Shown: one piece after another, positions 1 through 53,507 of the stretch
How positions within the stretch are numbered: the first letter of the stretch is position 1
Layout of the letters: the number at the start of each line of letters is the position of its first letter
Source: Okeania hirsuta
GTDB taxonomy: Bacteria > Cyanobacteriota > Cyanobacteriia > Cyanobacteriales > Microcoleaceae
Direction: 5' to 3'
NCBI RefSeq assembly: GCF_003838195.1
Contig: NZ_RCBY01000026.1
Coordinates: 1 to 53,507 of the forward strand
Length of the DNA: 53,507 nt
Notes under the pieces: model-generated
Seen by the model: the letters and a program-made list of their open reading frames with translations, nothing else
Told to the model about the DNA's origin: nothing
Databases searched by the model: none
Translations under genes and position numbers: made by a program

Positions 1-56
1 AGAAGGCAGAAGGCAGAAGGCAGAAGGCAGAAGGCAGAAGGCAGAAGGCAGAAGGG
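1..56. repeat. Tandem heptanucleotide repeat (AGAAGGC)x7 plus one degenerate unit (STRR-type)
   Basis: Direct reading: agaaggc repeated head to tail from base 1. Confidence 0.9.
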
Positions 57-209
57 AAAATTGTTTGGGATTCTAACCCCAAACAATTTTAAGCACCCCC
101 GTTGACGGTGGGGTATTAAACCCATAAGGGAAAAGATAAATTTCAAATCAGATGAGGAGAACTTTTATTAGAAAAATTTGCTGCTCCTCCGGAAGATGTC
201 TTAGGAGAA

Positions 210-473
210 TTGTCTTATTTTGAAATGGGAATTAGGCGTTTTTGTTACTGGTGCGATCGCCCCATCTTGATCGAAATAGGCAAAGAACAAATCAAAGTAT
301 TTTTAGACCCCGATATCTCTATGCTCCTGGAAGAAGATTTACCTACAAAAATCCACCAGTTATCGCGAGGGGAAACAATACGGTTAGAATTTGTTGATAG
401 TTTTTGCCTCACAATAGAATTAGTACCTCTTGGCAACAAGGTTAACTGCAACTTACGATATTTTGGCTATTGA
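210..473 (+). CDS. hypothetical small protein (weak call)
   Basis: 87-aa ORF with no recognisable motifs. A TCCGGA motif lies at 192-197 just upstream. Confidence 0.2.
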   Translation: MSYFEMGIRRFCYWCDRPILIEIGKEQIKVFLDPDISMLLEEDLPTKIHQLSRGETIRLEFVDSFCLTIELVPLGNKVNCNLRYFGY

Positions 474-906
474 GATAGCAATAAAAACTTTTCTCTAGAT
501 AGCAGTTACAAACAATATTTCCTTGAGAGTAGGGAGTAGGAAGTAGGGAGTAGGGTGAAAAGAGGTAAGATATCTTGGTTTAATGCCGATAATCGTTATA
601 AACATTACTAAACGATTATTATTACTTAATAACTGAAGTTCATCGGAAGTATAGCATTAATGCATGGTAATTGATATGAGACCTATTAAAAGAACAAGGT
701 AAAGGAGAAGATGTAGAAAAAATCGAGAAAGCAATACAAAGAACTCAAGCAGAATCTTAAGAGAAATATAGGTAAAAAAATATAGCGGTTTGTGATTAAT
801 TTATATGCAAACCACTATTTTTTTGTTAGTTTTTCAGGCAAAGCATTGCTAATGCTACAGTTGTTATTGCCTTGATTAGGAAAACAGTGTCACCTTATCC
901 ATTAGA

Positions 907-1671
907 CTATACAGCGAAAGTATCTACAAATACTGAACCTGTCGTGTTACCATTAATAGTTGAGAGTGATAAAGTAGTGTCGTCACTTTGCGGGAATGTG
1001 AACCCATCTAATAGATCGTTATACAATGTGTGAGCGTAGCTGTGATTACCTACAAAACTAAAGGAACCTGGTTGGAATAGATCGTCCCAGTTAATATATA
1101 CATCTAAGTCAGCTAATGGGTCATCGTATCCCAATGTACTGCTTGTATGGAAAGCAACAACTCTATCCGCATCACTTGGATCTAAGCGATCGTCTGTGGG
1201 GTTAGCACTAGAGAACCAACCTCCTTCAAACTCAGGACCTGCTGGATCGAGACCAATAAGTTGATCGACTTCGCCACTTCGTTCGCGAAATTCTTCTCCT
1301 GCTTCACCCATCACATGAGCACCTAAACTGTGACCGATAAGAGTAGTATCGGTAGGATTAACACCTTGACTCAACAAATAGTCTGCTACCTCAACTCCCA
1401 CATCATCAACTCTATCAGCAGCAGCAAAATAATTGAGAGTATTAGCGCCTTCTTGCCAATCTACTAACAAAATGTTAGCATCATTGCCTTCCAAATCTCG
1501 TATATTTTGTGCCATTTCTGACATCCAACTTTGAGGGGTGAAATTATTACCTGGATTTCCACCCGTACTTTGGAAACCATGTACGATTACATAAGTAGGA
1601 TCGCTTGTGTCTATAGAGCGTGAATTATTTAATCCCCCATTATCCCAAGTATTAAAGAAAACATCTACCAT
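907..1671 (-). CDS. lipase-family alpha/beta hydrolase (pancreatic-lipase-like fold)
   Basis: Nucleophile elbow LIGHSLGAHVMGEAG and VIVHGF oxyanion-region motif typical of the PF00151-type lipase domain. No N-terminal signal peptide; only 254 aa. Confidence 0.6.
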   Translation of the reverse strand: MVDVFFNTWDNGGLNNSRSIDTSDPTYVIVHGFQSTGGNPGNNFTPQSWMSEMAQNIRDLEGNDANILLVDWQEGANTLNYFAAADRVDDVGVEVADYLLSQGVNPTDTTLIGHSLGAHVMGEAGEEFRERSGEVDQLIGLDPAGPEFEGGWFSSANPTDDRLDPSDADRVVAFHTSSTLGYDDPLADLDVYINWDDLFQPGSFSFVGNHSYAHTLYNDLLDGFTFPQSDDTTLSLSTINGNTTGSVFVDTFAV

Positions 1672-1727
1672 ATTTTTAGTTTGTTCTCATGTATAAGTGT
1701 TTACTGAAAATATTATGCTTTGTGTTG

Positions 1728-1744
1728 AGTTCCATTTTGGAACT
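1728..1744. promoter_or_regulatory. Perfect palindrome AGTTCCA-TTT-TGGAACT about 60 bp upstream of the lipase start
   Basis: Seen directly. Possible operator; no factor assigned. Confidence 0.2.
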
Positions 1745-2061
1745 GCTACAATAGTCCTACAAACTTTTGCTGTGTAAGCACTAGCTATTGCTAGGCAAAA
1801 AAGCTAGGAATTATGGCTATGTCCAGTTTTGATGGATTTTTTCCATCTATATTATTTACAAGTTTTTTATAGCATTTTCAGGACGGGGGGCAAATATGCG
1901 TTGAAAAGGCTATATGTAGGGATTAATGTCCTTCGCTATCACTATATTTAGTTTCCGTGCGTAAGTTGTGAAAATATAAGTAGAACTCTCAAAAAAAATC
2001 AAGCAAAGATTTAGAAGCTGAATTCCGTGCTTGATAAGTTAGCTATGAGAAATTTTTCTTG

Positions 2062-2241
2062 TTATTTTTTCTGCTGCTTTTTTCGGGATAAGGCTGCGAT
2101 CGCAACGGTGCCTGCTATTCCTAAGAGTGATGATGGTTCTGGTGTTGATTTAGGGTCAGGTGTTGATTGAGTATTAGTGGTAAACAGGTAAGCTGAACCA
2201 CTGTCTTCTCCGTTGTCTTTGTTATCAAATTCCTCCCTATC
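2062..2241 (-). pseudogene. PEP-CTERM sorting-signal fragment (C-terminal remnant, no start codon in frame)
   Basis: Minus-strand frame ends ...KSTPEPSSLLGIAGTVAIAALSRKKQQKK*. That is a PEP motif, a TM helix and a basic tail. The frame opens directly after a TAG with no ATG/GTG/TTG. A C8/G8 homopolymer lies at 2251-2258 just upstream. Confidence 0.45.
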
Positions 2242-2426
2242 CTATATGCTCCCCCCCCAGGTGTCAACTACATTTTGCCTACTTCATCAAATCTTCATAA
2301 TACTTATGTTCGATAAACTAAATAGGAGGCCCACCACAATCCCTGAGATTGCTTCCCTCCTCTCCGTTCCAGTCGCAATAACTTACAATAACTAATAGTC
2401 CGAAGTAGTTGCGCAAACTAAATTTA

Positions 2427-5039
2427 TCACAAACTCATCGGATCGACATCCACAGTTAAACTTACCGCTGGCGGGCAAAAATTAATCAACTTAGTCAAAT
2501 CGGGTACATCCTCACATCCCGATAATAATTTTAACAAAATCTGCCACCGATAACGATTAGCGACTCTAGCAATAGGAGCAGGTGCAGGCCCCAATAAATC
2601 GTATTTTCCTGCTTCCGCTTTTTCCATTAACACACTTGCTAACTTTTGAGCAGTTACCGCTACTTCAGTCGGGTCATAACTACTCAAACGCAACAAAATT
2701 AACCGCCCATAAGGAGGATATAGTAACTCTGCTCTCGTCTGTAATTCAGTCTCCACAAAAGACTCATAATCATTACGTTGCACTGCTTGAATCACAGGAT
2801 GTTCGGGAGTATAAGTCTGAATAATTACCTGCCCCGGATTATCTCCACGACCAGCACGTCCCGCTACTTGCAACAATGTTTGAAAAGCACGTTCATTGGC
2901 ACGATAATCTGAAAAATGTAGTAACCCATCGGCAGAAACAACTCCTACTAATGTTACTTGGGCTAAATCTAAACCTTTGGTCAACATTTGAGTACCAATT
3001 AATAAATCTGCTTCTCCATTAGCAAACTGAGTTAACAATATTCGATGTGCATCTTTGGTGCGAGTAGTGTCGCTATCATATCTAATACATCGTAAATCGG
3101 GAAATTGTCTAGTTAACTCTTGAGTTACCTTTTGAGTACCACTGCCAAAAAATTTAAAAAAAGGAGAATCACATTCAGGGCAACGTTGGGGTTGTAGTTG
3201 AGTGTAATTGCAGTAATGACAACGTAACAGTTGAGTCCCCCCTTCGTGAGTATAATGATAGGAAAGTGAAACGTCGCAATGGGGACATTCCATTACATAA
3301 CCGCAACTACGACAAGATACAAATGTGCTGTGACCGCGACGGTGGATGAATAAAATGCCTTGTTGTTTTGTTTCCTGTAACTGTTGCAGTGCTTCTTGTA
3401 GAGGATAGCTGAACATTGTCCGGTTTCCCTGTCGCAGTTGTTGGCGCATATCCACTATTTCTATAGGTGGCATTGGTCGTGAGTGGACGCGCTCTGGTAA
3501 TGACAGGTAGTAGGTTTTAGGTGTTAGGTTTTGGGTGTTAGGTTTTGGGGAAACATTTTCATCTACATTTTCTCCTAGATTAAGATCTCCTTGACTCAAG
3601 TTTTCTGGGTGGTATTCTCTTGTTTCTAACCAACTTTCTAAAGAGGGTGTTGCGGAACCTAATATTAATGGGCAGTTTTCGAGTTCAGCTCGCCATTTTG
3701 CTACGGTGCGAGCATGATAACAAGGAGTGGGGCGGTCTTGTTTGAAACTATTATCGTGTTCTTCGTCTAATACAATTAAACCTAATTTTGGTAATGGAGC
3801 AAAGATGGCGGAGCGAGTGCCAATAATAACTTGAGGAATACCCCATGTCATATTACGCCAGGTATCGTAACGTTCCCCCGGAGACAGAGCGCTATGGTAA
3901 ACGTAGACTTTGTTTCCGAAACGAGCGCGAAATCTATCGGTCAGTTGGGGTGTTAGACCAATTTCAGGAACAAGTACAAGAGCAGATTTGCCATTTTCCA
4001 GGATGGGAGCGATCGCCTGTAAGTATACTTCTGTTTTTCCAGACCCCGTAACTCCATGCAACAGCACTTGAGCAAATTCTTGTATTTGGGTAATAGTTGT
4101 TAATGCTTCTGCTTGATATGGGGTCAGTATTTTGATTTCATCTCTGATATTGCCTCTACCCTCTTCTCGTCGCAACACCTCCTGTGCTTCTATGATGACA
4201 TAGCCTTTTTCTTCTAGTTTTCTGACCACAGAAGAATTAGTTTTGCAACTGTTAAGCAATTCAGTTAACCATGTTTCCCCACCGTTTCGCCGTAGTACTT
4301 CCATTACTTCTTGTTGACGTGGGGTTAAATCTCTCGGTAAGTTTTGAACAACTAAAGTTACAGCTTGTCTCAATTTTGGTTTTGGAGGAGAAGGAGGTTC
4401 GAGATAACTTTCTACCCAACCTCGTTGGAGTAAATCTTTTAATCCTCTGTTAGCACTTTTGACTTGACGTTGGATATATTGCCAGGTGTAATCTTTGGTT
4501 TTAGAATTTTGCAGAACTTCCAGAATTTTTTTAGCGGTAGCATTGAGAAAAATTTCTGCACCTGTTGGTATTGCTTCTTCTATAATGCGGATGCGTCGTT
4601 GACTACGTTTGAGTAACCCTGGTGGTAGAGCGGTGCGAATAACTCTAATAATAGGTGTTTGATAATAACTAGCAACTTTTTCTATAAGTTGCCAATAAGT
4701 GGGAGGGAAAAAACCTCTAGTAATAATGTCCGATACATTTTTGATGCGATCGCTCGTTAACCCTTCTGGTAGTTGGGAGGTTTTGCGAATGGCGATCGCC
4801 CCTACCTGTTGACTGCCAAAGGGTACTGTTAAAATGTCTCCTGGTTGAATGTCCAGATCGGGAGGTATTTTGTAGGTAAATAACTTTTCCTCATCTTCAG
4901 CATCATCTGTTGAAGTTTTGAAAGGAACATCAACTAAAACTTCCACCCACTCTTGCGACTCTTGAGGATGGTTGTTCATGTAAGACGATCCAGGTTCAGC
5001 CAATATTGGTTTTGAGAGTGCTTGAGTAGTTTGGGACAT
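2427..5039 (-). CDS. priA: primosomal protein N' (replication restart helicase PriA)
   Basis: 870 aa with Walker A (GVTGSGKTEVY), a DEAH-like box and a Cys4 zinc-binding cluster (CxxC...CxxC). Long N-terminal extension. Confidence 0.9.
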   Translation of the reverse strand: MSQTTQALSKPILAEPGSSYMNNHPQESQEWVEVLVDVPFKTSTDDAEDEEKLFTYKIPPDLDIQPGDILTVPFGSQQVGAIAIRKTSQLPEGLTSDRIKNVSDIITRGFFPPTYWQLIEKVASYYQTPIIRVIRTALPPGLLKRSQRRIRIIEEAIPTGAEIFLNATAKKILEVLQNSKTKDYTWQYIQRQVKSANRGLKDLLQRGWVESYLEPPSPPKPKLRQAVTLVVQNLPRDLTPRQQEVMEVLRRNGGETWLTELLNSCKTNSSVVRKLEEKGYVIIEAQEVLRREEGRGNIRDEIKILTPYQAEALTTITQIQEFAQVLLHGVTGSGKTEVYLQAIAPILENGKSALVLVPEIGLTPQLTDRFRARFGNKVYVYHSALSPGERYDTWRNMTWGIPQVIIGTRSAIFAPLPKLGLIVLDEEHDNSFKQDRPTPCYHARTVAKWRAELENCPLILGSATPSLESWLETREYHPENLSQGDLNLGENVDENVSPKPNTQNLTPKTYYLSLPERVHSRPMPPIEIVDMRQQLRQGNRTMFSYPLQEALQQLQETKQQGILFIHRRGHSTFVSCRSCGYVMECPHCDVSLSYHYTHEGGTQLLRCHYCNYTQLQPQRCPECDSPFFKFFGSGTQKVTQELTRQFPDLRCIRYDSDTTRTKDAHRILLTQFANGEADLLIGTQMLTKGLDLAQVTLVGVVSADGLLHFSDYRANERAFQTLLQVAGRAGRGDNPGQVIIQTYTPEHPVIQAVQRNDYESFVETELQTRAELLYPPYGRLILLRLSSYDPTEVAVTAQKLASVLMEKAEAGKYDLLGPAPAPIARVANRYRWQILLKLLSGCEDVPDLTKLINFCPPAVSLTVDVDPMSL

Positions 5040-5217
5040 TTTGCCAAATTAACTAGAGGACAAGTAGGGTGTTTTGCTAATGTATCTCCCTAAATTTGTT
5101 TGCACTAGCTTACTATATCTGGCAAGATTTTGCTAGCAACGTCATGGATGTTTTAGGGAAGTTCCATGGTATGAAACATTTATATAGTATTCGGATAATT
5201 AGTTATCGTATAACTCA

Positions 5218-5258
5218 GGAGTCAGGAGAAAGGAAGCAGAAAGGAAGCAGAAAGGAGG
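5218..5258. repeat. Short tandem repeat (GAAAGGAAGCA-like units)
   Basis: Direct reading. Confidence 0.7.
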
Positions 5259-5364
5259 GAAAAATCTGGGGATATTCCGGCATTTTATGTGTGCATTGAA
5301 TGGAAGTAGAGAGTGCGATAACTATATAACCGGATTTTATATTACAGCAGTTTTCGAGTTGATC

Positions 5365-5389
5365 AGGTACAAGGTACAAGGTACAAAGT
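5365..5389. repeat. Heptamer tandem repeat (CAAGGTA)x3
   Basis: Direct reading. Confidence 0.8.
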
Positions 5390-5600
5390 TTTATGCTTTT
5401 AGGGAATAGAGAACAGGGAACAGCGGTGCCACCCCGCGTCAGCGACAGACGCAAGCGGTCGGAATCCGTCTTTTGCTCCCGCAAAGCTCCGCTTTATATG
5501 TTGCAGAGCAAAAGGTAAACTACAGACAAAATATAAGTATCTTTGAAGTTTAATAATTACAGACTTAATAACTGTATTCTATGTTAATGAAAACTGCTAT

Positions 5601-5750
5601 AAAATGACGGTTATTTAAGTTTTTATGGATAGATATAGAATCAGAAATACTGGGCGATCGCTCTGTTAAAATTATAGCGTTAGCGGAGCTTTGCGTCAGC
5701 AATCGCTCTATTTGCAATGCGCCATATATAGTGTCTTTCCCTAAGTCCTG
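5601..5750 (+). mobile_element. Partial MITE-related repeat (copy A). Its right ~100 bp matches the MITE family ending ATATATAGTGTCTTTGCGTAAGTCCTG
   Basis: Near-identical to copy B. Shares the TAGCGTTAGCGGAGCTTTGCGTCAGCAATCGC core and the right TIR with the full MITEs at 22989 and 25174. Lacks the left TIR. Confidence 0.7.
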
Positions 5751-5942
5751 ACTATTTATCAACTCAAACATCAATTATTATCCAAATATCTAGTATCAGA
5801 GCTCAAATATCCTAGGCGTTGGTGATGCGTGGTTATGATTGTGCTTGAATGGCAATTGTCTAACTATTAACTGAAAAACATTTTATATTTGGCTAAATTT
5901 AGGTTTCATAGCTTGATTCACCAACGCCATATCCTACAATTA

Positions 5943-6090
5943 AAATGACGGTTATTTAAGTTTTTATGGATAGATATAGAATCAAAAATAGTAGGTGATC
6001 GCTGACAAAAATCATAGCGTTAGCGGAGCTTTGCGTCAGCAATCGCTCTATTTACCATGCGCTATATATAGTGTCTTTGCGTAAGTCCTG
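5943..6090 (+). mobile_element. Partial MITE-related repeat (copy B)
   Basis: About 90% identical to copy A, about 340 bp downstream in the same orientation. Confidence 0.7.
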
Positions 6091-6168
6091 ATGTATTTAA
6101 TTTAATTGCTGAATTTAATTGCTGTAAATATGTCGGCGACAGTCGAAACAGACCGTAGAGCATGTCAA

Positions 6169-6570
6169 TTAATGTGGATTTTTTTTCAGAGCAGTAATAA
6201 TCTGACTATTTGCTTGAGGAAATGTAAATTGCTCGATATTATCTAAAGTTACCCACTTAAACTCATCACATTCTATAGTTTTTGGTGTTCCCCGCAAATA
6301 GCGACAATGATAGACATGAAGTGTTACTTTAACTTCAGAATAACTATGTTCTATAGTAATTAAATGTTCTTCTACTGCAATCTCAATTCCTAACTCCTCT
6401 AAGATTTCTCTTTTAATACAATCTTCTATTGTTTCCCCTGCTTCTATTTTGCCACCTGGAAATTCCCATAAACCGCCAAATGCACCCCCAGGTAGTCGTT
6501 TATCAATTAAAATTTGTCCTGCTTCATTCCAGATGACAGCAACACCAATTAACTTATGAGGCAATATCAT
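6169..6570 (-). CDS. NUDIX hydrolase (MutT-like)
   Basis: NUDIX box GGKIEAGETIEDCIKREILEELGI. Confidence 0.8.
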   Translation of the reverse strand: MILPHKLIGVAVIWNEAGQILIDKRLPGGAFGGLWEFPGGKIEAGETIEDCIKREILEELGIEIAVEEHLITIEHSYSEVKVTLHVYHCRYLRGTPKTIECDEFKWVTLDNIEQFTFPQANSQIITALKKNPH

Positions 6571-6642
6571 ATTTTAATCTTTTCTATTTCAAACAAAAAT
6601 CCCCTGGTTAATTAACCAAGAGGACGATCAAAACTTAATTAA

Positions 6643-6984
6643 TTAACCTTCATTATTGCTGATTTGATTTCCTGGCAAAGATTTTTCAAATGTCATTCTC
6701 TGTTCAGCATTTCTGAGAAAATAACCACTGATCATTGCTGAAGCTAATAACTTACCTAAATTTTCTCTACTGGTTGTTACACTTACATTAAATTGTTCTG
6801 AGGGTAGATTGCCTAAAAGTCCAACAATGTTTCTTTCCATCACTTGAAAAACTTCTTGAGAATTTGGCTTTGATAATTGAGAAACTGTGTCTGAACTCAT
6901 AGATTGGACATATTCCCAGAGTAAATTACTTCCTTCTGAACTTTCTTCAAAAAACTCTCGGGTTTGATTTCTTCTATTGGTCAC
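6643..6984 (-). CDS. conserved hypothetical protein (DUF760-like; assignment from memory)
   Basis: 113-aa ORF with coding-like composition. I could not verify the family assignment. Confidence 0.45.
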   Translation of the reverse strand: MTNRRNQTREFFEESSEGSNLLWEYVQSMSSDTVSQLSKPNSQEVFQVMERNIVGLLGNLPSEQFNVSVTTSRENLGKLLASAMISGYFLRNAEQRMTFEKSLPGNQISNNEG

Positions 6985-7683
6985 TTTACTAACTCCGTTT
7001 CAGAAACTTTGTTTATATCGACAAATCAAATGTGGTTGATTGACTTAACCACATAATATATTGGGGTTGTTAATATTCTTACTTCCTATAAACTAATGTA
7101 ACAGCATAATTGTCACATCAAAGTAGATATAACCGAAATTATTACTTCAGGTATTTCCAATGTCCATTATTTAAAAGCTAGCTTAAAATGTGCGTAGAAA
7201 TTATGGCAGCTAGAATATTAACCATTGGTTGGGACAAAATTTGCATATCATTTTAATAGGCTCTATAAGTATATATTATGTAATAATACATTTTGAAGCT
7301 TTAAATGTCAATATAACTCAAGTCCGACAGCATCGGTATGATCGAGTGCAAGCAATAACAAATTCAAAAAAGGTAGTGACATCTTAATTGGTAATTGATT
7401 CCGACAATAAAAAATCATCAATTCCATAAATTATAAAAATTCAACACTTTTTCCTCTTTTTAATCCTGTTTTTCTTTCCCTGTTCCCTGTTCCCTATGTT
7501 GTGACTGTAGCAATATTTTATGAACTATAAGGAAGAAAGAAAAAGTAGAGATTTACCAAGTTTTTATACAAACTATACCAATGGACATGATATGATTGAT
7601 AAATTGATTTAGAATCTGAGAAAGCTAAAGCAGAGAAAAAGTATTTTATTTCCTCTGCTTCTTGTTCTATTTCTTTACAGGGT

Positions 7684-7745
7684 TATTGACATCCTCACTC
7701 GTTAAGTCGCTCGATTATAACGAGGAATTCCCAAACCTCATGATT
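7684..7745 (+). repeat. Hairpin-containing dispersed repeat (copy 1): TTGACATCCTC...CTCGTTAAGTCGCTCGATTATAACGAG...ATTCCCAAAC
   Basis: Second copy at 24963-25020. The stem differs by compensatory changes (CTCGTTA/TAACGAG versus CCCGCTA/TAGCGGG). Confidence 0.6.
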
Positions 7746-8320
7746 TAGGTTTACTGCTTGAGTGGCACTTATCTAGATTGTTTCCAACCCCCGACAGTGC
7801 GCCTACACAGTCAATTTGTTGAACCACTATCTGTAAAGGCGGCAGTAACACCTCAATGACAAATCACTTTTGCAACTGACACATGACGCATTATTTCGTG
7901 ATTATAACATAATTCGGTAGTGGTGTACAAGTAGCAATCTTCTTAAAAAAATTAAGTGGGCAAGCAAATACTATTCCGATAAAACGATTGAATTAGATAT
8001 ATTTTCTCTTGCCTTTTGCCAGATGAGTGGTGTTAAGTTAGACTCTTGCAAATCAAGGTCAGTATCTGTTTTTATTTTGGTCACGATTCACCTTCCGGTA
8101 AATCTAAGATTATACCGAGAGTCCTCTCGCTCCATTTTAGATAGGTTTTGATAAACTCCCGACGCTACACTTGAGCAACAACGCGGGATTAACCCGCAGA
8201 AGAGTTGCAGCTTGTATAGAGGTAATGTCTTCCCCCTATGCCCATTAGTATTCCATATTATGGCTCTCCCATAGGGCTCTGAATCAAATATTATAGGGTG
8301 GGGACTTTCCGCCAGAAAAG

Positions 8321-9340
8321 TTAACTAGCTAAATAATCATTCATATCTTGTTTTCTTTTACGAAGTTTACTTAGAGCTTCTCTTTCTATTTGTCGTACTC
8401 TTTCACGACTAATATTTAGGCGATCGCCAATTTTTGAGAGAGTCATACTTTGTCCATCCTCTAAGCCAAATCTTAATGCCAAAACTTGCTTTTGTTGGGG
8501 AGTCAGGTCAGTCATAATTGATTCTAAATCACTACGCATGGAAGATTGGAGAGCATAATCTTCTGGAGAAGCTCCTGTATCTTCTAGTAGGTCTCCTAAC
8601 TCCGTATCTTGATTGTCCCCTACCCGTAAATCTAGTGATAGAGGTAAGCGAGCGCGTTCCAAACATTCACGAATTTGTTTTGGAGTGAAACCTAGTTCTT
8701 CTGCTATTTCATGGGTAGTGGCAGAGCGTCCTAACTCTTGAGTTAGTTGGCGTTGGGCTTTTTTGATCTTATTCAGCTTTTCTGTAATGTGAATCGGCAA
8801 ACGAATTGTACGACCTTTTTCTGCTATGGCCCTAGTTATGGCCTGGCGAATCCACCAATAAGCATAAGTGGAAAATCTATAGCCCTTGGTAGGGTCAAAT
8901 TTTTCTACCCCTCTCTGCATACCGATAGTGCCTTCCTGTATTAAGTCAAGCAAATCTACATTTCGTTTGATATACTTTTTAGCAACAGATACTACCAATC
9001 GTAGATTGGCCTCCACCATTTTTCGTTTGGCTCTTTCACCTTCGCGAACAATTCGCTGCAATTCATGACTAGATAAGTTTGTGGCCTCAGCCCATTCTGC
9101 TATTGTCGGTTCGCGGCCTAAACTTTCGGTGAGGGTCTTATTTACTTCATGCAAAGCTGTGAAGCGTTGTACTTGTTTTCCATAAAGAATTTCTTCTTCA
9201 TGGGTTAATAGGGGGACACGGCCAATTTCTCTGAGGTAAGTGCGTACAGAATCGGTGTCTGAGATTTTTGTCTTCATAACTCTTCTCCCGCTAGATATCT
9301 CTACTGGTAGGGTTTCGAGCGCCCTGTTTTGAGTTAGCAA
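8321..9340 (-). CDS. RNA polymerase sigma factor, group 2 sigma-70 family
   Basis: Regions 2-4 are all present ([34 protein letters not shown], region 4.2 [19 protein letters not shown]). No region 1.1-size extension. Confidence 0.9.
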
Positions 9341-9963
9341 GAAAAGCGGGCGGGTATTGCGCTTTCCTTGGATTTTTTTTAAGAAGTTTGTTCTATGGCC
9401 ATTTGATATAATTAATTTGGCCTACAGAAATTCTAAATTATAAATTTGATATTTCTGAGATTTTAGATCTGGTCAAAAAACCAAATTATCTTTTATCTTT
9501 TGAATCTATTTGTAAGAATTTGTGGACAATAAAAGAAGTTTTACTATTTTTTGAGAATTTAGATTAGATTTTGACTAAGATTCAAGTGCTTTAGTACAGA
9601 ATCCAGATTGGATTGGCCTAAAGTACAGCTTTTTCGTTTCTTATCTATTCAGATAATTATGATGGCCTTTACACTACTCAATACTATGTTAAGAATGTTA
9701 ACATTTATTACGTCTTATGGCTATACCTATAAGGATGATTTTTCAGATGAATGAGTTTAATTACCTAAATTAGTTAAATTATCTATAAGAGGGTACTCAT
9801 AAATTCTTAAAAAAATTGCATCCTGCACAACAAAATCACAAAAATTTTGCAAAAATACTTAAACAAGGTCAAAAAAAGAGTATATGAAGTATATTTACTT
9901 GACTTTTGACTTTCAATTTTAAACTTTTGACTATCTTGAGTATGTCTTTAATTCTGTTTGCAT

Positions 9964-9984
9964 AACATTTCGCAGCGAAATGTT
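9964..9984. promoter_or_regulatory. Perfect palindrome AACATTTCG-CAG-CGAAATGTT about 60 bp upstream of the Anbu-like gene
   Basis: Seen directly. A weaker CCGC-GAA-GCGG palindrome follows at 10014-10024. Confidence 0.25.
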
Positions 9985-10041
9985 TGCTCAGAATTACTTA
10001 GTCATTTTTGGCTTCCGCGAAGCGGTTGAGTTACTTAATAT

Positions 10042-10701
10042 ATGACTTATTGCCTTGGTATTATTACTGAATCTGGTATTTAAATGGCCTCTGACTCTCG
10101 TACTAATGCGGGAGTAGACTATATTTCCACTTACCTGAAGCTATTTGATTTTTCTCTGACTGGAGAGCGGGTTATCCTCATCAGCACTTCTGGAAATTTG
10201 TCAATTACTCAAGGAGTAATCACTGAACTAAAAAAAGACTTCAAGATTTCTGAGGATACTAATCTTCATACTATTCCTACCCTTTACGAAATTGCTCGCT
10301 ATATTGGGAGTAAAATTCGACAGATTCAAGAAAAAGACCGCTCTTGGCTACAAAAGGATCGAATTGACACTGGATGCAGTATATTACTAGGGGGTCAAAT
10401 TAAAGGACAAGATCCTGAATTATTTTTGATTTATTCTCAAGGGAATTGTATTTCTGCTACAAAAGAAACACCTTTTCTACAAATAGGTGAGACTAAGTAT
10501 GGCAAACCAATTTTAGACCGTGCTTTAAGTTTTTATACTTCTTTAGAAGCTGCTGCTAAATGTGCTTTAGTTTCTCTAGATTCTACAATGAAATCTAATC
10601 TTTCTGTGGGACCTCCGATTAATTTGGTGATGTATGAAAAGGATAGTTTTCAAATTCGGCATCGCCTGCAAATGCGTCTGGGCGATCCTTCATTTAGCTA
10701 A
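10042..10701 (+). pseudogene. Anbu / proteasome-type (COG3484) Ntn-hydrolase homolog with an in-frame TAA at 10081-10083
   Basis: ATG at 10042 encodes MTYCLGIITESGI, then TAA, then MASDSRTNAGVDYISTY... in the same frame. The ORF-track start at 10084 would lack the N-terminal Thr1 of this family. Confidence 0.6.
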
Positions 10702-10807
10702 AGTGCGAAAGTTATGGGAGGAGTCTATCAAACAAGTTCTTGATGAAATTCCAGATTTAAACTGATTACATGATTCTCAAGAATCTCAGGAAGATATTTT
10801 GATTGAT

Positions 10808-10875
10808 TGAACAACACAAGGGAGTGGAGGAGTGGGGGAGTACGGGAGTCAGGGAGTGGGGGAGTGGGGGAGAAA
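10808..10875. repeat. STRR heptamer array (GGGAGTG / GGGAGTA units)
   Basis: Direct reading. Confidence 0.8.
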
Positions 10876-11462
10876 TAAACATCAGAATTACCACTTACAC
10901 AGTACAACGTATTTCCGGAATGCTCCGCAAACGAGAACATCTCAAAAAAAATCTGCTGAAAGCTGTTTGCGCAGCATTCCGCAGGAAAAGCTGAACGCTG
11001 AGGTGCTTCTTTAATAATTTAAATGCTACCTAAGTTAAGCATTAATTCATGGTAATTGGTATAAATTAATCGAATTAAGCGATCGCGCAAGTAGAACAGA
11101 ATTCTATCCCTCTAATATAGTTTCACCCCCATCGCGGAGTGTCTTTTTGGACGATAAATCTTGATCGTTGGTAAAAAAATTTAGATGCGTTGTAATACTA
11201 CAAGAACTTGGTTAGGACATTTTTCAATCCTAAAATCCTTTTACAGTTTGTGATTCCCTATTCCCTGATCCCTACTCCCTAGCGCGTAGGGCTATAATTT
11301 TTCAGTTTTCCCCATTTGTGGTTGTCAATAGTATAGTTAGAAAGAATTGGTTAGGACATAGACTAATGACGAATCTTAGACTAGAAAATTTTTTTCCAAC
11401 TGTCCCCTGTTCCCTGTTCCCTGCTATACAATGTAACGGTTGTTTTAATTTTATTATAGAGT

Positions 11463-12758
11463 GTGATTGAACGTTACACCTTGCCCGAAATGGGTGAACT
11501 TTGGACTGAGAATGCCAAGCTAAAAACTTGGTTACAAGTAGAAATAGCTGTCTGTGAAGCTCAGGCAGAACTTGGGTACATACCTGCTGAGGCAGTAGAA
11601 GAAATCAAGGCCAAGGCTAATTTTGACCCAAAGCGGGTTCTCGAAATTGAGGCAGAAGTCCGCCATGATGTGATTGCTTTCTTGACAAATGTGAATGAGT
11701 ATGTTGGTGATGTTGGGCGGTATATTCACTTAGGGTTGACAAGTTCTGACGTTTTGGATACTGCATTAGCATTACAGATGGTTGCGAGTCTGGATCTGTT
11801 GTTGTCATGTGTTGAAGAGTTGGGACAAGCAATTCGCTATCAGGCACAACAGCATCGGGAAACTGTGATGGTAGGTCGTTCCCATGGTATTCATGCGGAA
11901 CCTATAACTTTTGGTTTTAAGTTGGCAGGATGGTTGGCAGAAGTTTGTCGCAACCGCCAGAGATTGGTAAAAATGCGTGATAATATTGCTGTGGGTAAGA
12001 TTTCTGGAGCAGTGGGAACCTATGCAAATATTGACCCACGAGTTGAGGCGATCGCCTGCCAAAAACTGGGACTTCAACCGGATACTGCATCTACTCAAGT
12101 AATTTCACGCGATCGCCATGCTGAGTATGTGCAAACTTTAGCGTTGCTGACTGCTTCTATAGAACGTTTTGCTGTAGAAGTTCGTAACCTTCAACGTACC
12201 GATGTTTTAGAGGTTGAGGAATATTTTTCTAAGCGTCAAAAAGGCTCGAGCGCCATGCCCCACAAACGCAACCCCATTCGTTCGGAAAGGTTAACGGGAA
12301 TGGCGAGAATTGTGCGGGGTCATGCCGTTGCCGCTTTGGAAAATGTTGCTCTCTGGCACGAACGAGATATTTCCCATAGTTCTGTTGAAAGAGTGATTTT
12401 GCCGGATGCTTGCATTTTAACTCATTTTATGCTCAAAGAAACTACTAATTTAGTCAAAAATTTGTTAGTTTACCCAGAAAACATGAAGCGAAATATGAAT
12501 GTTTATGGAGGGGTAATTTTTAGTCAGCGAGTGCTTTTGGCATTAGTAGAAAAAGGCATGATTCGAGAGGATGCTTATCAAATTGTTCAGTCTTGCGCCC
12601 ATCAAGCTTGGAATCAACCAAATGGTAATTTTCAGGATTTAATTTGCAAAAATGAAGAAATTAAAAGTAAGTTATCTGAGGCAGAAATTGCAGCTTGTTT
12701 TGACCCGAAACATCATTTAAAACATTTGGATGATGTGTATCAAAGATTAGGTATTTGA
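11463..12758 (+). CDS. purB: adenylosuccinate lyase
   Basis: 431 aa. GTG start. Fumarate-lyase family signature around SSAMPHKRNP. The N-terminus is typical of PurB. Confidence 0.9.
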   Translation: MIERYTLPEMGELWTENAKLKTWLQVEIAVCEAQAELGYIPAEAVEEIKAKANFDPKRVLEIEAEVRHDVIAFLTNVNEYVGDVGRYIHLGLTSSDVLDTALALQMVASLDLLLSCVEELGQAIRYQAQQHRETVMVGRSHGIHAEPITFGFKLAGWLAEVCRNRQRLVKMRDNIAVGKISGAVGTYANIDPRVEAIACQKLGLQPDTASTQVISRDRHAEYVQTLALLTASIERFAVEVRNLQRTDVLEVEEYFSKRQKGSSAMPHKRNPIRSERLTGMARIVRGHAVAALENVALWHERDISHSSVERVILPDACILTHFMLKETTNLVKNLLVYPENMKRNMNVYGGVIFSQRVLLALVEKGMIREDAYQIVQSCAHQAWNQPNGNFQDLICKNEEIKSKLSEAEIAACFDPKHHLKHLDDVYQRLGI

Positions 12759-13073
12759 AGTTTTATTTTGAGTATGTAGAGATTTTTTCCCTTGATAGTG
12801 ACTTTCAAATGTTGAGCGATCAAGATAAGATACACCAAGAAAATACTTGGCTGTTTTTACAAGTTAGGTTGAATTATTGAAGCTATAACTTACTTATTTA
12901 TTCATACCAAATTTAACGCTATAATTTGGTGAAATTGTTTTTGGTTCTGAATTAATCAGTAATTCCAATTAAGAATTTCGGTAGCTCCTAAACTGAAGTT
13001 TCTATAAGAAAAAATCTCAATTTGTAGTTCCGCTAACTGCACCCAATTAAAGTAAGACCGGGTTGAGCGGAAC

Positions 13074-13229
13074 TATGAGTTTGGTGATAATTAGTAAAAA
13101 TTCATCACGCGCTAATCACGAAACTAATGCTCCAACAGCAACTGGTGGTGCTACTACTGCAACTATTGGAGCGATCGCTAATGCTTTACCAAGCTTACCT
13201 ATTAGTAGACTAATAAGCTTAAAAATGTA
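13074..13229 (+). CDS. hypothetical 51-aa Thr/Ala/Gly-rich peptide (weak call)
   Basis: Not in the ORF track (under 60 aa). Preceded by an imperfect stem-loop (AGTTCCGCTAA...TGAGCGGAACT) ending at the ATG. Followed by a hairpin GTTGGGTT...AACCCAAC. Confidence 0.2.
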
Positions 13230-13295
13230 GGTTGGGTTGAGCGGTAGCAAAACCCAACAAAAAGTTACTGGTTTTGAGTTTGTCTGAATCATGAG

Positions 13296-13560
13296 ATTAT
13301 TTTAGATATTCGCTATGCCACTACAAATAATTTCCTCAACCAAAAATTATACCCTGTAGCAAAATGTGCTTGAAGAAAAGAAGTAGCAGAAAAATTATCA
13401 CAAGTCCAGGCAGATTTAAAAATAATAGGATTAGGTTTAAAAGTTTATGATTGCTATCGACCTCTATCAGTGACAAAAAAGATGTGGGAAGTTTTGCCAG
13501 ATTCTTGTTATTTTGCTAATCCTGAGAAAGGTTCTCGACATAATCGTGGTGCTGCAGTTG
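13296..13560 (+). pseudogene. D-Ala-D-Ala dipeptidase (VanX-like, peptidase M15D) remnant. No start; frameshifted
   Basis: Frame 1 gives EIILDIRYATTNNFLNQKLYP then a stop. A second frame gives LKVYDCYRPLSVTKKMWEVLPDSCYFANPEKGSRHNRGAAV. Both pieces match conserved VanX blocks. Confidence 0.55.
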
Positions 13561-13818
13561 TCGTCTGCTTCTACTTGTTCCTCAATGATGCAAGTTGACC
13601 AGTTTCATAACGTGATGGCAGGTACGAGTATGGCAACGCCGTTTATTACTGGGTTGGTAGCGTTACTGTTGGAAAAGGAGCCGCAGTTAACCCCTGAAGA
13701 AATTAAGCAACGTTTGCATTCAAGTAGTTTTATTCCTGGAAAACCTGTTGGCAGTTTCGACCCAAAATGGGGTTTTGGTTTGATCGATGCTGAAAAATTA
13801 TTGACGTTGGTGAATTAG
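13513..13818 (+). pseudogene. Subtilisin-like (S8) protease C-terminal fragment
   Basis: GTSMATPFITGLVALLLE catalytic-Ser block. No Asp/His part. Overlaps and abuts the VanX remnant. Confidence 0.6.
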
Positions 13819-13855
13819 TGTATGATATTAATCTTAATTATTTTAGGAGTCAACT

Positions 13856-13918
13856 CACCCCTCGCCCCTCCCCCTCCCAGGAGGGAAATTCAGGAGTCAG
13901 GAGTCAGGAGGCATCGAA
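13856..13918. repeat. STRR array (CCCCTCG / GGAGTCA heptamers)
   Basis: Direct reading. Confidence 0.7.
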
Positions 13919-14729
13919 GGAAGAGAATTGAGAAAGATTTAGCAATGACTAAAGATATAGCAGTATGCGCTAGTATATTCACAAATTGCAGGAACTACCC
14001 AATAGATAAAAGTCTGATATAACTCCTAAGAAATAGCCTAGCTATTTGCTGATAGTATTTCTCACAAACATCGATCGTGCTTGTTATTACTAATGATATT
14101 AAATCCGGTTGAATACTTATCATATATTTGGGAGTGGGGAGTAGGAGAGTAGGGGCGAATGGCATTAGCGAACGCTCTCAGTAGATTTAGTATCCGTGCA
14201 GAGGATCGGTTTTTCCCAGGCTGCTATTAAACAAATGGACATGATATAAGTCCTAAAATATGTTTAAGAACTTATTAAGAATCTATATCAATAAAATTAA
14301 GGTTATGTTAGGTGATTTTTTGAATAAATTATAAATAATATCACCCATAAAAAAAAGGATTGTGCATGATGAACATTTCTTGCTACTAGGACTACTAAAC
14401 TAATTGTTTCTTATATATCTCCTAGATTTTCCTGCTATTTCTTACTTGCTCTCCAACCCCAACTCAATTGATGTAACAGATACCCCTTAATAAAACTTCA
14501 TATTTTATTGTTGATAAAAAATATTAATTGTGTTCAAATAAAATTATTGATAATAAAGCTCAATTATAGTAGTCCTATTTCCGCTATGTAGAAAATATCC
14601 AACAGAGCAAAGGTATAAGGAATAATCATCATCAAAATTTTTATTCTACTTTGGGATTTTTACAAATTATTTAGGACTGCTATAGAGCCTTCTTTAACTG
14701 ATCTTCATCAGACTGAGGACCAAATCTCT

Positions 14730-15581
14730 ATGCAAACACTTGGCAATTACGAGCAAAAACTAATATTACTACCTCATCTAGCAACATTAGGTATTGGTAT
14801 CGAAGCAGGGGTACAAACAATCGACACCTATCCCTACTATGTCATCGGTATGCTGCATCTCATCAGTTCTGCTGTTTTGGGAGCAGGAGGTATCTACCAT
14901 GCAGTTTTAGGGCCGAAACAGCTTGATGAGAAAGGTTTTGGCTACGACTGGGAAGATGGCAACAAGATGACTACTATTTTGGGTATTCATCTAGTGCTGT
15001 TGGGGGTGGGAGCATCTCTATTGGTCATTAAAGCAACGGTTTTAGGTGGTATTTACGATCCACTAATAGAACAAGTAAGGTTAATACAGCCTAATCTCGA
15101 TCCCGTAAGAATTTTCGGTTATCTGTTTGGCTTTAGTCCTAATGGTTGGACAATTACTGGCATGGCTAGCGTAGATAATCTCGAAGATGTGGTCGGTGGT
15201 CATGTCTGGGTGAGCCTACTCTGCACTGTTGGTGGTCTATTTCACATTATTTCCAAACCTACGGGTTGGGCAAAACAAATACTAATTTGGTCCGGAGAGG
15301 CTTACTTGTCTTACAGTTTAGGGGCACTTGCGATCGCAGGATTTAGCGTAGCTGTCTTTATCTCCACCAACGAAACTGTTTATCCTAGCGTGTTTTATAG
15401 TCCTATTGGCAGCGACTCTGTGCGAACTGCTCTTGCTACCGTTCATGCTGGATTAGGTTTCCTAGCTTTGCTCGGACATTTATGGCACGCTTACCGAGCG
15501 CGAGCTGCTACTCGTAAAGTATTTTATGGAACGTTCTTTGACTTTATGGCTAAGAATGTTACACCTATTACACCTGCTTGA
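14730..15581 (+). CDS. CP43'/IsiA-like chlorophyll-binding protein lacking transmembrane helix I
   Basis: 283 aa. Begins [10 protein letters not shown] then goes directly into [13 protein letters not shown] (helix II region). No helix-I sequence in any frame upstream. Confidence 0.6.
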
Positions 15582-15630
15582 ATAGAAGTCAAAATCTAAG
15601 TTCAATCATTATATAAGGAGAACAATAGTA

Positions 15631-16659
15631 ATGACTGTCGTAACTGATGAGAATCTGCAAATCCCTTGGCGGGCAGGTAATGCTCGGCTTGTTAACCTAT
15701 CTGGTAAGCTATTGGGCGCTCATGTAGCCCATGCTGGCTTAATTGTACTCTGGGCTGGAGCTATTACTTTGTTTGAAGTTGCCAACTTTGATTCCTCCCT
15801 ACCAATGTACGAACAGGGCTTAATTGTACTGCCTAATCTAGCCCGCTTGGGATTTGGAGTTGGTGAAGGAGGTGTCATTGATACCTACCCCTACTTTGTG
15901 ATTGGGGTACTGCATTTGATTAGTTCGGCGTTTTTAGGAGCAGGTGGTATATTCCACGCTCTCAGAGGTCCAGCCAAACTAGAAGACAAATTTTCCTTCT
16001 TTGGCTATAGCTGGGATAATCCAGGTAAAATGACAACTATTCTAGGTATACATTTAGTCTTATTAGGAATCGGAGCATTTTTACTTGTAGCAAAAGCGAT
16101 TGCATTTGGAGGGTTATACGATCCAGTAGTTCAAAATGTACGAGTAATATCAAGTCCCACTCTAAATCCTACTACCATTTTCGGCTACTTCTTCGGTACA
16201 GAAGGACGTTTCTGGCTGGCTGGTGTTAACTCTTTAGAAGATGTAGTAGGCGGTCACATTTGGATTGGTGCTATCTGCATTTTGGGTGGTATCTGGCATA
16301 TTCGCACCGTACCCTTTGACTGGGCTAAAGGCTTATTTGTCTGGTCAGGAGAAGCATATTTGTCTTACAGTATTGGCGCAGTCAGCTTAATGGCATTTGT
16401 CGCAACATTGTTTGTGTCCGTTAACTCCCTGGTATTTCCCACAGAATTTTTCGGACCAACTTTGACTCTGGTGTTCGATCGCTTTCCTGTGTTTGTTAGT
16501 ACTGATGGAGCCTTGACTGCAAGAGTATGGTTGGCAAATGCTCACTTCTGGTTAGGATTTTTCTTCCTGCAAGGACATATATTCCACGCCCTCCGGGCAG
16601 CAGGTTATAGCTTCACCGAAGGCAGAGTAGTCACATTTACAAGAGGTCAAGTAAGCTAG
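15631..16659 (+). CDS. isiA: iron-stress chlorophyll-binding protein IsiA (CP43')
   Basis: 342 aa. Full six-helix CP43' pattern ([32 protein letters not shown]...). Confidence 0.85.
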
Positions 16660-16661
16660 TT

Positions 16662-19436
16662 ATGACTGTAACTAAATCAAATCCATTAAAGTTTTTAGGC
16701 TTTTCCACAGATAATAATGTTGATGTTGCGAACTATGTTAGTGATTCCCAAGAACCTTATTCTTGGTGGGCAGGTAATTTTCGCTTTGTTAACTTGTCTG
16801 GAAAATTATTGGGAGCGCACATTGCTCATGCAGGGTTGATCGTACTCTGGGCTGGAGCAATGACTCTGTTTGAGCTATCAAAATTCGATCCTAGTCTAGC
16901 CATGTACGACCAAGGACTGATTTTGCTGCCCCACATGGCGACTCTGGGTATAGGGGTTGGCGCAAATGGTGAAATTATTGATACTTATCCCTACTTTGCT
17001 ATTGGTGTTATCCATCTCGTTAGTTCAGCAATTCTAGGCGCTGGTGGCATTTTCCATGCCGTGCTTGGACCTGACAAACTTGATGAAAAGGGATTTGGCT
17101 ATCAGTGGAATGATGGCAAGAAAATGACTACTATCCTTGGTATTCATCTACTGCTACTGGGGATGGGAGCATTTTTGCTAGTAGCCAAAGCTATGTATTT
17201 TGATGGTTTGTATGACCCGGCGATCGCCAATGTGCGACTGATTACTGAACCCACTCTCAACCCACAGACTATCTTCGGTTACCTCGTCGGTATCACCCCT
17301 GATGGCTGGACGTTGAAGGGTATGGCTGCTGTCAACTCTTTAGAAGATGTAATAGGCGGTCACATTTGGATTGGTAGTATCTGTATTCTGGGTGGTCTCT
17401 GGCATATTAATACTGCTCCTACAAAATGGGCTAAGGGTCTTTTTGTCTGGTCGGGAGAGGCATATCTTGCCTATAGTCAGGCAGCTCTGGCTTATATGGG
17501 TTTTTTCGCAGCCTACTTTGTCTGGGTGAATGATACAGTCTATCCTTCAGTATTTTATGGTCCTGTAGGTGTGACTAATGTTGATGGTACAATCACTCCT
17601 CGCACCTGGCTGATGTTGTTCCAACTCATCTTTGCCTGTCTGCTACTGGCAGGTCACTTTTGGCATGGTCTCAGAGCTAGAGCGATCGCCAGTGGATTTG
17701 TCTTCAGTAATATGAAGTTCAATCCCGGTGCCCTCTATGGAGACACTCAGTTTAATAACGAATCTCTAGTGACTGGTATTGTACAGCCTTTCCAGAACAA
17801 TCCTCAATTGGGTAATTTGGCAACCCCAATTAATTCCAGTCAGCTTACCATCACTTGGGTTAAGAACTTGCCAATTTACCGCAATGGTTTATCTCCTATT
17901 GCACGGGGTCTAGAAATTGGCATGGCTCATGGCTACCTATTATTAGGGCCTTTTCTCAAGCTCGGACCATTGCGTAACACCGACCAAGCTCTTCTGGCTG
18001 GAGGTGGTAGTGCATCTGGCTTAGTAGTGATTTTAAGTATCTGTCTGTTTGTTTATGGGGCTGGAGCAATGACTCTGTTTGAGCTATCAAAATTCGATCC
18101 TAGTCTAGCCATGTACGACCAAGGACTGATTTTGCTGCCCCACATGGCGACTCTGGGTATAGGGGTTGGCGCAAATGGTGAAATTATTGATACTTATCCC
18201 TACTTTGCTATTGGTGTTATCCATCTCGTTAGTTCAGCAATTCTAGGCGCTGGTGGCATTTTCCATGCCGTGCTTGGACCTGACAAACTTGATGAAAAGG
18301 GATTTGGCTATCAGTGGAATGATGGCAAGAAAATGACTACTATCCTTGGTATTCATCTACTGCTACTGGGGATGGGAGCATTTTTGCTAGTAGCCAAAGC
18401 TATGTATTTTGATGGTTTGTATGACCCGGCGATCGCCAATGTGCGACTGATTACTGAACCCACTCTCAACCCACAGACTATCTTCGGTTACCTCGTCGGT
18501 ATCACCCCTGATGGCTGGACGTTGAAGGGTATGGCTGCTGTCAACTCTTTAGAAGATGTAATAGGCGGTCACATTTGGATTGGTAGTATCTGTATTCTGG
18601 GTGGTCTCTGGCATATTAATACTGCTCCTACAAAATGGGCTAAGGGTCTTTTTGTCTGGTCGGGAGAGGCATATCTTGCCTATAGTCAGGCAGCTCTGGC
18701 TTATATGGGTTTTTTCGCAGCCTACTTTGTCTGGGTGAATGATACAGTCTATCCTTCAGTATTTTATGGTCCTGTAGGTGTGACTAATGTTGATGGTACA
18801 ATCACTCCTCGCACCTGGCTGATGTTGTTCCAACTCATCTTTGCCTGTCTGCTACTGGCAGGTCACTTTTGGCATGGTCTCAGAGCTAGAGCGATCGCCA
18901 GTGGATTTGTCTTCAGTAATATGAAGTTCAATCCCGGTGCCCTCTATGGAGACACTCAGTTTAATAACGAATCTCTAGTGACTGGTATTGTACAGCCTTT
19001 CCAGAACAATCCTCAATTGGGTAATTTGGCAACCCCAATTAATTCCAGTCAGCTTACCATCACTTGGGTTAAGAACTTGCCAATTTACCGCAATGGTTTA
19101 TCTCCTATTGCACGGGGTCTAGAAATTGGCATGGCTCATGGCTACCTATTATTAGGGCCTTTTCTCAAGCTCGGACCATTGCGTAACACCGACCAAGCTC
19201 TTCTGGCTGGAGGTGGTAGTGCATCTGGCTTAGTAGTGATTTTAAGTATCTGTCTGTTTGTTTATGGGGCGGTAGTGTTTCAAGGTTCTAGAGAACCAAG
19301 AGGCGTTTTACCGGAGAACCTACAAACTTATCAGGAATGGAGTTTGTTTACCTCTGGTTTTCTCATTGGAGGACTAGGCGGTGTAGTTTTTGCCTGCTTT
19401 ATCCTTATAGAAATCGGGCGAGCGGGAATTTTGTAA
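16662..19436 (+). CDS. IsiA-PsaL fusion protein with an internal in-frame tandem duplication of 403 aa
   Basis: CP43'-like domain followed by a PsaL-like domain (NLATPINSS...[36 protein letters not shown]). Residues from GAMTLFEL to FVYGA occur twice, identical. Confidence 0.75.
16852..19269 (+). repeat. Perfect direct tandem duplication, 2 x 1209 bp, inside the isiA-psaL ORF
   Basis: 16852-18060 is identical to 18061-19269 in my read. Sequence diverges after GTTTATGGGG. Confidence 0.85.
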
Positions 19437-19646
19437 CTTTGTTTGCTTGAGCAGGGGAAGAAGGGCAGAAGTTAATATTCCTAATTTTTATCAGGAAAGG
19501 CAGAAGGCAGGAGGCAGTAGGCAGAAGGGAATTCTGACTCGCCTGTTACCTTTAGGGGAACAAGGGTATAAAAACCCCATCCAATTGTTCCTTCTGCCCT
19601 CTGCTCTCAGCATAGCTGCCTTAGTTCATCGGATATTTACTATGTT

Positions 19647-19772
19647 TCCTGCTCTATAAAACTGACACAAAGCTTCACATAACGTGACAAATTGATGTTT
19701 ACTTCCTGCTTCTTGTGAGGCCGTCGGCGGTTACTCATCCACAGGCATTGACGGTCAAGCCAACCGCATCTG
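19647..19772 (+). repeat. Dispersed ~125-bp repeat (copy 1 of 2): CCTGCTCTATAAAACTGA...GGCCGTCGGCGGTTACTCATCCACAGGCATTGACGG...
   Basis: About 85% identical to 48010-48134 in the same orientation. Confidence 0.7.
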
Positions 19773-20346
19773 TTGAGTCTATACCTACATTTAAGTCTTT
19801 GTCAATCAACATCAGAAAAAATCCTCAAACCCTGACTGCGCCCTTCCTAGTAGGGAGCGGGATTTCTTCTGAGGTCTATGTCTATATAGATAGACCAAAG
19901 AAATGTTTAAGTCGCGATTAGTGCAGAAGATACAAAGCGTCACCATCGTTACTACTTGCCTGTGAGAACTAGCGTATTATTTCGCGCTCCGTATCGCAAA
20001 TTGTTAACTAAGTCGAAACTCTCCTGCTTCAGTTAACAGCTCAAAAATGTTTTGACAACTCTATTACCTAGAAGTTGTTTGTAAATAATTATAAAGTGTT
20101 TTTACTCCTCACCAATTTATAACTCTCTGATAATTAATCTCAAACCCTTGTACTACCTGGGCAAAAACTTCACTTCTGGAGATGTATATTGAGTATTTCA
20201 GAGTACAAAGTTTGGAATAAATAACTAAATTAAAGGTGTTCCTTTACCTTACAAAAATTTACAAACAGTCTCTTTGGAATTTTTAGGTAATTCACTCTAT
20301 GATATAGTCGAATCTTATAATTTTTAGTTTTTACAGGATTTTATCA

Positions 20347-21060
20347 ATGACAATTCCTTTAATGTACTACCCACTCTCTAGTCAAAACCATCGGGTTCAA
20401 AAATTTGATGTTCCAGGAGATGAATATCCTAAACAATACACTTTAGAGAACCTGCCTACTGCTACAGAGATGGATGAGATTATCTGGGCAGCCTATCGGC
20501 AAATTTTCAATGAGCAGCAAATGATCGCAGCACATCGACAGGTTGCTCTGGAGTCCCAACTGCGCAATGGTCAGATTACAATGAAAGATTTCATTCAAGG
20601 TTTGTTGCTTTCTGAGTCATTCCGGCGACTGATCTATGATAGCAACAGTAACTATCGTTGTGTTGAGCTTTGTATTCAAAGGGTTTTAGGACGTCCTGTC
20701 TATAACAATCAAGAGAAACTTGCCTGGTCTATTGTATTGGCAACAAAAGGACTTCAGGGTTTTGTCAATGACCTGTTAAACAGCGAAGAATATGACAAGT
20801 ATTTTGGCTATAACTTTGTTCCCTATCAACGTTGCCGAATTTTACCCCAACGCACTCAGGGAGAGTTACCTTTTGCTCGAATGGCTCGTTACGACAGCTA
20901 TTACCTAGAGCAGTTATATCAAACAGGGCAACTACGGAAATTTTATCCAGGTATGTTAGATAGTAGCGCTCGTGCTTATCGCAAAGCTCTATCATTTGTG
21001 GGAATACTCTCTGTAGCAGTGTTATTAGTTACTCTGATTCTAGTACTTTCGCCCAAATAA
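20347..21060 (+). CDS. cpcG: phycobilisome rod-core linker CpcG family with a hydrophobic C-terminal tail (CpcL-like)
   Basis: PBS-linker domain pattern. C-terminal LSFVGILSVAVLLVTLILVLS membrane anchor, as in the CpcL/CpcG2 type. Confidence 0.7.
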   Translation: MTIPLMYYPLSSQNHRVQKFDVPGDEYPKQYTLENLPTATEMDEIIWAAYRQIFNEQQMIAAHRQVALESQLRNGQITMKDFIQGLLLSESFRRLIYDSNSNYRCVELCIQRVLGRPVYNNQEKLAWSIVLATKGLQGFVNDLLNSEEYDKYFGYNFVPYQRCRILPQRTQGELPFARMARYDSYYLEQLYQTGQLRKFYPGMLDSSARAYRKALSFVGILSVAVLLVTLILVLSPK

Positions 21061-21313
21061 TATCAATAATCAGGACTTAGGCAAAATATGAAATCATACA
21101 CCATCTGTAGTTAAAATTGTACTTTTCCTCTACTATATGTGGTAATTATGCGTAAGCCCTGTAATAAATGTAACATTATGACAAACATCACAAAAACTTA
21201 CATATCTACTTCACTCGATCGACACCAAAAAATCACGGTTGGTTGTACCATTAATCACTACCAAATCAGGAAAAAGAGTGGATGATTAAAATATAGAATT
21301 CAAGGTTAATCTT

Positions 21314-21508
21314 ATGCTTCAAATTAACTTACTTCCCGGTGCAATCAACGAAATTATGGCTTCTGCTGCCAAAAGTGGCTTTCTCACAAAATTAGACTGC
21401 TATGGCCTCATGGCTGCTGTATTAGACGATTCTCTAAGCACAGAAGATCGTTCTACTGTTAAGCGACTTTCATATTTTGTACTCAGAGGATGGGTACGAG
21501 TAGAGTAG
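21314..21508 (+). CDS. hypothetical 64-aa protein (weak call)
   Basis: ORF only. Confidence 0.2.
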   Translation: MLQINLLPGAINEIMASAAKSGFLTKLDCYGLMAAVLDDSLSTEDRSTVKRLSYFVLRGWVRVE

Positions 21509-21599
21509 ACATAGAGTTGGCGATCGATACTTTGTCTAAATGTTATGCCTCAACAAATTCATCAGGAAATGCTTACCTTCTTCCTTCTTCCTTCTTTTC

Positions 21600-22520
21600 C
21601 TAAAACAAAAAAATCATCCGAATAATTCCCACAGTAATAGTGTCATTATCTTCATCATGTTCGGGATTAATAACTACTAAAACTCCCGGATTAATTGAAA
21701 TATTGTCATTAATTTGATAACGATAAAAACCCTCTAAATGCCAAGCTGTATCATCATCATCTGGACCATTATCAGTATCAGTTACTTTAGGTGGATTTCC
21801 AATTACAAAACCAAGCAAACTTCCCTGTTTACCTAAGTCAGTAAATCCTAAAGTAACTGCCCAATTAAAAATAGTTGCTTCATCTCCTTCCTTAACAAGA
21901 CCAACAGATTTTTCAGCATCAGCAAAACTCCATCCAGTCCAACCGGAAACTGTGAAATTATTCAAAGCACGCCAACTTCCTTGAATACCTAAATGATCTG
22001 CGGAAGTGGGAACTAAATTACCAAAGGGTGCATTTGCTCTTCTACTACCTGTTGCTGCTGAGACAAATAACTTTCTTTTTGGATAGTAAGAACGTACATA
22101 AGTAACGCCAAAACGGAGGCGATCGCTTGGTCGAATATCTAGTTGTGCTAAACCTGCATTACTACCATTAAAAAATCCATTACTTTCTGTTGGGTTTTCC
22201 GGATCTCTTGCTAAATATCCTAATGATAAACTGACCGATTTATTAATATTATAAACAACTGTTACTCCAGCACCTCGTGCCCCTTGAGCATAGATAGGAT
22301 TGAAGCGTCCAAACCTAGAAATTGCCCCTGATATTCTCTTTGCAAAAAGTCTGTTGAAGTTATCAGAAACATTCATATTAAACCTACCACCAATAGCATC
22401 AACATGAACTCTAAATTTTTTCCCAATGGGAAAACGATAGAATAATTTACCAATATCAACAGTATTATTAGTATTTCTTTGAAACGCTAAACGAGTCATA
22501 TTTGTTCCAGTTATTGGCAC
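21600..22520 (-). pseudogene. OprB-family cyanobacterial porin, beta-barrel part only (N-terminally truncated)
   Basis: TRLAFQRN...LFYRFPIGKKFRVHV...GAISRFGRFNP blocks. Ends in an aromatic C-terminal residue (F). No SLH or coiled-coil N-terminal region. Confidence 0.55.
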
Positions 22521-22608
22521 TCCATAGGCAACTATCCTCTACAATCAATTTGGCTCACTTCCTGAAGTTACACCTTTTCTAGATGGGATTAAACCAGTTG
22601 TTCTATCC

Positions 22609-22962
22609 TTAATTTTTAGGTGGTACTCCTTGCAAAGCAGTAATCAGAGGTCTGACCGCTCGACTAATCAAAGGTTTTATACCAGCTATTATTCCGAGGA
22701 AACTGCCACTTAATGTTGCTATTGTGAAGCCACTAATTGCATTTAAACTAGTAGTTAAAATAGCTAAAGTTAATTTATTTGCCGTTGCCAAATTTTTCAG
22801 AGCGACTAGAGTTTCTAGAGGAGAAGGTAGAATGATTGAACTATAGTGCATTGCTAGTAGTTGCCATATAGTTATAAATCCTAAAAAGCCGATTAATTCA
22901 GGTAAAATAACTTGAATTAGTTTGAATATATTTTTATCAAATTTATCAGATTGAATCATCAA
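22609..22962 (-). pseudogene. ABC transporter permease (NrtB/SsuC/TauC type), N-terminal 117 aa only
   Basis: ILPSPLETL and SGFTIATLSGSFLGIIAG permease blocks. Ends ...QGVPPKN* where the conserved permease loop should continue. Confidence 0.55.
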
Positions 22963-22988
22963 CTTGACTATGTTATTTTAAACTTGAA

Positions 22989-23152
22989 CAGGACTTACGC
23001 AAAGACACTATATATAGCGTTTACCAATTTAGGCGATTGCTGACGCAAAGCTCCGCTAACGCTTAAAAAATCAAGTGCGATCGCCTCAAGATTTTGGGCA
23101 TTTTTCAAACAAGAGTAAAAACACTTAATATAGTGTCCTTGCGTAAGTCCTG
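22989..23152. mobile_element. MITE, 164 bp, with 25-bp terminal inverted repeats CAGGACTTACGCAAAGACACTATAT
   Basis: Both TIRs read directly. Same family as 25174-25448 and the partial copies at 5601 and 5943. Confidence 0.8.
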
Positions 23153-23317
23153 ATTAAAATACATTTTAAGACATAGTTGTTTAACTTCAGGGTGATATGC
23201 TTTGGGTTTAGGAGATTCAACAAATTGATGTCCACAGTCGTGACAACGATAAGATTGTTTTTGCCGACGAAAACCATTTTTCTTATAACGAGAAGATTGG
23301 CATTTGGGACAGTACAT
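23153..23317 (-). pseudogene. IS transposase N-terminal zinc-ribbon fragment (IS1/InsA-like)
   Basis: MYCPKCQSSRYKKNGFRRQKQSYRCHDCGHQF. After LKMY the reading frame runs into the MITE TIR. Confidence 0.5.
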
Positions 23318-23483
23318 TTTTTCTTGAGTTTGACAACAATTTTATTCTATAGCATTCTATATTCACTAACGCCTGAAAGTTTACATTAGGCATCTCCAAT
23401 AATCAAAAATAAAATCAATTATCATACATAAATCATCAATTATTTCCCCCTACTCCCTACTCCCTACTCCCTACTCCCTCTTT

Positions 23484-23489
23484 TCCGGA
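23484..23489 (+). promoter_or_regulatory. TCCGGA (DIF+-like heterocyst-promoter hexamer, part of TTCCGGAGATGTCTAT) about 75 bp upstream of the EF1A-like start
   Basis: Motif seen directly. The link to heterocyst-specific promoters comes from published Anabaena TSS work. Confidence 0.25.
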
Positions 23490-23559
23490 GATGTCTATTT
23501 TTGAGAGTTGAATAGAGTGTAAGATGGTTAATCAGTTGTTGAATATAACTAAGATTATT

Positions 23560-24957
23560 ATGGCTCAGTCTCTAAACGATCACCTTCACCTTTCTATCAT
23601 TGCATGTGGTCACGCTGGTTCCGGTAAGTCCACCACCCTATGACACTTGATCTACAAATGCGGCTCGATTACCAAGCGTCAGATATCTACGTTTGAGAAA
23701 GAGTCTCTTGAAATGGGAAAGGGGTCTTCCAAGTATGCCTGGGTCATGGATAGAACTCCGGAGGAACGCGAGCGAGGTATGACCCTAGAGGTGAACTACT
23801 GGAGAATAAAAACGGAGAAATATTTCTGCCATCTCATTGATGTTCCCCATGCCATTGATCAAGTGATTAGTGCGGCCTCCCAAGCTGATGCTGCGATACT
23901 CATGGTTGATGCCAAAAAAGGAAGCTTTGAAGCTGGCTATGCTATGGACGGACAAACTCGCCAACACGCTTTCATACTCTATTGCCTTGGTGTCAAGCAG
24001 CTTATTGTTGCTGTCAATCAGATGGATGCTGTTAACTATGACCAAGAGCGCTACAACGAGATTGTTCTAGAAATGAGTGAACTTCTCAAAAAAATTGGCT
24101 ACAATCCGAAAGCAATTAGGTTTATTCCTATCTCTGGATGGACAGGTGAGAACTTCTTGGAACCAGCAAGTAATATGAGTTGGTATCAAGGTACTCATAT
24201 TGAGATGATGAACAGGTACGGGAATTTGGTACGAGCTTCTTTTAAAACCCTCTTCGAGGCTATTAATACCTTTCTTCTACCTTCAGATGACTCTGGACCC
24301 ATGCGTACCTGTGTCTCTAGAGTATTTCAACCCGGGGACGACCATAACCTACAGATTGGTAATGGTCGATTTTCATTTATGGGACATGTTGAACGTGGAA
24401 TCCTTAAGCCGGGAGATGAAGTTGTCTTTTACCCCACTCACACCAACTCCAACCCTTGCACAGCTAGAATTACCAATCTAGAGATTAGCCATGAGGAGAC
24501 CACCTCCGCTAAGAAGGGTAACATTGTCAATTTTATTCTCGATGGTATTTCCCATGCTAACTCGCCCCATGTTGGTGATGTCATGGTTCATAAATCCGAC
24601 TCCTCTATTGGCAGGATTCGGAGCTTCCAAGCTCAGGTTATTGTGCAATCTCATTGTGGTTCGATTGAAGTTGGCTACCAGACCACAGTCCTTATCAATA
24701 GTGCCCAGGTTGTAGTCCGCCTCACTGCTATCGAGCGTCAACTAGATAGAAGGGGTCGCACCATCGCTGAGAACCCCGCTAAGATTGAGGAAGGAGATGG
24801 TGCCATTGTTACATTTGAAGTCCAAGAACCTTTAACGGCAGAGCCATTCAAGGATTGTTCAGGACTGGGTCGGTTGATTCTGATGGACGGTAATAAGAAT
24901 TCTGAGGGCGTTGCCAATTTAATAGTTGGTGTCATCCGAGAGGTTGAACGTGTTTGA
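23560..24957 (+). pseudogene. eEF1A/aEF1A-like (EF-1alpha family) GTPase with in-frame TGA at 23641-23643 and degenerate G3/G4 motifs
   Basis: Frame from the ATG at 23560 gives [39 protein letters not shown]... then GKGSSKYAWVMDRTPEERERGMTLEV..., ASQADAAILMVDA, QLIVAVNQMD, and domains II-III collinear with eEF1A. Confidence 0.7.
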
Positions 24958-24962
24958 CCTAC

Positions 24963-25020
24963 CCATTGACATCCTCTCCCGCTAAATCGAAGATTATAGC
25001 GGGAGATTCCCAAACATCGC
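24963..25020 (+). repeat. Hairpin-containing dispersed repeat (copy 2), directly after the EF1A-like stop
   Basis: See 7684-7745. Stem CCCGCTA/TAGCGGG. Confidence 0.6.
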
Positions 25021-25173
25021 TATTTGGGTTCCGGGTTTAAGTAGCAATTGTGCAAGAAACCCCGTTAAGGTATTTGCGATCGCGCTCTCCAATTAAACCT
25101 CTCTGAGAAAAAACCCTGAGACCCTTGATTTATCGTTATAAATTTCTGCACCAAATAAACTACAGTTTATTAA

Positions 25174-25448
25174 CAGGACTTACGCAAGGACACTATATAT
25201 GGTGCTTAGCGTTCAGACTATCTCTATATTGGCACTGCTTACTAGGTTCCTCTGAGCGATCGCCTGAACTCCAAAACATAACTAATAGATATCTCCGAAA
25301 AAGAATCTGAAATCCCTGTGTATAGGTAAAAATATAATTTCTAGAGATGTTTAATGGAATATTCACTAACATAGGCGATCGCACTTGATTTTTTAAGCGA
25401 CCGCCTAAATTGGTAAACTCTATATATAGTGTCTTTGCGTAAGTCCTG
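25174..25448. mobile_element. MITE, 275 bp, same TIR family (CAGGACTTACGCAAGGACACTATATAT ... ATATATAGTGTCTTTGCGTAAGTCCTG)
   Basis: Both TIRs read directly. ORF-track entries 25193-25600 and 25341-25541 lie inside it and are probably spurious. Confidence 0.8.
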
Positions 25449-25703
25449 TTGAATATAATCTTGACAGGATTTATCGCAGAAGGAACACAGAGTAATATAA
25501 TTCCCTTGATCATCATACAATGCGTAGGGGCGAATGGCCATTTGTGCTCCGCAAAGCTCCGAATGGCGCCCCTACAATATAGACTCTTAATCTTAAACAA
25601 TGCTGAATAACACTGATGCGACCAGATTTGAGATCAAACCCTTGTAGGAATGTTCCATGGAACGCCCCTACATTCTTTTTCGGAAGGAAAGCAAGTTGAA
25701 AAC

Positions 25704-27191
25704 CTACGAAGCACTTCCAATTACAATATCGCGCACCCGCACAGGTACACAACTATGAGTCATTTGAGCTATCTGCATCGGTTCCCCTTTCCCACAAATA
25801 TTAGTACCACACTGCTCCCTTTCTGCAACAGTTCCCACCGCATCAACACTATTCCAAAAATCTGTTGTCATCGAATGATAAGTCACATCTTTCAACATTC
25901 CCACAACTTTGCCTTTTTTCACCTGCCAAAAAGCATCTCCACCAAATTGAAAATTCCGTCGCTGTTGGTCAATAGAAAAACTACCAACACCATCAATTAA
26001 AATCCCATCTTCAGTATCAGCAATCATTTCATCTAAACTAGCAGTATGACTACCACCATCAGGACCCGCTTCTAACCCCAAATTCGGAATGCGTACCATC
26101 GGTACACTCGACCAACTGTCAGCAAAAGCACAACCATTACTACTACCACGTCCAAGTCGGTAAGCTGTTTCTCGGTCTGTGAGATAATCAACTAATATCC
26201 CATCCTTAACAACATACCATTCTTGTGACTTCACACCTTCATCATCATATCCCATGGTGCTACGACCCCCTGGTTGAGTGCGATCGCATTTAAAATTCAC
26301 CCAGGGAGCAGCATATTGAAGTTTACCCATTTTATCGGTAGTGGCAAAACTGGTACCAGCAAAATTAGATTCATAACCATAAACCCTATCTAATTCAGTG
26401 GGGTGTCCAACAGATTCGTGGATAGTTAAAAATAGATTCGTTGGCTTTAAAATTAGAGTGGAGCGAATATCCGCAGGTCCTTTGGGAGCATAAACTTTTT
26501 CAATTGCTTCCTCAGCAACTCGTTCTACCTGACTCAATAGATCAGTGGGGTTAATATGCTCATAACCAATATTCAAAGGAGGTCGTTCGTAACTGCGACT
26601 TTGAGCATCATTATTGGCAATAGCTGTGCAAGAAAACCCAGGATAGCTGCGGTAAATTGTTTGCTCAATTAGGGAACCATTTGTAGAAGCAAATATTTTC
26701 TCTTCTTTAGTAAACCGGAGAAAAGAAGCAGCTTTTTTCACTCCTCGCTCCTCATAACTCAATAATTTCTCATTCAAATTTAGAAGTAATTCTGCTTTTT
26801 CGCCAATGGGTACTGCAAAAGGATCAATTTCAATGGGAGTAACATAACTATCACGGTAGGTTTCCACAGGTACTAACTTTACAGGTGTTTGTTGACAGAG
26901 ACGACTACCCTTAGCAATATCTACTGCCAGAGCAACAACTCTAGCTACCTCTTCTAGACTTTGGCGATGACTGGCAGCAAAACCCCATGCACCATTGAGC
27001 AAAACTCTCACCCCAAAACCAGAATTGACCTTATCTTCTAATCTGTTGAGAGAGCGATCGCGAGCTGTTAAATTTTGAGAACGATAAATACATAAGCGAA
27101 TATCTCCATATTCACATCCGGACTGACGAATTAAGTCTATTGCGAAGGTAGCTAATTCTGTAGTTTTAATCTTTGCTGGTGCTTGTACCAT
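25704..27191 (-). CDS. tldD: TldD/PmbA-family metalloprotease (peptidase U62)
   Basis: 495 aa with N-terminal pattern and length typical of TldD. No PmbA partner in the window. Confidence 0.75.
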   Translation of the reverse strand: MVQAPAKIKTTELATFAIDLIRQSGCEYGDIRLCIYRSQNLTARDRSLNRLEDKVNSGFGVRVLLNGAWGFAASHRQSLEEVARVVALAVDIAKGSRLCQQTPVKLVPVETYRDSYVTPIEIDPFAVPIGEKAELLLNLNEKLLSYEERGVKKAASFLRFTKEEKIFASTNGSLIEQTIYRSYPGFSCTAIANNDAQSRSYERPPLNIGYEHINPTDLLSQVERVAEEAIEKVYAPKGPADIRSTLILKPTNLFLTIHESVGHPTELDRVYGYESNFAGTSFATTDKMGKLQYAAPWVNFKCDRTQPGGRSTMGYDDEGVKSQEWYVVKDGILVDYLTDRETAYRLGRGSSNGCAFADSWSSVPMVRIPNLGLEAGPDGGSHTASLDEMIADTEDGILIDGVGSFSIDQQRRNFQFGGDAFWQVKKGKVVGMLKDVTYHSMTTDFWNSVDAVGTVAEREQCGTNICGKGEPMQIAQMTHSCVPVRVRDIVIGSAS

Positions 27192-27319
27192 TCTATGTTA
27201 ATCTGAATTTTATCTAATTTATTTTATATAATGCACCATTTTTGTCCAAAATTTTAGTTTGTAGGTTGTAGGTTAATCAAAAATGATTGTAGATTTGAGA
27301 GAATCGTGAGGAGTTTGCT

Positions 27320-28786
27320 ATGCCTAATCAATATTTATCTCCAAAAAATCTGTTAAAATCAAAATTTTTATTAAAATTTATTGGATTAGTAGGAACACTG
27401 GTAATTAATTGGAGTTTTACTCGGCCAGTTTTTGCAGCCTTCTTAACAAACTGGTTTTTTGACCCAGACAATAATCAACTCCAGTTTACTCTCCCATCAG
27501 GTACAGCTCCTAGTTTTTCTTTAGAAAATAAACCAGCTCGTCTAATTGTATACATTCCCAATACAGAGGTTAGTGTAGATGTGACTGAGTTATATCCGGC
27601 AGGTTTGGTGCGCCGAGTTAGTCTTTCTCAAGAGCAACCAGAACAAGCAAAAGTTATTATAGATTTTGCTCCAGAAGTGGTTATCTCTAGCAAACAAGTA
27701 CAATTAGAACAAGTCGAACCACAGGAAAATAGTTGGCAGTTAAGTTTGCTTGTAGCTGAAGGGGAATTTTCAGAGCCAGCAGAGGCCATAATTTCAGGGC
27801 CGACTGAGCCAGAAAATACAGAATTAGAAAATGCTCAAACTACCAACCAACAGCTAACTGAGCCAGAAAATACAGAATTAGAAAATGCTCAAACTACCCA
27901 AGAAGAAGAAAATAATCAAACTTCTACTCAACCAAAGCAAGATAGTGTAGGTTTATTAGACACTGCTCCGGAACAAGAATCTCCTTTACCAAACCCAGGC
28001 CCTTCTGCGGAGCCTTCCGTACCATTTCTGGTCATTCCCACTGACAGGCCAGGTAGATTTAGATCTCCAATAGTAGATGCTTTTGATAATGAAAAGCCTG
28101 AAACGGAAACTTCTCAGGTTGTAGAAACACCGACACTTCAGACTAGAGAGGAACAAGAGACGGTTATTTCACTTCCTCCAGAGTCCAGAGAAAAATCAAA
28201 ATACAATACTACAGAATCAGTAGGTGTAATTACTTTTGGAGAACCTTTGCCGGGGTCATCGGGACAAAAACAATCTGAAGATGATTCTTCCATATTAATT
28301 GAGGAAGGAGAAGTTGTAGGTTTAATTTATCCATCTCAAGATGTTACATTACCACGAGATATTGAGATACAGGAAGTTTTGCTGCTCAAAGAGGCGATCA
28401 TTGACGAATCTGGTAGAGTTATAGTACCAGCTAGAACGCCTGTAGTTGGTGGTTTTGATACTACTACTCAGGGAAGTAAATTTATCGCCAGGGCTATATA
28501 TGTAGATGAGCGCTTAATTCCTTTTTCTGCTGAATCAGAATTACTCCGAGGCCATCGTAATATAAATGAAAAAGTTTTGGCTGCCAGTAGCGCTGGTGGG
28601 GGGTTAGGATTATTACTGCTGACGGGTTCAGGTTTTGGTTTTCTGGCAGGAGCAGCTCTTGGTGCTGGTAGTGTTGTTCTTACTTCTCCTCGTTCTGTTA
28701 CCCTAGAAGGCGATAATATCATAGAAGTTCGTGTAGTTGAGGATTTACCTCGTTCTAGGTTCTACGAAGATATTGGCAGTTTTTAG
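27320..28786 (+). CDS. AMIN-domain protein with acidic tandem repeats and a Gly-rich hydrophobic C-terminal segment
   Basis: N-terminal TM helix, then an AMIN-like block (NNQLQFTLPSG...ARLIVYIPNTEV...VIIDFAPEV). TEPENTELENAQTT appears twice. C-terminal GGGLGLLLLTGSGFGFLAGAALGAGS. Confidence 0.5.
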   Translation: MPNQYLSPKNLLKSKFLLKFIGLVGTLVINWSFTRPVFAAFLTNWFFDPDNNQLQFTLPSGTAPSFSLENKPARLIVYIPNTEVSVDVTELYPAGLVRRVSLSQEQPEQAKVIIDFAPEVVISSKQVQLEQVEPQENSWQLSLLVAEGEFSEPAEAIISGPTEPENTELENAQTTNQQLTEPENTELENAQTTQEEENNQTSTQPKQDSVGLLDTAPEQESPLPNPGPSAEPSVPFLVIPTDRPGRFRSPIVDAFDNEKPETETSQVVETPTLQTREEQETVISLPPESREKSKYNTTESVGVITFGEPLPGSSGQKQSEDDSSILIEEGEVVGLIYPSQDVTLPRDIEIQEVLLLKEAIIDESGRVIVPARTPVVGGFDTTTQGSKFIARAIYVDERLIPFSAESELLRGHRNINEKVLAASSAGGGLGLLLLTGSGFGFLAGAALGAGSVVLTSPRSVTLEGDNIIEVRVVEDLPRSRFYEDIGSF

Positions 28787-28833
28787 AGGTAGAGATATTT
28801 TCTACTCCCTACTCCCTGGTATAGTTAAATCAA

Positions 28834-29343
28834 CTAGAAGTTATTTTCAGGTGCATTCCCCCCAGGTCCTAACTGACCGGGCAAGAAAAGGTTTTGAGCA
28901 CTATCGTTTTGATAGATACAATTAATCTCTGGATCGTCATTAATATTTCCTGTATAACCAAAGGTATTCATGCGGTTTTTACAATCACGTACTTGCTCAT
29001 TGTTGACTAAGTTTCTTTTCTCTAGAATTGACCAGTTATTTCTGCGGATGACACACCCTGGTTTTATGTTTGGTTGAGATACATATACATTAAAAGGATT
29101 TAGAGTCAAGAAAACTCTCATATTCATTACCATAGCACTAGCTCCAAACTGTACACAAAGTTCTGGGTTTGGTACGCTGCGATCGATAAATTCACGAGAG
29201 GCCACATTTTGGGGAGTAAAGTTAGCGGTAGAGCTAAAGGCAATGCCAATGCCAATACCTAAAACAAATACTCCTCCTAAAATTGCTATAGTGGCATAGT
29301 TGAATCTAGATGGTTGGGTGGTAGTTTGAGGTCTACGTTTCAT
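28834..29343 (-). CDS. conserved hypothetical protein with one N-terminal TM helix
   Basis: 169-aa ORF with an Arg/Thr-rich N-terminus followed by a hydrophobic helix. Confidence 0.5.
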   Translation of the reverse strand: MKRRPQTTTQPSRFNYATIAILGGVFVLGIGIGIAFSSTANFTPQNVASREFIDRSVPNPELCVQFGASAMVMNMRVFLTLNPFNVYVSQPNIKPGCVIRRNNWSILEKRNLVNNEQVRDCKNRMNTFGYTGNINDDPEINCIYQNDSAQNLFLPGQLGPGGNAPENNF

Positions 29344-29855
29344 ATAAATAAAAGTTAAGTTATGGAGCTTAGGCTATAAACTAATAGTGGACGAGCTAAA
29401 TTTAGATTTTTACTTTCCTAGTTTGACAAGCAAGTATGTATAATTTTACCAGGTAGGTTATTTGTCCTTAAGTAAGCATAAATAACCATCAGTAAATTAC
29501 CTAATTTGGAAATTTTTTGATTAATACTATCATAATTCTCAAATTAGAACGATTAAGTCAAAATTTAAAGGTCAAAAGTCAGATAACCCCCTAGTTGAGT
29601 AATGTTAAGTTTTATGTTATAATATTTCCAATATATGCTCATAATTTTTGAGTGTAGGCCAAAATATATATCAAATAATATTTAGCTATATGTTTGTTTT
29701 CGGGTAAGTTCTAATGAGTTAGCATTCCTGAAAGGTAAAATATTTGGCAAATATTATTGAACAGAGTTAAGTATTTCTACTTTATGTCTAGCCTAAGCAT
29801 TGGTCTAGACTAATGTGTCTATGTCGTATTAGAATTTTTTAATCAGGATAGAGTA

Positions 29856-30143
29856 GTGTCTGTCGAGACTATAGAAAAGCGTTCCACTTCCACAGTCCGT
29901 AAACCTGCACCACGTTATCGTGTTTTACTCCATAACGATGATTTTAATAGTATGGAGTATGTAGTGCAAGCATTGATGAAGACAGTGCCGAGTCTAACTC
30001 AACCCCAAGCTGTCGATATTATGATGGAAGCTCACAGTAATGGTATTGCATTGGTGATTACCTGCGCTTTAGAACACGCTGAGTTTTATTGCGAAAATTT
30101 AAAAAATCAGGGACTAACTAGCACTATAGAACCTGATGAGTGA
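29856..30143 (+). CDS. clpS: ATP-dependent Clp protease adaptor ClpS
   Basis: YRVLLHNDDFNSMEYVVQALMK...QA...IM..AH core. GTG start. Confidence 0.85.
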   Translation: MSVETIEKRSTSTVRKPAPRYRVLLHNDDFNSMEYVVQALMKTVPSLTQPQAVDIMMEAHSNGIALVITCALEHAEFYCENLKNQGLTSTIEPDE

Positions 30144-30204
30144 TTTAATTGTAATATAGAAGCCGAGTTTCTACCTTGAGAAGCTCGGTTTCTCATTTGT
30201 ATAG

Positions 30205-31242
30205 GTGTTGGTAGTGCCTAATTTATCATTTGGCAAAATTGCAAAGTTTTCGGTTTCTATCAGAATAGGAATTTTTATTTTAACATTATTTCTGGGTTGG
30301 ATACCACTAGCAGCACCAATATATTTTTTTGGGCGAGATGCAAATTTAGCGAGTATATTGGCGATCGCTCTATTATATATAGAGTTTATTATTTTAGTCC
30401 AGTTTTGGGGAAAGAAAGTTTATCAACAACCACACCTACTACGTCACTACGGTTTAGAAATAAGTAGGGTCAACTTTCAGAATTTTTTTCAAGGTTTAGG
30501 AATAGGTTTAGTTAGTCTGTTTGGTTTTTTTATTTTAGAAACGTTTCTGGGATGGGTAATATGGCAGTCACCTTCAGCAAAGTTACCTCAATTTATTCTG
30601 GAAGGTTTATTGGTATCTGTGGGTATTGGTTTTGCTGAGGAGTTACTATTTCGAGGGTGGTTATTGGATGAGTTGGAGCGAGACTACAAACCAAAAGTAG
30701 CTTTGTGGGTAAGTAGTATTGTGTATGCCTTACTACACTTTATTAAACCAGTTGAGGAAATTTTGCGGATTTGGTTTCAGTTTCCTGGTTTGGTGTTGTT
30801 AGGTTTAATCTTTGTTTGGGCAAAACGTGGATCAGTTGAAGAAGGAAGAAGGAAGAAGGAAGAAGGAAGAAGGCATCCCCCCTTGCCCCCCTTTGAAAGG
30901 AAGAAGGAAGAAGGCATCCCCCCTTGCCCCCCTTTGAAAGGAAGAAGGAAGAAGTGGATGGTGACTCAAAACCCAACTAATTATCAACACCGTGTAGATA
31001 GCGGGGTATTAAACCCAAAAGAAAAAGATAAATTGACTTATTATCAACAACAATTATTGGGTTTGCCTATTGGTATTCATGCTGGTTTTGTGTGGGGTTA
31101 TTACATTATTAATGTGGGTGGTTTAGTTAAGTATTCTAGTGTAGTTGGAGAGTGGGTAGTTGGGATAAATGGTAATCCTTTAGCGGGTGTAATGGGGTGG
31201 TTATTTTTAGGGGCGATCGCTTTATTTATTCAGCGAAAATGA
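30205..31242 (+). CDS. CPBP-family intramembrane metalloprotease (CAAX protease / Abi domain) with an in-frame STRR insertion
   Basis: EELLFRGWLL and ALLHF motifs. Nucleotides 30841-30957 are a GAAGGAA heptamer array with a duplicated 45-bp unit. It encodes EEGRRKKEEGRRHPPLPPFERKKEEGIPPCPPLKGRRKK without breaking the frame. Confidence 0.7.
   Translation: MLVVPNLSFGKIAKFSVSIRIGIFILTLFLGWIPLAAPIYFFGRDANLASILAIALLYIEFIILVQFWGKKVYQQPHLLRHYGLEISRVNFQNFFQGLGIGLVSLFGFFILETFLGWVIWQSPSAKLPQFILEGLLVSVGIGFAEELLFRGWLLDELERDYKPKVALWVSSIVYALLHFIKPVEEILRIWFQFPGLVLLGLIFVWAKRGSVEEGRRKKEEGRRHPPLPPFERKKEEGIPPCPPLKGRRKKWMVTQNPTNYQHRVDSGVLNPKEKDKLTYYQQQLLGLPIGIHAGFVWGYYIINVGGLVKYSSVVGEWVVGINGNPLAGVMGWLFLGAIALFIQRK
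30841..30957. repeat. STRR heptamer array (GAAGGAA) with a duplicated 45-bp unit, inside the CPBP CDS
   Basis: Direct reading. Confidence 0.85.
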
Positions 31243-31653
31243 ATTGGTATAACCTAGAGGTAGTTATATCATGTCTGGATAATAGCGATCTGGAAAAAAC
31301 TTATCATCTTGCTTCAACAGTAAATCTTTATATTTTCCTTACTCTCCCCTAGGTTTAACGTTTCTTGTGATATTAAAGCTTCTAATATTATGTCCGGATA
31401 AGAGCGTGATAGAACTCCGTTCCGCTTACGCGACCAAAAAAACTTTCTCCTTTTCCTCCTCTTTTTTCTTGCCTCTTCCTTCTTTCTTCCCTCCTGACTC
31501 CTGACTCCTGACTCCTGACTTCTGAGGACTCCGTCATTTATTTATAACTATTCAACCGGACATGATATAACTTCAGAGTTCGGAATGGCCTCATATTATA
31601 TAATAGACATCTCCAGAAAATAAACTTGCTCTTTATTTAACATATCTAATATT

Positions 31654-33027
31654 TTATACAGTTGCAACAGAGGGAGGTTTTGTTTGTGACTGTATGCGTT
31701 TACCTTTCATCAACATTTTTACTCCACCCTTGGGTCCTAAAGTTAGTCCTCGACGTTGGGGTTTTACAGGTTGATTTTCTGCTAATTCCATCTCTAAATT
31801 CGATAATATAGTTGCCAATACCAAACGCATCTCGAAATTTGCTAGTGCCATTCCTAAACAGCGACGACTGCCACCTCCAAAGGGCAAGTATTGATATGGG
31901 GAAAACTGCCTCTCTAAAAATCGCTCTGGCTTAAACTTTTTCGGTTCTGAGTACAAATCTTCTCGTTGGTGAGTCAAATAAATAGAACCCTGAATCATTG
32001 TACCTGCTTCCAAGCTATAACCCTGCAACTCAATAGATTGTTTTGTCCGACGAGGAAATGTCAAAATTGCTACTGGATATATTCGTAAGGTTTCCTGACA
32101 AACTGCTGTAAGATAGGGTAAACGGAAAATTGTCATGGGATCAGCATCTATTTCCAGAGTTGTCAACTCTTCCATCAATTTTTGATATACCTCTGGTTGT
32201 TTGTGAACCCAATAAACTGCCCAAGCAATAGCAGTTGCAGTAGTTTCGTGACCTGCAACTAACATAGTTATCAGCTCATCCCGAATTTCTTGGTCTGTCA
32301 TACCTTGACCTTCTTCATCTCGTGCTAATAGCATTAAGGTAAGGATATCAGTACGATTCGGATCTAATTGAGAGCGACGAGTTGCTATTTCTGTATATAA
32401 AAGTTCATCAAGTTTTTGTTGTTGACACTTATACTTACCCCAAGGACTCCAAGGACCTAGATCCTTTTGCAACCAGGGAAAAAATAATAAACTAGCTCGG
32501 AGTGGAGAGGCTGTGAGTTCGATAAAATCTGCCAACATTGACCTAATTTGTGATAACCGGGGGCTATCATATAGACCAAATATAGCTTGGAGTATCACCT
32601 GAATCGTAATTTCTTGCATCAGCTTACGGGCAATAAATGTTTCACTCACTTTTAAGTTGCTGGCTGCTTCTTTCGTGATGTTACAGATTAACTCACCATA
32701 GTTCCGCATCCTGTCGCCATGAAAGGGAGGCATTAATAATTTGCGTTCTCGGCGGTGGCGATCGCCTTCTAAGGACAACATTGAGTATTCCCCAAAGAAA
32801 GGTTGTAAAATTTTACTACCAGGAGCTTCATACTCATTATTATCCTTTGTCAATATCTCCTGTAAAGCTTGTGGACTGCTGACCATTACAACTTTACCTG
32901 CAGCAGTTATCATGGTAAAAATATCTCCATACTTTTTGGCATAAGATTCAAGAGTATTGAGTGGAGCGAGAACCAATTGCAGTCTCTGAAAAAGCGGTGG
33001 TGTTTTTGGTCCTTTGATTAATTTCAT
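31654..33027 (-). CDS. cytochrome P450
   Basis: Heme-thiolate loop FGGGSRRCLGMALA; EXXR; AGHETT I-helix. Confidence 0.9.
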   Translation of the reverse strand: MKLIKGPKTPPLFQRLQLVLAPLNTLESYAKKYGDIFTMITAAGKVVMVSSPQALQEILTKDNNEYEAPGSKILQPFFGEYSMLSLEGDRHRRERKLLMPPFHGDRMRNYGELICNITKEAASNLKVSETFIARKLMQEITIQVILQAIFGLYDSPRLSQIRSMLADFIELTASPLRASLLFFPWLQKDLGPWSPWGKYKCQQQKLDELLYTEIATRRSQLDPNRTDILTLMLLARDEEGQGMTDQEIRDELITMLVAGHETTATAIAWAVYWVHKQPEVYQKLMEELTTLEIDADPMTIFRLPYLTAVCQETLRIYPVAILTFPRRTKQSIELQGYSLEAGTMIQGSIYLTHQREDLYSEPKKFKPERFLERQFSPYQYLPFGGGSRRCLGMALANFEMRLVLATILSNLEMELAENQPVKPQRRGLTLGPKGGVKMLMKGKRIQSQTKPPSVATV

Positions 33028-33212
33028 ATAGTTACTTGTGAATTTTTGGACTGTTTAATATTAGAAGTTAACAATAGCATTTTATCAGTTTTTTTGTCTC
33101 AAATTCAATGCCCTAGTGTTAGACAAATTTTTATGTTGGCGACTGCCGTTTGCGTAGCATTCTGTAGGAAAATAATTAATAATTAATTATTACCGAAAAA
33201 TTGTGGTATAAA

Positions 33213-33410
33213 GCCTCCAGTTTTAAGGGGATAAAAAGCGGTCGTTTGCGGAGCATGACCTTAGGATGGGATGGCGATCTTCGGAGCGGCTCTGATAAGA
33301 GCGGGTCTCCTCGCCATATCCATGAGACCAAGAGAAGAAAAAATTTCATGATTAGTCAATCCTATCCGTTTTCAAGGAGAGGTAATTCTAAATTCTTAAT
33401 TCTAAATTCT
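33213..33410 (+). repeat. ~195-bp direct repeat, copy 1 (contains CTCTGATAAGAGCGGGTCTCCTCGCCATATCCATGA and AAGGAGAGGTAATTCTAAATTCTTAATTC)
   Basis: About 85% identical to 33527-33726. Partial relatives at 45640-45790 and 5427-5500 (reverse). Confidence 0.7.
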
Positions 33411-33526
33411 TAATTCTTGAACTCTCTTTGGCCAAGTTCTTTACATTGGACAAGTTTTTTCGCACTTTCAGGCGTTTTATCCCCTCAATCCATTTTTTTA
33501 ATCTTTTTTTACCAAATAATTAAGGT

Positions 33527-33726
33527 TTAAAGCCTCTCCTTTGAAGGAGAAACAAGCGGTCCTCTTCGGAGCTTCCCGTAGGGTGGGATGGCGCAATTCG
33601 GGGCAGCTCTGATAAGAGCGGGTCTCCTCACCATATCCATGATACCAAGAGAAGAAAAAATTTTCATGATTAGTCAATCCTATCCGTTTTCAAGGAGAGG
33701 TAATTCTAAATTCTTAATTCTTGAAA
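33527..33726 (+). repeat. ~195-bp direct repeat, copy 2
   Basis: See copy 1. Confidence 0.7.
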
Positions 33727-33779
33727 GATACCCTCTAGTAATTAGTATTAGAAGGTAGAGAGTTGAAGGATCATACAAT

Positions 33780-34724
33780 TCAAATATCTTGTCTATTTCT
33801 AGCATCTAAAAATTTTAATTGTTGATACAACATCCCAATTTTATTTAGCTGAATATCTGCTGCACCTGCCATTCGTAAAGGGTTGCCAATAATACTTTCT
33901 ATTTCTAAAGGTTGTCGTCGCTCATAATCAATTTTCATGCTAGTTAAATAAGGGTTTAACTTGTCAGTATGGTCTAACATATTTTGAATATAACTATTTG
34001 GAATTTCGCACTTACAACTTTTTGCACCCTCCAATACTTCTTGCATTATTTCTGTGATTAAGTTTCTAGTATTAGTATCTCCCATCATTTCATCAGTTCG
34101 AGCATCTAGAATTACTGACAAGCTGTTATAAGGAATATTCCAAACTAATTTTTTCCATCTTTCTTGGAATAAATCTTCACTCAAATTAACTTGTATTCCA
34201 GCACTTTCAAAATCTTGGGAAATTTCACGCATTTTATTAGTAATACCAGCAGGTTGATAATTTGTGGTATATTTTCCGATTCTAATCAAACCATAATCTA
34301 CATGGCGAATATGACCATAACCTATTTTATTAGAAGCAATATTAGATACTCCTCCAATTACTCTTTCCTCACCAACAATTTTGGCTATTTCAGGTTCTGT
34401 ACCCAATCCATTTTGTAAGAGTAAGACAACGTTATTTTCTTGGCACAAAGGTGGGAGTAATTCTGGTAATAAATAGTTTTGCGTTGTTTTTAATGCTACG
34501 AGAATTACATCACATTTTGGCATTTTATTAGTATTGTTATAGGCGTTAATTTGAGGGAGGGTAAAGTCGCCATTTTTGGATTCTATGATTAAGCCATTTT
34601 TGAGAACGTGCTGATAATCACTACGCAGTAAAAAATGAACTTCTAATCCTGCTTTTTGTAGTTTTGCACCGTAAAAACCTCCTAGTGCGCCACTGCCAAT
34701 AATCGCGTAAGTATTTTTTGACAT
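33780..34724 (-). CDS. panE: 2-dehydropantoate 2-reductase (ketopantoate reductase, ApbA/PanE family)
   Basis: N-terminal Rossmann motif AIIGSGALGGFYGAKL. Family-typical length. Confidence 0.75.
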   Translation of the reverse strand: MSKNTYAIIGSGALGGFYGAKLQKAGLEVHFLLRSDYQHVLKNGLIIESKNGDFTLPQINAYNNTNKMPKCDVILVALKTTQNYLLPELLPPLCQENNVVLLLQNGLGTEPEIAKIVGEERVIGGVSNIASNKIGYGHIRHVDYGLIRIGKYTTNYQPAGITNKMREISQDFESAGIQVNLSEDLFQERWKKLVWNIPYNSLSVILDARTDEMMGDTNTRNLITEIMQEVLEGAKSCKCEIPNSYIQNMLDHTDKLNPYLTSMKIDYERRQPLEIESIIGNPLRMAGAADIQLNKIGMLYQQLKFLDARNRQDI

Positions 34725-35398
34725 TTTATTGAACTTAAATTCGACTCTGTTTCTATTTTATTGTAAGCATTTCCTACGGAATGCTGCGCAAACAGCTATT
34801 AGCTGTCAGCTCTCAACAACAAGACTCTCTCATATAGGACAGTGTTTAAATTAATATAGACTTTAAGGGCAAGGGAGCTAACTTTTGCAGTAAGACAATT
34901 AATAAAGCTTTTATCGTAAACTAAAAGCAATAGCTAATAGTTATGACTGACCGTTGAATGCTTCAATAAAAGTTTTATTTAAACCCTGTTATTAAGAGCG
35001 AAGTATTAAATTTTTGTACTTCATATACTTGCATTTTGCTGTATTAAACTCAGCTCTATAATTATTTTGTCTGTTCAAATTTTTCAACTTTAATTTTGTT
35101 ACATGAATATTCTTTCCATTATCCACTTTGAAATTTGTCCTAAAGCAAATCTTCCTGCCAATGCTAGGAAAATATAATACAGTAGATTCCAATTTAATGA
35201 GGTACACCAGTTGTGGGCAAGATGCCCGCACTACAAACATTTAATTGTTAATCTCTGTACTTCTTATGGGAGGAATTTGCTGTAATTTATATTTATCACT
35301 CCAGCTTCAGTTTCTAGAATGTTCTGAACAAAGAAAGATAGAAAAAAATAGCAGGCAAAAACAGTACTAAAACTTTAGTTTTAGTGTTTATAAAAGTT

Positions 35399-35485
35399 AT
35401 AGCAGTCGAAGGAAAGGTTAGGACAGATAAAAAATTTAAAACTCAGACAAAGCAATATTTTTCTTTATTCCCTCTTCCTTCTACT
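35399..35485 (+). repeat. Dispersed repeat GTCGAAGGAAAGG...AAAACTCAGACAA[AC]GCAATATTTTTC followed by TTCCTTC heptamers (copy 1 of 3)
   Basis: Copies at 36888-36990 and 50457-50565. Confidence 0.65.
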
Positions 35486-35511
35486 ATGCACCAATTCCTG
35501 AAAATAATGCT

Positions 35512-35952
35512 CTACTTATATTCATTGTTAATTTTTGAATAACTAGGAAAACTCAATAACCATTTCCTCATTTCATCAGATAATTTTTGCCTACTTCTAC
35601 TTTGAGGATGAATACAAACGTGCTTCGTAATAGCTCTCGCCACCCACTTATCTCCTGCCTCTTTTAAAAAGACTTGATAGAAAATTTCAAACTCATCATC
35701 TCCCCAATTTTTAGGCATTAATTCAATAGTTAACTCATCTCCACAAAACATCGGGCGACGAAAATCAACATTAGCATGAATAATCGGAATAGCCATTTCT
35801 TGATTACTAAAAAAGACTTTCAGATTAATACCAAATTCTCCTAAAGATGCCTCATAAGCTTCATGGCACATTGCTAAAACATTAGCAAAATAAACCACTC
35901 CAGCAGCATCGGTATCTTGAAAATGAACTATTCTTGTATAGTAAAAAGACAT
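35512..35952 (-). CDS. hotdog-fold acyl-CoA thioesterase (YbgC/4HBT family; possibly the DHNA-CoA thioesterase type)
   Basis: FQDTDAAGVVYFANVL...CHEAYE motif block. Confidence 0.6.
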   Translation of the reverse strand: MSFYYTRIVHFQDTDAAGVVYFANVLAMCHEAYEASLGEFGINLKVFFSNQEMAIPIIHANVDFRRPMFCGDELTIELMPKNWGDDEFEIFYQVFLKEAGDKWVARAITKHVCIHPQSRSRQKLSDEMRKWLLSFPSYSKINNEYK

Positions 35953-36059
35953 TTATAAAGATAGGTTTAATAGTTAAGTTGAAGAAAGTTTTAGGTGGAA
36001 GCTTTTAGGTTCAATTGAAGATTTAATTCCAAGCAATTTATAGATACTGTGAAAACGGT

Positions 36060-36890
36060 CATATTTTCTATACCTATAACCTACAACCTGCCATCTACCA
36101 CTTAAGGAAGGATAAGGACAATAAATCATATATTCAGGAATTAGGGATTTTTGAGTTCTAAACGCTACATATCTGTAACGTTATAGTTTTTGTTTCCTAT
36201 ATATAGTGTCTTTACCTAAATATCGATCGCCTAACACCTACCACTAAAGCAAAGGTAGGGATAATAAATCATATATTTAAGAATTAGGGATTTTTAATTT
36301 CTAAACACTACATATCTATAACGTTATAGTTTTTGTTCTCTATATATAGTTTCTTTACCTAAATAGAGTAGGAACAATTAATCATAATATTCAGGAATTA
36401 GGGATTTTTGAGTTCTAAACACTACATATCTGTAACGTTATAGTTTTTGTTTCCTATATATAGTGTCTTTACCTAAATATCGATCGCCTAACACCTACCA
36501 CTAAAGCAAAGGTAGGGATAATAAATCATATATTTAAGAATTAGGGATTTTTAAGTTCTAAACGCTACATATCTGTAACGTTATAGTTTTTGCTCTCTAT
36601 ATATAGTGTACTTGCCTAAATTTTGATAATCTAACACCTACCACTAAAGCAAAGGTAGGGATAATAAATCATATATTTAAGAATTAGGGATTTTTAAGTT
36701 CTAAACGCTACATATCTGTAACGTTATAGTTTTTGCTCTCTATATATAGTGTACTTGCCTAAATTTTGATAATCTAACACCTACCACTAAAGCAAAGGTA
36801 GGGATAATAAATCATATATTTAAGAATTAAGGATTTTTGAGTTCTAAACACTACAGATATGTAACGTTATAGTTTTTGCTCACTATATAT
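36060..36890. repeat. Tandem array of about 6 units of 128-144 bp (two identical 143-bp units at 36488-36773), each with two hairpins
   Basis: Units start CTAACACCTACCACTAAAGCAAAGGTAGGG at 36231, 36487, 36631 and 36774. Each contains CCTACC...GGTAGG and TAACGTTA stems and a TATATATAGTGTCTTTACCTAAAT segment related to the MITE TIR. Confidence 0.85.
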
Positions 36891-36990
36891 AGTAGTTGAA
36901 GCAAAGGGTGCGGACATATCAAAAGCTTAAAACTCAGACAACGCAAGATTTTTCAGTCCTTAGCTCCTTCCTTCTTTCTTTTCTGAACAA
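36888..36990 (+). repeat. Dispersed repeat (copy 2 of the 35399 family)
   Basis: ...AAAGGGTGCGGACATATCAAAAGCTTAAAACTCAGACAACGCAAGATTTTTC + TCCTTC heptamers. Confidence 0.65.
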
Positions 36991-37059
36991 TGAACAATAC
37001 TAAATTTGATTGTAGTAATTGTTCATTGAACATTCATCAGGACTAATTTTGTAATTAAA

Positions 37060-37506
37060 TTAACCCTTATTTTTAATCATCATTACATCAATAATATTAG
37101 TAGCTACTGCTTCAGAAATTTCCAAAGCATTATATAACTCATTCAAAAGTTGTTCCTCCTCTTCAGCAAGGTCTCCATCTACTAAAACCAAGTCTGTACT
37201 AACAGCAAAAACTGTTTCCCTTAACTCCTTTGGAAGTTTAGCAACTGCAGCATCAAACAAAGGCTTAATTTCTTGATTTTTAATCATATCGAGAAGACGG
37301 TCTTGCATTTCTGTTTTACGTTCTTTTGGATAATCACTAAACAGTTGCATACGAGAGAAAATATTATTAATACCTTGAGATTCACTCTTAGTAATAACAC
37401 CATCAGCAGCAACAGCAATTAAAGCGATCGCTGCAAAAGCTTCTGCCGGTTCTAATTGAATATCAGTAGCTTGTATTGTTGTTGTTCCTTGATCGAAAAG
37501 ACCCAT
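37060..37506 (-). CDS. TerB-domain (tellurite-resistance TerB-like) protein
   Basis: 148 aa, acidic, helical, with a TerB-like pattern (AAIALIAVAADGVITKSESQ...). Confidence 0.5.
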   Translation of the reverse strand: MGLFDQGTTTIQATDIQLEPAEAFAAIALIAVAADGVITKSESQGINNIFSRMQLFSDYPKERKTEMQDRLLDMIKNQEIKPLFDAAVAKLPKELRETVFAVSTDLVLVDGDLAEEEEQLLNELYNALEISEAVATNIIDVMMIKNKG

Positions 37507-37620
37507 TTTAGTACCTCATTAATGATTTTTTTACCATCTCTATTTTGGAAAAATATTAGGTGTTATTAAATAAGTTTTAGATTGAATCTACAACCTAAAA
37601 TTTACCACCTACTACCTTCT

Positions 37621-38976
37621 TCAATACTTCTCAAAAACTGTTAAATTAGCTTTGAGAAAATCAATAAATTGTCGTGCCGTTCGCCCAGAGCGACCATTAT
37701 ATTTCGTAGCCCATTGTAAAGCTTGATAGTCTAAATCTTCAGGATTTAGATTAATTTTTGCCTGTTTTGCCAGATGTCTAACAATTGTTAAATAAGTATC
37801 CTGGTTAGCAGGTTCAAAAGTTAAAGTTAAGCCAAAGCGATCGCTAAAAGAAAGCTTTTCTTGAACTGTATCCCAATTATGAACCTCATCACTATCTTTT
37901 GGGCGAGGGCGATCGTTAAAAAATTCTCTAATTAAATGCCTTCTATTTGATGTAGCATAGACTACCACATTTGTTGGTCTAGCAGTTAAATTACCCTCTA
38001 AAACAACTTTAAGAGCTTTAAAAGTATCATCATCTTCTTCAAAGGAAAGGTCATCGACAAAGATAATAAATTTTTGTGGAATATCGCGTAATTTTTCTAC
38101 AATTAATGGTAAATCTTTTAGGTTTGATTTAGCCACTTCGACTAAACGAAGATTGCGTTGACTATACTCATTTAATAAGGCTTTTATTAAAGAGGATTTG
38201 CCAGAACCGCGACTACCATAAAGTAATATATTAAGGGCTGAATATCCTGCTAGGAGAAATTCTGTATTTTTGATTAAGGCATCTTTTTGAAATTCATATC
38301 CGACCAATTCTTTTAATTCAACTGGGTCAGGGTAAGTAATAGTAAGTAGTTGACCGTTACGCCATTCAAAGGCAATTGATTCAGCAAATAAACCAGTGCC
38401 ATTATGATGATAATGAGTGGCTAAGGTCTCAATGGCATCTGCCCAATTTTCTAATTTTTTTAACTCGTCGTAGATAGCTTCTTTTTGTTGTGATTGTATT
38501 TCCCACGCAATAGGGGGATTCTCTAATTTAGCTATTGTTTTTACCCACTGACTAATTGTTTTACCACTGCACTGATAAAGATTTTGTAAAATTTGTAAAT
38601 CATGTTTTGCAGCTGCAATTAAATTTGGAGATAGGCTGGTAATATTTATTTTTTGAACTTGTTGACTAAAGGGATTATCATCTTGAATAATCTGAGCAAT
38701 TAGATATTCTTGCCAGGAAATATTTTGACTAGCAATATTTATAAACCAGTTACCATAAGCTTGAAGGCATTCTATAGCAACTCCATCATTTTTAGACAAA
38801 GATTCTAATAATTGGATAAAAGCTTCACCCACTGTTTTTTTTAGAACAGACTGATATAACAATAGAGATGCTATTTGCTGTTGTAAGTTTTGAATTTTGG
38901 CTAACACTTGGGAACCTAAACAAGACATAATTAATGATATGATTGCCTTATTAAATAAAGGATCAGCACTTAGCAC
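37621..38976 (-). CDS. AAA+ ATPase of the DUF815 / COG2607 type
   Basis: P-loop LLYGSRGSGKSSLIKAL; Walker B IIFVDDLSFEEDD. Confidence 0.6.
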   Translation of the reverse strand: MLSADPLFNKAIISLIMSCLGSQVLAKIQNLQQQIASLLLYQSVLKKTVGEAFIQLLESLSKNDGVAIECLQAYGNWFINIASQNISWQEYLIAQIIQDDNPFSQQVQKINITSLSPNLIAAAKHDLQILQNLYQCSGKTISQWVKTIAKLENPPIAWEIQSQQKEAIYDELKKLENWADAIETLATHYHHNGTGLFAESIAFEWRNGQLLTITYPDPVELKELVGYEFQKDALIKNTEFLLAGYSALNILLYGSRGSGKSSLIKALLNEYSQRNLRLVEVAKSNLKDLPLIVEKLRDIPQKFIIFVDDLSFEEDDDTFKALKVVLEGNLTARPTNVVVYATSNRRHLIREFFNDRPRPKDSDEVHNWDTVQEKLSFSDRFGLTLTFEPANQDTYLTIVRHLAKQAKINLNPEDLDYQALQWATKYNGRSGRTARQFIDFLKANLTVFEKY

Positions 38977-39391
38977 TCAGCAATTAGTAGGAGCATTTTT
39001 TTTAGGTTTATAAGGGGATTTCAACTCCTACTAAACTATCTGAAACAATATTTGTTAGAGATTTTAACCCAAACTCAAAAAACTTTATAATAGCTGATAG
39101 CTTACCACTGGATACTTACCTATTTCTTTGGCGTAATGTAAATCTATGTAATTCTATAATAAATTTTACTCTTTGTAGTTATAAACCACTATTTTTTTAC
39201 ATTTACTTAAGATGCAATTTAAGATCGAGAAATATTTCAAAAAATGTTATTGAATAGTTGAAAATTTCATTTTTAATCATAGTTTAATAATTATTGAATC
39301 TTGATTAAGCAATATTAAGTTTTGATAAATTGGCTAGCTATTGCCACAAATAAGCTGTATAAGTTAGTTTTAGTTTTAGGAGTTAATAATA

Positions 39392-39730
39392 ATGACTATA
39401 AATATCGCCATAATAGCAGCGATCGCCTATGGTATATTAGCCATTGTTGGGGGCATTATTGGATATACGAAAGTAGGCAGCAAAATATCTTTAATATCTG
39501 GTAGTATCAGTGGTTTACTACTAATTGTTAGTGGAATTATTCAACTAATGGGCATGAATTGGGGTCTAATATTTTCTACCCTCATTACAACTATTCTAGT
39601 AATTACATTCATTATTCGTTTAGCAAAAACTCGTAAAATGATGCCTGCGGGATTAATGATTTTAACTGGAGTTGCTGCTGTAGCAGTTATGGTTTATGAA
39701 ATTACCATAAACAATTCAGCCACAATTTAA
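39392..39730 (+). CDS. small 4-TM membrane protein (TMEM14/UPF0136-like)
   Basis: GGIIGYTKVGSKISLISGSISGLLL pattern. Four hydrophobic segments. Confidence 0.5.
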   Translation: MTINIAIIAAIAYGILAIVGGIIGYTKVGSKISLISGSISGLLLIVSGIIQLMGMNWGLIFSTLITTILVITFIIRLAKTRKMMPAGLMILTGVAAVAVMVYEITINNSATI

Positions 39731-40185
39731 AAAGAAACGTAAGTATTTAGCCGTCAGCTTTCAGCTCCATTAGAACTAATGACTATAGCCTTTAAAGCAG
39801 AAGTTACCATTGACAGATTTTATCTAATTAAAAATATGAATTAAAAGTTTCCCTAGTAACTTCTAAAGTCTTAAAAAATGCTTACTTCATTTATTAATCA
39901 AGATGAGAGCTGACCACTAATCACTGTTTGTGGAGCATTCAGGCACGGAAATCCTTATACCAATTTCATAAACTTGAGCTACTTAGGTTTGGAGTAGTCA
40001 GTAGTCAGTAGTCAGTAGTCAGGAGGTAAGGTGAGTAGCCTTACTTTTTGAATTTGGTATTACAAAGAAACAAAGAATATGGAAGAGATAAAAAAGTAGA
40101 AACTTGCTCAATAGACATATAGATATCTCCAGAAAAGAGATAACAGGTAACAGGAAGAAATAATAGAAATCATCAATTATTTCTC

Positions 40186-40240
40186 CCTACTCCCCTACTC
40201 CCCTACTCCCTGCTCCCTACTCCCTACTCCCTAAATTGGG
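40186..40240. repeat. STRR array (CCCTACT heptamers)
   Basis: Direct reading. Confidence 0.8.
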
Positions 40241-40342
40241 ATTAATCAACCCATTAGCCGTACCAAAAAGATTAATTGGACTCTTACCATCAGTAATTAA
40301 AACACTCTGAAGACCAAGCCCCTACAACAACCTCGCCTGCAT

Positions 40343-41979
40343 TTATGGGCCAGCTTGAGCGATCGCCCGAATTGTCTCAGCCCCCAAAGCCTCCACTTTT
40401 TGCTGAAACTCAGTAGCAGTAATTTCAGCCATTTGCCTTGCCTTCTCAATCTCTAAATTATTCAGTGTCTGCTGATGGGCTAACTCAGTCTCCTGACGCG
40501 CCCTCAACTGAGCCATCTCAGCCTCATGGCGAATCCGTGCTGCTTCTACTTCCTGCTGCGCCAAATTCACCGCCAACTGGCCTTGAAAAGGAGATAACAT
40601 ATAAGCTTGAGGTCCATTGACTAATTTTAGTTCCCCACTTTGAACATCCCGTACATATATACCTTCATTTTTGTCTAGGGGAATAGCCTGAAGTTTTTCT
40701 AATACTTCTAATTCCACTGGGGGAATATAATCTCTTGGCCCAGTAATCATCCATAAATCTCCTGGTTGCCGAGTAATAACGTTTGCTCCTGTTCCCTCGG
40801 TGAAAGTTTCCTCAACTCTGATTAGGAGTGCTTCTTGTTCACCAAGAATATAGACCTTTTTAATTCCTGTTTCTAAATCTTCTCCTGGGTGCAAAAAGAA
40901 AGATGTTCTGCCCTGACGCACTTCTTTCATACCCCACTGCGGTTTACCATCTGCATCTATGGGATTAGTTACTATGCACCATTCGCGATCGCTTAAAGTA
41001 GTGATTTTGACTTCTCCCACTACTTCTTCATAAACGTCGGGAATATGAATTTCAGCATCTGCAAAAGTAACTAACTATTCATATCCCGCTTTGCGTTGCT
41101 GACCAAAAATATCAGTAAAAGTCCGTTTTGCTTTTAGATGTAGTGCTTGACGTTCGGTTAATACATAGGCATCAATAGTATCGACAATTTCTTCATCTAC
41201 TCCAGGCAAATAAGCACCTTCTTCCCTGACCAACCATTATTCCCCAGTTCTACGTCTGTTACCTTGACGATCTATACAATTTTGTCGTGCCAGCAGTCGT
41301 AAGGCTTGGTTAGGTTTAATTATTTTAGCTATAACTGTGACTACCACTTCAACTTCTACCCTGGGAGTGTAAGTTCCTGGCCCCTCAAATAACCATTCAT
41401 CCCCTGTCGTACGAGTGACAGTTTGAGACTCTCCTGCAACGATAACTGTATCAGTAAAATCTCGTATTGCTTTGAGACGTAGAGTTTGGTTTGTGTCAAT
41501 TACTTGTAGTTGAGTTACATCTTCTTCGAGTATTTCTCCTGGATATAGTGGGAAAGGGTCTTGAGCAAAGCGAATTTCCAGATCGCCATATTTGAGTCTA
41601 ATTTAACCATACTCATCGGCCACAAGTTGATCTGAACTATAGCAATGTGCGCTGGCATATTTACACATTATTTTTTGTACACCTTTTCTAAAATGCACTT
41701 TGAACTGGGCCTTGTAAATACCTGAGCGCTCATTGCTATATTTCTTAGTACAGGGTTAGCTGCTACACAATAATGGCGAGGTGGAACTACAATTGTCAGT
41801 TGTGGTTGTCAGACTAACCTTTCTGCATCTCCAAGGGTAATGGTTTGAGGGCCTATTTCTAGTCTGATAACACCAGTGTTATTGTCAAGAACATGAATAT
41901 ACTGTTGTGGCTTCAGGAGAATTATACCATTGTTCTCTATTGTAATTGGATATTCTGTGGTACTTTTTATTTTACTCAT
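40343..41979 (-). pseudogene. Major vault protein (MVP) homolog, pseudogenized by four in-frame stops and a 103-bp inverted-repeat insertion
   Basis: Reconstructed frame: MSKIKSTTEYPITIENNGIILLKPQQYIHVLDNNTGVIRLEIGPQTITLGDAERLV*QPQLTIVVPPRHYCVAANPVLRN [insertion] [33 protein letters not shown]...[22 protein letters not shown]...TGE*WLVREEGAYLPGV...KAGYE*LVTFADAEIHIPDVYEEVVGEVKITT... This is MVP-repeat signature throughout. The C-terminus ends TIRAIAQAGP like the vault cap helix. Confidence 0.75.
41638..41740. mobile_element. 103-bp insertion with 16-bp imperfect TIRs (TATAGCAATGTGCGCT / AGCGCTCATTGCTATA) interrupting the MVP reading frame
   Basis: MVP homology is continuous across it once it is removed. 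Its length is not a multiple of 3. Confidence 0.55.
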
Positions 41980-42042
41980 AGTTTAATAGTTTTGTAACTA
42001 GAAATCTTAAGTTATTCATTATCCATTATTAATTATCTCTTA

Positions 42043-44421
42043 CTATCGTCGCCAAATTTTAATAGTTCTGTCTTTACTACCACTAGCAATACTATTACCA
42101 TCAGGACTAAAAGTAACTGTATAAATCTCATCTTTATGCCCGGTCAAAGTACTAACTAATTCTCCTGTTTCTAAATCCCATATCTTAATATTATTATCCT
42201 TACTGCCACTAGCAATATATCGACCATCTTCGCTAATATCAACAGATACAACTTCAGCAGTATGACCAAGAATAGTTTTGATTAATTCTCCTGTTTTTAA
42301 GCTCCAAATTTTAATAGTATTATCGTAACTCCCACTCACTATTTTTTCCCCATCTGGACTAATATCAACAGACCTAATTACTCCTTCATGTCCAGTCAAT
42401 GTATTAATTAATTCTCCAGTATATAAATCTTCAATTTTTATAGTTTGATCTGCACTACCACTAACCAATATTCTGCCGTCAGGACTAATAGCAATAGAAT
42501 AAACTACATCTGAGTGATCGGGGAAATTAAAAATTAAGAAACCTGTTTCTAAATCCCAAACTTTAACTGTTTTATCTCCACTAGCACTAGCAATTGTTTG
42601 ATTATCAGAACTCATAGCAACTGACCAAACAGGTGCCCAATGTTCAAATACTCGAAATAATTCTCCTGTTTCCAAATTCCAGATCATTACTCTCCAATCA
42701 TAAGTACCTACCACTAATTTAGTACCATTATTATTCAAAGCAACTGACCAAATTGGAGAATCATCTGCAGCTAATGTGTTGATAATTTTTCCTGTAGGAA
42801 CTTCTAAAATTTTTACTGTTGTATCTCTACTTCCAGTAACTAAATTTTCGCCATTATCACTAAATGCAAGAGCGCCTATAGAAGCATTAAACCTAGACAA
42901 ATCTTCAACTTGATAATTCTGCCAATTTAGACCTTGTTGACAATTTTGTAAAAGAGATTGAGCTTCAGCAAAAATGCTAGATTTTTCACTAATTAAAGTT
43001 CCTTGATTGATACATTCTTCATAGTTGCGCTCTATGTATAAGTTTTTTACAAAATTAAATTTTGCCGATTCTTGTTCTTGCTGTTGTAATACTTGTTGTT
43101 GACGTAATTGTAAATAATTTTGGAATTTAAGATATCTATATATAGCAAAGATTATTACAATTAAGGTAGCGATAAATCCTAAAATCAACTGCCAGTTAAA
43201 AGATGATTGTTTGTTATTATTGCTAAATATTTTTTTAAATTTAGTAAGTAGAGATTTTGGTAAAACTCTGTTTTCTATTAATTCTATATCTTCTTGAGTT
43301 AGTCCTAAAATTTGCTGTAGACGCTCTAACTCCTGGCGAGTTTCTTGACTAAAAGGATATTCTTCCTGAATCGCAGCTTTTAATGTTTCTTCATATCTTT
43401 CTCCTTTCATCCGATATTTACGGTAAGGATTTAATACTTCATCCTCAATTATTTCCGTTTCTTCCCGGGAGAGTTCTAAACTTTCTCTAAGTTCATCTAA
43501 AATTCTTCTCCCGACAATAGAAATATCTCCTCTATCGCTAGCTCGACGAATAACCTCTTCCCGATAAATTTCTTTATTATCTGTAGCGAAACTTGGAAAC
43601 TCATTAATTTTTTTTAAATCTGCTATAACTTCTGCTGCTGACTGGTAACGTTCGTGAAAGTTATAGCGCACCATTTTATCTAAAATATCTGCTAGAGAAG
43701 TAGAACAATTTGTTAGGTATCGCCAAAAAATCTCTTTTTTTTCACCATTTTCATTATCCTTTAGTTTCGATAATTCGCTGCTAGGCAATCCCGTAATTGC
43801 CTGAATGCCAATCATTCCTAAAGCATAAATATCACTATTTAATTGGGGATTATATTCAAATTGTTCAATTGGCATATATTCCATTGTGCCAATCCTAGCT
43901 GTAGGATTTTGCTGACCAATATTAATTTCTTTAACAGCTCCAAAATCAATTAATACTAATTGATTATCCGATTTTCTTCTAATTAAATTAGCAGGCTTAA
44001 TATCTCGATGAATAACACTATTTTCATGCACAAATACTAAAATTTCTAATACTTCATTGATAATTAAAATTACTTGTTTTTCAGATAGGGGTTTACCAGG
44101 TAATATTTCATTGTCTAAAGATTGACCAGGAATAAAAGATTGAACTAGAAAAAACTCTCGATCTTCTTCAAAATATGCAAGTAGTTTAGGAATTCGATCA
44201 TGTTGAGAAAGCTTTTCTAGCATCTGTGCTTCTTTTTGAAATCGATCGCGAACGATATTAATTAATCTTCGATCATAAATACTTGGTTGTAGATGCTTAA
44301 TAAAACATTGTGCTTCTCCAGGACGACGAATGTCTAAGGCCAGATAAGCATGGCCAATTTCCCCTGATTCAATAATTTTAATAATTTGATAGCGTCCATC
44401 TAAAATATTACCAATCATCAT
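42043..44421 (-). CDS. Ser/Thr protein kinase with a C-terminal WD40 repeat domain
   Basis: Kinase subdomains (HRDIKPANL, DFG, APE-like), a central TM/coiled-coil region, then seven WD repeats (GH...WD). Confidence 0.9.
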   Translation of the reverse strand: MMIGNILDGRYQIIKIIESGEIGHAYLALDIRRPGEAQCFIKHLQPSIYDRRLINIVRDRFQKEAQMLEKLSQHDRIPKLLAYFEEDREFFLVQSFIPGQSLDNEILPGKPLSEKQVILIINEVLEILVFVHENSVIHRDIKPANLIRRKSDNQLVLIDFGAVKEINIGQQNPTARIGTMEYMPIEQFEYNPQLNSDIYALGMIGIQAITGLPSSELSKLKDNENGEKKEIFWRYLTNCSTSLADILDKMVRYNFHERYQSAAEVIADLKKINEFPSFATDNKEIYREEVIRRASDRGDISIVGRRILDELRESLELSREETEIIEDEVLNPYRKYRMKGERYEETLKAAIQEEYPFSQETRQELERLQQILGLTQEDIELIENRVLPKSLLTKFKKIFSNNNKQSSFNWQLILGFIATLIVIIFAIYRYLKFQNYLQLRQQQVLQQQEQESAKFNFVKNLYIERNYEECINQGTLISEKSSIFAEAQSLLQNCQQGLNWQNYQVEDLSRFNASIGALAFSDNGENLVTGSRDTTVKILEVPTGKIINTLAADDSPIWSVALNNNGTKLVVGTYDWRVMIWNLETGELFRVFEHWAPVWSVAMSSDNQTIASASGDKTVKVWDLETGFLIFNFPDHSDVVYSIAISPDGRILVSGSADQTIKIEDLYTGELINTLTGHEGVIRSVDISPDGEKIVSGSYDNTIKIWSLKTGELIKTILGHTAEVVSVDISEDGRYIASGSKDNNIKIWDLETGELVSTLTGHKDEIYTVTFSPDGNSIASGSKDRTIKIWRR

Positions 44422-44733
44422 TATTGTGGTAGAGCCTTTTTTAGTTGATTATGGCATGAAACAATTTACTCATTTTGACATCTACAATTATAAAAAAAAT
44501 AGTTTTAATTAAGAATATTTTCCTGATTCCAAAACTGAAAATTAGAAGTTTAATTGTAACCCTTAATCATTAATTGATAGAGATATGTTACTCCAGAACA
44601 CAAATTAATTCTGATAAAAAGTGTAATATAGAAACCAAAATAATAATTTTGGCCACTCAAAACAAAAGCACAATTTTAACAGTGCTATCATAGACAGAAG
44701 CAAAGCTAAAATCAGGTATAGGGAGTTAAGTGG

Positions 44734-45183
44734 ATGAGCCATGAAATAATAGCAATTAGGAGACCTGTTAGACCAAAACAGCCTATTGAGCCAAATTCTC
44801 CAAAGGAGGCGCTTCACGAACAAATTGAGTCAAAAGTAGAAAAACCAAATTCAATAAAAAATAGCCCCTCATCAAGAACAGAAGGTACGAATGAAAGGCA
44901 ATTAGGAAAACCAATAAGTAAATCAGAAAGACCCAAAAAACCAGGAAAACCAAAGCTAAAAGAATCTATCCAACAAGTCACCAATGCTAACGGAAAAGTT
45001 TTTAGTTCGGGGGATAAGATTTTAGTATCAGCACCCTGGAGTAGTATTGTAGAAGCTGAAATTACGGGTTTTTATAAAAGTCCTGGAGGTTCAATCTGGG
45101 CAATTTTTCTTCCCCAAGAATCTCTACCTAAGTGGAAGTGGGAAAAAGGTTGCATCCGAGCTGAATTATTAAAACAAGCATAA
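44734..45183 (+). CDS. hypothetical Lys/Pro-rich protein
   Basis: 149-aa ORF only. Confidence 0.4.
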   Translation: MSHEIIAIRRPVRPKQPIEPNSPKEALHEQIESKVEKPNSIKNSPSSRTEGTNERQLGKPISKSERPKKPGKPKLKESIQQVTNANGKVFSSGDKILVSAPWSSIVEAEITGFYKSPGGSIWAIFLPQESLPKWKWEKGCIRAELLKQA

Positions 45184-46235
45184 TTAAGGCAAAAAAAATC
45201 TTAAATTCAGGATAATTTAGCATCTAAAAAAAATCCTAAAAAATATAACAGGATGATTTGGGTTGTGTAGAAAATATCCTGAATCAAATTAAGAGGAAAC
45301 AGGGAAAAAATATCCTGAATAAAGGGAGGGGGGAGAGGATATATTTTAAACTTTTCTCCTGTTCCATAAATATTTAATCAAACTTGATATAACTGATACT
45401 AAATCTGATTTAGATAGGTTACTTGTTAAGGTAGTAAATATTTATCCAAATGGTTAAATTCAAACAAATCAATTTCTTAAAGTGCTGAAAGTGTTAGTTT
45501 TTCAGGAGTTAATTCTTGAGCAAATTGGAAAACAAAATTTTCTTGCTGTTTAGTTTCTATTGTGTATTGAAGAGTTTCTCTGACCTTAGCGATCGCCTCA
45601 CTATCAGTTCCGGTGCTCCCTACTCCCTCTCTTGGTGAGCGTTCCTTGCCTTGGTCGATTGGATATGGCGTTAGCGCAACGGATCTGCCAGAGCGGGTTT
45701 CCTCGCCATTTCACCCTACGGGAAGCTCCAAAGATCGACCGCTTGCGTCTGTCGCACCCCGCGGGGTCGCACCGCTGCTCCCTACTCCCTAAATTTTTGA
45801 TTGTGGTTATTCAAACAGACATGATATAATAGTAAAAATCCTTAAAAAAAATTTAGAGACGCGATCGCCCACATCTCTAAAATTACTATTCGACTATTTC
45901 AGCCAGAATTGATATCCTCTCGACGTTGCGCTTAGGCGACAACGTGGGATTCCTAACCATCACTGATTAGGTTTTTCTGTTCCCTCTTGCCTCCTCCGGA
46001 GGAGCTGCGCTAACAGAGGATCTGCCTCCGAGGTCTTTCCCTCTTTTTGGTCTTAAGGTCGCTCCACAGTACGTCACCAATCCGATGGCTCCCCTAGACA
46101 CTGCTAGCCCAGCAGCCTCAATTTAAGTATTATAGCACATGGTTTGAAAAAAAAACCAATCAATATTGGTTTTCCCATAGGATTATCCCGCACTCTCCTG
46201 AGGGCGGGTCTTCAACCAACGTTGAAATAAGTAAC

Positions 46236-47720
46236 TTAATTATTGCGTGACACAGAAGCCTCTTCTACAAAATTGTCACCATCTCTCCTCTGATTTTTAG
46301 GAGAAGGTTTTTGATGACGAATCTTCGGTGAGCGTGGCTTTGGCTTTGGCTTCGGAGTTTCATAGACAGGGATTTCTTCCTCCTGAGCATAATCAGGCCC
46401 CATCCAAGCAGGACGAGTTTCATCATAAGCTATCTGTAAAGCTGCTGCAGCGATCGCATGGGGGTCATACTCTTCACCCAACTGAGCAATCAATGGTAAG
46501 AAAGAAGCCATTCGTTCCCCACTCAGAGCATCTCGTACCTTATTCTGTAACTTCTGCAACTGTCGGGCTTCAATTTGAGACCGCTTAGGAATCGAGCGAG
46601 TATCCAAACGTTGACGTAGATGACGTTCTATCAACCGTAACTTCCGCTTATCTAAAGGATTAATTAACGAAATCGCTGTACCTTCACGACCTGCACGACC
46701 TGTACGACCAATACGGTGAACATAATTTTCCACACTATCAGGTAAATCGTAGTTAATCACATGAGTTAAGTGGTCCACATCTAAACCACGAGCTGCAATA
46801 TCAGTTGCCACTACCCAACGTACTTGTTGATTACGAAAGCGACTTAGCAACCGTTCTCGTTGGGATTGATTCAAGTTACCATGATATTCATCAACACTAT
46901 GACCTGCTGACTGTAATTGGTTTGTTAGTTCAGCCGCTGCTTGCCTTGTCCGCACAAATATCAAAGCTGCTTCTGGGTCTTCGAGTTCTAGAACTGGCTG
47001 TAAGGCTTTAGCTTTCGGCCAACCACGAGGCACCATGTAAGCAATCTGAGAAATTCGCTTCGGAGTTGTCTTTTGTTGAGCAACTTTGACTGTTACTGGC
47101 GATCGCAAATATTTATTCACCAGTTTCTTGATTGAGTAGTCCATGGTAGCAGAGAAGAAAGCTGTTTGATGTTCAGTGGGTGCTGCATCCAAAATTCTTT
47201 CTACATCCTGAATAAAACCCATACTCAACATTTCGTCAGCTTCGTCTAAAACCATCATTTTCAAACTATCTAGTTTTAAACTATTGCGACTCAGCATATC
47301 CAGAATCCGTCCTGGCGTTCCAACTACGATATGAACACCTCTTTGAAGGCGCTGAATCTGACGTTCAATAGATTGACCGCCATAAACAGTTAAGACCTGT
47401 AATCGATGTTTCGTTGGACTCTTGTTATCCAAACCAGCAATTTGACGAATCGCTTCTGTAACTTGCAGCGCTAACTCACGAGTGGGAGTCAAAATCAAAG
47501 CTTGAACTGCCTTTGTCTCCAGCTCAATTCTCTCCAATATGGGTAACGAAAACGCTGCGGTTTTACCTGTTCCTGTTTGGGCTTGACCTACAATATCGGT
47601 TCCTGCCAGCAAATGAGGTATTGCTTGGACTTGAATCGGAGTAGGTTCAGTAAAACCAATTGTTTCCAGATGATTTACACGCTCTTGTGAAATTCCTAAA
47701 TTTGCAAACGATAAATCCAT
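46236..47720 (-). CDS. DEAD-box ATP-dependent RNA helicase (CrhR-like)
   Basis: Q motif, AQTGTGKT, DEAD, SAT, HRIGRTGRAG. Basic C-terminal extension. Confidence 0.9.
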   Translation of the reverse strand: MDLSFANLGISQERVNHLETIGFTEPTPIQVQAIPHLLAGTDIVGQAQTGTGKTAAFSLPILERIELETKAVQALILTPTRELALQVTEAIRQIAGLDNKSPTKHRLQVLTVYGGQSIERQIQRLQRGVHIVVGTPGRILDMLSRNSLKLDSLKMMVLDEADEMLSMGFIQDVERILDAAPTEHQTAFFSATMDYSIKKLVNKYLRSPVTVKVAQQKTTPKRISQIAYMVPRGWPKAKALQPVLELEDPEAALIFVRTRQAAAELTNQLQSAGHSVDEYHGNLNQSQRERLLSRFRNQQVRWVVATDIAARGLDVDHLTHVINYDLPDSVENYVHRIGRTGRAGREGTAISLINPLDKRKLRLIERHLRQRLDTRSIPKRSQIEARQLQKLQNKVRDALSGERMASFLPLIAQLGEEYDPHAIAAAALQIAYDETRPAWMGPDYAQEEEIPVYETPKPKPKPRSPKIRHQKPSPKNQRRDGDNFVEEASVSRNN

Positions 47721-48009
47721 TCATTCTCCTAAGTAAATTATTTTACATCTGGTTTTGTTACCCAACTTGGAGGCAGATTTATGCTCAACTATAGCTGCTT
47801 ATCAGCCCTTGCTCACGATAAACCTGTAGTTATTTGGTAGGGCAGTATGCCTTTGCCAATCACAGTTTCTACTAAATCTACTAAACTGATAGCTAACATT
47901 TTAGTAGTGTCTGTATGTTCTCAACGGCTAGGTTTTAACCTGAAGATCGACGACAGAATTAAAGGCAAAATGCCTGTTCCTTTTCTCTCTAGTTGGGTAT
48001 AGTGAAGTA

Positions 48010-48134
48010 CCTGCTCTATAAAACTGATACAAAGCGTCACATAAAGTGACAAATTGACGTTTACTTCTTGCTTCAACTGAGGCCGTCGGCGGTTACTCAT
48101 CCACAAGCATTTACGGTCGAGCCGACCGCATATC
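48010..48134 (+). repeat. Dispersed ~125-bp repeat (copy 2 of the 19647 family)
   Basis: See 19647-19772. Confidence 0.7.
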
Positions 48135-49046
48135 TCAAATTTATACTGGCGTTTAAATCTCCTCAAAAGGAGAATCAGCGCAGCCACCCTGCTTCTCAAG
48201 GCGGATAAATTCTGATTTTTTTTGTAGAGGCTTTCCGATTTTACAGGCAGACAAACATGAACATTATTAAGTTATGTAGTTTGTCTGATTACCTGAACTA
48301 CCGCTAGTAGATATAATAGAAAATTTATATTGTTTCTACGACCTTTTAAGTAAGTCAGGTAGGTTATCAACCACTACAATATAAAGATATAGAAATTACT
48401 ACTGTCTCACACATATCAATCTCAGGAATTTTAAGCCCCTGCGATTAAGTTTCCTTTCGTCTCACTCCTAAACCTACGGCCATAGAGAGGAATTTCCTAG
48501 AGGGTCTGTTGAGAAAGGTTAGAGCCAATATTTGGCTATCGTTAAGCTGTTGTATATATCAAGTTTCCGTTGGACAAAGGAAGAAAAAATGACCTTAATT
48601 TTGAGGTTTTCCATGTCCCAGCGTATCTACCTACATTACCGTAGGTATTTTATGATACTTAACAGCTCCCTTTGGGTAGCTCGTCTTTATCTTCATAATG
48701 ATTAACATAATAACAAATGACTTAACATTTGCCACATTTATTACATATTTTCCTGGAATTAACTTAATTTTTTAGATTTTGTACATTGATGTAGAGGTTT
48801 TGGGACATTACACACTTTTTACAGAAGTTACTTAAAAGTGATACAGGCGTTACATGTAAAGTCTGTAAAGCAATCAAAGTTAAGAAGAATTTCTGATGTA
48901 TATATTGTAATGTGTTAAGATTTTAAGTTGCGCAAGAAGCCCAGTATAGTTTATATCTTCATAAGTATCATTTAGTTGCAAGACTTTATGTGTCTAATGA
49001 TGCTTTGGCAATCCCTAAAAATGTACCCTACACTTCAACTGAATGA

Positions 49047-50378
49047 CTAATTGCTTGATTTACTCAAATCTACATAACCATACAAATCGTAAACATCTGC
49101 ATCTGTAATCATCACTGGCACAATTGAACCCAAACGAGCTTTACCTTGGAGATAAACAAGTCCATCCACTTCTGGAGAAAACCGTGGTGACCTACCAATC
49201 AACTCTCCTGTCTGAGGATTTTCCTGTTCAATCAGTACATCAACTACTTGTCCCACTGATTTTTGATTCTGTTTTCCAGATATGGGCTGCTGGACTTGCA
49301 TAATTTTTTCTCTACGGGTGTCCATCACTGCTTTGGGCAACTGATTAGGCAAACTATAGGCGGGGGTTCCTTCTTCTGGAGAGAAAGTAAATACCCCAAC
49401 ATGATCGAACTCGTGACGCTTGACAAATTTCACTAAATGTGCATGATGATCTTCCGTTTCACCAGGGAAGCCCACTATAAAGGTTGTCCGCAACACGGCA
49501 TTGGGCATAGCTGCTTTTATTTTTTCGATTATATCATCATTAACCCGACCTTGCCAAGGTCTATTCATGGCCCGCAATATTTGGGGATGAGAATGTTGTA
49601 AAGGCAAGTCTAGATAGGGTAAAATATTGGGAGTTTCTTGAATAGCAGCTATTACTTTGGGAGTCAAACCTGTAGGATAGGCATAGTGCATTCTAATCCA
49701 GGGTATATCAACTTTTCCTAGGGCGCGGAGAAGTTCGGCGAGTTTGGGTTCGCCATAAATATCGATTCCATAGTTAGTGGTTATTTGGGAGATGAGGATG
49801 ATTTCTTTTACCCCTTGGTCTGCTAGTTGTTGAGCTTCAGTGACAATAGATTCTATGGTGCGCGATCGCTGATTTCCTCGTAGATGAGGAATAATACAAA
49901 AAGCACAACGATAATCACAACCTTCAGCTATTCGCACATAAGCAACTCCTTCGGATGTGGTGCGGTAACGTGGGGTTGTTTCATCGGCAATATAGGTGGG
50001 TTGAGGGGAGACTTCTGTGACGCGATCGCCTTTTTCTACCCGTTGCATCACATCAACTATTTTATGATAATCACCAGTCCCCACAAGTGCTACTGCTTCT
50101 GGTAACTCTGCAAGTAATTCTTCTTGGAAGTGTTGCGCCATACAACCTGCGATGACTATTTTTTTGTTAGCTTCTGCTAATTCTACCAAAGTACGAACAG
50201 ATTCTTCTCTGGCAGTTTGAATAAAACTACAGGTGTTAACGACTACATAATCTGCTAATTCTTCGTTAGCATCTACTTGATAACCCGCTTGTGCTAGTAA
50301 ACCTATGATATGTTCGGTATCGATACGATTTTTTTCGCACCCTAAGTGAGAGAATGAAATGGTAGGTTTTGTAGACAT
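49047..50378 (-). CDS. rimO: radical-SAM methylthiotransferase, RimO-like (ribosomal protein S12 methylthiotransferase)
   Basis: N-terminal MTTase domain [11 protein letters not shown]. Radical [12 protein letters not shown]-terminal TRAM region. About 440 aa. RimO versus MiaB was judged on N-terminal pattern only. Confidence 0.6.
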
Positions 50379-50456
50379 TTAGAGTTCTGAGTTATTAATT
50401 TTGATCGGGAATAGTCTTTATAATATAGCATATTACCTATGGCCAAATAAGGTATG

Positions 50457-50565
50457 GCAGTCGAAGGAAAGGGTGCGAACAGATCGAGAGCTTAAAACTC
50501 AGACAACACAATATTTTTTCTTTTTCCTTCTTCCTTCTTTACTTCTTCCTTCTTCTTTCTGCTAT
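50457..50565 (+). repeat. Dispersed repeat (copy 3 of the 35399 family) plus TTCCTTC STRR
   Basis: GTCGAAGGAAAGGGTGCGAACAGATCGAGAGCTTAAAACTCAGACAACACAATATTTTTTC... Confidence 0.65.
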
Positions 50566-50682
50566 AAAGCAAGTCAAAGGTCTTAAACAGACAAAAACTG
50601 GCATTAAATCCTAGAATTTGGCATCTGCCAGTCGAAAAATAAGAGTTAAAAATTAATATTGATTTTGTGAAGAAGTTCAAAG

Positions 50683-51675
50683 TTAATTAGCGGGTGTCAA
50701 AATAATTACTGTTCGCTGATTGACATCAGCAGCAGGATCGCTACCAGGGAGTGGTTGAGAAAATCCCATTCCTTTGCCAACAACCTGATATGGTAAATTC
50801 TGCTGTTTCAAATATTCGACTACTGCATTTGCTCGGTCTTGAGATATTTCTTGGTTTAACTGAGCACCACCGACCTGAGATGTATGACCTTCAACTCTAA
50901 TCGTAACTTTATTAGGATCGTATTCTTTAATTTCTGAGATGAGACTATTTATAGTTTGCTCTGCTTGGGGAGATAATTCAAATTCATCAAATCCAAATTT
51001 TACTTGACCTAAAGTTTTGGCTTTACTCAAATTCTTGCCTTGTGGTTGAGATGTTGTAGATGTGTTAGTAGAGGTAGCAGCAGAAGTTTCGATTTCTGGC
51101 GATGATGTAGCAGTTGGTTGTGCAGTTCCAGATCCAGAGGTAGTAGTAATATTAGTAGTAGGTGATACGGTCGCAGATGGAGAAGTAGATACTGAGCTAG
51201 TAGTTGTTTCAGTGTCTGTGGTTTCTGTAGTTGTAGTTATAGACTCTGCTTCAGTGGTTGTTGTATCAGTTGTAATAGGAGTGGGAGACTCTGCTGTAGT
51301 AGTTGTTTCGGTTTCTGTGGTTTCTGTAGTTGTAGTTATAGACTCTGCTTCAGTGGTTGTTGTATCAGTTGTGATGGGAGTGGGAGACTCTGCTGTAGTA
51401 GTTGTTTCGGTTTCTGTAGTTTCTGTAGTTGTAGTTATAGACTCTGCTTCAGTGGTTGTTGTATCAGTTGTTTCAGTTTCTATTCTTTGTACTTGAGTAA
51501 CTTCTGTTTTATCATCTACATCTTCAGTTTCAGTCAATTGAACATCAATAGTAGGTTTTTCAAAAGCTTTAGGACCTGCAAATGCCCAAGCACAAATCAT
51601 CATAAAGCCCATACATCCTGCTAAGATACTAGGACTTAAAGTTTGTTGGTGATGTATTTTTTTTTCAGCAGTCAT
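50683..51675 (-). CDS. OmpA-family protein with a Thr-rich tandem-repeat linker
   Basis: C-terminal OmpA-like domain (TIRVEGHTSQVGGAQLNQEISQDRANAV). N-terminal TM. Three 32-aa Thr/Glu repeats. Confidence 0.75.
   Translation of the reverse strand: MTAEKKIHHQQTLSPSILAGCMGFMMICAWAFAGPKAFEKPTIDVQLTETEDVDDKTEVTQVQRIETETTDTTTTEAESITTTTETTETETTTTAESPTPITTDTTTTEAESITTTTETTETETTTTAESPTPITTDTTTTEAESITTTTETTDTETTTSSVSTSPSATVSPTTNITTTSGSGTAQPTATSSPEIETSAATSTNTSTTSQPQGKNLSKAKTLGQVKFGFDEFELSPQAEQTINSLISEIKEYDPNKVTIRVEGHTSQVGGAQLNQEISQDRANAVVEYLKQQNLPYQVVGKGMGFSQPLPGSDPAADVNQRTVIILTPAN
51180..51480. repeat. 96-bp tandem repeat x3 inside the OmpA-family CDS
   Basis: Direct reading. It creates the spurious antisense ORF 51062-51496. 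Confidence 0.8.
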
Positions 51676-51929
51676 ATCTAATAATATAGCTCCAAACTAG
51701 GTTTATCTGAAATAACTTCTATTAAACTAATATGATATTGATAGAATCAGCAACTGGCAAAAAATCCAAAATCATTGAGATTCTTGTTATTATTTATAGC
51801 AGCATTTTATGACAAATGGAATAAATCGTAAATTATTTTTTTTAAGTTCTTTATATCCTTTTAATATTACTATTTAATATTACTATATTCTAAATAAATT
51901 GGATTTTAATTGAAAATTAAATATCTTAA

Positions 51930-51954
51930 AGAGACGTTCCGCCAGAACGTCTCT
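51930..51954 (-). terminator. 10-bp perfect stem / 5-nt loop hairpin (AGAGACGTTC-CGCCA-GAACGTCTCT) downstream of the 47-aa gene
   Basis: Seen directly. Followed on the minus strand by an AT-rich tract rather than a clean U-run. Confidence 0.35.
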
Positions 51955-51976
51955 AGAAAACTTGTATTGTTGTTAA

Positions 51977-52117
51977 CTAGCCAACTGTATAAGCGGTACT
52001 AAGTCCCCACAAAAGAAGAAAGACTATTGCACCTAGAATCACAATCGCAGAAATGGCGATCGCGCTGGGAGTATCTGCTCCCTTAAATTTCATTATTCCA
52101 CGGTCAAGGTCTGACAT
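51977..52117 (-). CDS. hypothetical 47-aa single-TM protein
   Basis: MSDLDRGIMKFKGADTPSAIAISAIVILGAIVFLLLWGLSTAYTVG*. Under 60 aa, so absent from the ORF track. A hairpin follows it. Confidence 0.35.
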   Translation of the reverse strand: MSDLDRGIMKFKGADTPSAIAISAIVILGAIVFLLLWGLSTAYTVG

Positions 52118-53118
52118 AATATTTATCTCCTAATTATGTTTTTGATTTTAGCTAAGATTTTCTGGAAATATGTCTATATTGCTACTATATTTTCTCCCAT
52201 TTCTGTTTATGATTTGTCTCTAATATTAAAATAATAATAAAGATTGGCAATGGTCATATTTTAGGCCGTTTATAAATTAGATAATTCTATGATTTTGTCA
52301 TCAGTGTTAATTAATTATTGACTGAGATCAGACTCAAATTGTTTCCTAATCTAATCAGGGGTGTTAAAAAAAGGGAAGATACTTCAGAATATGATAATTA
52401 TTCTGGTAATTCTGAGCAGGTTAAAACTGAGGAGGAATCTGAGCAAATTAATGAAGTTTTGCATGTTTAAACAGCAGATTCTCAGGAGTTATCTCAAGAT
52501 ATTAGTTTGCTCAGGGATTTTTTATACTTATTTGTACGGTTCTCTTTACAATCCAAGGGCTTAATTTACTTTTTAAATGTTCGGGAAATTAAGAAGAATG
52601 GATTTTATGTTTTTTGAACGCAGCACATAAACAACCAGAATTAATGTTGATGATGATATTATTTATTCCAAGTATCACAGTTTCATTGTTTGTGATTTAC
52701 TGGCTAATACTTCAGTTTATTAAAGCTCTGGCTTTGCTTAAGCAAAAGTTTCTTGAAATATACTTCTCCGACATTAACTTTAATCCCTTGTAATACCTGG
52801 GAAAAAACTTAGTTTCCGGAGATGAATAATCCAGAAATAGGAAGGTAAAAAACATCAAAAAATTCCCGAAAAAAAAATTATCTAAATGTTAGGTAGATTG
52901 CCTATAATAAATATAGAAGCTAGAAATAAGAATTGTTTAGATAGATCGGTTCTGACAATATGTAGATAACGACTGTACAGATCTCTACATTTATAATGAT
53001 AGCTTTTTGTCGAATATTGGACTTTGGACAAAAAGAAAAAGTGGTTAGCGTAAGTATTACACTAACTAATCGGTGATTGTATTAGAAATCAAATCTGGAA
53101 TTATCTTCGTTTCTCACA

Positions 53119-53469
53119 TTATTTATCATCCTGAAGATCATAGGATGGGTCTGGTTCAATTTCTCCACCAAAACAAATATCTAAATAACTTTCTTGAAGG
53201 GAATGAACAACTCTCTCCAACTCATCAATAAGATTCCTTCGAGTCATTTTTTCAACTGCATCAATATGAGCTTCACTTCCCCCTTTTCCTAAATACTTAT
53301 ATTTAGTTTTTTTCTGACTATCAGTAGCCATAGGAAAAATCGGTGAAGTAGATTGTAATTTATAATAATAGTACAGTTTCTGATTTCTATTGACTTGATA
53401 ACGAATGATATGACAATCACGAGGAATCACCTCTCCTTCTCGTTCAATTTTCTTAATTTTCTGCTTCAT
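53119..53469 (-). CDS. hypothetical protein (may extend past the window edge)
   Basis: 116-aa ORF only. Confidence 0.35.
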   Translation of the reverse strand: MKQKIKKIEREGEVIPRDCHIIRYQVNRNQKLYYYYKLQSTSPIFPMATDSQKKTKYKYLGKGGSEAHIDAVEKMTRRNLIDELERVVHSLQESYLDICFGGEIEPDPSYDLQDDK

Positions 53470-53507
53470 CTTACGGATTAAACTCTGAATTTGTTTCCCT
53501 CTAATGG

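Follow-up and report, generated by a model that had tools for sequence, protein, structure and literature searches.

The stretch of DNA analysed here (the window, 53.5 kb of Okeania hirsuta, studied together with its syntenic loci) suggests that the O. hirsuta genome, like that of Trichodesmium, very probably combines much non-coding DNA and small mobile repeats with decaying accessory genes, and that its Anbu, major vault protein (MVP) and eEF1A-like genes were killed by ordinary mutation. Read from their sequences, all three are genuine decaying pseudogenes, with lesions that are polymorphic between strains and staggered in time. The lesions would stem from single-base nonsense substitutions, a 1-bp insertion, the insertion of a MITE, and deletions that are either in-frame or of kilobase scale. 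We infer that the decay is neutral and that the whole genome behaves as the window does.

Intact core genes and accessory gene debris

Intact Pfam-supported coding sequence makes up about 50% of the window and recognisable gene fragments about 12%, with about 10 decayed genes against 24 intact Pfam-supported ones. As an earlier, sequence-only reading of this DNA had held, priA, purB, rimO, tldD and the genes for a sigma factor and a DEAD-box helicase are full length, their Pfam domain models being covered essentially end to end. The decayed genes other than Anbu, MVP and the EF1A-like gene include the following.

2065 to 2241, minus strand: orphan PEP-CTERM C-terminal fragment (Pfam)
13374 to 13595, plus strand: VanX-like (Peptidase_M15) fragment (Pfam)
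13474 to 13815, plus strand: subtilase (Peptidase_S8) fragment (Pfam)
14730 to 15581, plus strand: isiA/CP43-like paralog that has lost 83 N-terminal codons by an in-frame deletion, a loss that varies between strains
21600 to 22520, minus strand: OprB porin stub, C-terminal 306 aa
22532 to 22616: chromate-transporter remnant, 85 nt (blastn against L021)
22612 to 22977, minus strand: ABC permease N-terminal stub (blastn against L021, where the operon is intact)

Pfam matches support each of the truncated VanX, subtilase and PEP-CTERM genes listed by the sequence-only reading, and synteny with the related locus L021, which has an intact 557-aa porin, bears out its truncated porin and ABC permease. 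Relative to L021 the window is missing about 7 kb, comprising the 5' half of the porin gene, the ABC transporter and the chromate transporter; in the porin stub, the SLH domain is missing, as is the N-terminal portion of the barrel. The porin and permease stubs mark the edges of deletions amounting to about 7 kb. The isiA paralog is indeed shortened, at 283 aa in the window and 366 aa in one strain. The fragment at 23108-23341, which had been proposed as a transposase, gives weak zinc-ribbon matches only. In another strain, the P450 gene carries a strain-specific CAG>TAG change, a further instance of decay.

We called a gene a pseudogene when it held an in-frame stop or a frameshift relative to an intact ortholog. 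Such lesions are found in MVP against L014 and L015 and in Anbu against L016 and L017; the EF1A-like gene was compared with eukaryotic eEF1A only.

Different Anbu lesions in near-identical strains

10042 to 10810, plus strand: Anbu (proteasome-type peptidase) pseudogene (Pfam PF00227; codon comparison with L016 and L017)
10081 to 10083, plus strand: TAA for Val14 (GTA), a GT>TA double change
10691, plus strand: frameshift by one additional C
10763 to 10765, plus strand: TGA for Trp241 (TGG), the second stop (ortholog codon comparison)

The Pfam match (26.9 bits, with the cutoff at 22.4) indicates that the signature of the proteasome fold is present. Intact orthologs of 255 aa, among them those of sibling Okeania, share 89-93% identity with the gene. 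These relatives, 'putative proteasome-type protease' proteins, have the fold match and the N-terminal M-T in common with the window copy, whereas in the latter a stop breaks the frame at codon 14, a frameshift follows at codon 217 and a second stop at codon 241. The additional C is not found in GCA_010672625, and the frame is restored once it is removed. Opened by the ATG at 10042, the gene encodes the N-terminal MTYCLG, in which the catalytic Thr directly follows Met1, before it runs into the TAA, with another ATG directly behind it at 10084. Gene callers predict the 205-aa reading frame that restarts there; as the sequence-only reading had pointed out, it lacks the N-terminal Thr, which is encoded 5' of the stop.

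At the Val14 site, the double change converts ATTGTAAT into the perfect palindrome ATTTAAAT. GCA_003838225 keeps GTA at codon 14 and instead has a TGA at codon 58, which arises via an AAG>CTT inversion within ACTC..GAGT. Template switching at small quasi-palindromes, producing multi-base changes, would be a further source of lesions. Near-identical strains carry three different disabling Anbu alleles, and the polymorphisms among strains consist of two nonsense events, one frameshift and two missense changes, with no synonymous one. Codons 1-216 carry about 35 synonymous changes and 5 missense ones; in the tail 3' of the frameshift the counts are 7 and 6.

Lesions of the MVP gene

40217 to 41979, minus strand: MVP pseudogene, corresponding in position to the intact 926-aa ortholog of Okeania sp. 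SIO3I5
41809 to 41811, minus strand: TGA for Leu57 (TTA), young (not found in Okeania sp. GCA_010692685)
41641 to 41741, minus strand: frame-shifting 101-nt insertion, young (absent in L098)
41603 to 41605, minus strand: TAA for Gln92 (CAA), older (common to L098)
41237 to 41239, minus strand: TAA for Glu214 (GAA), older (ortholog codon comparison)
41075 to 41077, minus strand: TAG for Trp268 (TGG), older (ortholog codon comparison)
40585 to 40595, minus strand: junction left by the in-frame loss of about 316 codons (against L014 and L015)
40343 to 40345, minus strand: TAA for Glu883 (GAA), young (absent in L098)
40322 to 40324, minus strand: TAG for Glu890 (GAG), older (ortholog codon comparison)

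Bacterial MVP homologs have been reported in Oscillatoriales (bioRxiv 10.1101/872010; PMC3762200), and we find intact full-length homologs to be widespread in filamentous cyanobacteria. The window copy matches the Vault repeat domains (Pfam Vault, Vault_2 and Vault_4; PF01505, PF17794 and PF17796), is 74-76% identical to intact Okeania MVPs, and stands in the same order of neighbours as in Okeania sp. SIO3I5: kinase, MVP, Tmemb_14, DUF815, TerB. Cyanobacterial homologs are annotated as 'colicin uptake protein'; the window copy is dead, with six stops, a MITE and the shoulder domain lost.

Four stops had been counted before; there are six in frame (first bases 41811, 41605, 41239, 41077, 40345 and 40324), and every one of them is one base away from the codon found in both intact orthologs. 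The insertion is a 99-nt MITE with 16-nt terminal inverted repeats plus a TA target duplication, and the deletion takes out the shoulder domain (PF11978) and part of the cap helix. Apart from the MITE, neither the aligned MVP sequence (1.65 kb) nor the reading frame of the EF1A-like gene (1.4 kb) shows a small frameshifting indel, a point against simple neutral decay. The earlier description in terms of substitution-type stops is too narrow, since the additional C in Anbu, the MITE and the kilobase-scale deletions contribute as well.

Pairwise dN/dS of MVP against its orthologs, a comparison proposed by the sequence-only reading, is 0.14-0.17, which points to a long functional history. At sites at least 95% conserved among 57 homologs, the window lineage has 13 replacements and the intact lineages 2 and 4. 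The order of the lesions is given by L098, a 99.2%-identical sister lineage from which L57*, E883* and the MITE are all missing. Since the split from it, MVP has acquired 12 differences (8 missense, 2 nonsense and 2 synonymous), and both synonymous changes adjoin a missense change, leaving no stand-alone synonymous one. These patterns are consistent with purifying selection having acted on MVP and Anbu during most of the period after the split between O. hirsuta and its sibling Okeania, and with a recent loss of function in genes whose sibling copies are still intact. Lesions would then have built up stepwise, some common to the sister lineage, some specific to O. hirsuta and some still polymorphic.

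An apparent excess of nonsense changes

A further feature of MVP speaks against simple neutral decay: six stops are present, whereas its missense changes would lead one to expect about 0.6-2.3. Nonsense changes appear 3-6 fold over-represented relative to missense (post hoc; p ~0.002-0.03). This excess could mean that silencing was selected rather than purely neutral, an idea compatible with decay by ordinary mutation that we regard as possible but unlikely. In one form, the first lesion in a self-assembling protein (MVP with its cage, Anbu with its ring) would leave truncated subunits that are costly or toxic, so that further upstream nonsense changes are favoured; in another, loss of Anbu would itself be adaptive, which would explain the several independent knockout alleles. 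For the MVP sequence the neutral nonsense:missense ratio is 0.06-0.08, or 0.12 with GC>AT changes only, whereas the window lineage shows 6 nonsense changes and 25-29 derived missense ones, of which just 13 fall at conserved sites (conditional binomial p ~0.002-0.02); for Anbu, the probability of at least two nonsense changes in four substitution events is 0.016. However, the test is post hoc, draws on small counts and concerns a window chosen for its stops. The recent phase of MVP, with 2 nonsense among 9 events (p ~0.08), fits neutrality, and downstream stops cannot be selected once an early stop exists.

A wider version, which we likewise regard as possible but unlikely, is that in this lineage nonsense changes are fixed several-fold faster than missense changes or frameshifts in dispensable self-assembling proteins, through selection that shuts off defective subunits or favours gene loss, and that the eEF1A-like gene is a recent capture, of eukaryote type or from an unknown donor, kept open by selection until a very recent TGA. 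If true, selected shut-off would account for the three Anbu knockout alleles, each independent of the others, in strains that are near-identical.

The debris-rich window with its intact core genes had also been read as the genome erosion of host-restricted or symbiotic Nostocales. The debris, the MITEs and the short repeats are there, and the picture resembles that of 'Nostoc azollae' (PMC2900214), but the taxon belongs to the Oscillatoriales and a similar picture is documented in free-living Trichodesmium, making this origin highly improbable.

An orphan gene of eukaryotic eEF1A type

23560 to 24957, plus strand: eEF1A-like gene of eukaryotic type, interrupted by a single in-frame TGA (domains GTP_EFTU, 2 and 3)
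23641 to 23643, plus strand: TGA in place of the conserved Gly (inferred codon GGA) in TTGHLIYKCG; five further assemblies are identical here

Judged by its matches, the EF1A-like gene belongs to the eukaryotic eEF1A type and is an orphan, unusual beyond ordinary decay. Among PDB entries it scores highest with the eEF1A of mammals and yeast (340 and 327 bits); archaeal aEF1A reaches 237-280 bits and EF-Tu 59 bits. It is 38-46% identical to eukaryotic eEF1A sequences; relatives above 46% identity were found nowhere among the sequences searched, and sibling Okeania do not have the gene at the syntenic site. Its GC3 of 0.44 is the window's highest, and a single SNP distinguishes the strains. With eEF1A it shares length and three-domain architecture, but it differs in its in-frame TGA, its cyanobacterial host and its GTPase motifs: against the consensus GxxxxGKS, DxxGH and NKxD, G1 is present (GHAGSGKS), whereas G3 (DVPHA) has lost DxxG and the catalytic His, and G4 reads NQMD. 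There being no ortholog to compare, a probable loss of function is deduced from the in-frame stop together with the degenerate motifs of the GTPase. Had the gene decayed neutrally to 42% identity, about 14 stops would be expected; one is observed.

The product may be truncated or made by read-through. The TGA lies exactly at the conserved Gly, is followed by C, a weak termination context, and leaves 436 codons open, as might be expected if the stops were translated (by reassignment, selenocysteine, suppression or programmed read-through) and the genes functional. For the three genes together this is very improbable: TAA, TAG and TGA all occur in frame in the pseudogenes and all terminate intact genes of the window, MVP and Anbu also hold frameshifts, a MITE and a large deletion, the recent MVP changes are nearly all missense or nonsense, the stops are polymorphic between strains, and no stable or SECIS-like hairpin was found 3' of the EF1A-like TGA (z = -0.84).

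The stops at 10081 and 23641 are real, as had been claimed. Those of Anbu, EF1A-like and MVP recur in GCA_010672745, GCA_010672625, GCA_003838225 and GCA_010672505 (the Anbu TAA at 10081 excepted in GCA_003838225), and that of the EF1A-like gene additionally in GCA_010672645. Sequencing or assembly errors have a negligible probability, since the same bases appear in 4-5 independently assembled genomes, including GCA_003838225 (cited to Moss et al. 2018), whose accession series is unlike the others, and since the strains differ in a structured way, one gene carrying alternative lesions in different strains.

Comparison with Trichodesmium and 'Nostoc azollae'

Okeania hirsuta is known as a filamentous, benthic marine cyanobacterium with a free-living lifestyle and is not known to be a host-restricted symbiont. 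It belongs to the Microcoleaceae (Oscillatoriales), with Trichodesmium as sister genus. Proteins of the window fall as exact members into protein clusters of O. hirsuta or of Okeania. The names of Okeania assemblies point to environmental or culture collections. GCA_003838225, an O. hirsuta genome, has served as the outgroup rooting the Trichodesmium tree (PMC9189399). Though free-living, Trichodesmium ranks first among 58 cyanobacteria in its non-coding fraction and carries numerous pseudogenes, and its genome is expanding, not shrinking (PMC3141437). The T. erythraeum genome is about 60% coding (PMC4143802), with many pseudogenes and repeats and intact core functions, a likeness to the coding and debris fractions given above for one window of O. 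hirsuta. Our literature search found no paper on low coding density or pseudogene richness in Okeania; as the pseudogene richness of Trichodesmium is already known, the O. hirsuta pattern is largely ordinary. 'Nostoc azollae' 0708 likewise combines many pseudogenes and mobile-element debris with retained housekeeping genes, but it is an obligate, vertically transmitted symbiont of the Nostocales. IS elements have been implicated in the formation of its pseudogenes (PMC4369082), whereas the lesions in the O. hirsuta window are point substitutions, a MITE and deletions.

Intact genes and gene debris in the window

The products of purB, the EF1A-like gene, the Vault fragment and the Anbu ORF are exact members of NCBI/UniRef clusters named Okeania hirsuta or Okeania. 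Block by block, the DNA of the window is 98.4-100% identical to contigs of GCA_010672745, GCA_010672625, GCA_003838225 (itself O. hirsuta) and GCA_010672505. The window comprises an entire contig of 53,507 bp. This species belongs to the Oscillatoriales, Microcoleaceae, in a genus of free-living benthic marine cyanobacteria. The sequence-only reading had seen here a genome eroding as in symbiotic Nostocales; the erosion is borne out by the genes described below, but the organism and lifestyle are rejected on taxonomic grounds.

Pfam scans support 24 intact genes, which occupy 50% of the window and include priA, purB, a group-2-like sigma factor, two isiA-type genes, a PBS linker, tldD, clpS, P450, panE, a DEAD-box helicase and rimO. 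The core genes are thus intact, as had been proposed. Recognisable gene debris accounts for ~12%, and the rest is intergenic DNA, small hypothetical ORFs and repeats (MITE-like families, heptamer repeats and 143-nt tandem repeats). Three genes carry premature stops:

10042-10810, plus strand: Anbu (proteasome-type peptidase) pseudogene
23560-24957, plus strand: eEF1A-like gene
41979-40217, minus strand: MVP (major vault protein) pseudogene

Among the repeats, ~143-nt units, 85-89% identical, form a tandem array of at least 4 copies between the thioesterase and TerB genes (36087-36907), in an interval that cannot be aligned in several strains. Heptamer repeats, (CCCTACT)n, occur at 23450-23489, adjoining the 5' end of the eEF1A-like gene, at 40210-40249, at the 3' end of the MVP pseudogene, and at 45775-45814; a similar 'aaataattgatgattt' segment comes after each of the first two. 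An OmpA-family gene (50683-51675, minus strand) holds three 99-nt (33-codon) tandem repeats at 51179-51471.

Polymorphism among strains is very uneven. Within about 25700-35000, P450 differs by 85 synonymous and 112 non-synonymous changes and an AMIN protein by 39 and 37, whereas priA, purB, the helicase and MVP show zero differences. With 0 SNPs in MVP and 1 in the EF1A-like gene, strain variation is too scarce for an informative dN/dS of either. This pattern suggests imported or recombined segments.

The MVP pseudogene accumulated its lesions in steps

Filamentous cyanobacteria commonly encode full-length MVP homologs (860-930 aa, all five Vault Pfam domains), which have already been described (bioRxiv 10.1101/872010; PMC3762200). 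Okeania sp. SIO3I5 retains an intact 926-aa MVP in a matching gene order (WD40 kinase, MVP, Tmemb_14, DUF815, TerB, thioesterase). In the window, MVP is flanked by a Ser/Thr-kinase-WD40 gene (42043-44421, minus strand) and by Tmemb_14, DUF815 (AAA) and TerB genes within 37060-39730, an arrangement that may represent a conserved neighbourhood of cyanobacterial vault genes.

Compared with the SIO3I5 gene and a second intact Okeania-like ortholog, the window gene contains six in-frame stops, each one base away from the ortholog codon. The sequence-only reading had recognised in-frame stops here correctly, counting four.

In-frame stops of the MVP pseudogene (first base, strand, ortholog residue and codon change)
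41811, minus strand: L57 to stop, TTA>TGA
41605, minus strand: Q92 to stop, CAA>TAA
41239, minus strand: E214 to stop, GAA>TAA
41077, minus strand: W268 to stop, TGG>TAG
40345, minus strand: E883 to stop, GAA>TAA
40324, minus strand: E890 to stop, GAG>TAG

Beyond these point changes, a 101-nt insertion at 41741-41641, consisting of a 99-nt MITE with 16-nt terminal inverted repeats and a TA target duplication, shifts the frame, and an in-frame deletion of ~316 codons removes the shoulder domain. We found no further copies of this MITE within the window. The ORF is broken up identically in four other assemblies. In L098, the 99.2% identical locus of Okeania sp. GCA_010692685, four of the stops and the deletion are held in common with the window, but L57*, E883* and the MITE are missing; the lesions were therefore staggered in time.

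Pairwise dN/dS between the pseudogene and its intact orthologs (0.14-0.17) is comparable to the 0.23 between the two intact genes, indicating that most of the divergence is older than the inactivation. Signs consistent with relaxed constraint appear both in replacements at positions at least 95% conserved among 57 homologs (13 in the window lineage, 2 and 4 in the intact lineages) and in the most recent phase, in which the 12 differences from L098 comprise 8 missense, 2 nonsense and 2 synonymous changes, each of the last beside a missense. Under uniform, transition-biased or empirical spectra, neutral change of this sequence gives a nonsense:missense ratio of 0.06-0.08, or of 0.12 if only GC>AT changes occur. 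Given no more than 25-29 derived missense changes, the expectation is about 0.6-2.3 stops, and six are observed (conditional binomial p about 0.002-0.02; Poisson p about 0.03 at the largest expectation; both post hoc and on small counts). We regard this possible, modest excess as a lead and do not take it as a result.

Several Anbu knockout alleles segregate among strains

The Anbu frame begins MTYCLGIITESGI and continues into TAA at 10081-10083, followed by an ATG. Intact 255-aa orthologs, 89-93% identical, have Val at this position; the stop noted at 10081 is real. The list of lesions must be extended by a +1 C frameshift at 10691, missing from GCA_010672625, and by TGA at 10763-10765 in place of Trp241. 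Substitution-type stops without frameshifts at the stop sites had been proposed as the common pattern; the nonsense codons are indeed point changes in part, but the extra C in Anbu and the frame-shifting MITE and the deletion in MVP depart from it. GCA_003838225 carries GTA (Val) at codon 14 but a different stop, at codon 58, through AAG>CTT. Compared with two intact orthologs, codons 1-216 of the window lineage have ~35 synonymous and 5 missense changes, and in the tail beyond the frameshift the counts are 7 synonymous, 6 missense and 1 nonsense. Taken with the strain alleles, these counts indicate that the gene was constrained until recently and that several knockout alleles now segregate.

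Both multi-base changes in Anbu lie in small inverted repeats. At 10078-10085, ATTGTAAT became the perfect palindrome ATTTAAAT, and at 10206-10216 in GCA_003838225 the AAG>CTT change is the inverted spacer of ACTC-AAG-GAGT. From their sequence context, each is best read as a single template-switch event. In MVP, GTCACC>GTTATC yields ATAACAC-TG-GTGTTAT at 41874-41857 (minus strand). Several recent changes that perfect or invert small inverted repeats suggest frequent template-switch mutagenesis. The GTCACC>GTTATC double change, a synonymous Val change plus Thr>Ile, arose twice in the MVP pseudogene (41446-41441 and 41871-41866, minus strand) on the short branch after the split from L098, and an obvious palindromic template is present at only one of the two sites. 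Restriction-site avoidance was rejected as the cause of this pair, GTCACC occurring 8 times in the window against 10.8 expected.

Fragments and rearrangements

A targeted Pfam scan of ten fragments supported the VanX-like, subtilase and PEP-CTERM remnants of the list proposed earlier, and gave the putative transposase weak zinc-ribbon matches only. The porin and permease fragments were recognised by comparison with L021, a close relative's syntenic locus with the operon intact. Relative to L021, the window lacks the 5' half of a 557-aa SLH-OprB porin, the substrate-binding protein, the ABC ATPase, most of a chromate transporter and the 3' part of a 266-aa permease, a loss of ~7 kb (window 21600-22977, L021 12057-20583) that leaves truncated ends: two stubs and an 85-nt remnant. 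The isiA paralog, 283 aa in the window and 366 aa in one strain, has lost 83 codons in frame, and P450 is split by a CAG>TAG change specific to GCA_003838225. An isiA(CP43')-psaL fusion (16662-19436, plus strand) encodes 924 aa in the window and 521 aa in other strains; the extra length is a 1,209-nt tandem in-frame duplication (copies starting at 16849 and 18058), which could be real or an assembly artefact.

An eEF1A-like gene of eukaryotic type

The conceptual protein of the EF1A-like gene contains GTP_EFTU, D2 and D3/eEF1A_C domains (Pfam). Its best matches among solved structures are eukaryotic eEF1A (340 and 327 bits), followed by archaeal aEF1A (237-280 bits) and then HBS1, eRF3, CysN and EF-Tu (59). 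Among 5.8 billion proteins, its close relatives are Okeania copies only, the other top matches being eukaryotic eEF1A at 38-46% identity. No relative above 46% identity and no intact copy was found in the protein database, GTDB species genomes or viral contigs. In JGI metagenomes, an exact DNA pattern recovered nothing closer and a protein scan only eukaryote-like matches (39-40%), and tblastn against 80 tldD-centred loci of related cyanobacteria gave no match. In sibling Okeania, whose tldD protein is 96-97% identical, the permease-tldD interval spans ~1 kb and lacks the gene. Its GC3, 0.44, is the maximum of the window. MITE and IS debris flank the gene.

The P-loop is kept, whereas G3 (DVPHA) and G4 (NQMD) are degenerate. 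TGA at 23641, a stop already noticed, replaces Gly in TTGHLIYKCG and recurs unchanged in five other assemblies. Neutral simulation of decay to 42% identity produced ~14 stops (minimum 5 in 200 runs), and the frame has one, with no frameshift observed. Selection therefore kept the frame open while the sequence diverged, whether in the donor or in Okeania, and the TGA arose recently. In public annotation, the remaining 436 aa or 414 aa appear as a 'GTP-binding protein'. The gene is an orphan of eukaryotic type and probably a recent foreign acquisition. We found nothing relevant in the literature on eEF1A in Okeania or other bacteria, and regard an eEF1A-type gene in a cyanobacterium as a modest lead.

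Pseudogenes in the sister genus of Trichodesmium

Recoding of the stops, by reassignment, selenocysteine or read-through, is rejected as a general account: intact genes end in any of TAA, TAG and TGA, frameshifts and deletions occur in the affected genes too, strains differ in the stops they carry, and we found no SECIS-like hairpin after the EF1A-like TGA. Sequencing error is rejected, since the same stops recur in 4-5 assemblies. The stops thus mark pseudogenes, an ordinary kind of finding in a sister lineage of Trichodesmium, which is known for them; O. hirsuta GCA_003838225 serves as the outgroup to that genus (PMC9189399). The result removes the wrong inference of symbiotic Nostocales and supplies dated, strain-resolved examples of gene death by point nonsense, quasi-palindrome template switches, MITE insertion and deletions, with the apparent nonsense surplus and the orphan eukaryote-type eEF1A gene as two side leads.

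Our literature search found nothing relevant on pseudogenes in Okeania. The nearest parallel on record is Trichodesmium erythraeum, likewise free-living: of 58 cyanobacterial genomes, its own has the largest non-coding share, along with numerous pseudogenes (PMC3141437), and ~60% of it is coding (PMC4143802). The window suggests that this pseudogene-rich, low-coding-density state may be shared by benthic Okeania, its sister genus, in which case the trait would be older than the pelagic lifestyle.

Follow-up and report, generated by a model that had tools for sequence, protein, structure and literature searches.

The isiA cluster of Okeania hirsuta

The DNA analysed here (the window, 53,507 nucleotides) is the entire Okeania hirsuta contig NZ_RCBY01000026.1 of assembly GCF_003838195.1. 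It carries a cluster of four genes, isiA2–isiA3–isiA4–cpcG2, all on the + strand, the third of which encodes a fusion of an IsiA (CP43′) domain with PsaL and contains a long internal duplication (Table 1). The first two genes, like the third, are CP43′-like. The same gene order is present in Okeania sp. SIO1F9 (locus L001), in a second O. hirsuta assembly (GCA_003838225.1, locus L002) and in Trichodesmium erythraeum IMS101. A cluster of this composition has been described for Leptolyngbya sp. JSC-1 and for Trichodesmium (Tery_2483–2486); in the transcriptome of the latter, no cluster was repressed more strongly by iron (PMC12090762).

Table 1. Positions of the cluster genes, the repeat and associated features in the window.
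Feature	Position	Strand	Description
isiA2 orthologue, first cluster gene	14730..15581	+	283 aa; about 83 codons lost in frame, lacks helix I
isiA3 orthologue, second cluster gene	15631..16659	+	342 aa; RQH49120.1
isiA4-type IsiA (CP43′)–PsaL fusion gene with internal duplication	16662..19436	+	924-aa ORF; RQH49121.1 / WP_124154413.1; Pfam PF00421 + PF02605
Copy 1 of the unit	16849..18057	+	aa 63–465; latter half of helix 1 up to and including helix 8, which is the second PsaL helix
Copy 2 of the unit	18058..19266	+	aa 466–868; 100% identical to copy 1
Novel junction with GGGC microhomology	18058..18061	+	same tetranucleotide at 16849–16852 and 19267–19270
Single-copy 3′ end of the gene	19267..19436	+	loop, last PsaL helix (helix 9, aa 890–920) and stop codon
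Recombinant tract	19008..20000	+	diverges by about 5% from all Okeania sampled; first 259 nt lie within the unit, so also at 17799–18057
cpcG2-like phycobilisome linker gene	20347..21060	+	237 aa; last gene of the isiA2–isiA3–isiA4–cpcG2 cluster

Comparison of the window with itself at a period of 1209 nt gave a single unbroken run of 1213 matches (16849–18061 against 18058–19270), comprising two 100% identical copies of 1209 nt, head to tail, which keep the reading frame of the isiA–psaL ORF (1209 = 3 × 403 codons). This agrees with an earlier note on this DNA, which had reported an exact in-frame tandem duplication of 1209 bp; no difference between the copies, such as would have spoken for an older event, was found anywhere along the unit. 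The left border, the junction and the right border have the four nucleotides GGGC in common, owing to which the borders of the unit can be moved between 16849 and 16853 in five equivalent placements; the coordinates first proposed (16852–19269) are one of these. The ORF is 924 aa in length rather than about 521 aa, removal of one copy leaving an ORF of 1566 nt and 521 aa, and the protein junction reads CLFVYGA followed by GAMTLFEL, again as the note had it. The unit is the sole long 100% repeat in the contig, other repeats being 70–97% alike or short tandem arrays, and an exact repeat of this length cannot have arisen by chance.

Underneath the duplication the gene is, by its domain content, sequence and gene context, an orthologue of the known IsiA–PsaL fusions of the isiA4 type; the earlier note had already named it an isiA–psaL fusion. 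Pfam searches with the 924-aa ORF recovered the photosystem II family (PF00421, E = 2.6e-135) and PsaL (PF02605, E = 1.7e-96), the latter in two stretches. After one copy was collapsed, residues 30–512 of the 521-aa protein aligned with Anabaena IsiA2 (PDB 7y3f chain 1, also 9zjt; E = 1.4e-182) and PDB PsaL chains matched residues 371–515. Against CP43 (1s5l_C), residues 18–304 of the query corresponded to 19–307 of the chain and residues 307–347 to 416–456, such that about 108 residues, the large lumenal loop E of CP43, are absent. IsiA2 of Anabaena sp. PCC 7120, known from the PSI-monomer–IsiA supercomplex (7y3f, 9zjt), has the same composition of a CP43′-like domain without the large lumenal loop joined to PsaL. 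Gene order and orientation match those of isiA4 in T. erythraeum IMS101 (Tery_2485) and Leptolyngbya sp. JSC-1, and the Okeania isiA–psaL protein is 92% identical to its IMS101 orthologue (L008).

The IsiA–PsaL fusion is an antenna protein of iron starvation, the PsaL-like tail of which takes the place of PsaL in photosystem I; Anabaena IsiA2 has nine membrane-spanning helices, with its C-terminal domain occupying the PsaL site (PMC9938196). Induction by iron starvation, or binding of monomeric PSI at the PsaL site, is known only for Anabaena, Leptolyngbya JSC-1 and Trichodesmium (PMC9938196, PMC12090762). The family layout is a single module of ~510–540 aa with nine helices (6 + 3). The Okeania ORF as written departs from it: compared with Anabaena IsiA2, it is 924 aa long and repeats helices 1 (half) to 8, and the one-module layout is regained only when one copy of the repeat is removed (521 aa).

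The first gene of the cluster is also altered. While isiA2, isiA3 and isiA4 of Trichodesmium encode 368, 343 and 522 aa, in O. hirsuta isiA2 encodes 283 aa without helix I and isiA4 is duplicated. The isiA2 orthologue keeps its native start codon and first six codons, after which about 83 codons, including those of helix I, have been lost; the two alignment pieces that define this deletion overlap by 4 nt (14744–14747). An identical 283-aa protein is present in four assemblies (RQH49119.1, RQH20989.1, NET78046.1 and NES88847.1), compared with 355–370 aa in other Okeania, Dapis and Trichodesmium. The product is either a five-helix CP43′-like protein or that of a decaying gene.

Sequence databases hold two versions of the duplicated gene. 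The 924-aa sequence is entered in GenBank, RefSeq and UniRef as an ordinary light-harvesting protein (RQH49121.1 / WP_124154413.1, ‘chlorophyll a/b binding light-harvesting protein’ of Okeania hirsuta, with RQH49119.1 and RQH49120.1 as its cluster neighbours). By exact look-up it is recorded from this contig only, and a look-up among gene positions gave no further instance. When the contig was later re-annotated in RefSeq, the ORF was instead given a product of 574 aa, ‘photosystem I reaction center subunit XI’ (WP_445974445.1), starting at Met-351, and the gene model is therefore not settled. Since both models differ from the conserved 521-aa gene, they may mislead surveys of domain architecture. 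The practical value of the present observation is mainly one of data hygiene: RQH49121.1 / WP_124154413.1 and WP_445974445.1 should be flagged as unreliable gene models.

Several other features of the contig may be recorded. It begins with 7.9 copies of AGAAGGC (window 1–55), and AGAAGGC-like runs also occur just 3′ of the isiA4 stop codon (~19460–19520). At 30856–30954 a 41-nt unit recurs without mismatch in 2.4 copies. A dispersed repeat of 122 nt with 90% identity occurs 3′ of isiA4, in the spacer that precedes the cpcG2-like gene (19648–19769), and again at 48010–48131, with short inverted relatives around 5672–6099, 22984–23066 and 25396–25453. An intergenic array of AT-rich units of ~143 nt (5–6 copies, 88–95% alike) is found between two minus-strand ORFs at 36092–36893, and a 99-nt (33-codon) tandem repeat of 2.8 copies, 97% alike, at 51198–51471 within an OmpA-family gene (ORF 50683–51675, − strand). 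Lastly, a 224-aa ORF at 40343–41020 (− strand) carries Major Vault Protein repeat domains (PF01505, PF17794 and PF17796); in a related contig (L082, 6072–7076) the vault ORF has as neighbours two very short ORFs of 36 and 52 aa with Vault domains. The 224-aa ORF looks like a fragmented vault-protein-like gene, which, to our knowledge, would be unexpected in a cyanobacterium.

Single-copy relatives and the age of the duplication

Comparison with orthologous isiA–psaL genes, which had been suggested as a check, gave a uniform picture. The same locus is present in one copy, encoding 521 aa, both in Okeania sp. SIO1F9 (L001, NET78048.1) and in the other O. hirsuta assembly (L002, RQH20991.1), which are fully syntenic with the window and 99.2–99.8% identical to it over ~21 kb; each aligns with the window as two pieces overlapping by exactly 1213 nt. 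Orthologous loci from Okeania, Dapis and Trichodesmium are likewise single copies aligned over 521 residues (this wider count comprises L003–L011 and L031, with the longer matches of a few distant loci left aside). The 120 best database homologues measured 508–541 aa, none having a doubled CP43′–PsaL or CP43′–CP43′ layout, and no doubled layout was seen among the best 150 of 1.84 billion protein representatives in a filter-free search, where the longest was 570 aa. The junction 27-mer (18047–18073) occurs once within the window and had no match beyond this contig in public collections of genome and metagenome contigs. Among the genomes searched, then, no other shows the duplication, which by sequence comparison appears private to one O. 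hirsuta draft genome.

An upper limit to its age is suggested by a divergent tract of ~0.9 kb that takes in the PsaL domain together with the spacer 3′ of the gene (Table 1), and is flanked by DNA 99.8% identical to that of SIO1F9. When the collapsed gene was compared with L001 there were 31 nt differences (6 aa), 29/31 of which fell within gene nt 1138–1563. The tract is an ordinary recombination mosaic; other clusters of differences lie at ~26000–27000 and, relative to L002, also at 9500–11500, 16000–16500 and 30500. Because both copies of the unit bear the same divergent allele, the duplication would be younger than the recombination exchange. Moreover, the copies show no divergence and near-identical strains lack the duplication, which together suggest that it occurred after the strains had separated, possibly in culture.

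Two other sources can be set aside. A bubble in the assembly of mixed strains is rejected, since the two copies do not differ and share one divergent allele. Unequal crossing-over between isiA paralogues is rejected too: the paralogues are only ~70–80% alike, and the junction joins a PsaL helix to helix 1 of CP43′, which are non-homologous positions.

Formation of the junction

The reading that best accounts for these observations, to which we assign a probability of roughly 0.6, is that of a very recent, microhomology-mediated tandem duplication, private to the strain, which disables the gene but is revertible, and which is carried by at least a substantial share of the genome copies in the culture. 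Microhomology-mediated intragenic tandem duplication is a common and unstable class of bacterial mutation, characterised by copies that are exact and head to tail, borders that have a few bases in common, restriction to single strains and revertibility by homologous recombination. The O. hirsuta repeat shows identical head-to-tail copies, GGGC at the borders and close relatives with a single copy, and nothing sets it apart from this class, although here the mechanism is inferred. In a single event, replication would have slipped or switched template from one GGGC tetranucleotide to another 1209 bp away and so copied head to tail the piece that begins halfway along membrane helix 1 and finishes with helix 8, to give a disrupted allele. 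Such an event would have been very recent, after the strains parted and possibly in culture. The damaged isiA–psaL allele would be neutral while iron was plentiful, and RecA-type recombination between the 1209-bp copies could restore the 521-aa gene exactly. Hairpins at the breakpoints, considered as promoters of slippage, had folding energies that did not differ from those of shuffled sequences (z = −1.3 and −0.2).

The principal alternative is that the organism has one copy only and that the second is an artefact, whether an in-vitro chimera or the product of scaffolding, gap closing or polishing that wrote an overlap twice. We regard this as a possible but distinctly less probable account. 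It would also cover the case of a minority junction, or a small excised circle, written as a fixed two-copy allele in the assembler's single pass round a loop in the graph. With short reads, de Bruijn assemblers would resolve an exact tandem repeat of 1.2 kb from graph topology or coverage and not from spanning reads. The O. hirsuta genome paper of Moss et al. 2018 reportedly used Illumina reads and SPAdes assembly. An artefact would fit with the presence of the duplication in one draft contig and its absence from strains 99.2–99.8% identical, with the perfect identity of the copies, with a contig end in a simple heptamer repeat, typical of short-read contigs, and with the disagreement between the 574-aa and 924-aa calls. 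A sighting in a single assembly of two perfectly identical adjacent copies is, indeed, what false duplications in draft assemblies have in common with the present case.

The junction itself, however, differs from that of a false duplication, which would be expected at a gap, a run of Ns, a contig end or a pre-existing repeat. The contig is without any N, and the junction is interior, lying 18 kb from the nearest contig end. Nor is there a repeat at the borders of the single-copy sequence, which share only 4 nt, so the suggestion in the earlier note of an assembly artefact ‘at a repeat’ does not fit, even though the choice it posed between recent duplication and artefact named the right alternatives. 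Since the borders share no more than this, an assembler based on k-mers or overlaps would be unable to invent the junction and would need reads containing it, and the junction must therefore have existed in the molecules that were sequenced. Low-frequency chimeric reads, moreover, are usually dropped in the cleaning of the graph. Finally, only 2.1% of junctions placed at random in this sequence would have borders that share 4 nt or more (P = 0.021), and a blunt overlap join would show this just as rarely, which points to a polymerase switching templates, in the cell or in vitro, rather than to a blunt join made in silico. A chimera formed in vitro at microhomology, for instance during whole-genome amplification, would look identical to a cellular event supported, as here, by one draft contig. 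The in-frame state, which has a one-in-three chance, is uninformative and carries little weight on either side. The junction was probably present in the living cells as well.

Consequences for the antenna protein

Helices were mapped by hydropathy and with an AlphaFold model of the 924-aa ORF, the two agreeing wherever the model had alignment support. This alignment covered copy 1 and the C-terminus only, confidence being high for residues 50–345 and 400–465; copy 2 was modelled without alignment support (pLDDT 25–75), and the model is uninformative on membrane orientation. Helices 1–6 of the CP43′ domain were placed by both methods at 47–73, 109–135, 155–179, 227–250, 265–289 and 313–343, and PsaL helices 7 and 8 at 412–434 and 443–474. 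The unit thus covers aa 63–465, opening halfway along helix 1 and closing where helix 8 of nine finishes, rather than reaching through the last PsaL-like helix as was first thought: helix 9 (aa 890–920 of the 924-aa product, encoded at ~19329–19421) falls beyond the repeat and occurs a single time.

In the model one continuous helix (443–474) spans the junction at 465/466, past which helix 1 contributes just eight residues (GAMTLFEL). Downstream of this hybrid helix come helices 2′–8′ (512–538 to 846–867) and then the single helix 9 (890–920), making 16 predicted long helices in all. Helix 2′ is consequently the ninth instead of the second, and helix 9 the sixteenth instead of the ninth, an odd shift of seven. 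Provided that the hybrid helix makes a single crossing of the membrane, all that lies past the junction, helices 2′–8′ and helix 9 alike, would be predicted to insert inverted. In addition, copy 1 is without helix 9 and copy 2 without the first half of helix 1. With neither module complete and helix parity flipped, the double CP43′–PsaL module envisaged in the earlier note is very unlikely to work, and the helix-count topology suggests that the duplicated allele is damaged rather than a double antenna. The unit includes neither promoter nor gene start nor a whole gene, and therefore no gain in dosage would be expected from it.

A duplication that is real, fixed and expressed as a working tandem antenna, in which two chlorophyll-binding CP43′ domains are tethered to PSI by PsaL-like helices, is highly improbable: the borders lie inside helices and not at domain limits, the second module and helix 9 have inverted parity with neither module complete, and the copies are undiverged and without a second genome of doubled layout among those searched, so that there is no sign of selective retention. 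To the credit of such an antenna stand the intact ORF and in-frame duplication, the origin of the IsiA–PsaL family itself in a fusion of domains, and the isiA2 orthologue, which survives as an open frame in four assemblies without helix I and so indicates that CP43′ domains lacking this helix may be tolerated. Were it true, the gene would capture, in nature, a stage in the origin of multi-domain antenna proteins, the IsiA–PsaL fusion itself among them.

Nothing in these data supports selection or a new antenna architecture. Returning to the disabling duplication as the preferred reading, the isiA4 repeat, considered together with the loss of helix I from isiA2, hints that constraint on the iron-stress antenna cluster may be relaxed within the lineage of O. 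hirsuta. If real, the duplication would be a clean example, in a polyploid cyanobacterium, of a revertible, microhomology-mediated duplication within a gene.

What the first reader, a model, noticed from the sequence alone, without database searches (positions are those of the whole stretch)
22984..25453. 2.46-kb MITE-bounded composite unit carrying the EF1A-like gene, flanked by a 5-bp TTGAA direct repeat
Two complete MITEs of the same family (22989-23152 and 25174-25448) bracket an IS1-like transposase zinc-ribbon fragment, the EF1A-like gene and a hairpin repeat. Both MITEs have CAGGACTTACGCAAAGACACTATAT termini. Immediately outside the outer ends the sequence reads TTGAA on both sides (22984-22988 and 25449-25453). 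That is what a 5-bp target-site duplication from insertion of the whole unit as a composite transposon would look like. The inner junctions read ATTAA and TTATTAA. The unit sits between a truncated porin/permease pair and tldD.
Basis: seen in the sequence. Interest (0 to 1): 0.7.

Follow-up and report, generated by a model that had tools for sequence, protein, structure and literature searches.

The report
MITE-bounded composite transposon carrying EF1A-like gene
A 2.46-kb block of DNA in the marine cyanobacterium Okeania hirsuta, bounded by two small relics of an IS701-family jumping gene and carrying a eukaryote-like elongation-factor gene, was inserted in one piece, because a sister strain still has the uninterrupted target site.

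Summary
The window is a whole Okeania hirsuta contig.

- **Ends.** M1 (22989-23152) and M2 (25174-25448) are independent deletion derivatives of a 1.3-1.7 kb IS701-family insertion sequence. They lie in inverted orientation, with identical 29-nt termini outermost.
- **Repeat length.** TTGAA abuts both outer ends. Elsewhere, 9 of 15 full-length and 6 of 25 short copies of this family carry exact 5-bp duplications. The target consensus is W-T-N-A-W, and a chance match is about 1%.
- **Empty site.** In Okeania sp. SIO2G4-group contigs (TldD 97.6% identical) the two flanks are contiguous and share a single TTGAA. No unit is present there.
- **Distribution.** Other Okeania species also lack the unit. 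Five O. hirsuta-type contigs compared carry it, sequence-identical, at this one site. No second copy was found.
- **Cargo.**
  - An IS1-family transposase stub, cut off by M1's inner end.
  - A 111-bp dispersed repeat.
  - An eEF1A-like gene, about 42% identical to eukaryotic eEF1A. It has the highest GC3 in the window, an in-frame TGA at codon 28, and degenerate G3 and G4 motifs.

This is a new member of a known kind, the MITE/IS composite transposon. The unit is probably immobile now and the gene probably decaying. The eukaryote-type passenger is the unusual part.

The parts
22984..22988 (.). Left copy of the 5-bp target-site duplication, TTGAA.
   Evidence: Read directly. It is present once in the empty site of L127. 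It fits the family target consensus W-T-N-A-W.
22989..23152 (-). M1, a 164-bp non-autonomous derivative of the IS701-family IS. It consists of about 139 nt of the IRR (transposase-downstream) side plus a 25-nt IRL-type terminus. It is inverted relative to M2, so its IRR-type terminus is outermost.
   Evidence: Termini. Positions 22985-23127 are 89% identical to the right end of the 1,494-bp IS in L066. Positions 22987-23041 are 91% identical to the right end of the intact IS in L015. It has no duplication of its own (TTGAA / ATTAA).
23153..23317 (-). IS1-family transposase stub covering codons 1-55 (zinc ribbon). It is cut off by M1's inner terminus after ...LKMYFN. The first 5 bp, ATTAA (23153-23157), form the inner-left junction.
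   Evidence: NF033558 transpos_IS1 E=1.6e-16, model positions 1-55 of 199; NF050000 Zn domain 46.9 bits against a cutoff of 28. A homologous relic in T. erythraeum continues ...MYVNGIG, so the frame is truncated here.
23387..23497 (.). A 111-bp repeat with TAGRCATCTCC inverted termini and a CCCTACT heptamer run. It belongs to a dispersed Okeania/Trichodesmium family.
   Evidence: Read directly; heptamers shown (family D5). It is 75-89% identical to copies in L102, L067, L098, L055, L045, L118, L119, L125 and L126.
23560..24957 (+). eEF1A-like reading frame of 465 codons with an in-frame TGA at codon 28 (23641-23643). GenBank annotates only the 436-aa part starting at TTG 23647.
   Evidence: Translation. 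Pfam GTP_EFTU 1.9e-37 plus domains 2 and 3. TIGR00483 scores 335.8 bits, below its cutoff of 540. The best PDB matches are mammalian eEF1A1/2 at 340 bits, ahead of archaeal aEF1A at 237-280. The nearest database proteins outside Okeania are eukaryotic EF1A at 35-46% identity, about 42% for the full-length ones. GC3 is 43.8%, the highest of 18 long ORFs in the window.
24976..25005 (+). Hairpin with a 9-bp stem (CTCCCGCTA...TAGCGGGAG), 19 nt after the EF1A-like stop codon.
   Evidence: Read directly. The terminator scan did not call it, because no T-run follows.
25169..25173 (.). Inner-right junction ATTAA. It is the same 5-mer as at 23153-23157.
   Evidence: Read directly. ATTAA and TTAAT are among the commonest flanks of this family (10 of 152 ends).
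25174..25448 (+). M2, a 275-bp non-autonomous derivative. It consists of about 200 nt of the IRL (transposase-upstream) side plus about 75 nt of the IRR side. Its IRR-type terminus is outermost.
   Evidence: Positions 25169-25374 are 94.7% identical to the left end of the IS in L066. Positions 25169-25260 and 25390-25450 match the left and right ends of the intact IS in L015. It has no duplication of its own (ATTAA / TTGAA).
25449..25453 (.). Right copy of the 5-bp target-site duplication, TTGAA.

Best explanation
The 2,460-bp block 22989-25448 is a composite transposon. An IS701-family DDE transposase, supplied in trans, inserted it in a single event.

**How it worked.** The enzyme acted on the two outermost, identical IRR-type termini of two inverted IS701-derived elements. 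It joined them to a staggered 5-bp cut at TTGAA, 26 bp upstream of an ABC-permease gene. Repair duplicated TTGAA.

**Cargo.** Everything between the elements travelled as passenger, and the inner junctions came along from the donor site. The passengers are:
- an IS1 transposase stub that M1 had earlier truncated;
- a small dispersed repeat;
- an eEF1A-like gene of foreign, eukaryote-type ancestry.

**Shown.**
- The block is an insertion with a 5-bp duplication relative to an empty site.
- 5 bp is this family's duplication length.
- The ends derive from an IS701-family IS.

**Inferred.**
- The transposase acted in trans.
- The unit is now immobile. The evidence is a single site, identical sequence in five contigs, and no intact transposase seen for O. 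hirsuta.
- The passenger gene is decaying.

**Open.** Whether the ends were MITE-sized or full-length IS copies at the time of the move.
For: **Empty site.** L127 reads ...TTTTCAAC-TTGAA-TATAATCTTGACAGGATTTATCGCAGAAGG... as one continuous sequence. The window's left and right flanks align to it at 97% (372 bp) and 87% (60 bp). The window's tldD side, 27264-25495, aligns at 97.3% over 1,770 bp. The two flank alignments overlap on one TTGAA. Three assemblies share that arrangement.

**Family duplication length.** Exact 5-bp repeats flank the full-length copies in L033, L018, L024, L015, L091, L061, L075, L050 and L043. They also flank the short copies in L084, L026, L036, L119, L060 and L057. 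The chance rate is about 1.2%. TTGAA fits the W-T-N-A-W target consensus.

**Autonomous partner.** An intact 340-aa ORF in L015 scores 377 bits on NF049921, IS701 family. Full-length homologues exist in Okeania sp. SIO2C9 and in Dapis.

**Two elements were needed.** Both outer ends are IRR-type and both inner ends are IRL-type.

**Neither MITE has its own duplication.** M1's inner end truncates an IS1 gene whose remainder is not on M1's other side. M1's two flanks therefore come from different contexts.

**The unit is derived.** Okeania spp. SIO1I7, SIO2B3, SIO2C9 and SIO2C2 lack both the unit and the EF1A-like gene.
Against: - No second copy of the unit, and no donor locus, was found in any collection.
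- All carriers have the unit at the same site with zero differences, so mobility was not observed twice.
- No intact IS701-family transposase was shown in O. hirsuta itself.
- M1 and M2 differ in structure and by about 5% in their shared parts. No other copy with their exact deletion junctions was seen.
- Most short copies of the family elsewhere lack duplications (19 of 25), so flank scrambling is common in these genomes.
- The matching inner ATTAA pair is not predicted by the simple model. It needs a 2-4% coincidence, helped by target preference.
Confidence: 0.88

Rival explanations
1. Stepwise assembly in place. A single IS701-family element, or a cargo-less pair of elements, inserted at TTGAA and made the duplication. 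The cargo entered later between the inner ends, for example by 'inside-out' attack of the inner termini on a circular foreign DNA at an ATTAA site. That would duplicate ATTAA.
For: This model would explain both nested 5-bp direct repeats at once: TTGAA outside and ATTAA inside.
Against: Rejoining the cargo ends across one ATTAA does not restore the IS1 reading frame. It gives MYFNKL*, whereas a homologue continues MYVNGIG. The IS1 truncation at M1's inner end would then be an unexplained coincidence. A single element cannot supply two IRR-type outer ends. No intermediate state was seen in any genome.
Confidence: 0.07
2. The unit is ancestral, and the SIO2G4-group lineage lost it by precise excision, or by recombination between the two TTGAA copies.
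For: The presence/absence comparison alone does not give direction.
Against: Four further Okeania species lack the unit and the gene. A precise 2.46-kb deletion across a 5-bp repeat is rare. The gene has the highest GC3 in the window and no prokaryotic relatives. This fits a recent gain.
Confidence: 0.03
3. Two independent MITE insertions plus rearrangements, with the TTGAA match arising by chance.
For: Pairs of family ends do bracket host genes without duplications elsewhere (L026 cobalamin adenosyltransferase-like ORF, L056 membrane protein). Many short copies lack duplications.
Against: The chance of a 5-bp match is about 1%. The empty site shows that both MITEs and all the cargo are absent together, and that the flanks join exactly across one TTGAA.
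Confidence: 0.01

Closest known systems
MITE-bounded composite transposon-like structures in Acinetobacter (MITE pairs flanking class 1 integrons; two MITE-297 copies flanking a 76-kb mer region on pA297-3)
   Same: Two non-autonomous, TIR-bearing IS derivatives bracket passenger genes. The whole structure behaves like a composite transposon that depends on a transposase in trans (described in PMC6382973, read).
   Different: The parent here is an IS701-family IS of filamentous marine cyanobacteria, with a 5-bp duplication. The two ends are different deletion derivatives in inverted orientation. The site is chromosomal. The passenger is a eukaryote-type eEF1A-like gene rather than resistance genes.
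Classical IS-bounded composite transposons (Tn5, Tn10; Tn6645 bounded by ISAba3 with 8-bp duplications)
   Same: Inverted terminal elements, use of the two outermost ends, a family-specific duplication flanking the whole unit, and identification by absence from close relatives (Tn6645: PMC6382973; Tn5/Tn10 from general knowledge).
   Different: Neither end encodes a transposase now. Whether they did when the unit moved is unknown.
IS701 family insertion sequences (IS701 of Calothrix; ISAba11 of Acinetobacter)
   Same: The autonomous partner's transposase passes the NCBIfam IS701 equivalog model NF049921. From my own knowledge of ISfinder, short 4-5 bp duplications are typical of the family, with 5 bp in the ISAba11 group.
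   Different: This is a cyanobacterial subgroup with CAGGACTTACGCAAAGACAC termini and a W-T-N-A-W target preference, both measured here. I did not find it named in the literature searched.
Eukaryotic translation elongation factor eEF1A
   Same: Same three-domain architecture along its full length. It is closer to mammalian and yeast eEF1A than to archaeal aEF1A, HBS1 or eRF3.
   Different: Only about 42% identical. It scores below the TIGR00483 cutoff. DAPGH is replaced by DVPHA and NKMD by NQMD. A stop codon separates the P-loop from the rest. It is encoded in a cyanobacterium.

Membership tests
Composite transposon | Two elements of one IS family at the two ends, with intact termini facing outward. 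| tested here: met
   M1 and M2 both derive from the same IS701-family IS. The outer termini are identical over 29 nt.
Composite transposon | A target-site duplication of the family's length flanks the whole unit, not each element. | tested here: met
   TTGAA lies at 22984-88 and 25449-53. M1 and M2 individually have non-matching flanks. The family length of 5 bp was shown on 15 other copies.
Composite transposon | An empty target site exists in a related genome. | tested here: met
   L127 has the flanks contiguous across a single TTGAA.
Composite transposon | Repeated mobility, meaning copies at more than one site. | tested here: not met
   The EF1A-like protein is found only at this locus in Okeania hirsuta-type assemblies. 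This shows one insertion event, not ongoing mobility.
Composite transposon | A cognate transposase is available. | tested here: inconclusive
   Intact 335-347-aa homologues exist in Dapis, a Microcoleaceae MAG and Okeania sp. SIO2C9. None was shown for O. hirsuta, and only one 53.5-kb contig of it was available.
MITE (non-autonomous IS derivative) | Short, non-coding, with the TIRs of an autonomous IS. | tested here: met
   M1 is 164 bp and M2 is 275 bp, with no transposase ORF. Their ends align to both ends of the full-length IS.
MITE (non-autonomous IS derivative) | Amplified as a family of like-sized copies that each carry a duplication. | tested here: inconclusive
   A class of copies about 90 bp long, and one 233-bp copy, carry 5-bp duplications. 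No other copy with M1's or M2's own deletion junction was seen. They may be remnants of full-length IS copies that decayed in place.
IS701 family (the autonomous partner) | The transposase passes the curated family model. | tested here: met
   NF049921 scores 377.1 bits against a cutoff of 250. Pfam DDE_5 and DDE_Tnp_1 are above their cutoffs.
Translation elongation factor EF-1 alpha | Passes the equivalog model, with intact G1-G5 GTPase motifs in one reading frame. | tested here: not met
   TIGR00483 scores 335.8 against a cutoff of 540.1. The DxxG motif reads DVPH and the NKxD motif reads NQMD. A TGA at codon 28 separates the P-loop from the remainder.

The most novel reading that the evidence does not exclude
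A eukaryote-derived eEF1A paralogue entered a cyanobacterial lineage and was moved between genomes as the passenger of an IS701/MITE composite. On this reading it is still expressed in Okeania hirsuta, either as a P-loop-less 436-aa protein or through TGA read-through, and has a role outside translation. The evidence does not exclude this. The 436-codon frame is still open despite only about 42% identity to any eEF1A, which implies long evolution as a coding sequence. The carriers are too nearly clonal at this locus to test for selection.
Probability: 0.12. Interest if true: 0.7.

Novelty: new member of a known kind. Interest (0 to 1): 0.45.

Why it matters
This is a clean, fully documented case with ends, family-specific duplication, autonomous partner and empty site all identified. 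It shows IS701-derived miniature elements moving a passenger gene in the Okeania/Trichodesmium group, whose genomes are crowded with such repeats. It gives a concrete route by which foreign genes become mobile inside cyanobacterial chromosomes. Here the foreign gene is of eukaryotic type. The analysis also defines a previously uncharacterised IS701 subgroup by its termini, its 5-bp duplication and its W-T-N-A-W target. That definition can be used to annotate these genomes.

Tried and rejected
1. **Inversion and intramolecular models.** I worked out the junctions expected from homologous recombination between the inverted MITEs, from replicative intramolecular inversion, and from inside-end intramolecular events. 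None gives TTGAA...ATTAA...ATTAA...TTGAA.
2. **Cointegrate or circle integration.** These predict the observed flank pattern, but they need direct repeats. M1 and M2 are inverted.
3. **Circular-donor model for the inner ATTAA pair.** Rejected because rejoining the cargo ends does not restore the IS1 frame.
4. **First relatives examined.** L118, L119, L125 and L126 gave no empty site. They carry response-regulator genes or PIN/TnpB between tldD and the permease. The window's right flank showed no significant similarity to them. This looked like evidence against a simple insertion until L127 was fetched.
5. **Possible third terminus at 25465-25488.** This TIR-like string (CAGGATTTATCGCAGAAGGAACAC) is not significant against shuffles. 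It is native sequence, also present in L127.
6. **Metagenome scan for the left flank.** No hits.
7. **Zero differences across the unit in five contigs.** At first this suggested a sweep or purifying selection. The SNPs between these assemblies are confined to a few patches in an otherwise identical background, so no such inference is justified.
8. **Frame errors of mine.** The translation and the EF1A-like GC3 figure started at 23561 instead of 23560. One search replaces them. The correct GC3 is 43.8%, not 53.3%.
9. **Rfam and promoter/terminator scans of the unit.** Nothing found above chance.
Full report
**Source and observation.** The window is an entire 53,507-bp contig of Okeania hirsuta. 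Its TldD protein is the database entry RQH49128.1, recorded on a contig of exactly that length.
- M1 is 22989-23152 and M2 is 25174-25448. Both have CAGGACTTACGCAA[A/G]GACACTATAT termini.
- TTGAA directly abuts both outer ends, at 22984-22988 and 25449-25453.
- ATTAA lies at both inner junctions, at 23153-23157 and 25169-25173.
- The terminus pattern occurs six times in the window and never in 100 shuffles.

**What the ends are.** A scan of species-representative genomes with the terminus found at least 113 loci. They come from Okeania, Trichodesmium, Dapis, a Crocosphaera MAG and Microcoleaceae MAGs.
- Many loci hold 1.29-1.67 kb elements bounded by the same termini.
- Two of these keep an intact ORF. 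The 340-aa one in L015 scores 377 bits on NCBIfam NF049921, 'IS701 family transposase', against a cutoff of 250.
- Full-length homologues occur in Dapis and in Okeania sp. SIO2C9. None was listed for O. hirsuta.
- M2's left 200 nt are 94.7% identical to the left, transposase-upstream end of the IS in L066. Its right 75 nt match the right end.
- M1's left 139 nt match the right end of the IS, and only its last 25 nt are the other terminus.

M1 and M2 are therefore two different internal-deletion derivatives, and neither can derive from the other. They are inverted relative to each other. IRR-type ends are outermost and identical over 29 nt. IRL-type ends face the cargo.

**Duplication length and target.**
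- 9 of 15 full-length pairs carry an exact 5-bp direct repeat.
- 6 of 25 short pairs also do. These are mostly a class about 90 bp long, plus one 233-bp copy.
- The 152 distinct end flanks give a target consensus of W-T-N-A-W.
- Random pairings of ends match over 5 bp in about 1.2% of cases.
- TTGAA fits the consensus. Its specific chance of recurring at the partner end is below 1%.

**The decisive test.** The first relatives I fetched were Okeania spp. SIO1I7, SIO2B3, SIO2C9 and SIO2C2, with TldD 96-97% identical. They lack the unit, but they have 1.7-5.6 kb of other genes between tldD and an intact permease. Those genes are two response regulators, or PIN plus an IS605-type TnpB. The window's right flank was not demonstrably homologous to them.

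The closest non-carrier is the SIO2G4 group, with TldD 97.6% identical. It settled the question.
- On L127, tldD is followed after 436 bp by the intact permease.
- Window 27264-25495 aligns to L127 9928-11697 at 97.3%.
- Window 25501-25449 aligns to L127 11844-11903.
- Window 22988-22617 aligns to L127 11899-12270 at 97.0%.
- The last two alignments overlap on L127 11899-11903, which is TTCAA, the reverse complement of TTGAA.
- The three-way alignment shows L127 reading ...TTTTCAAC-TTGAA-TATAATCTTGACAGG... The window has the same text, interrupted after TTGAA by CAGGACTT... and resumed after ...AAGTCCTG with a second TTGAA.

This is a textbook empty site. The whole block 22989-25448 entered as one piece, with a 5-bp duplication.

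**Why one event and two elements.**
- A single IS has one IRL and one IRR end. This unit has two IRR-type outer ends, so two elements were involved.
- Neither MITE has a duplication of its own.
- M1's inner end truncates an IS1-family transposase gene after codon 55 (NF033558). A homologue continues past this point, and the rest of that IS1 is not on M1's other side.
- M1's two flanks therefore come from different genomic contexts, which is what a composite move produces.

I derived the junctions expected from the other rearrangements and none fits. These were inversion by recombination between the MITEs, replicative inversion, inside-end events, cointegrates and circle integration. Each fails on either the repeat pattern or the inverted orientation.

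The matching inner ATTAA pair remains a mild oddity. ATTAA and TTAAT are among the commonest targets, at 10 of 152 flanks, so a coincidence of about 2-4% is enough. A circular-donor model that would explain the pair fails to restore the IS1 frame.

**Cargo.** Reading rightward from M1:
- the IS1 stub;
- a 111-bp TIR repeat with CCCTACT heptamers, which is dispersed in Okeania genomes;
- an eEF1A-like frame at 23560-24957;
- a hairpin, followed by a stretch with a GCGATCGC (HIP1) site.

The eEF1A-like protein has the following properties.
- It has GTP_EFTU and domains 2 and 3.
- Its nearest solved structures are mammalian eEF1A1 and eEF1A2, at 340 bits. Archaeal aEF1A, HBS1 and eRF3 score lower.
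- Outside Okeania, its best hits among 5.8 billion proteins are all eukaryotic EF1A, at 35-46% identity.
- It fails the EF-1 alpha equivalog cutoff.
- DVPHA replaces DAPGH and NQMD replaces NKMD.
- A TGA sits at codon 28, where eEF1A has Gly.
- Its GC3 of 43.8% is the highest of 18 long ORFs in the window. The other 17 range from 17% to 39% (which corrects).

It is most simply a foreign gene that has recently been inactivated. I could not test for selection, because the carriers are identical across the unit.

**Distribution and state.**
- Four further contigs of O. hirsuta-type assemblies were compared, and a second O. hirsuta contig is also on record. The four carry the unit at this site with no differences from 22428 to 26062.
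- SNPs between these assemblies fall in discrete patches in the OprB fragment and in tldD. The identity of the unit is therefore not evidence for a sweep.
- No other copy of the unit or of the gene exists in the collections searched.

The unit documents one insertion event, and it is probably immobile now. It landed 26 bp upstream of the permease start. In O. hirsuta that permease is a 117-aa stub. It is fused, through an 85-bp piece of the chromate-transporter gene, to a 306-aa porin fragment. In L127 the permease (266 aa) and the porin (557 aa) are intact.

**Comparison with what is known.** MITE pairs acting as composite transposons are documented in Acinetobacter (PMC6382973). IS-bounded composites such as Tn5, Tn10 and Tn6645 are classical. 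This case has the same logic with a different parent family (IS701, cyanobacterial subgroup), a chromosomal site and an unusual passenger. I rate it a new member of a known kind. The composite itself is of modest interest. The eukaryote-type passenger raises it somewhat.

Noticed in passing
window 23560-24957 (TGA at 23641-23643): The passenger gene is eukaryote-type eEF1A-like, not bacterial EF-Tu or archaeal aEF1A. It has no prokaryotic relatives outside Okeania hirsuta-type genomes. It has the highest GC3 in the contig, degenerate G3 and G4 motifs, and a nonsense codon one G->T step from the conserved Gly codon. It is a candidate eukaryote-to-cyanobacterium transfer that deserves its own phylogeny.
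   Followed up: partly
window 23153-23157 and 25169-25173: The two inner junctions carry the same 5-mer, ATTAA, as direct repeats nested inside the TTGAA pair. Target preference makes a coincidence plausible (about 2-4%), but the pattern is also what a two-step 'inside-out' history would leave. The IS1 frame test argues against that history.
   Followed up: yes
window 21536-22427 and 26063-26800, compared with L114-L117: Differences between O. hirsuta-type assemblies are confined to SNP-dense patches of 1-2% in the OprB fragment and in tldD. The patches lie about 0.55-0.6 kb either side of the unit, in an otherwise identical background. This looks like recombination tracts flanking the insertion.
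   Followed up: partly
window 22532-22962, compared with L118, L119, L125, L126, L127: The permease-to-porin region of O. hirsuta is a deletion scar. It consists of permease codons 1-117, an 85-bp piece of the chromate-transporter gene, then the C-terminal 306 aa of OprB. Relatives keep permease, chromate transporter, ABC ATPase, binding protein and a 557-aa porin in various states. L127 lacks the 85-bp piece, so the decay was independent in the two lineages.
   Followed up: partly
L127 11698-11843: The empty-site genome carries a different MITE of about 146 bp (termini CATGTCCGGTAGCATCGGTAT...). It is flanked by ATTATAT, lies about 55 bp from the TTGAA site, and is absent from the window. The same family sits upstream of the permease in L118.
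   Followed up: no
window 5600-5750 and 5944-6090; 21071-21161: Two units of about 150 bp, 340 bp apart, carry only the IRR-type terminus of the same IS family. Each has a shared non-TIR left border (AAAATGACGGTTATTTAAG). A 91-bp mini-copy with diverged termini is flanked by TAAT.
   Followed up: partly
L016 5156-6504; L026 2580-4189; L056 1960-3196: L016's IS copy has 12-nt flanks that are exact reverse complements of each other (AACTGACTATAA / TTATAGTCAGTT). This suggests a larger palindrome or an assembly artefact. In L026 and L056, pairs of family ends bracket ordinary host genes without any duplication.
   Followed up: no
L125 13825-13910; L118 9590-9652: The class of mini-MITEs about 90 bp long consists of the IS701-type termini around a GAGGGCGAATGCCATTCGCCCCTAC hairpin. 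Related hairpins occur on their own at window 25517-25568. The dispersed hairpin repeats and this IS family may therefore be connected.
   Followed up: no

Follow-up and report, generated by a model that had tools for sequence, protein, structure and literature searches.

In heterocystous cyanobacteria, NsiR1 is a tandem array of small RNAs with the DIF motif TCCGGA. BIMEs are alternating, GC-rich palindromes of ~35 bp that RAYT (Y1) transposases mobilise without target duplications, and REP/BIME clusters can act on mRNA stability. Target duplications of 5 bp are typical of DDE transposition. ISPlag1 of Planktothrix is a 1,306-bp autonomous element accompanied by short remnants (Christiansen et al. 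2008, PMC2464740), and the 29-bp terminal repeat of this IS701-group element reads CAGGACTTACGCAAGCACGCTATATATAG (PMC2464740). Among prokaryotes, the highest MITE diversity has been reported from Okeania hirsuta and KiyG1 (PMC11602168).

The locus described here lies in a 53,507-nt stretch of O. hirsuta DNA (contig NZ_RCBY01000026.1; "the window" denotes this whole stretch), within the 1107 bp that separate the stop of a TerB-like gene (37060) from the start of a thioesterase gene (35952), in line with the 1.1-kb spacer given in a preliminary description. The tandem array upstream of the thioesterase gene is real and its chance origin is excluded; one public Okeania assembly contains a near-identical array (99.7% identity). 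Judged from its sequence and its relatives, the array is very probably a minisatellite (VNTR) built from copies of a small, non-autonomous DNA transposon. The features concerned are as follows, with the array read along the minus strand, like the genes on either side of it:

35512 to 35952, minus strand: hotdog thioesterase, 1,4-dihydroxy-2-naphthoyl-CoA hydrolase type, downstream of the array (ORF, 4HBT Pfam matches, source names)
36075 to 36893 (approximate), minus strand: whole tandem array of six MITE-plus-spacer units (Tandem Repeats Finder, anchors, profile matches, unit layout)
36075 to 36134, minus strand: degenerate spacer (unit layout)
36135 to 36222, minus strand: MITE copy nearest the thioesterase, profile positions 4-91 (nhmmer, E=1.9e-22)
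36223 to 36279, minus strand: locus-specific spacer with CCTACC-N11-GGTAGG hairpin (unit layout, spacer search)
36280 to 36365, minus strand: MITE copy 2, profile positions 4-89 (nhmmer, E=8.6e-20)
36392 to 36479, minus strand: MITE copy 3, profile positions 4-91 (profile search, unit layout)
36480 to 36535, 36623 to 36678 and 36766 to 36822, minus strand: equivalent hairpin spacers (unit layout)
36536 to 36622, minus strand: MITE copy 4, within the first of two identical units (profile search, unit comparison)
36679 to 36765, minus strand: MITE copy 5, within the second identical unit (profile search, unit comparison)
36823 to 36893, minus strand: distal MITE copy, without left terminal repeat (profile search, unit layout)
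37060 to 37506, minus strand: TerB-like gene, upstream of the array (ORF, domain search, synteny)

Tandem Repeats Finder reports the region 36095-36893 with a period of 143 (3.7 copies, 93% matches, score 875) and also with a period of 257, a composite of 143 and 114 (score 929), and the anchor TTARGGATTTTT marks six units (36141, 36284, 36398, 36541, 36684 and 36827) spaced by 143, 114, 143, 143 and 143 bp. The six-unit array of the preliminary description is thus confirmed, and its unit size of 128-144 bp needs slight amendment, the short unit measuring 114 bp and the distal one being truncated. The units are AT-rich direct repeats arranged head-to-tail, and at 143 or 114 bp they fall in the 10-200 bp range of a minisatellite. 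Two of them are identical, as had been noticed (36488-36630 and 36631-36773), and a 199-nt stretch of the array recurs without change at an offset of +143. Each unit consists of one ~91-bp hairpin MITE and a 53-56-bp locus-specific spacer. The MITE profile of 91 positions is matched with E values of 1e-18 to 1e-22: five of the six units cover positions 4-91 (4-89 in copy 2), and the truncated sixth holds the remainder of the element; the homology of this distal copy ends at CTATATATAG, where a ~90-bp repeat abuts. The similarity to the MITE terminus TATATAGTGTCTTT pointed out earlier therefore extends to the whole ~91-bp element in the units, and the suggested satellite of truncated MITE ends, the closest of the original candidates, was right about the satellite but not about the truncation: what is repeated is a complete small MITE with ~55 bp of locus-specific flank.

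Two hairpins had been assigned to each unit. The TAACGTTA palindrome is indeed present in all six, with a stem of only ~5 AT-rich pairs and a T5 run after it in every unit, whereas CCTACC-N11-GGTAGG is intact in only four (36237, 36494, 36637 and 36780): the unit closest to the gene has a degenerate form, and the 114-bp unit has lost it by deletion, its short length resulting from a hairpin-free 26-bp spacer (36366-36391) on the gene-proximal side of MITE copy 3. Among the sequences compared, the spacer was matched elsewhere only in orthologous arrays. The array is not a CRISPR, as already stated, since the segments between the elements repeat one another, and no cas-like ORF occurs among the window ORFs scanned. 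The terminal repeats of the MITE copies in the array are degenerate, and no target duplication is recognisable at the window units.

The MITE has a consensus of ~91 bp, which reads CAGGACTTACGCAGAGACACTATATAYAGYGTTCAAAAACTATAACGTTATAGATATGTAGTGTTTAGAACTCAAAAATGCGTAAGTCCTG in gene orientation. A scan of 185,579 species genomes with a 20-base degenerate pattern from the unit matched 37 loci, present as single copies and as arrays, all of them within Okeania, Dapis, a Trichodesmium-labelled MAG and Microcoleaceae MAGs; they are spread over about 12 genomes, with a maximum of 10 loci in one genome, and the viral contigs searched contain no copy. Family members are 91-101 bp long, always lie between genes and never inside an ORF, and favour neither orientation with respect to their neighbours. 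The dispersed copies end in 13-bp terminal inverted repeats (CAGGACTTACGCA ... TGCGTAAGTCCTG); across 30 copies, the terminal helix is 72.5% paired, and 7 of its pairs show changes in both partners. At 8 independent loci, dispersed copies are flanked by perfect 5-bp AT-rich target duplications (ACTAA, ATCTA, TTTAA, AGAAT, TTTAT, ATTAA, GATAT and GAATT), the chance of a perfect 5/5 match being 0.0025 per locus, and sister subfamilies provide four more (ACAAT, TATAT, TAGAT and GGTAT). The dispersed copies hence display the marks of a MITE: terminal inverted repeats, a target-site duplication and a small, non-coding, many-copy form. Where orthologous dispersed copies were compared (groups of 2-5 genomes), the element is present in all; in four such groups its conservation does not exceed that of the flanks, and variation seems higher, not lower, in the terminal repeats. 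Dispersed copies fold as long hairpins (z of -3.5 to -7.4), as against a z of about 0 for the window units. This loss of the strong hairpin, together with the degenerate terminal repeats, suggests that the array copies are probably no longer mobile.

Further members of the same superfamily lie in the window:

21071 to 21161 and 25174 to 25448: further superfamily members (repeat search)
22989 to 23152, no strand assigned: 164-bp MITE with the 29-bp ISPlag1-type terminal repeat CAGGACTTACGCAAAGACACTATATATAG (repeat search; PMC2464740)

By manual count, the longer window MITEs end in a 29-bp sequence that shares 26 of its bases with the ISPlag1 terminal repeat (PMC2464740), and the array units retain the inner part of this terminus (CACTATATATAG) with a degenerate outer part. 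By its terminal sequences, the array MITE appears to belong to a superfamily sharing termini with ISPlag1, an insertion sequence of the IS701 group. At locus L034, a transposase fragment that fits the IS701 family model and has the motif WKIEEFH adjoins an ISPlag1-type terminus. Among the loci examined, no intact autonomous IS was found between matching termini; L034 offers only transposase fragments of IS701 and IS1634 type, arranged as a mosaic, and the Okeania genomes yielded no autonomous ISPlag1-like copy that has these termini.

A second repeat family touches the array, and all three of its previously listed copies were found:

35397 to 35485, no strand assigned: second copy of the ~90-bp repeat, 26 nt downstream of the thioesterase stop (repeat search)
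36888 to 36990, no strand assigned: dispersed repeat of ~70-100 bp, abutting the distal array end (repeat search)
50453 to 50560, no strand assigned: third copy, downstream of an OmpA-family gene (repeat search)

The three copies are 82-85% identical over 66 nt, and the repeat has a long-range pairing (GAAGGAAAGG / CCTTCCTTC). The preliminary description had two of them bracket both gene and array, and these direct copies at 35397-35485 and 36888-36990 (82% identical) might be taken as the borders of a composite mobile unit, a thioesterase-plus-array cassette moved or excised by recombination. Such a cassette is scarcely credible, however. All genomes examined keep the order DUF815 ATPase-TerB-thioesterase-ApbA, whether or not they have the upstream repeat copy, and this synteny effectively refutes the repeats as cassette borders; SIO1I7 and the tar-biofilm MAG have the array without the copy that abuts it in the window; and the repeat is dispersed, occurring downstream of unrelated genes. 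SIO1I7 also has a copy downstream of the thioesterase gene. On this distribution, the ~90-bp repeat is a separate dispersed element, and the bracketing, correct as an observation, is incidental.

Copy number at the TerB-thioesterase locus differs widely between strains: 11 units in KiyG1, nine in SIO2C9, six in the window and GCA_010672625, five in GCA_010672645 and SIO1I7, about four in GCA_010672745, GCA_010672505 and SIO2G4, and at least three in SIO2B3. The array thus stands upstream of thioesterase orthologues in several Okeania lineages, but not in all: SIO3I5, Dapis M229 and GCA_035285525 have no unit at the syntenic site, and neither has the O. hirsuta assembly GCA_003838225, where the TerB-thioesterase spacer is 125 bp and the thioesterase has the same protein sequence as in strains with about four units. 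At one syntenic position, then, copy number varies from 0 to 11, as in a VNTR, and the array is therefore most likely an ordinary, dispensable minisatellite rather than a new RNA gene array. In orthologous arrays, the element seems somewhat better conserved than the spacer (about 92% and 84%, respectively, between the window and SIO1I7) by our own reading of small numbers, a point against the minisatellite reading. One MAG assembly is split inside the array at this locus.

The same MITE has formed further arrays independently, with unrelated spacers, at L015 (four units), L016 (three), L020 (six), L025 (two), L029 (five) and L040 (seven), and the L015 array keeps an intact target duplication, GAATT. 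About 14 non-MITE arrays of 100-300-bp period occur in about 400 kb of these genomes. Seven of 22 independent loci of the MITE subfamily (about one third) are in tandem, as compared with roughly 8% expected, a rough estimate from the share of intergenic DNA in arrays; this excess, which hints at a built-in propensity or selection, is inflated because loci with many copies are likelier to match the search pattern.

That the same element formed arrays repeatedly also bears on the NsiR1-style small-RNA array proposed at the outset. In the form considered here, each unit would carry a sigma-70-like promoter firing outward across the left terminal repeat, and the array would yield many ncRNAs of about unit length, antisense to TerB-thioesterase, like NsiR1 or the Trichodesmium repeat. 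There is precedent: a seven-repeat array of Trichodesmium erythraeum gives 44.7% of primary reads (PMC4143802), and Correia-type MITEs carry outward promoters (review PMC3184786). A sigma-70-like motif, TAAACA-17-TATAGT, does lie in the conserved element core on the strand opposite to the genes (window plus strand), as a 9/12 match in three of the six window units (36302, 36416 and 36845), and it recurs in all units of L040 and L015 and in three of five in L029; the T5 run behind TAACGTTA in every unit is a further point in favour. Against this, the other half of the window units have a weakened -35 hexamer, TAAACG, promoter-like matches in the window array region are not above those in shuffles (7 observed, 9.9 +/- 3.0 in shuffles), and the apparent conservation of the core owes something to the search pattern, beyond whose edges the sequence varies as much as in the flanks. 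No terminator-like site occurs in the window array units, and scans of L040, L015 and L029 found none in array units, a lone match in L029 lying beyond the array. TCCGGA is absent from 36050-36900. At the gathering threshold, Rfam found nothing relevant at the array, its only matches in the whole window being IsrR inside isiA-like genes; at a permissive threshold, 35300-37100 and two canonical dispersed copies gave no relevant match, and a tRNA/tmRNA scan gave none. The units fold no better than shuffled sequence on either strand (z of -0.05 and -0.19), and in the covariation analysis of the spacer hairpin across five lineages compensatory change was absent and pairing no better than in shuffles. 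In addition, the array is missing from a conspecific assembly. A small-RNA array of this kind is thus unlikely. We regard as similarly improbable the more general proposal that the MITE core is a portable sigma-70-type promoter and that the arrays, at least seven loci, are outward promoter banks making unit-length ncRNAs with the spacer as their body; if true, the repeated amplification would be no accident, and transposons would have seeded novel sRNA genes in tandem, perhaps with a link to the enormous tandem-repeat transcript of Trichodesmium, the sister genus.

A regulatory repeat array had been the remaining candidate. The DUF815, TerB and thioesterase genes and all element copies of the array share one direction, without the array the TerB-thioesterase gap is only 125 bp, which would fit an operon, and the array persists in several Okeania lineages. 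It could accordingly be pictured as a cis-acting element of a DUF815-TerB-thioesterase mRNA, its hairpins modulating stability, termination or translation as in REP/BIME or Correia elements, or its palindromes (CTATAACGTTATAG, CTATATATAG) binding a protein. On the gene strand, a 12-pair hairpin with G-U pairs is strengthened by two U-to-C changes in array units. This hairpin is the only structure that RNAalifold finds in 30 family members, yet its changes are one-sided and none of its 12 pairs is compensatory, a result that says little because most columns are fixed by the search pattern. Moreover, the family lacks an orientation bias relative to neighbouring genes, a copy number of 0 to 11 gives no sign of constraint, and our own by-eye inspection for known cyanobacterial operators (NtcA, NdhR, LexA and Fur-type) turned up no convincing resemblance. 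With no positive evidence for regulation, and with the array absent from one O. hirsuta assembly and three other species, a cis-acting role would appear very unlikely.

We therefore return to the minisatellite made of a MITE. In an Okeania ancestor, a MITE copy would have arrived in the TerB-thioesterase spacer, after which the element and about 55 bp of adjacent unique DNA may have been copied in head-to-tail fashion. The array begins and ends at the (TA)n palindrome of the element, CTATATATAG, which suggests microhomology-mediated slippage or unequal exchange, and later unequal recombination or replication slippage between units could have expanded and contracted the array lineage by lineage. 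As far as sequence comparison can tell, the array is most likely neutral or nearly so; at most, it may be carried along within, or interrupt, a DUF815-TerB-thioesterase transcript.

With this reading, a candidate "new RNA array" is mainly cleared off the list, and the locus would show ISPlag1-type MITEs seeding hypervariable minisatellites in the repeat-rich Okeania/Dapis/Trichodesmium group. Such array loci break short-read assemblies, could be strain-typing VNTR markers for the bloom-forming, natural-product-rich Okeania, and may account for some of the non-coding DNA that is unusually abundant in these genomes. Transcription of the arrays, if it occurs, would make them an example of transposons creating tandem non-coding RNA genes.

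Among known systems, ISPlag1 is linked to the window elements by the 26/29 shared terminus and by the same WKIEEFH motif in the L034 transposase fragment, but it is autonomous and from another genus, whereas the window elements are non-coding derivatives of 91-275 bp, and the MITE subfamily of the array has a rearranged right half. NsiR1 and the Trichodesmium erythraeum array (PMC4143802) are likewise non-coding tandem intergenic units with a promoter-like motif (here in three of six units); they differ in unit size (about 60 nt in NsiR1, 736-973 bp in Trichodesmium (PMC4143802) and 143 bp in the window), and the present array has no sequence or covariance-model similarity to them, no DIF motif or terminator, and a MITE origin. 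REP/BIME clusters of enterobacteria are also palindromic units in intergenic or intercistronic DNA, but identity with them is ruled out by the uniformly direct orientation and AT-richness of the window units and by the 5-bp duplications of the family. Cyanobacterial MITEs such as Nezha of Anabaena/Nostoc, and the MITEs in which Okeania genomes are rich (PMC11602168), resemble the element in being small, non-coding, intergenic and dispersed in many copies, with terminal inverted repeats, target duplications and a stable hairpin; unlike Nezha, it belongs to another sequence family with another parent IS, and here it is also amplified in tandem together with flanking DNA. Finally, mycobacterial MIRU-VNTR and pneumococcal BOX are, like this array, dispersed intergenic repeats arranged head-to-tail, variable between strains and placed between co-directional genes. 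Neither MIRUs nor BOX modules are known to be transposons with target duplications, whereas here a genuine MITE is repeated along with a locus-specific spacer, and each array therefore has its own unit. The array thus combines two kinds already known, the MITE and the minisatellite.

The array lies at 36095-36893, where Tandem Repeats Finder reports periods of 143 and 257 (= 143 + 114) bp with 93-95% matches, and a conserved 12-mer anchors six units spaced 143, 114, 143, 143 and 143 bp apart. Two of these are identical, a 199-nt run from 36488 being exactly repeated at an offset of +143, so that the six-unit array with two identical units reported in the preliminary description stands. Two stem-loops had been assigned to every unit; the palindrome TAACGTTA is indeed present in all six, but the CCTACC-N11-GGTAGG hairpin is intact in only four, being degenerate in the gene-nearest unit and deleted from the 114-bp unit. 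The gap upstream of the thioesterase gene, previously put at about 1.1 kb, measures 1107 bp and is bounded by two genes:

37506-37060, minus strand: TerB-like gene
35952-35512, minus strand: hotdog thioesterase gene (1,4-dihydroxy-2-naphthoyl-CoA hydrolase in the source databases)

The window is ordinary chromosome, with genes for PriA, a sigma factor, adenylosuccinate lyase, isiA-like proteins, a DEAD-box helicase and others, and no transposase among the ORFs scanned. Proteins of Okeania hirsuta and other Okeania match its thioesterase and TerB sequences exactly, and a contig of GCA_010672625.1 shows 99.7% identity across the array region. Elsewhere, at 14730-19436, isiA/CP43'-like genes form a tandem series of four, and each has a match to the IsrR antisense RNA. 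The ORF at 16662-19436 (924 aa) has two domains of the PSII (CP43-like) type and two of the PsaL type, so it is apparently an IsiA-PsaL fusion that has been duplicated in tandem (1209-bp period, 100% identity over 300 nt), with both copies in a single reading frame. At 40343-41020 and 42043-44421 lie a fragmented gene with major-vault-protein repeats and one for a Ser/Thr kinase-WD40 protein; the vault ORF of Okeania SIO3I5 exceeds 900 aa, and vault-like genes are uncommon in bacteria.

A degenerate 20-base unit pattern, AACGTTANNNATNTGTAGNGTTTAG, scanned against one genome per species (185,579 species), matched 37 loci, all in Okeania, Dapis, one Trichodesmium-labelled MAG or Microcoleaceae MAGs, and found no match in the viral contigs scanned. 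The aligned matches define a discrete element of ~91 bp bounded by CAGGACTTACGCA and TGCGTAAGTCCTG, of which a 101-bp form carries a 10-bp internal duplication. Five of the six window units match profile positions 4-91, and the distal, truncated one matches the rest of the element; a unit is thus an entire element joined to 53-56 bp of additional DNA. This spacer, which bears the CCTACC..GGTAGG hairpin, occurs only in orthologous arrays within the ~400 kb of related DNA compared. The earlier suggestion of a satellite of truncated MITE ends was therefore right about the MITE but not about the truncation, which affects only the distal copy.

The element is a MITE. Its dispersed copies are all intergenic and unbiased in orientation, and perfect 5-bp AT-rich duplications flank it at eight independent loci (chance of a perfect match 0.0025). 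Canonical copies fold into long hairpins (z -3.5 to -7.4), and the two termini covary, with seven pairs changed on both sides, which fits either hairpin pairing or one transposase recognising both ends. Sister elements of 91-275 bp with shared termini and different interiors are frequent, several of them also within 5-bp duplications; the window has three:

21071-21161: sister element
22989-23152: sister element
25174-25448: sister element

ISPlag1, a 1,306-bp IS701-group element of Planktothrix, has the 29-bp terminal repeat CAGGACTTACGCAAGCACGCTATATATAG (Christiansen et al. 2008, PMC2464740), with which the window MITE terminus CAGGACTTACGCAAAGACACTATATATAG is identical at 26 of 29 positions; the "MITE terminus" motif noted earlier in the unit is the inner part of this type of repeat. 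In addition, at L034, a locus from a related genome, a piece of transposase sequence that matches the IS701 family model and contains WKIEEFH, a motif quoted for ISPlag1 (PMC2464740), adjoins an ISPlag1-like terminus. Okeania genomes are the most MITE-diverse prokaryotes reported (PMC11602168), and our literature searches found no paper on this MITE family or its arrays.

Several further observations concern these MITEs. The last two sister elements have reciprocal 5-bp flanks (TTGAA|22989-23152|ATTAA and ATTAA|25174-25448|TTGAA), as would be seen if a cointegrate or composite transposon had inserted at TTGAA, although the interiors of the two MITEs differ. Between them, 2 kb of DNA carries the ORF of an EF-Tu-like GTPase (23647-24957). 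In orthologous copies common to five genomes (e.g. loci L010, L023, L026, L034 and L043), the terminal repeats are more substituted than the flanking unique DNA, mostly at ACGC/GCGT positions, possibly through hypermutable sites or conversion between copies.

The preliminary description proposed to check whether the array also stands upstream of other thioesterase orthologs. DUF815-TerB-thioesterase synteny is conserved across the genomes compared; several Okeania genomes have the array, and unit numbers at the site range from 0 to 11.

Array units in the TerB-thioesterase gap
Okeania sp. KiyG1: 11
SIO2C9: 9
Window and GCA_010672625: 6
GCA_010672645: 5
SIO1I7: 5 (units 80-87% identical)
GCA_010672745, GCA_010672505, SIO2G4: about 4
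SIO2B3: at least 3
O. hirsuta GCA_003838225: 0 (gap only 125 bp)
SIO3I5, Dapis M229, GCA_035285525: 0

GCA_003838225 (locus L047, 2876-3000) lacks not only the array but also the ~90-bp repeat next to it and ~120 bp of unique proximal DNA. Since this assembly and strains with about four units encode the same thioesterase protein sequence, a recent deletion is the simplest account of its array-less state, and the array would then be dispensable. Gene-near units, including the 114-bp unit, are orthologous by position in the window and SIO2C9; each lineage has independently expanded its distal unit variants. The terminal repeats of window units are degenerate, the units are no more stably folded than shuffled sequence (z -0.05 and -0.19), and these copies are probably immobile. 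By our reading of the alignments, both array ends fall at the element's CTATATATAG tract, which suggests that the first duplication may have arisen via (TA)n microhomology. The array is a variable minisatellite.

The preliminary description also had the gene and array bracketed by a ~90-bp repeat. The three copies do lie where it placed them, and a fourth was examined at L003:

35397-35485: ~90-bp repeat
36888-36990: ~90-bp repeat, abutting the array
50453-50560: ~90-bp repeat
L003 (locus from a related genome) 1359-1423: ~90-bp repeat

This is a separate dispersed element of ~70-100 bp with long-range GAAGGAAAGG/CCTTCCTTC pairing. The array-abutting copy is missing in SIO1I7 and a tar-biofilm MAG, both of which have the array, so that the bracketing is incidental; SIO1I7 does have the copy that follows the thioesterase. 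A stop codon precedes the repeat by 26-140 nt at each of the four sites examined, always with the same relative orientation, and no U-run follows it; the repeat may be a structure of the 3' UTR or a further small mobile element.

At six other loci the same MITE subfamily has built up arrays independently, each with a spacer of unrelated sequence.

Other arrays of the MITE subfamily
L015: 4 copies, GAATT target duplication intact
L016: 3 copies
L020: at least 6 copies, nested ~100-bp insertion amplified along with the element
L025: 2 copies
L029: 5 copies
L040: 7 copies

Tandem arrays thus occur at about 7 of 22 independent loci, a share inflated by the exact search pattern, which favours multi-copy loci. 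Element-free arrays of 100-300-bp period number about 14 in 400 kb of the same DNA, and within the window, too, other repeats are duplicated in tandem (340 bp and 318 bp). Since element-free arrays are common and the pattern favours multi-copy loci, the recurrence is in our view mainly due to the genomes themselves; an extra array-forming propensity of the element is possible but unproven. At L020 (1-1303, Dapis sp. BLCC M172), the insertion lies between ...GTTTAGG and TAGAACT..., and interrupted element and flank are amplified with a 230-bp period. In two Okeania genomes (L027 7236-7962, L030 2474-3642), a ~295-bp-period array (2.4 and 3.9 copies) lies directly beside a single MITE and excludes it. 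The 340-bp duplication (5600-6091, two copies, 91-94% identical) includes the end of another ISPlag1-type MITE and is a second window case of a MITE amplified with flanking DNA. The 318-bp duplication (33259-33721), between P450 and ApbA genes, is of another hairpin-forming dispersed repeat (...GGATGGCG...CGCCATATCCATGAGACCAAGAGA...), a relative of which lies in the TerB-thioesterase spacer of SIO1I7 (L004 5330-5440). Heptanucleotide tandem repeats (AGAAGGC, CCCTACT, GAAGAAG and others), typical of filamentous cyanobacteria, are also abundant in the intergenic DNA of the window (e.g. 1-55, 19497-19528, 23448-23479, 30838-30954 and 40183-40233).

One may argue that the transposon seeded tandem promoter or sRNA arrays, as a tandem repeat yields the most abundant Trichodesmium RNA (PMC4143802), yet we consider this quite improbable here. 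RNAalifold predicts a 12-pair hairpin on the gene strand of the element, with changes from G-U to G-C only and most of its columns fixed by the search pattern. On the opposite strand, the element core has a sigma-70-like TAAACA-17-TATAGT (9/12 match) that recurs in other arrays and is lost from three of the six window units; such matches are no commoner in the AT-rich window array region than in shuffled sequence. In orthologous single copies, with pattern-fixed positions set aside, the element is conserved no better than its flanks. An NsiR1-style sRNA array, as first proposed, finds no support: neither the array nor canonical copies match an Rfam family, the NsiR1 DIF motif is absent from the array, and terminator-like sites are lacking in it and in units of three other arrays. 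The suggested covariation analysis gave, for the spacer hairpin in five lineages, several disruptive and zero compensatory changes.

In summary, the feature belongs to two known kinds, the ISPlag1/IS701-type MITE and the intergenic minisatellite. It does not belong to the NsiR1, REP/BIME or CRISPR class, since defining features of each were looked for and not found; for CRISPR this agrees with the preliminary description. As an intergenic minisatellite, the array is comparable to MIRU-VNTR and BOX arrays.

Follow-up and report, generated by a model that had tools for sequence, protein, structure and literature searches.

The minus strand of positions 40226-41979 in the genome of Okeania hirsuta, a marine cyanobacterium, very probably carries a dead, recently inactivated pseudogene of a cyanobacterial major vault protein (MVP). 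The locus lies in the window, by which we mean the whole stretch of 53,507 nucleotides that was analysed. Its translation matched the Pfam families Vault (PF01505, 9.8e-61, in 4 stretches), Vault_2 (PF17794, 1.6e-34, in 2 stretches) and Vault_4 (PF17796, 4.2e-08), as well as rat MVP (7pkz_A, E=2.7e-159). These matches bear out a preliminary description of the same DNA, which had recognized an MVP homolog on this strand and had named a search with MVP-repeat profiles as the test. All the peptide motifs that it quoted are found in the minus-strand translation, which contains YE*LV, IHIPDVYEEV, FFLHPGE, NEGIYVRDV, and TIRAIAQAGP. Query residues 17-430 were colinear with rat MVP residues 5-410 (repeats R1 to R8). 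The structure alignment then jumped from rat residue 410 to 735, and query residues 431-546, with two stops inside, aligned to rat residues 735-850 (distal cap helix and cap ring, E=2.7e-22).

A homolog search returned 2588 homologs, the best matches being full-length cyanobacterial MVPs of 860-930 aa that carry the shoulder domain (MVP_shoulder, PF11978). The retained parts share 68-78% amino-acid identity with cyanobacterial MVPs and, at the DNA level, are 88-94% identical to the intact MVP gene of Okeania sp. SIO3I5 (locus L001, 10001-12781). This close relative encodes an intact MVP of 926 aa at the syntenic position, the situation that defines a unitary pseudogene, and shows the same gene order as the window (kinase-WD40, MVP, Tmemb_14, DUF815, TerB). 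The preliminary description had pointed to related Nostocales for intact orthologs; a Nostocales origin was rejected, as the source is O. hirsuta, of the order Oscillatoriales.

Lesions of the MVP remnant

We aligned the locus with intact orthologs and with L050, an Okeania lineage that is 99% identical, and obtained the following features, given in the direction of the gene.

41979-40226, minus strand: whole remnant of the MVP pseudogene, beginning with the ancestral ATG (41979) and running to the last cap-ring codons that can be aligned (Pfam, rat MVP, and L001 alignment)
41809-41811, minus strand: nonsense codon 1, TGA from TTA (Leu), O. hirsuta lineage only (L050 and all outgroups keep TTA)
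41739-41740, no strand: TA target-site duplication, copy 1 (filled versus empty site; family copies all TA-flanked)
41640-41738, no strand: 99-bp MITE with imperfect TIRs of ~26 nt, O. hirsuta lineage only (inverted repeat; empty site in L050)
41638-41639, no strand: TA target-site duplication, copy 2 (same evidence as copy 1)
41603-41605, minus strand: nonsense codon 2, TAA from CAA (Gln), common to L050 (ortholog alignment)
41237-41239, minus strand: nonsense codon 3, TAA from GAA (E of EWLV), common to L050 (ortholog alignment)
41075-41077, minus strand: nonsense codon 4, TAG from TGG (W of EWLV), common to L050 (ortholog alignment)
40587-40588, minus strand: junction of a 948-bp deletion (316 codons, net in-frame), common to L050 (pairwise alignment blocks versus L001)
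40343-40345, minus strand: nonsense codon 5, TAA from GAA (AGPEMQ), O. hirsuta lineage only (L050 has GAA)
40322-40324, minus strand: nonsense codon 6, TAG from GAG (LLEGLGL), common to L050 (alignment; the L050 fragment is 232 aa versus 225 aa here)
40183-40233, no strand: heptamer tandem repeat (CTCCCTA x7) in place of the ancestral last MVP codons and stop (tandem repeat finder)

All three stop codons occur among the six in-frame stops, and every one of the six can be traced to the change of one base in a codon that three outgroups retain as a sense codon. No stop-free stretch that overlaps the locus exceeds 243 aa, and the longest called open reading frame (ORF) is 225 aa. Because it combines six stops with a frameshifting insertion, we regard the locus as a pseudogene of the MVP family rather than a functional member. 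Nonsense codons 1 to 4 lie exactly where the preliminary description had placed them, and the alignment to intact orthologs confirms that codons 3 and 4 replace the E and W of the EWLV motif. Its list of lesions was right as far as it went but lacked the two stops at 40343-40345 and 40322-40324 as well as the 948-bp deletion. It had also let the protein end in TIRAIAQAGP; the motif is present, but 40343-40345 is a nonsense mutation, and homology runs ~117 bp further, to ~40226, through the cap ring.

The 948-bp deletion corresponds to positions 1457-2404 of the L001 gene and approximately to rat MVP residues 411-734. Gone with it are the tail of repeat 8, all of repeat 9, the shoulder, and the proximal half of the cap helix, which together make up rat residues 411-734 by the domain boundaries of the rat vault structure. 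The shoulder domain had already appeared to be missing on first inspection. Indeed, PF11978 gave no Pfam match at the window locus, whereas all intact orthologs carry it, and the loss is explained by the deletion, whose junction against the intact ortholog lies at 40588|40587. At the 3' end, the alignment of the window to L001 diverges past 40239.

The empty site CTAAGAAATAGTTCAG in L050 proves both the insertion of the MITE and the duplication of TA. Together, the MITE and the duplicated TA represent a net gain of 101 bp in MVP and shift the reading frame by +2. The element had been described as 103 bp long with 16-bp TIRs; it is TIR-flanked and frameshifting as claimed, but it measures 99 bp plus the TA duplication, and its TIRs are imperfect and extend over ~26 nt, matching at 21 of 26 positions (15 of 16 in the outer part). 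It has no coding capacity and belongs to a multicopy family with variable centers, of which 14 related copies of 99-103 bp were found on metagenome contigs at ~11 distinct sites, all flanked by TA/TA. No second copy was present in the 53.5-kb window or in ~0.7 Mb of fetched loci; one weak half-TIR match was seen, at 13956. In its 99-bp length, lack of coding capacity, imperfect ~26-nt TIRs, TA duplication, and multiple copies, the element resembles the TA-targeting Stowaway-like MITEs. Such MITEs are mobilized by IS630/Tc1-mariner-type transposases, and from its TA duplication the window MITE may be of IS630 type. The ends that a cognate IS630-like element would carry read TAGCAATG...CATTGCTA. 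With its dated insertion and the matching empty site, the locus puts on record a family of 99-bp MITEs that target TA.

Order and timing of the decay

L050 has the 948-bp deletion and four of the stops and is devoid of the MITE and the other two stops, which gives the order of the decay events; nonsense codon 2, for instance, is among the older lesions since it is common to L050. Judging from the intact orthologs, the ancestor would have encoded a full-length MVP of ~870-930 aa with nine MVP repeats, shoulder, cap helix, and cap ring, from a gene that sat between the kinase-WD40 and Tmemb_14 genes. This gene was under strong purifying selection for nearly all the time since O. hirsuta and Okeania sp. 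SIO3I5 split. O. hirsuta and L050 share the first stage of decay, which took place in their common ancestor and comprised the 948-bp deletion and four nonsense substitutions. The second stage took place in the O. hirsuta lineage, with two more nonsense substitutions and the 99-bp TA-targeting MITE.

The pairwise dN/dS of the MVP remnant versus L001 was 0.164, compared to 0.22-0.38 for four intact neighbors, and a value of 0.16 indicates that the inactivation was recent. After the split of the window from L050, the locus underwent 12 changes. Of these, 2 are synonymous, 8 missense, and 2 nonsense, where neutrality predicts 2.7, 8.8, and 0.55, respectively, a pattern close to neutral in what is a small sample (n=12). 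Ten of these 12 changes were GC to AT. On the whole O. hirsuta branch, we counted 60 synonymous, 35 missense, and 6 nonsense lineage-specific changes. This whole-branch pattern resembles that of an intact gene plus six stops, and a scenario of inactivation followed by drift fits it only moderately well. The excess of nonsense over missense changes on this branch gave p values from 1e-4 to 0.1, according to which mutation spectrum and strength of selection were assumed, and the statistic is inflated, as the locus was chosen for its many stops; the surplus of stop codons is suggestive only. In this Glu/Gln-rich gene, C>T and G>T changes each yield ~15% stops, and an AT-biased mutation spectrum lifts the expected nonsense fraction from 4.6% to 7-9%.

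Two side observations concern the mutations themselves. The change from GTCACC to GTTATC occurred twice, and the motif is not avoided genome-wide (8 sites versus 10.8 expected). DGR-type mutagenesis was rejected, the mutated bases not being adenines.

We considered whether the stops could be errors of sequencing or assembly, or recoded codons that are read through, so that the gene would actually be intact. The preliminary description had named base-calling errors as a possible refutation. However, four loci from three assemblies (GCA_003838225.1, GCA_010672745.1, and GCA_010672625.1) match the 2-kb locus at 100% identity, with the window as the fourth assembly and environmental MAGs among them, and on these grounds the stops are not sequencing errors. 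Moreover, four stops and the deletion are common to L050, which differs at other sites. Readthrough would have to accommodate all three stop codons and could not bridge a 101-bp frameshifting insertion or a 948-bp deletion, and the adjoining genes are normal ORFs under the standard code, which led us to reject an alternative genetic code. An intact gene at this locus has next to no probability. It is also highly unlikely that one of the remaining ORFs still encodes a functional short protein, be it the 56-aa N-terminal ORF or the 225-aa ORF at 40343-41020, which comprises repeats 5-8 and a cap-helix tail. The latter is called as a gene (annotated WP_240038893.1), is identical in six contigs, and contains few substitutions. 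Yet its low divergence reflects recency, as neighboring genes differ by only 0.7-2.2%, and the changes across the locus after the split from L050 look neutral. This ORF starts from an internal GTG, midway through a repeat domain, and is without the shoulder and cap helix needed for MVP assembly, and its stop is a recent nonsense mutation absent from the sister lineage, where the ORF is 232 aa long. We infer that O. hirsuta probably makes no functional MVP product and that the short "hypothetical protein" ORFs are leftovers of the pseudogene.

The kinase-WD40 neighbor and MVP loss among relatives

Upstream of the MVP remnant, on the same strand, lie the following features.

42043-44421, minus strand: intact Ser/Thr protein kinase with 7 WD40 repeats, 792 aa (Pfam Pkinase 9.6e-34, WD40 6.7e-71)
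41980-42042, minus strand: 63-nt spacer from the kinase-WD40 stop codon to the MVP ATG (ORF boundaries)

The spacer had been given as 64 bp; it is short and on the same strand, as described, but spans 63 nt. A consensus scan found in it no terminator-like site and no promoter above chance, and a scan for promoters and terminators across the locus likewise gave nothing above chance. An Rfam search over the whole window gave no matches at the locus or close to it, and in particular none of a vault-RNA-like kind. Our analyses of gene neighbors took in the 45 loci of the genome-collection scan. The kinase-WD40 gene adjoins MVP in 3 of the 45 (the window, L001, and L041), all from the Okeania/Dapis clade, and the same arrangement is seen in two further Okeania pseudogene assemblies outside this analysis. 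Across the 45 cyanobacterial loci, no conserved MVP neighbor emerged, the best cluster being present in 7. In L001, the one intact ortholog examined, 1146 bp separate the kinase gene from MVP. In relatives, unrelated insertions of 0.85-1.15 kb occupy this spacer; as such long spacers stem from lineage-specific insertions, the short one looks ancestral.

MVP has decayed in different ways in related genomes. L041, from Dapis, has lost the start codon (ATC) and contains a 1442-bp deletion and a 4-bp insertion. In L042/L044, codon 9 is a stop, 1 bp has been deleted, and the fragment adjoins a reverse-transcriptase-like sequence. Near-complete deletions have left only a 3' remnant (L051 and L052), with ~75 codons remaining in Okeania sp. 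SIO2C9 and in another MAG. Given the independent breaks in Dapis sp. and Okeania sp. SIO2F4 and the near-deletion elsewhere, the loss of MVP is a recurrent event in the Okeania/Dapis clade. Intact MVP is still present in several Okeania-like lineages, and of the 38 complete MVP loci from outside the clade, 36 encode an intact gene. In lineages whose MVP is broken or almost wholly deleted, the kinase-WD40 gene is still intact (791-792 aa).

These data bear on two broader interpretations of the locus. According to one, the kinase-WD40 and MVP genes formed a functional two-gene module, with the WD40 protein as a partner analogous to the vault protein TEP1, and the pseudogene marks its break-up; the preliminary description had likewise suggested a former two-gene unit. 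The common strand, the 63-nt spacer free of terminator-like sites, its ancestral look, and the adjacency kept in Okeania SIO3I5 and Dapis would agree with such a module, and from the spacer's short length and lack of a terminator-like site co-transcription in the ancestor is conceivable. However, a functional unit is unsupported, because the adjacency is limited to 3 of the 45 loci in one clade, with no neighbor conserved, and because the death or deletion of MVP has left the kinase-WD40 gene intact. In addition, the protein has no TROVE, NACHT, or DUF4062 domain, and it cross-matches 65 WD40-type families in Pfam, its matches to TEP1 beta-propeller models being generic ones of this kind. We consider the module quite improbable. 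The other interpretation holds that the loss of MVP was adaptive instead of following relaxed selection: MVP would have come to impose a cost or do harm in the Okeania/Dapis clade, or the internally deleted protein would have been toxic, and knock-outs and surplus stops would have been favored. At least 3 differently lesioned pseudogenes and two near-complete deletions in close relatives, arising after long constraint (dN/dS of 0.16), point in this direction, as does the excess of nonsense over missense changes on the O. hirsuta branch. That excess is nevertheless weakened by the AT-biased spectrum and by the selection of this finding for its many stops, and any stop that arises after a first upstream one is neutral, which leaves selection unable to account for all six; intact copies, moreover, persist in several Okeania-like lineages. 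We therefore view adaptive loss as unlikely. The constraint on MVP in the Okeania/Dapis ancestor was strong, at least 4 or 5 independent knock-outs in close lineages followed, and O. hirsuta shows an excess of stops; it is nevertheless doubtful that a recent shift in selection made loss of the bacterial vault protein advantageous. In that case, MVP might have turned into a target for phages or grazers, might form a costly, highly expressed shell, or might have given rise to a toxic internally deleted subunit. If adaptive loss were true, the Okeania/Dapis clade would constitute a natural knock-out series for the function of bacterial MVP.

Relation to known vault proteins

Taken as a decayed gene, the locus adds an ordinary pseudogene to a bacterial MVP family that was known before, and it represents no new kind of system; cyanobacterial MVPs have been known since 2013. 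Cyanobacterial MVP homologs were described by Daly et al. 2013 (PMC3762200) and Sokolskyi 2019 (bioRxiv 10.1101/872010). They are usually annotated "colicin uptake protein," as in Moorena/Lyngbya (F4Y3B4), Oscillatoria acuminata (K9TKX8), and Microcoleus PCC 7113 (K9WB38). Orthology to these proteins is clear, and the family is the same, but they are intact at 860-930 aa with PF11978, whereas six stops, a MITE, and a 316-codon deletion disrupt the window copy, which has also lost its 3' end. Compared to eukaryotic MVP (rat/human; PDB 4V60, 4HL8, 7PKZ, and 2QZV), it is a bacterial pseudogene without the equivalent of MVP residues 411-734. The MVP shoulder holds an adenine-nucleotide/ADP-ribose pocket (bioRxiv 10.64898/2026.05.01.722283).

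The near-isogenic Okeania lineages contain MVP in four states, namely, intact, freshly broken, heavily decayed, and deleted, and this set provides comparative material for the role of MVP (vault-like particles, phenotype, and transcriptome). We know of no bacterium in which a vault particle has been shown; to our knowledge, what vaults do has yet to be established, and no bacterial MVP has been the subject of experiments. The public annotation can also be corrected, as the fragments now listed as "hypothetical protein" should be marked as a pseudogene. Genomes of the Trichodesmium/Okeania group are rich in pseudogenes and repeats, and the locus, with its multiple-hit decay, mobile-element insertion, heptamer tandem repeats, and plastic intergenic regions, is like them.

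Identity and extent of the MVP remnant

Read from the ATG at 41979, the minus strand of the window gives a protein-like translation that is broken by stops and one frame change and that contains all the peptide motifs quoted in the preliminary description. A conceptual product of 550 residues was obtained by cutting 101 bases at an inverted-repeat element and converting stops to X. This product matched Pfam Vault (9.8e-61, four stretches), Vault_2 (1.6e-34), and Vault_4 (4.2e-08), and it was hit by rat major vault protein (MVP) with E=2.7e-159, supporting the proposal of an MVP homolog. Residues 17-430 aligned to rat MVP 5-410, and residues 431-546 jumped to MVP 735-850. The gene had been said to end at 40343, but the TAA at this position stands for the Glu of AGPEMQ, and homology runs on past it, the cap-ring sequence extending to ∼40226.

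MVP homologs with ∼54% identity to eukaryotic MVP are documented in Oscillatoriales, where the label "colicin uptake protein" is a known misannotation; a bacterial vault particle or function is not described in these two reports (PMC3762200; bioRxiv 10.1101/872010). Okeania hirsuta itself belongs to the Oscillatoriales, family Microcoleaceae, and not to the Nostocales as had been supposed. Public gene calls at the locus consist of ORFs of 56, 36, 52, and 225 aa, the last labeled "hypothetical protein." The locus is a well-resolved new pseudogene of the known MVP family and no new system, and the core of the earlier interpretation, an MVP homolog inactivated by stops and a frame-shifting insertion, was right. 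The remnant (window 40000-41500) has a GC content of 0.40 to 0.43 and a GC3 of 0.29 to 0.33, versus 0.30 to 0.33 and 0.15 to 0.25 in neighboring genes; in composition, it is either foreign or under codon bias.

Lesions of the pseudogene

A scan of species-representative genomes gave 45 MVP loci, among which the closest intact one was that of Okeania sp. SIO3I5 (L001), with a 926-aa ORF. L001 and the window share an identical gene order (kinase-WD40, MVP, Tmemb_14 on the opposite strand, DUF815, and TerB), and their MVP sequences are 88 to 94% identical at the DNA level, aligning in three colinear blocks. A stretch of 165 bp that the window lacks is an insertion restricted to L001 and Okeania sp. 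SIO2F4 (L042); rat MVP aligns to the window without a break at this site. The features of the remnant are as follows.

Features of the MVP remnant (minus strand)
41809-11, stop 1, TTA>TGA
41640-41738, 99-bp MITE (small TIR-flanked insertion), imperfect TIRs of ∼26 nt
41603-05, stop 2, CAA>TAA
41237-39, stop 3, GAA>TAA
41075-77, stop 4, TGG>TAG
40588|40587, junction of a deletion of 948 bp (316 codons; L001 gene positions 1457-2404), from the alignment with L001
40343-45, stop 5, GAA>TAA
40322-24, stop 6, GAG>TAG, for the Glu of LLEGLGL
40183-40233, CTCCCTA heptamer array, in place of the ancestral MVP terminus

Each of the six stops is one base away from a sense codon kept in three outgroups. 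The preliminary description had placed four stops correctly and had missed two further stops and the 948-bp deletion. Base-calling errors as the source of the stops were excluded, because four loci from GCA_003838225.1, GCA_010672745.1, and GCA_010672625.1 match the 2-kb region at 100% identity; the identical locus is found in four assemblies including the window, two of them environmental MAGs. From the domain boundaries of the rat protein in the vault crystal structure, we take the deletion to begin in the last part of repeat 8 and to span repeat 9 and the shoulder as well as the proximal cap helix. No Pfam match to PF11978 was found in the remnant, whereas every intact ortholog has one, consistent with removal of the shoulder by the deletion and with its reported absence. 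The MVP shoulder, one of the regions deleted in the O. hirsuta remnant, is where a 2026 preprint locates an ADP-ribose/NAD pocket (bioRxiv 10.64898/2026.05.01.722283).

The insertion was also borne out as TIR-flanked and frame shifting, but not its proposed size of 103 bp with 16-bp TIRs. A sister lineage with 99% identity (L050, GCA_010692685.1) carries the empty site CTAAGAAATAGTTCAG, so the insertion amounts to 99 bp plus a duplicated TA, i.e., 101 bp and a frame change of +2. Metagenome contigs scanned with a two-TIR pattern yielded 14 related elements of 99 to 103 bp at ∼11 different sites, every one with TA on both sides. Such TA duplication is typical of IS630/Tc1-mariner-type mobilization. 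Two further hits (L066 11428-11518 and L068 6532-6622, from unrelated metagenome contigs) were rejected as MITE copies: they are a tRNA gene bounded in both by the same 13-nt inverted repeat, TAGCAATGTGCGC...GCGCACATTGCTA, and the match is probably a coincidence. At window 13956-13971, a single stretch resembles half a TIR at the MITE end (TATAGCAGTATGCGCT, 2 mismatches) but has no recognizable partner arm; it could be either what is left of a decayed copy or a chance similarity.

Neighboring kinase gene and fate of MVP in the Okeania/Dapis clade

The gene just upstream of MVP indeed encodes a genuine Pkinase protein with 7 WD40 repeats (WP_338043159.1), its stop lying 63 nt, not 64 nt, before the MVP ATG. 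Matches of this protein to TEP1 propeller models were dismissed as generic WD40 cross-hits in Pfam. Of the 45 loci, only L001 and that of Dapis sp. (L041) have a kinase domain upstream of MVP, and none of the neighbor families of MVP occurs in more than 7. The spacers of L001 (1.15 kb) and L041 (0.85 kb) are filled with unrelated lineage-specific repeats and insertions, so that the short spacer of the window is probably the ancestral arrangement. The adjacency is real and ancestral to the small Okeania/Dapis clade, and the two genes may have been cotranscribed. The former two-gene unit that had been proposed is unsupported as a functional unit, as the adjacency is limited to this clade and the kinase-WD40 gene has stayed intact in every lineage in which MVP is inactivated or lost. 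The L001 spacer (8855-10000) contains a 163-bp tandem duplication and an ∼810-bp insert just ahead of the ATG, and that of L041 (9134-10000) a repeated unit of ∼310 bp; heptamer and GGATAAT-type short repeats are ubiquitous, and intergenic regions are highly plastic.

MVP has been lost repeatedly in this clade. The Dapis gene shows ATG>ATC, its own 1442-bp deletion, and a 4-bp insertion, and in that of SIO2F4, codon 9 is a stop and 1 bp has been deleted; as neither shares any lesion with the window, these inactivations are independent. Only ∼75 degraded 3' codons are left in Okeania sp. SIO2C9 and in one further MAG (L052), the locus is rearranged in SIO1I7, and intact MVP is retained in SIO3I5 and a few relatives. 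Okeania and Dapis thus reveal a natural knockout series for MVP. Outside the clade, the ORF is intact in 36 of 38 complete loci.

In SIO2F4, the 5' MVP fragment passes straight (L042, ∼1250-1440) into sequence translating as ...RRVLIPKPNSDEKRPLGIPTIHERALQ, typical of group II intron reverse transcriptases, and the 3' part lies on a separate contig (L044); a retroelement probably interrupts the gene. Outside the Okeania clade, the longest stop-free stretches in L024 (9959-12874, Moorena bouillonii PNG; MVP span ∼300 bp above usual) and L040 (10001-12618) are 488 aa and 741 aa, and these loci may be further interrupted genes or assembly errors.

Order and timing of decay

Four of the stops (2, 3, 4, and 6) and the 948-bp deletion are common to L050 and the window and are therefore older. 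L050 lacks the MITE and has TTA at 41809-11 and GAA at 40343-45, so the MITE and stops 1 and 5 were acquired recently and by O. hirsuta alone. We polarized the 12 differences that arose in the remnant after the split: 8 in the window lineage (2 synonymous, 4 missense, and 2 nonsense) and 4, all missense, in that of L050. These changes match neutral expectation, and 10 of 12 are GC to AT.

Pairwise dN/dS between the remnant and L001 was 0.164 (dS, 0.38), lower than in four intact neighbor genes (0.22 to 0.38). Substitutions on the O. hirsuta branch (60 synonymous, 35 missense, and 6 nonsense) were nearly the same as on the branch of intact L001 (63, 38, and 0). Together, these values indicate that MVP was functional and well constrained over nearly the whole O. 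hirsuta branch. With uniform mutation, six stops would normally be accompanied by ∼95 missense changes of the neutral kind, which are absent here. In a two-phase Poisson model, the p value of the stop excess lay between 1e-4, for a uniform spectrum, and 0.1, for the empirical AT-biased spectrum combined with weak prior constraint. However, a stop arises from ∼15% of C>T and ∼15% of G>T changes in this Glu/Gln-rich gene, so that much of the excess vanishes, and the locus was picked for its many stops. We regard the excess as suggestive and do not count it as a result.

The same double change GTCACC->GTTATC (two C>T each) occurred in the O. hirsuta lineage at 41867/41869 and 41442/41444, GTCACC being kept at both positions in L050 and all outgroups; no depletion of GTCACC was found in the window (8 sites versus 10.8 expected). 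Relative to L050, DUF815 and TerB (37060-38976) are 1.5 to 2.2% diverged, the kinase-WD40 gene and MVP remnant (40226-44421) 0.7%, and intergenic repeats beyond 36900 far more; this pattern may reflect a recombination boundary.

Elsewhere in the window, four tandem full-length matches to Rfam IsrR, the isiA antisense RNA (minus strand, 119 to 131 bits; 14949-15123, 16012-16189, 17106-17283, and 18315-18492), imply that isiA-like genes are present here as four tandem copies. At ∼33037-34427 (L046 14550-15940), adjacent, slightly overlapping calls of 83 and 389 aa both match cytochrome P450, suggesting that a P450 gene has been split or frameshifted.
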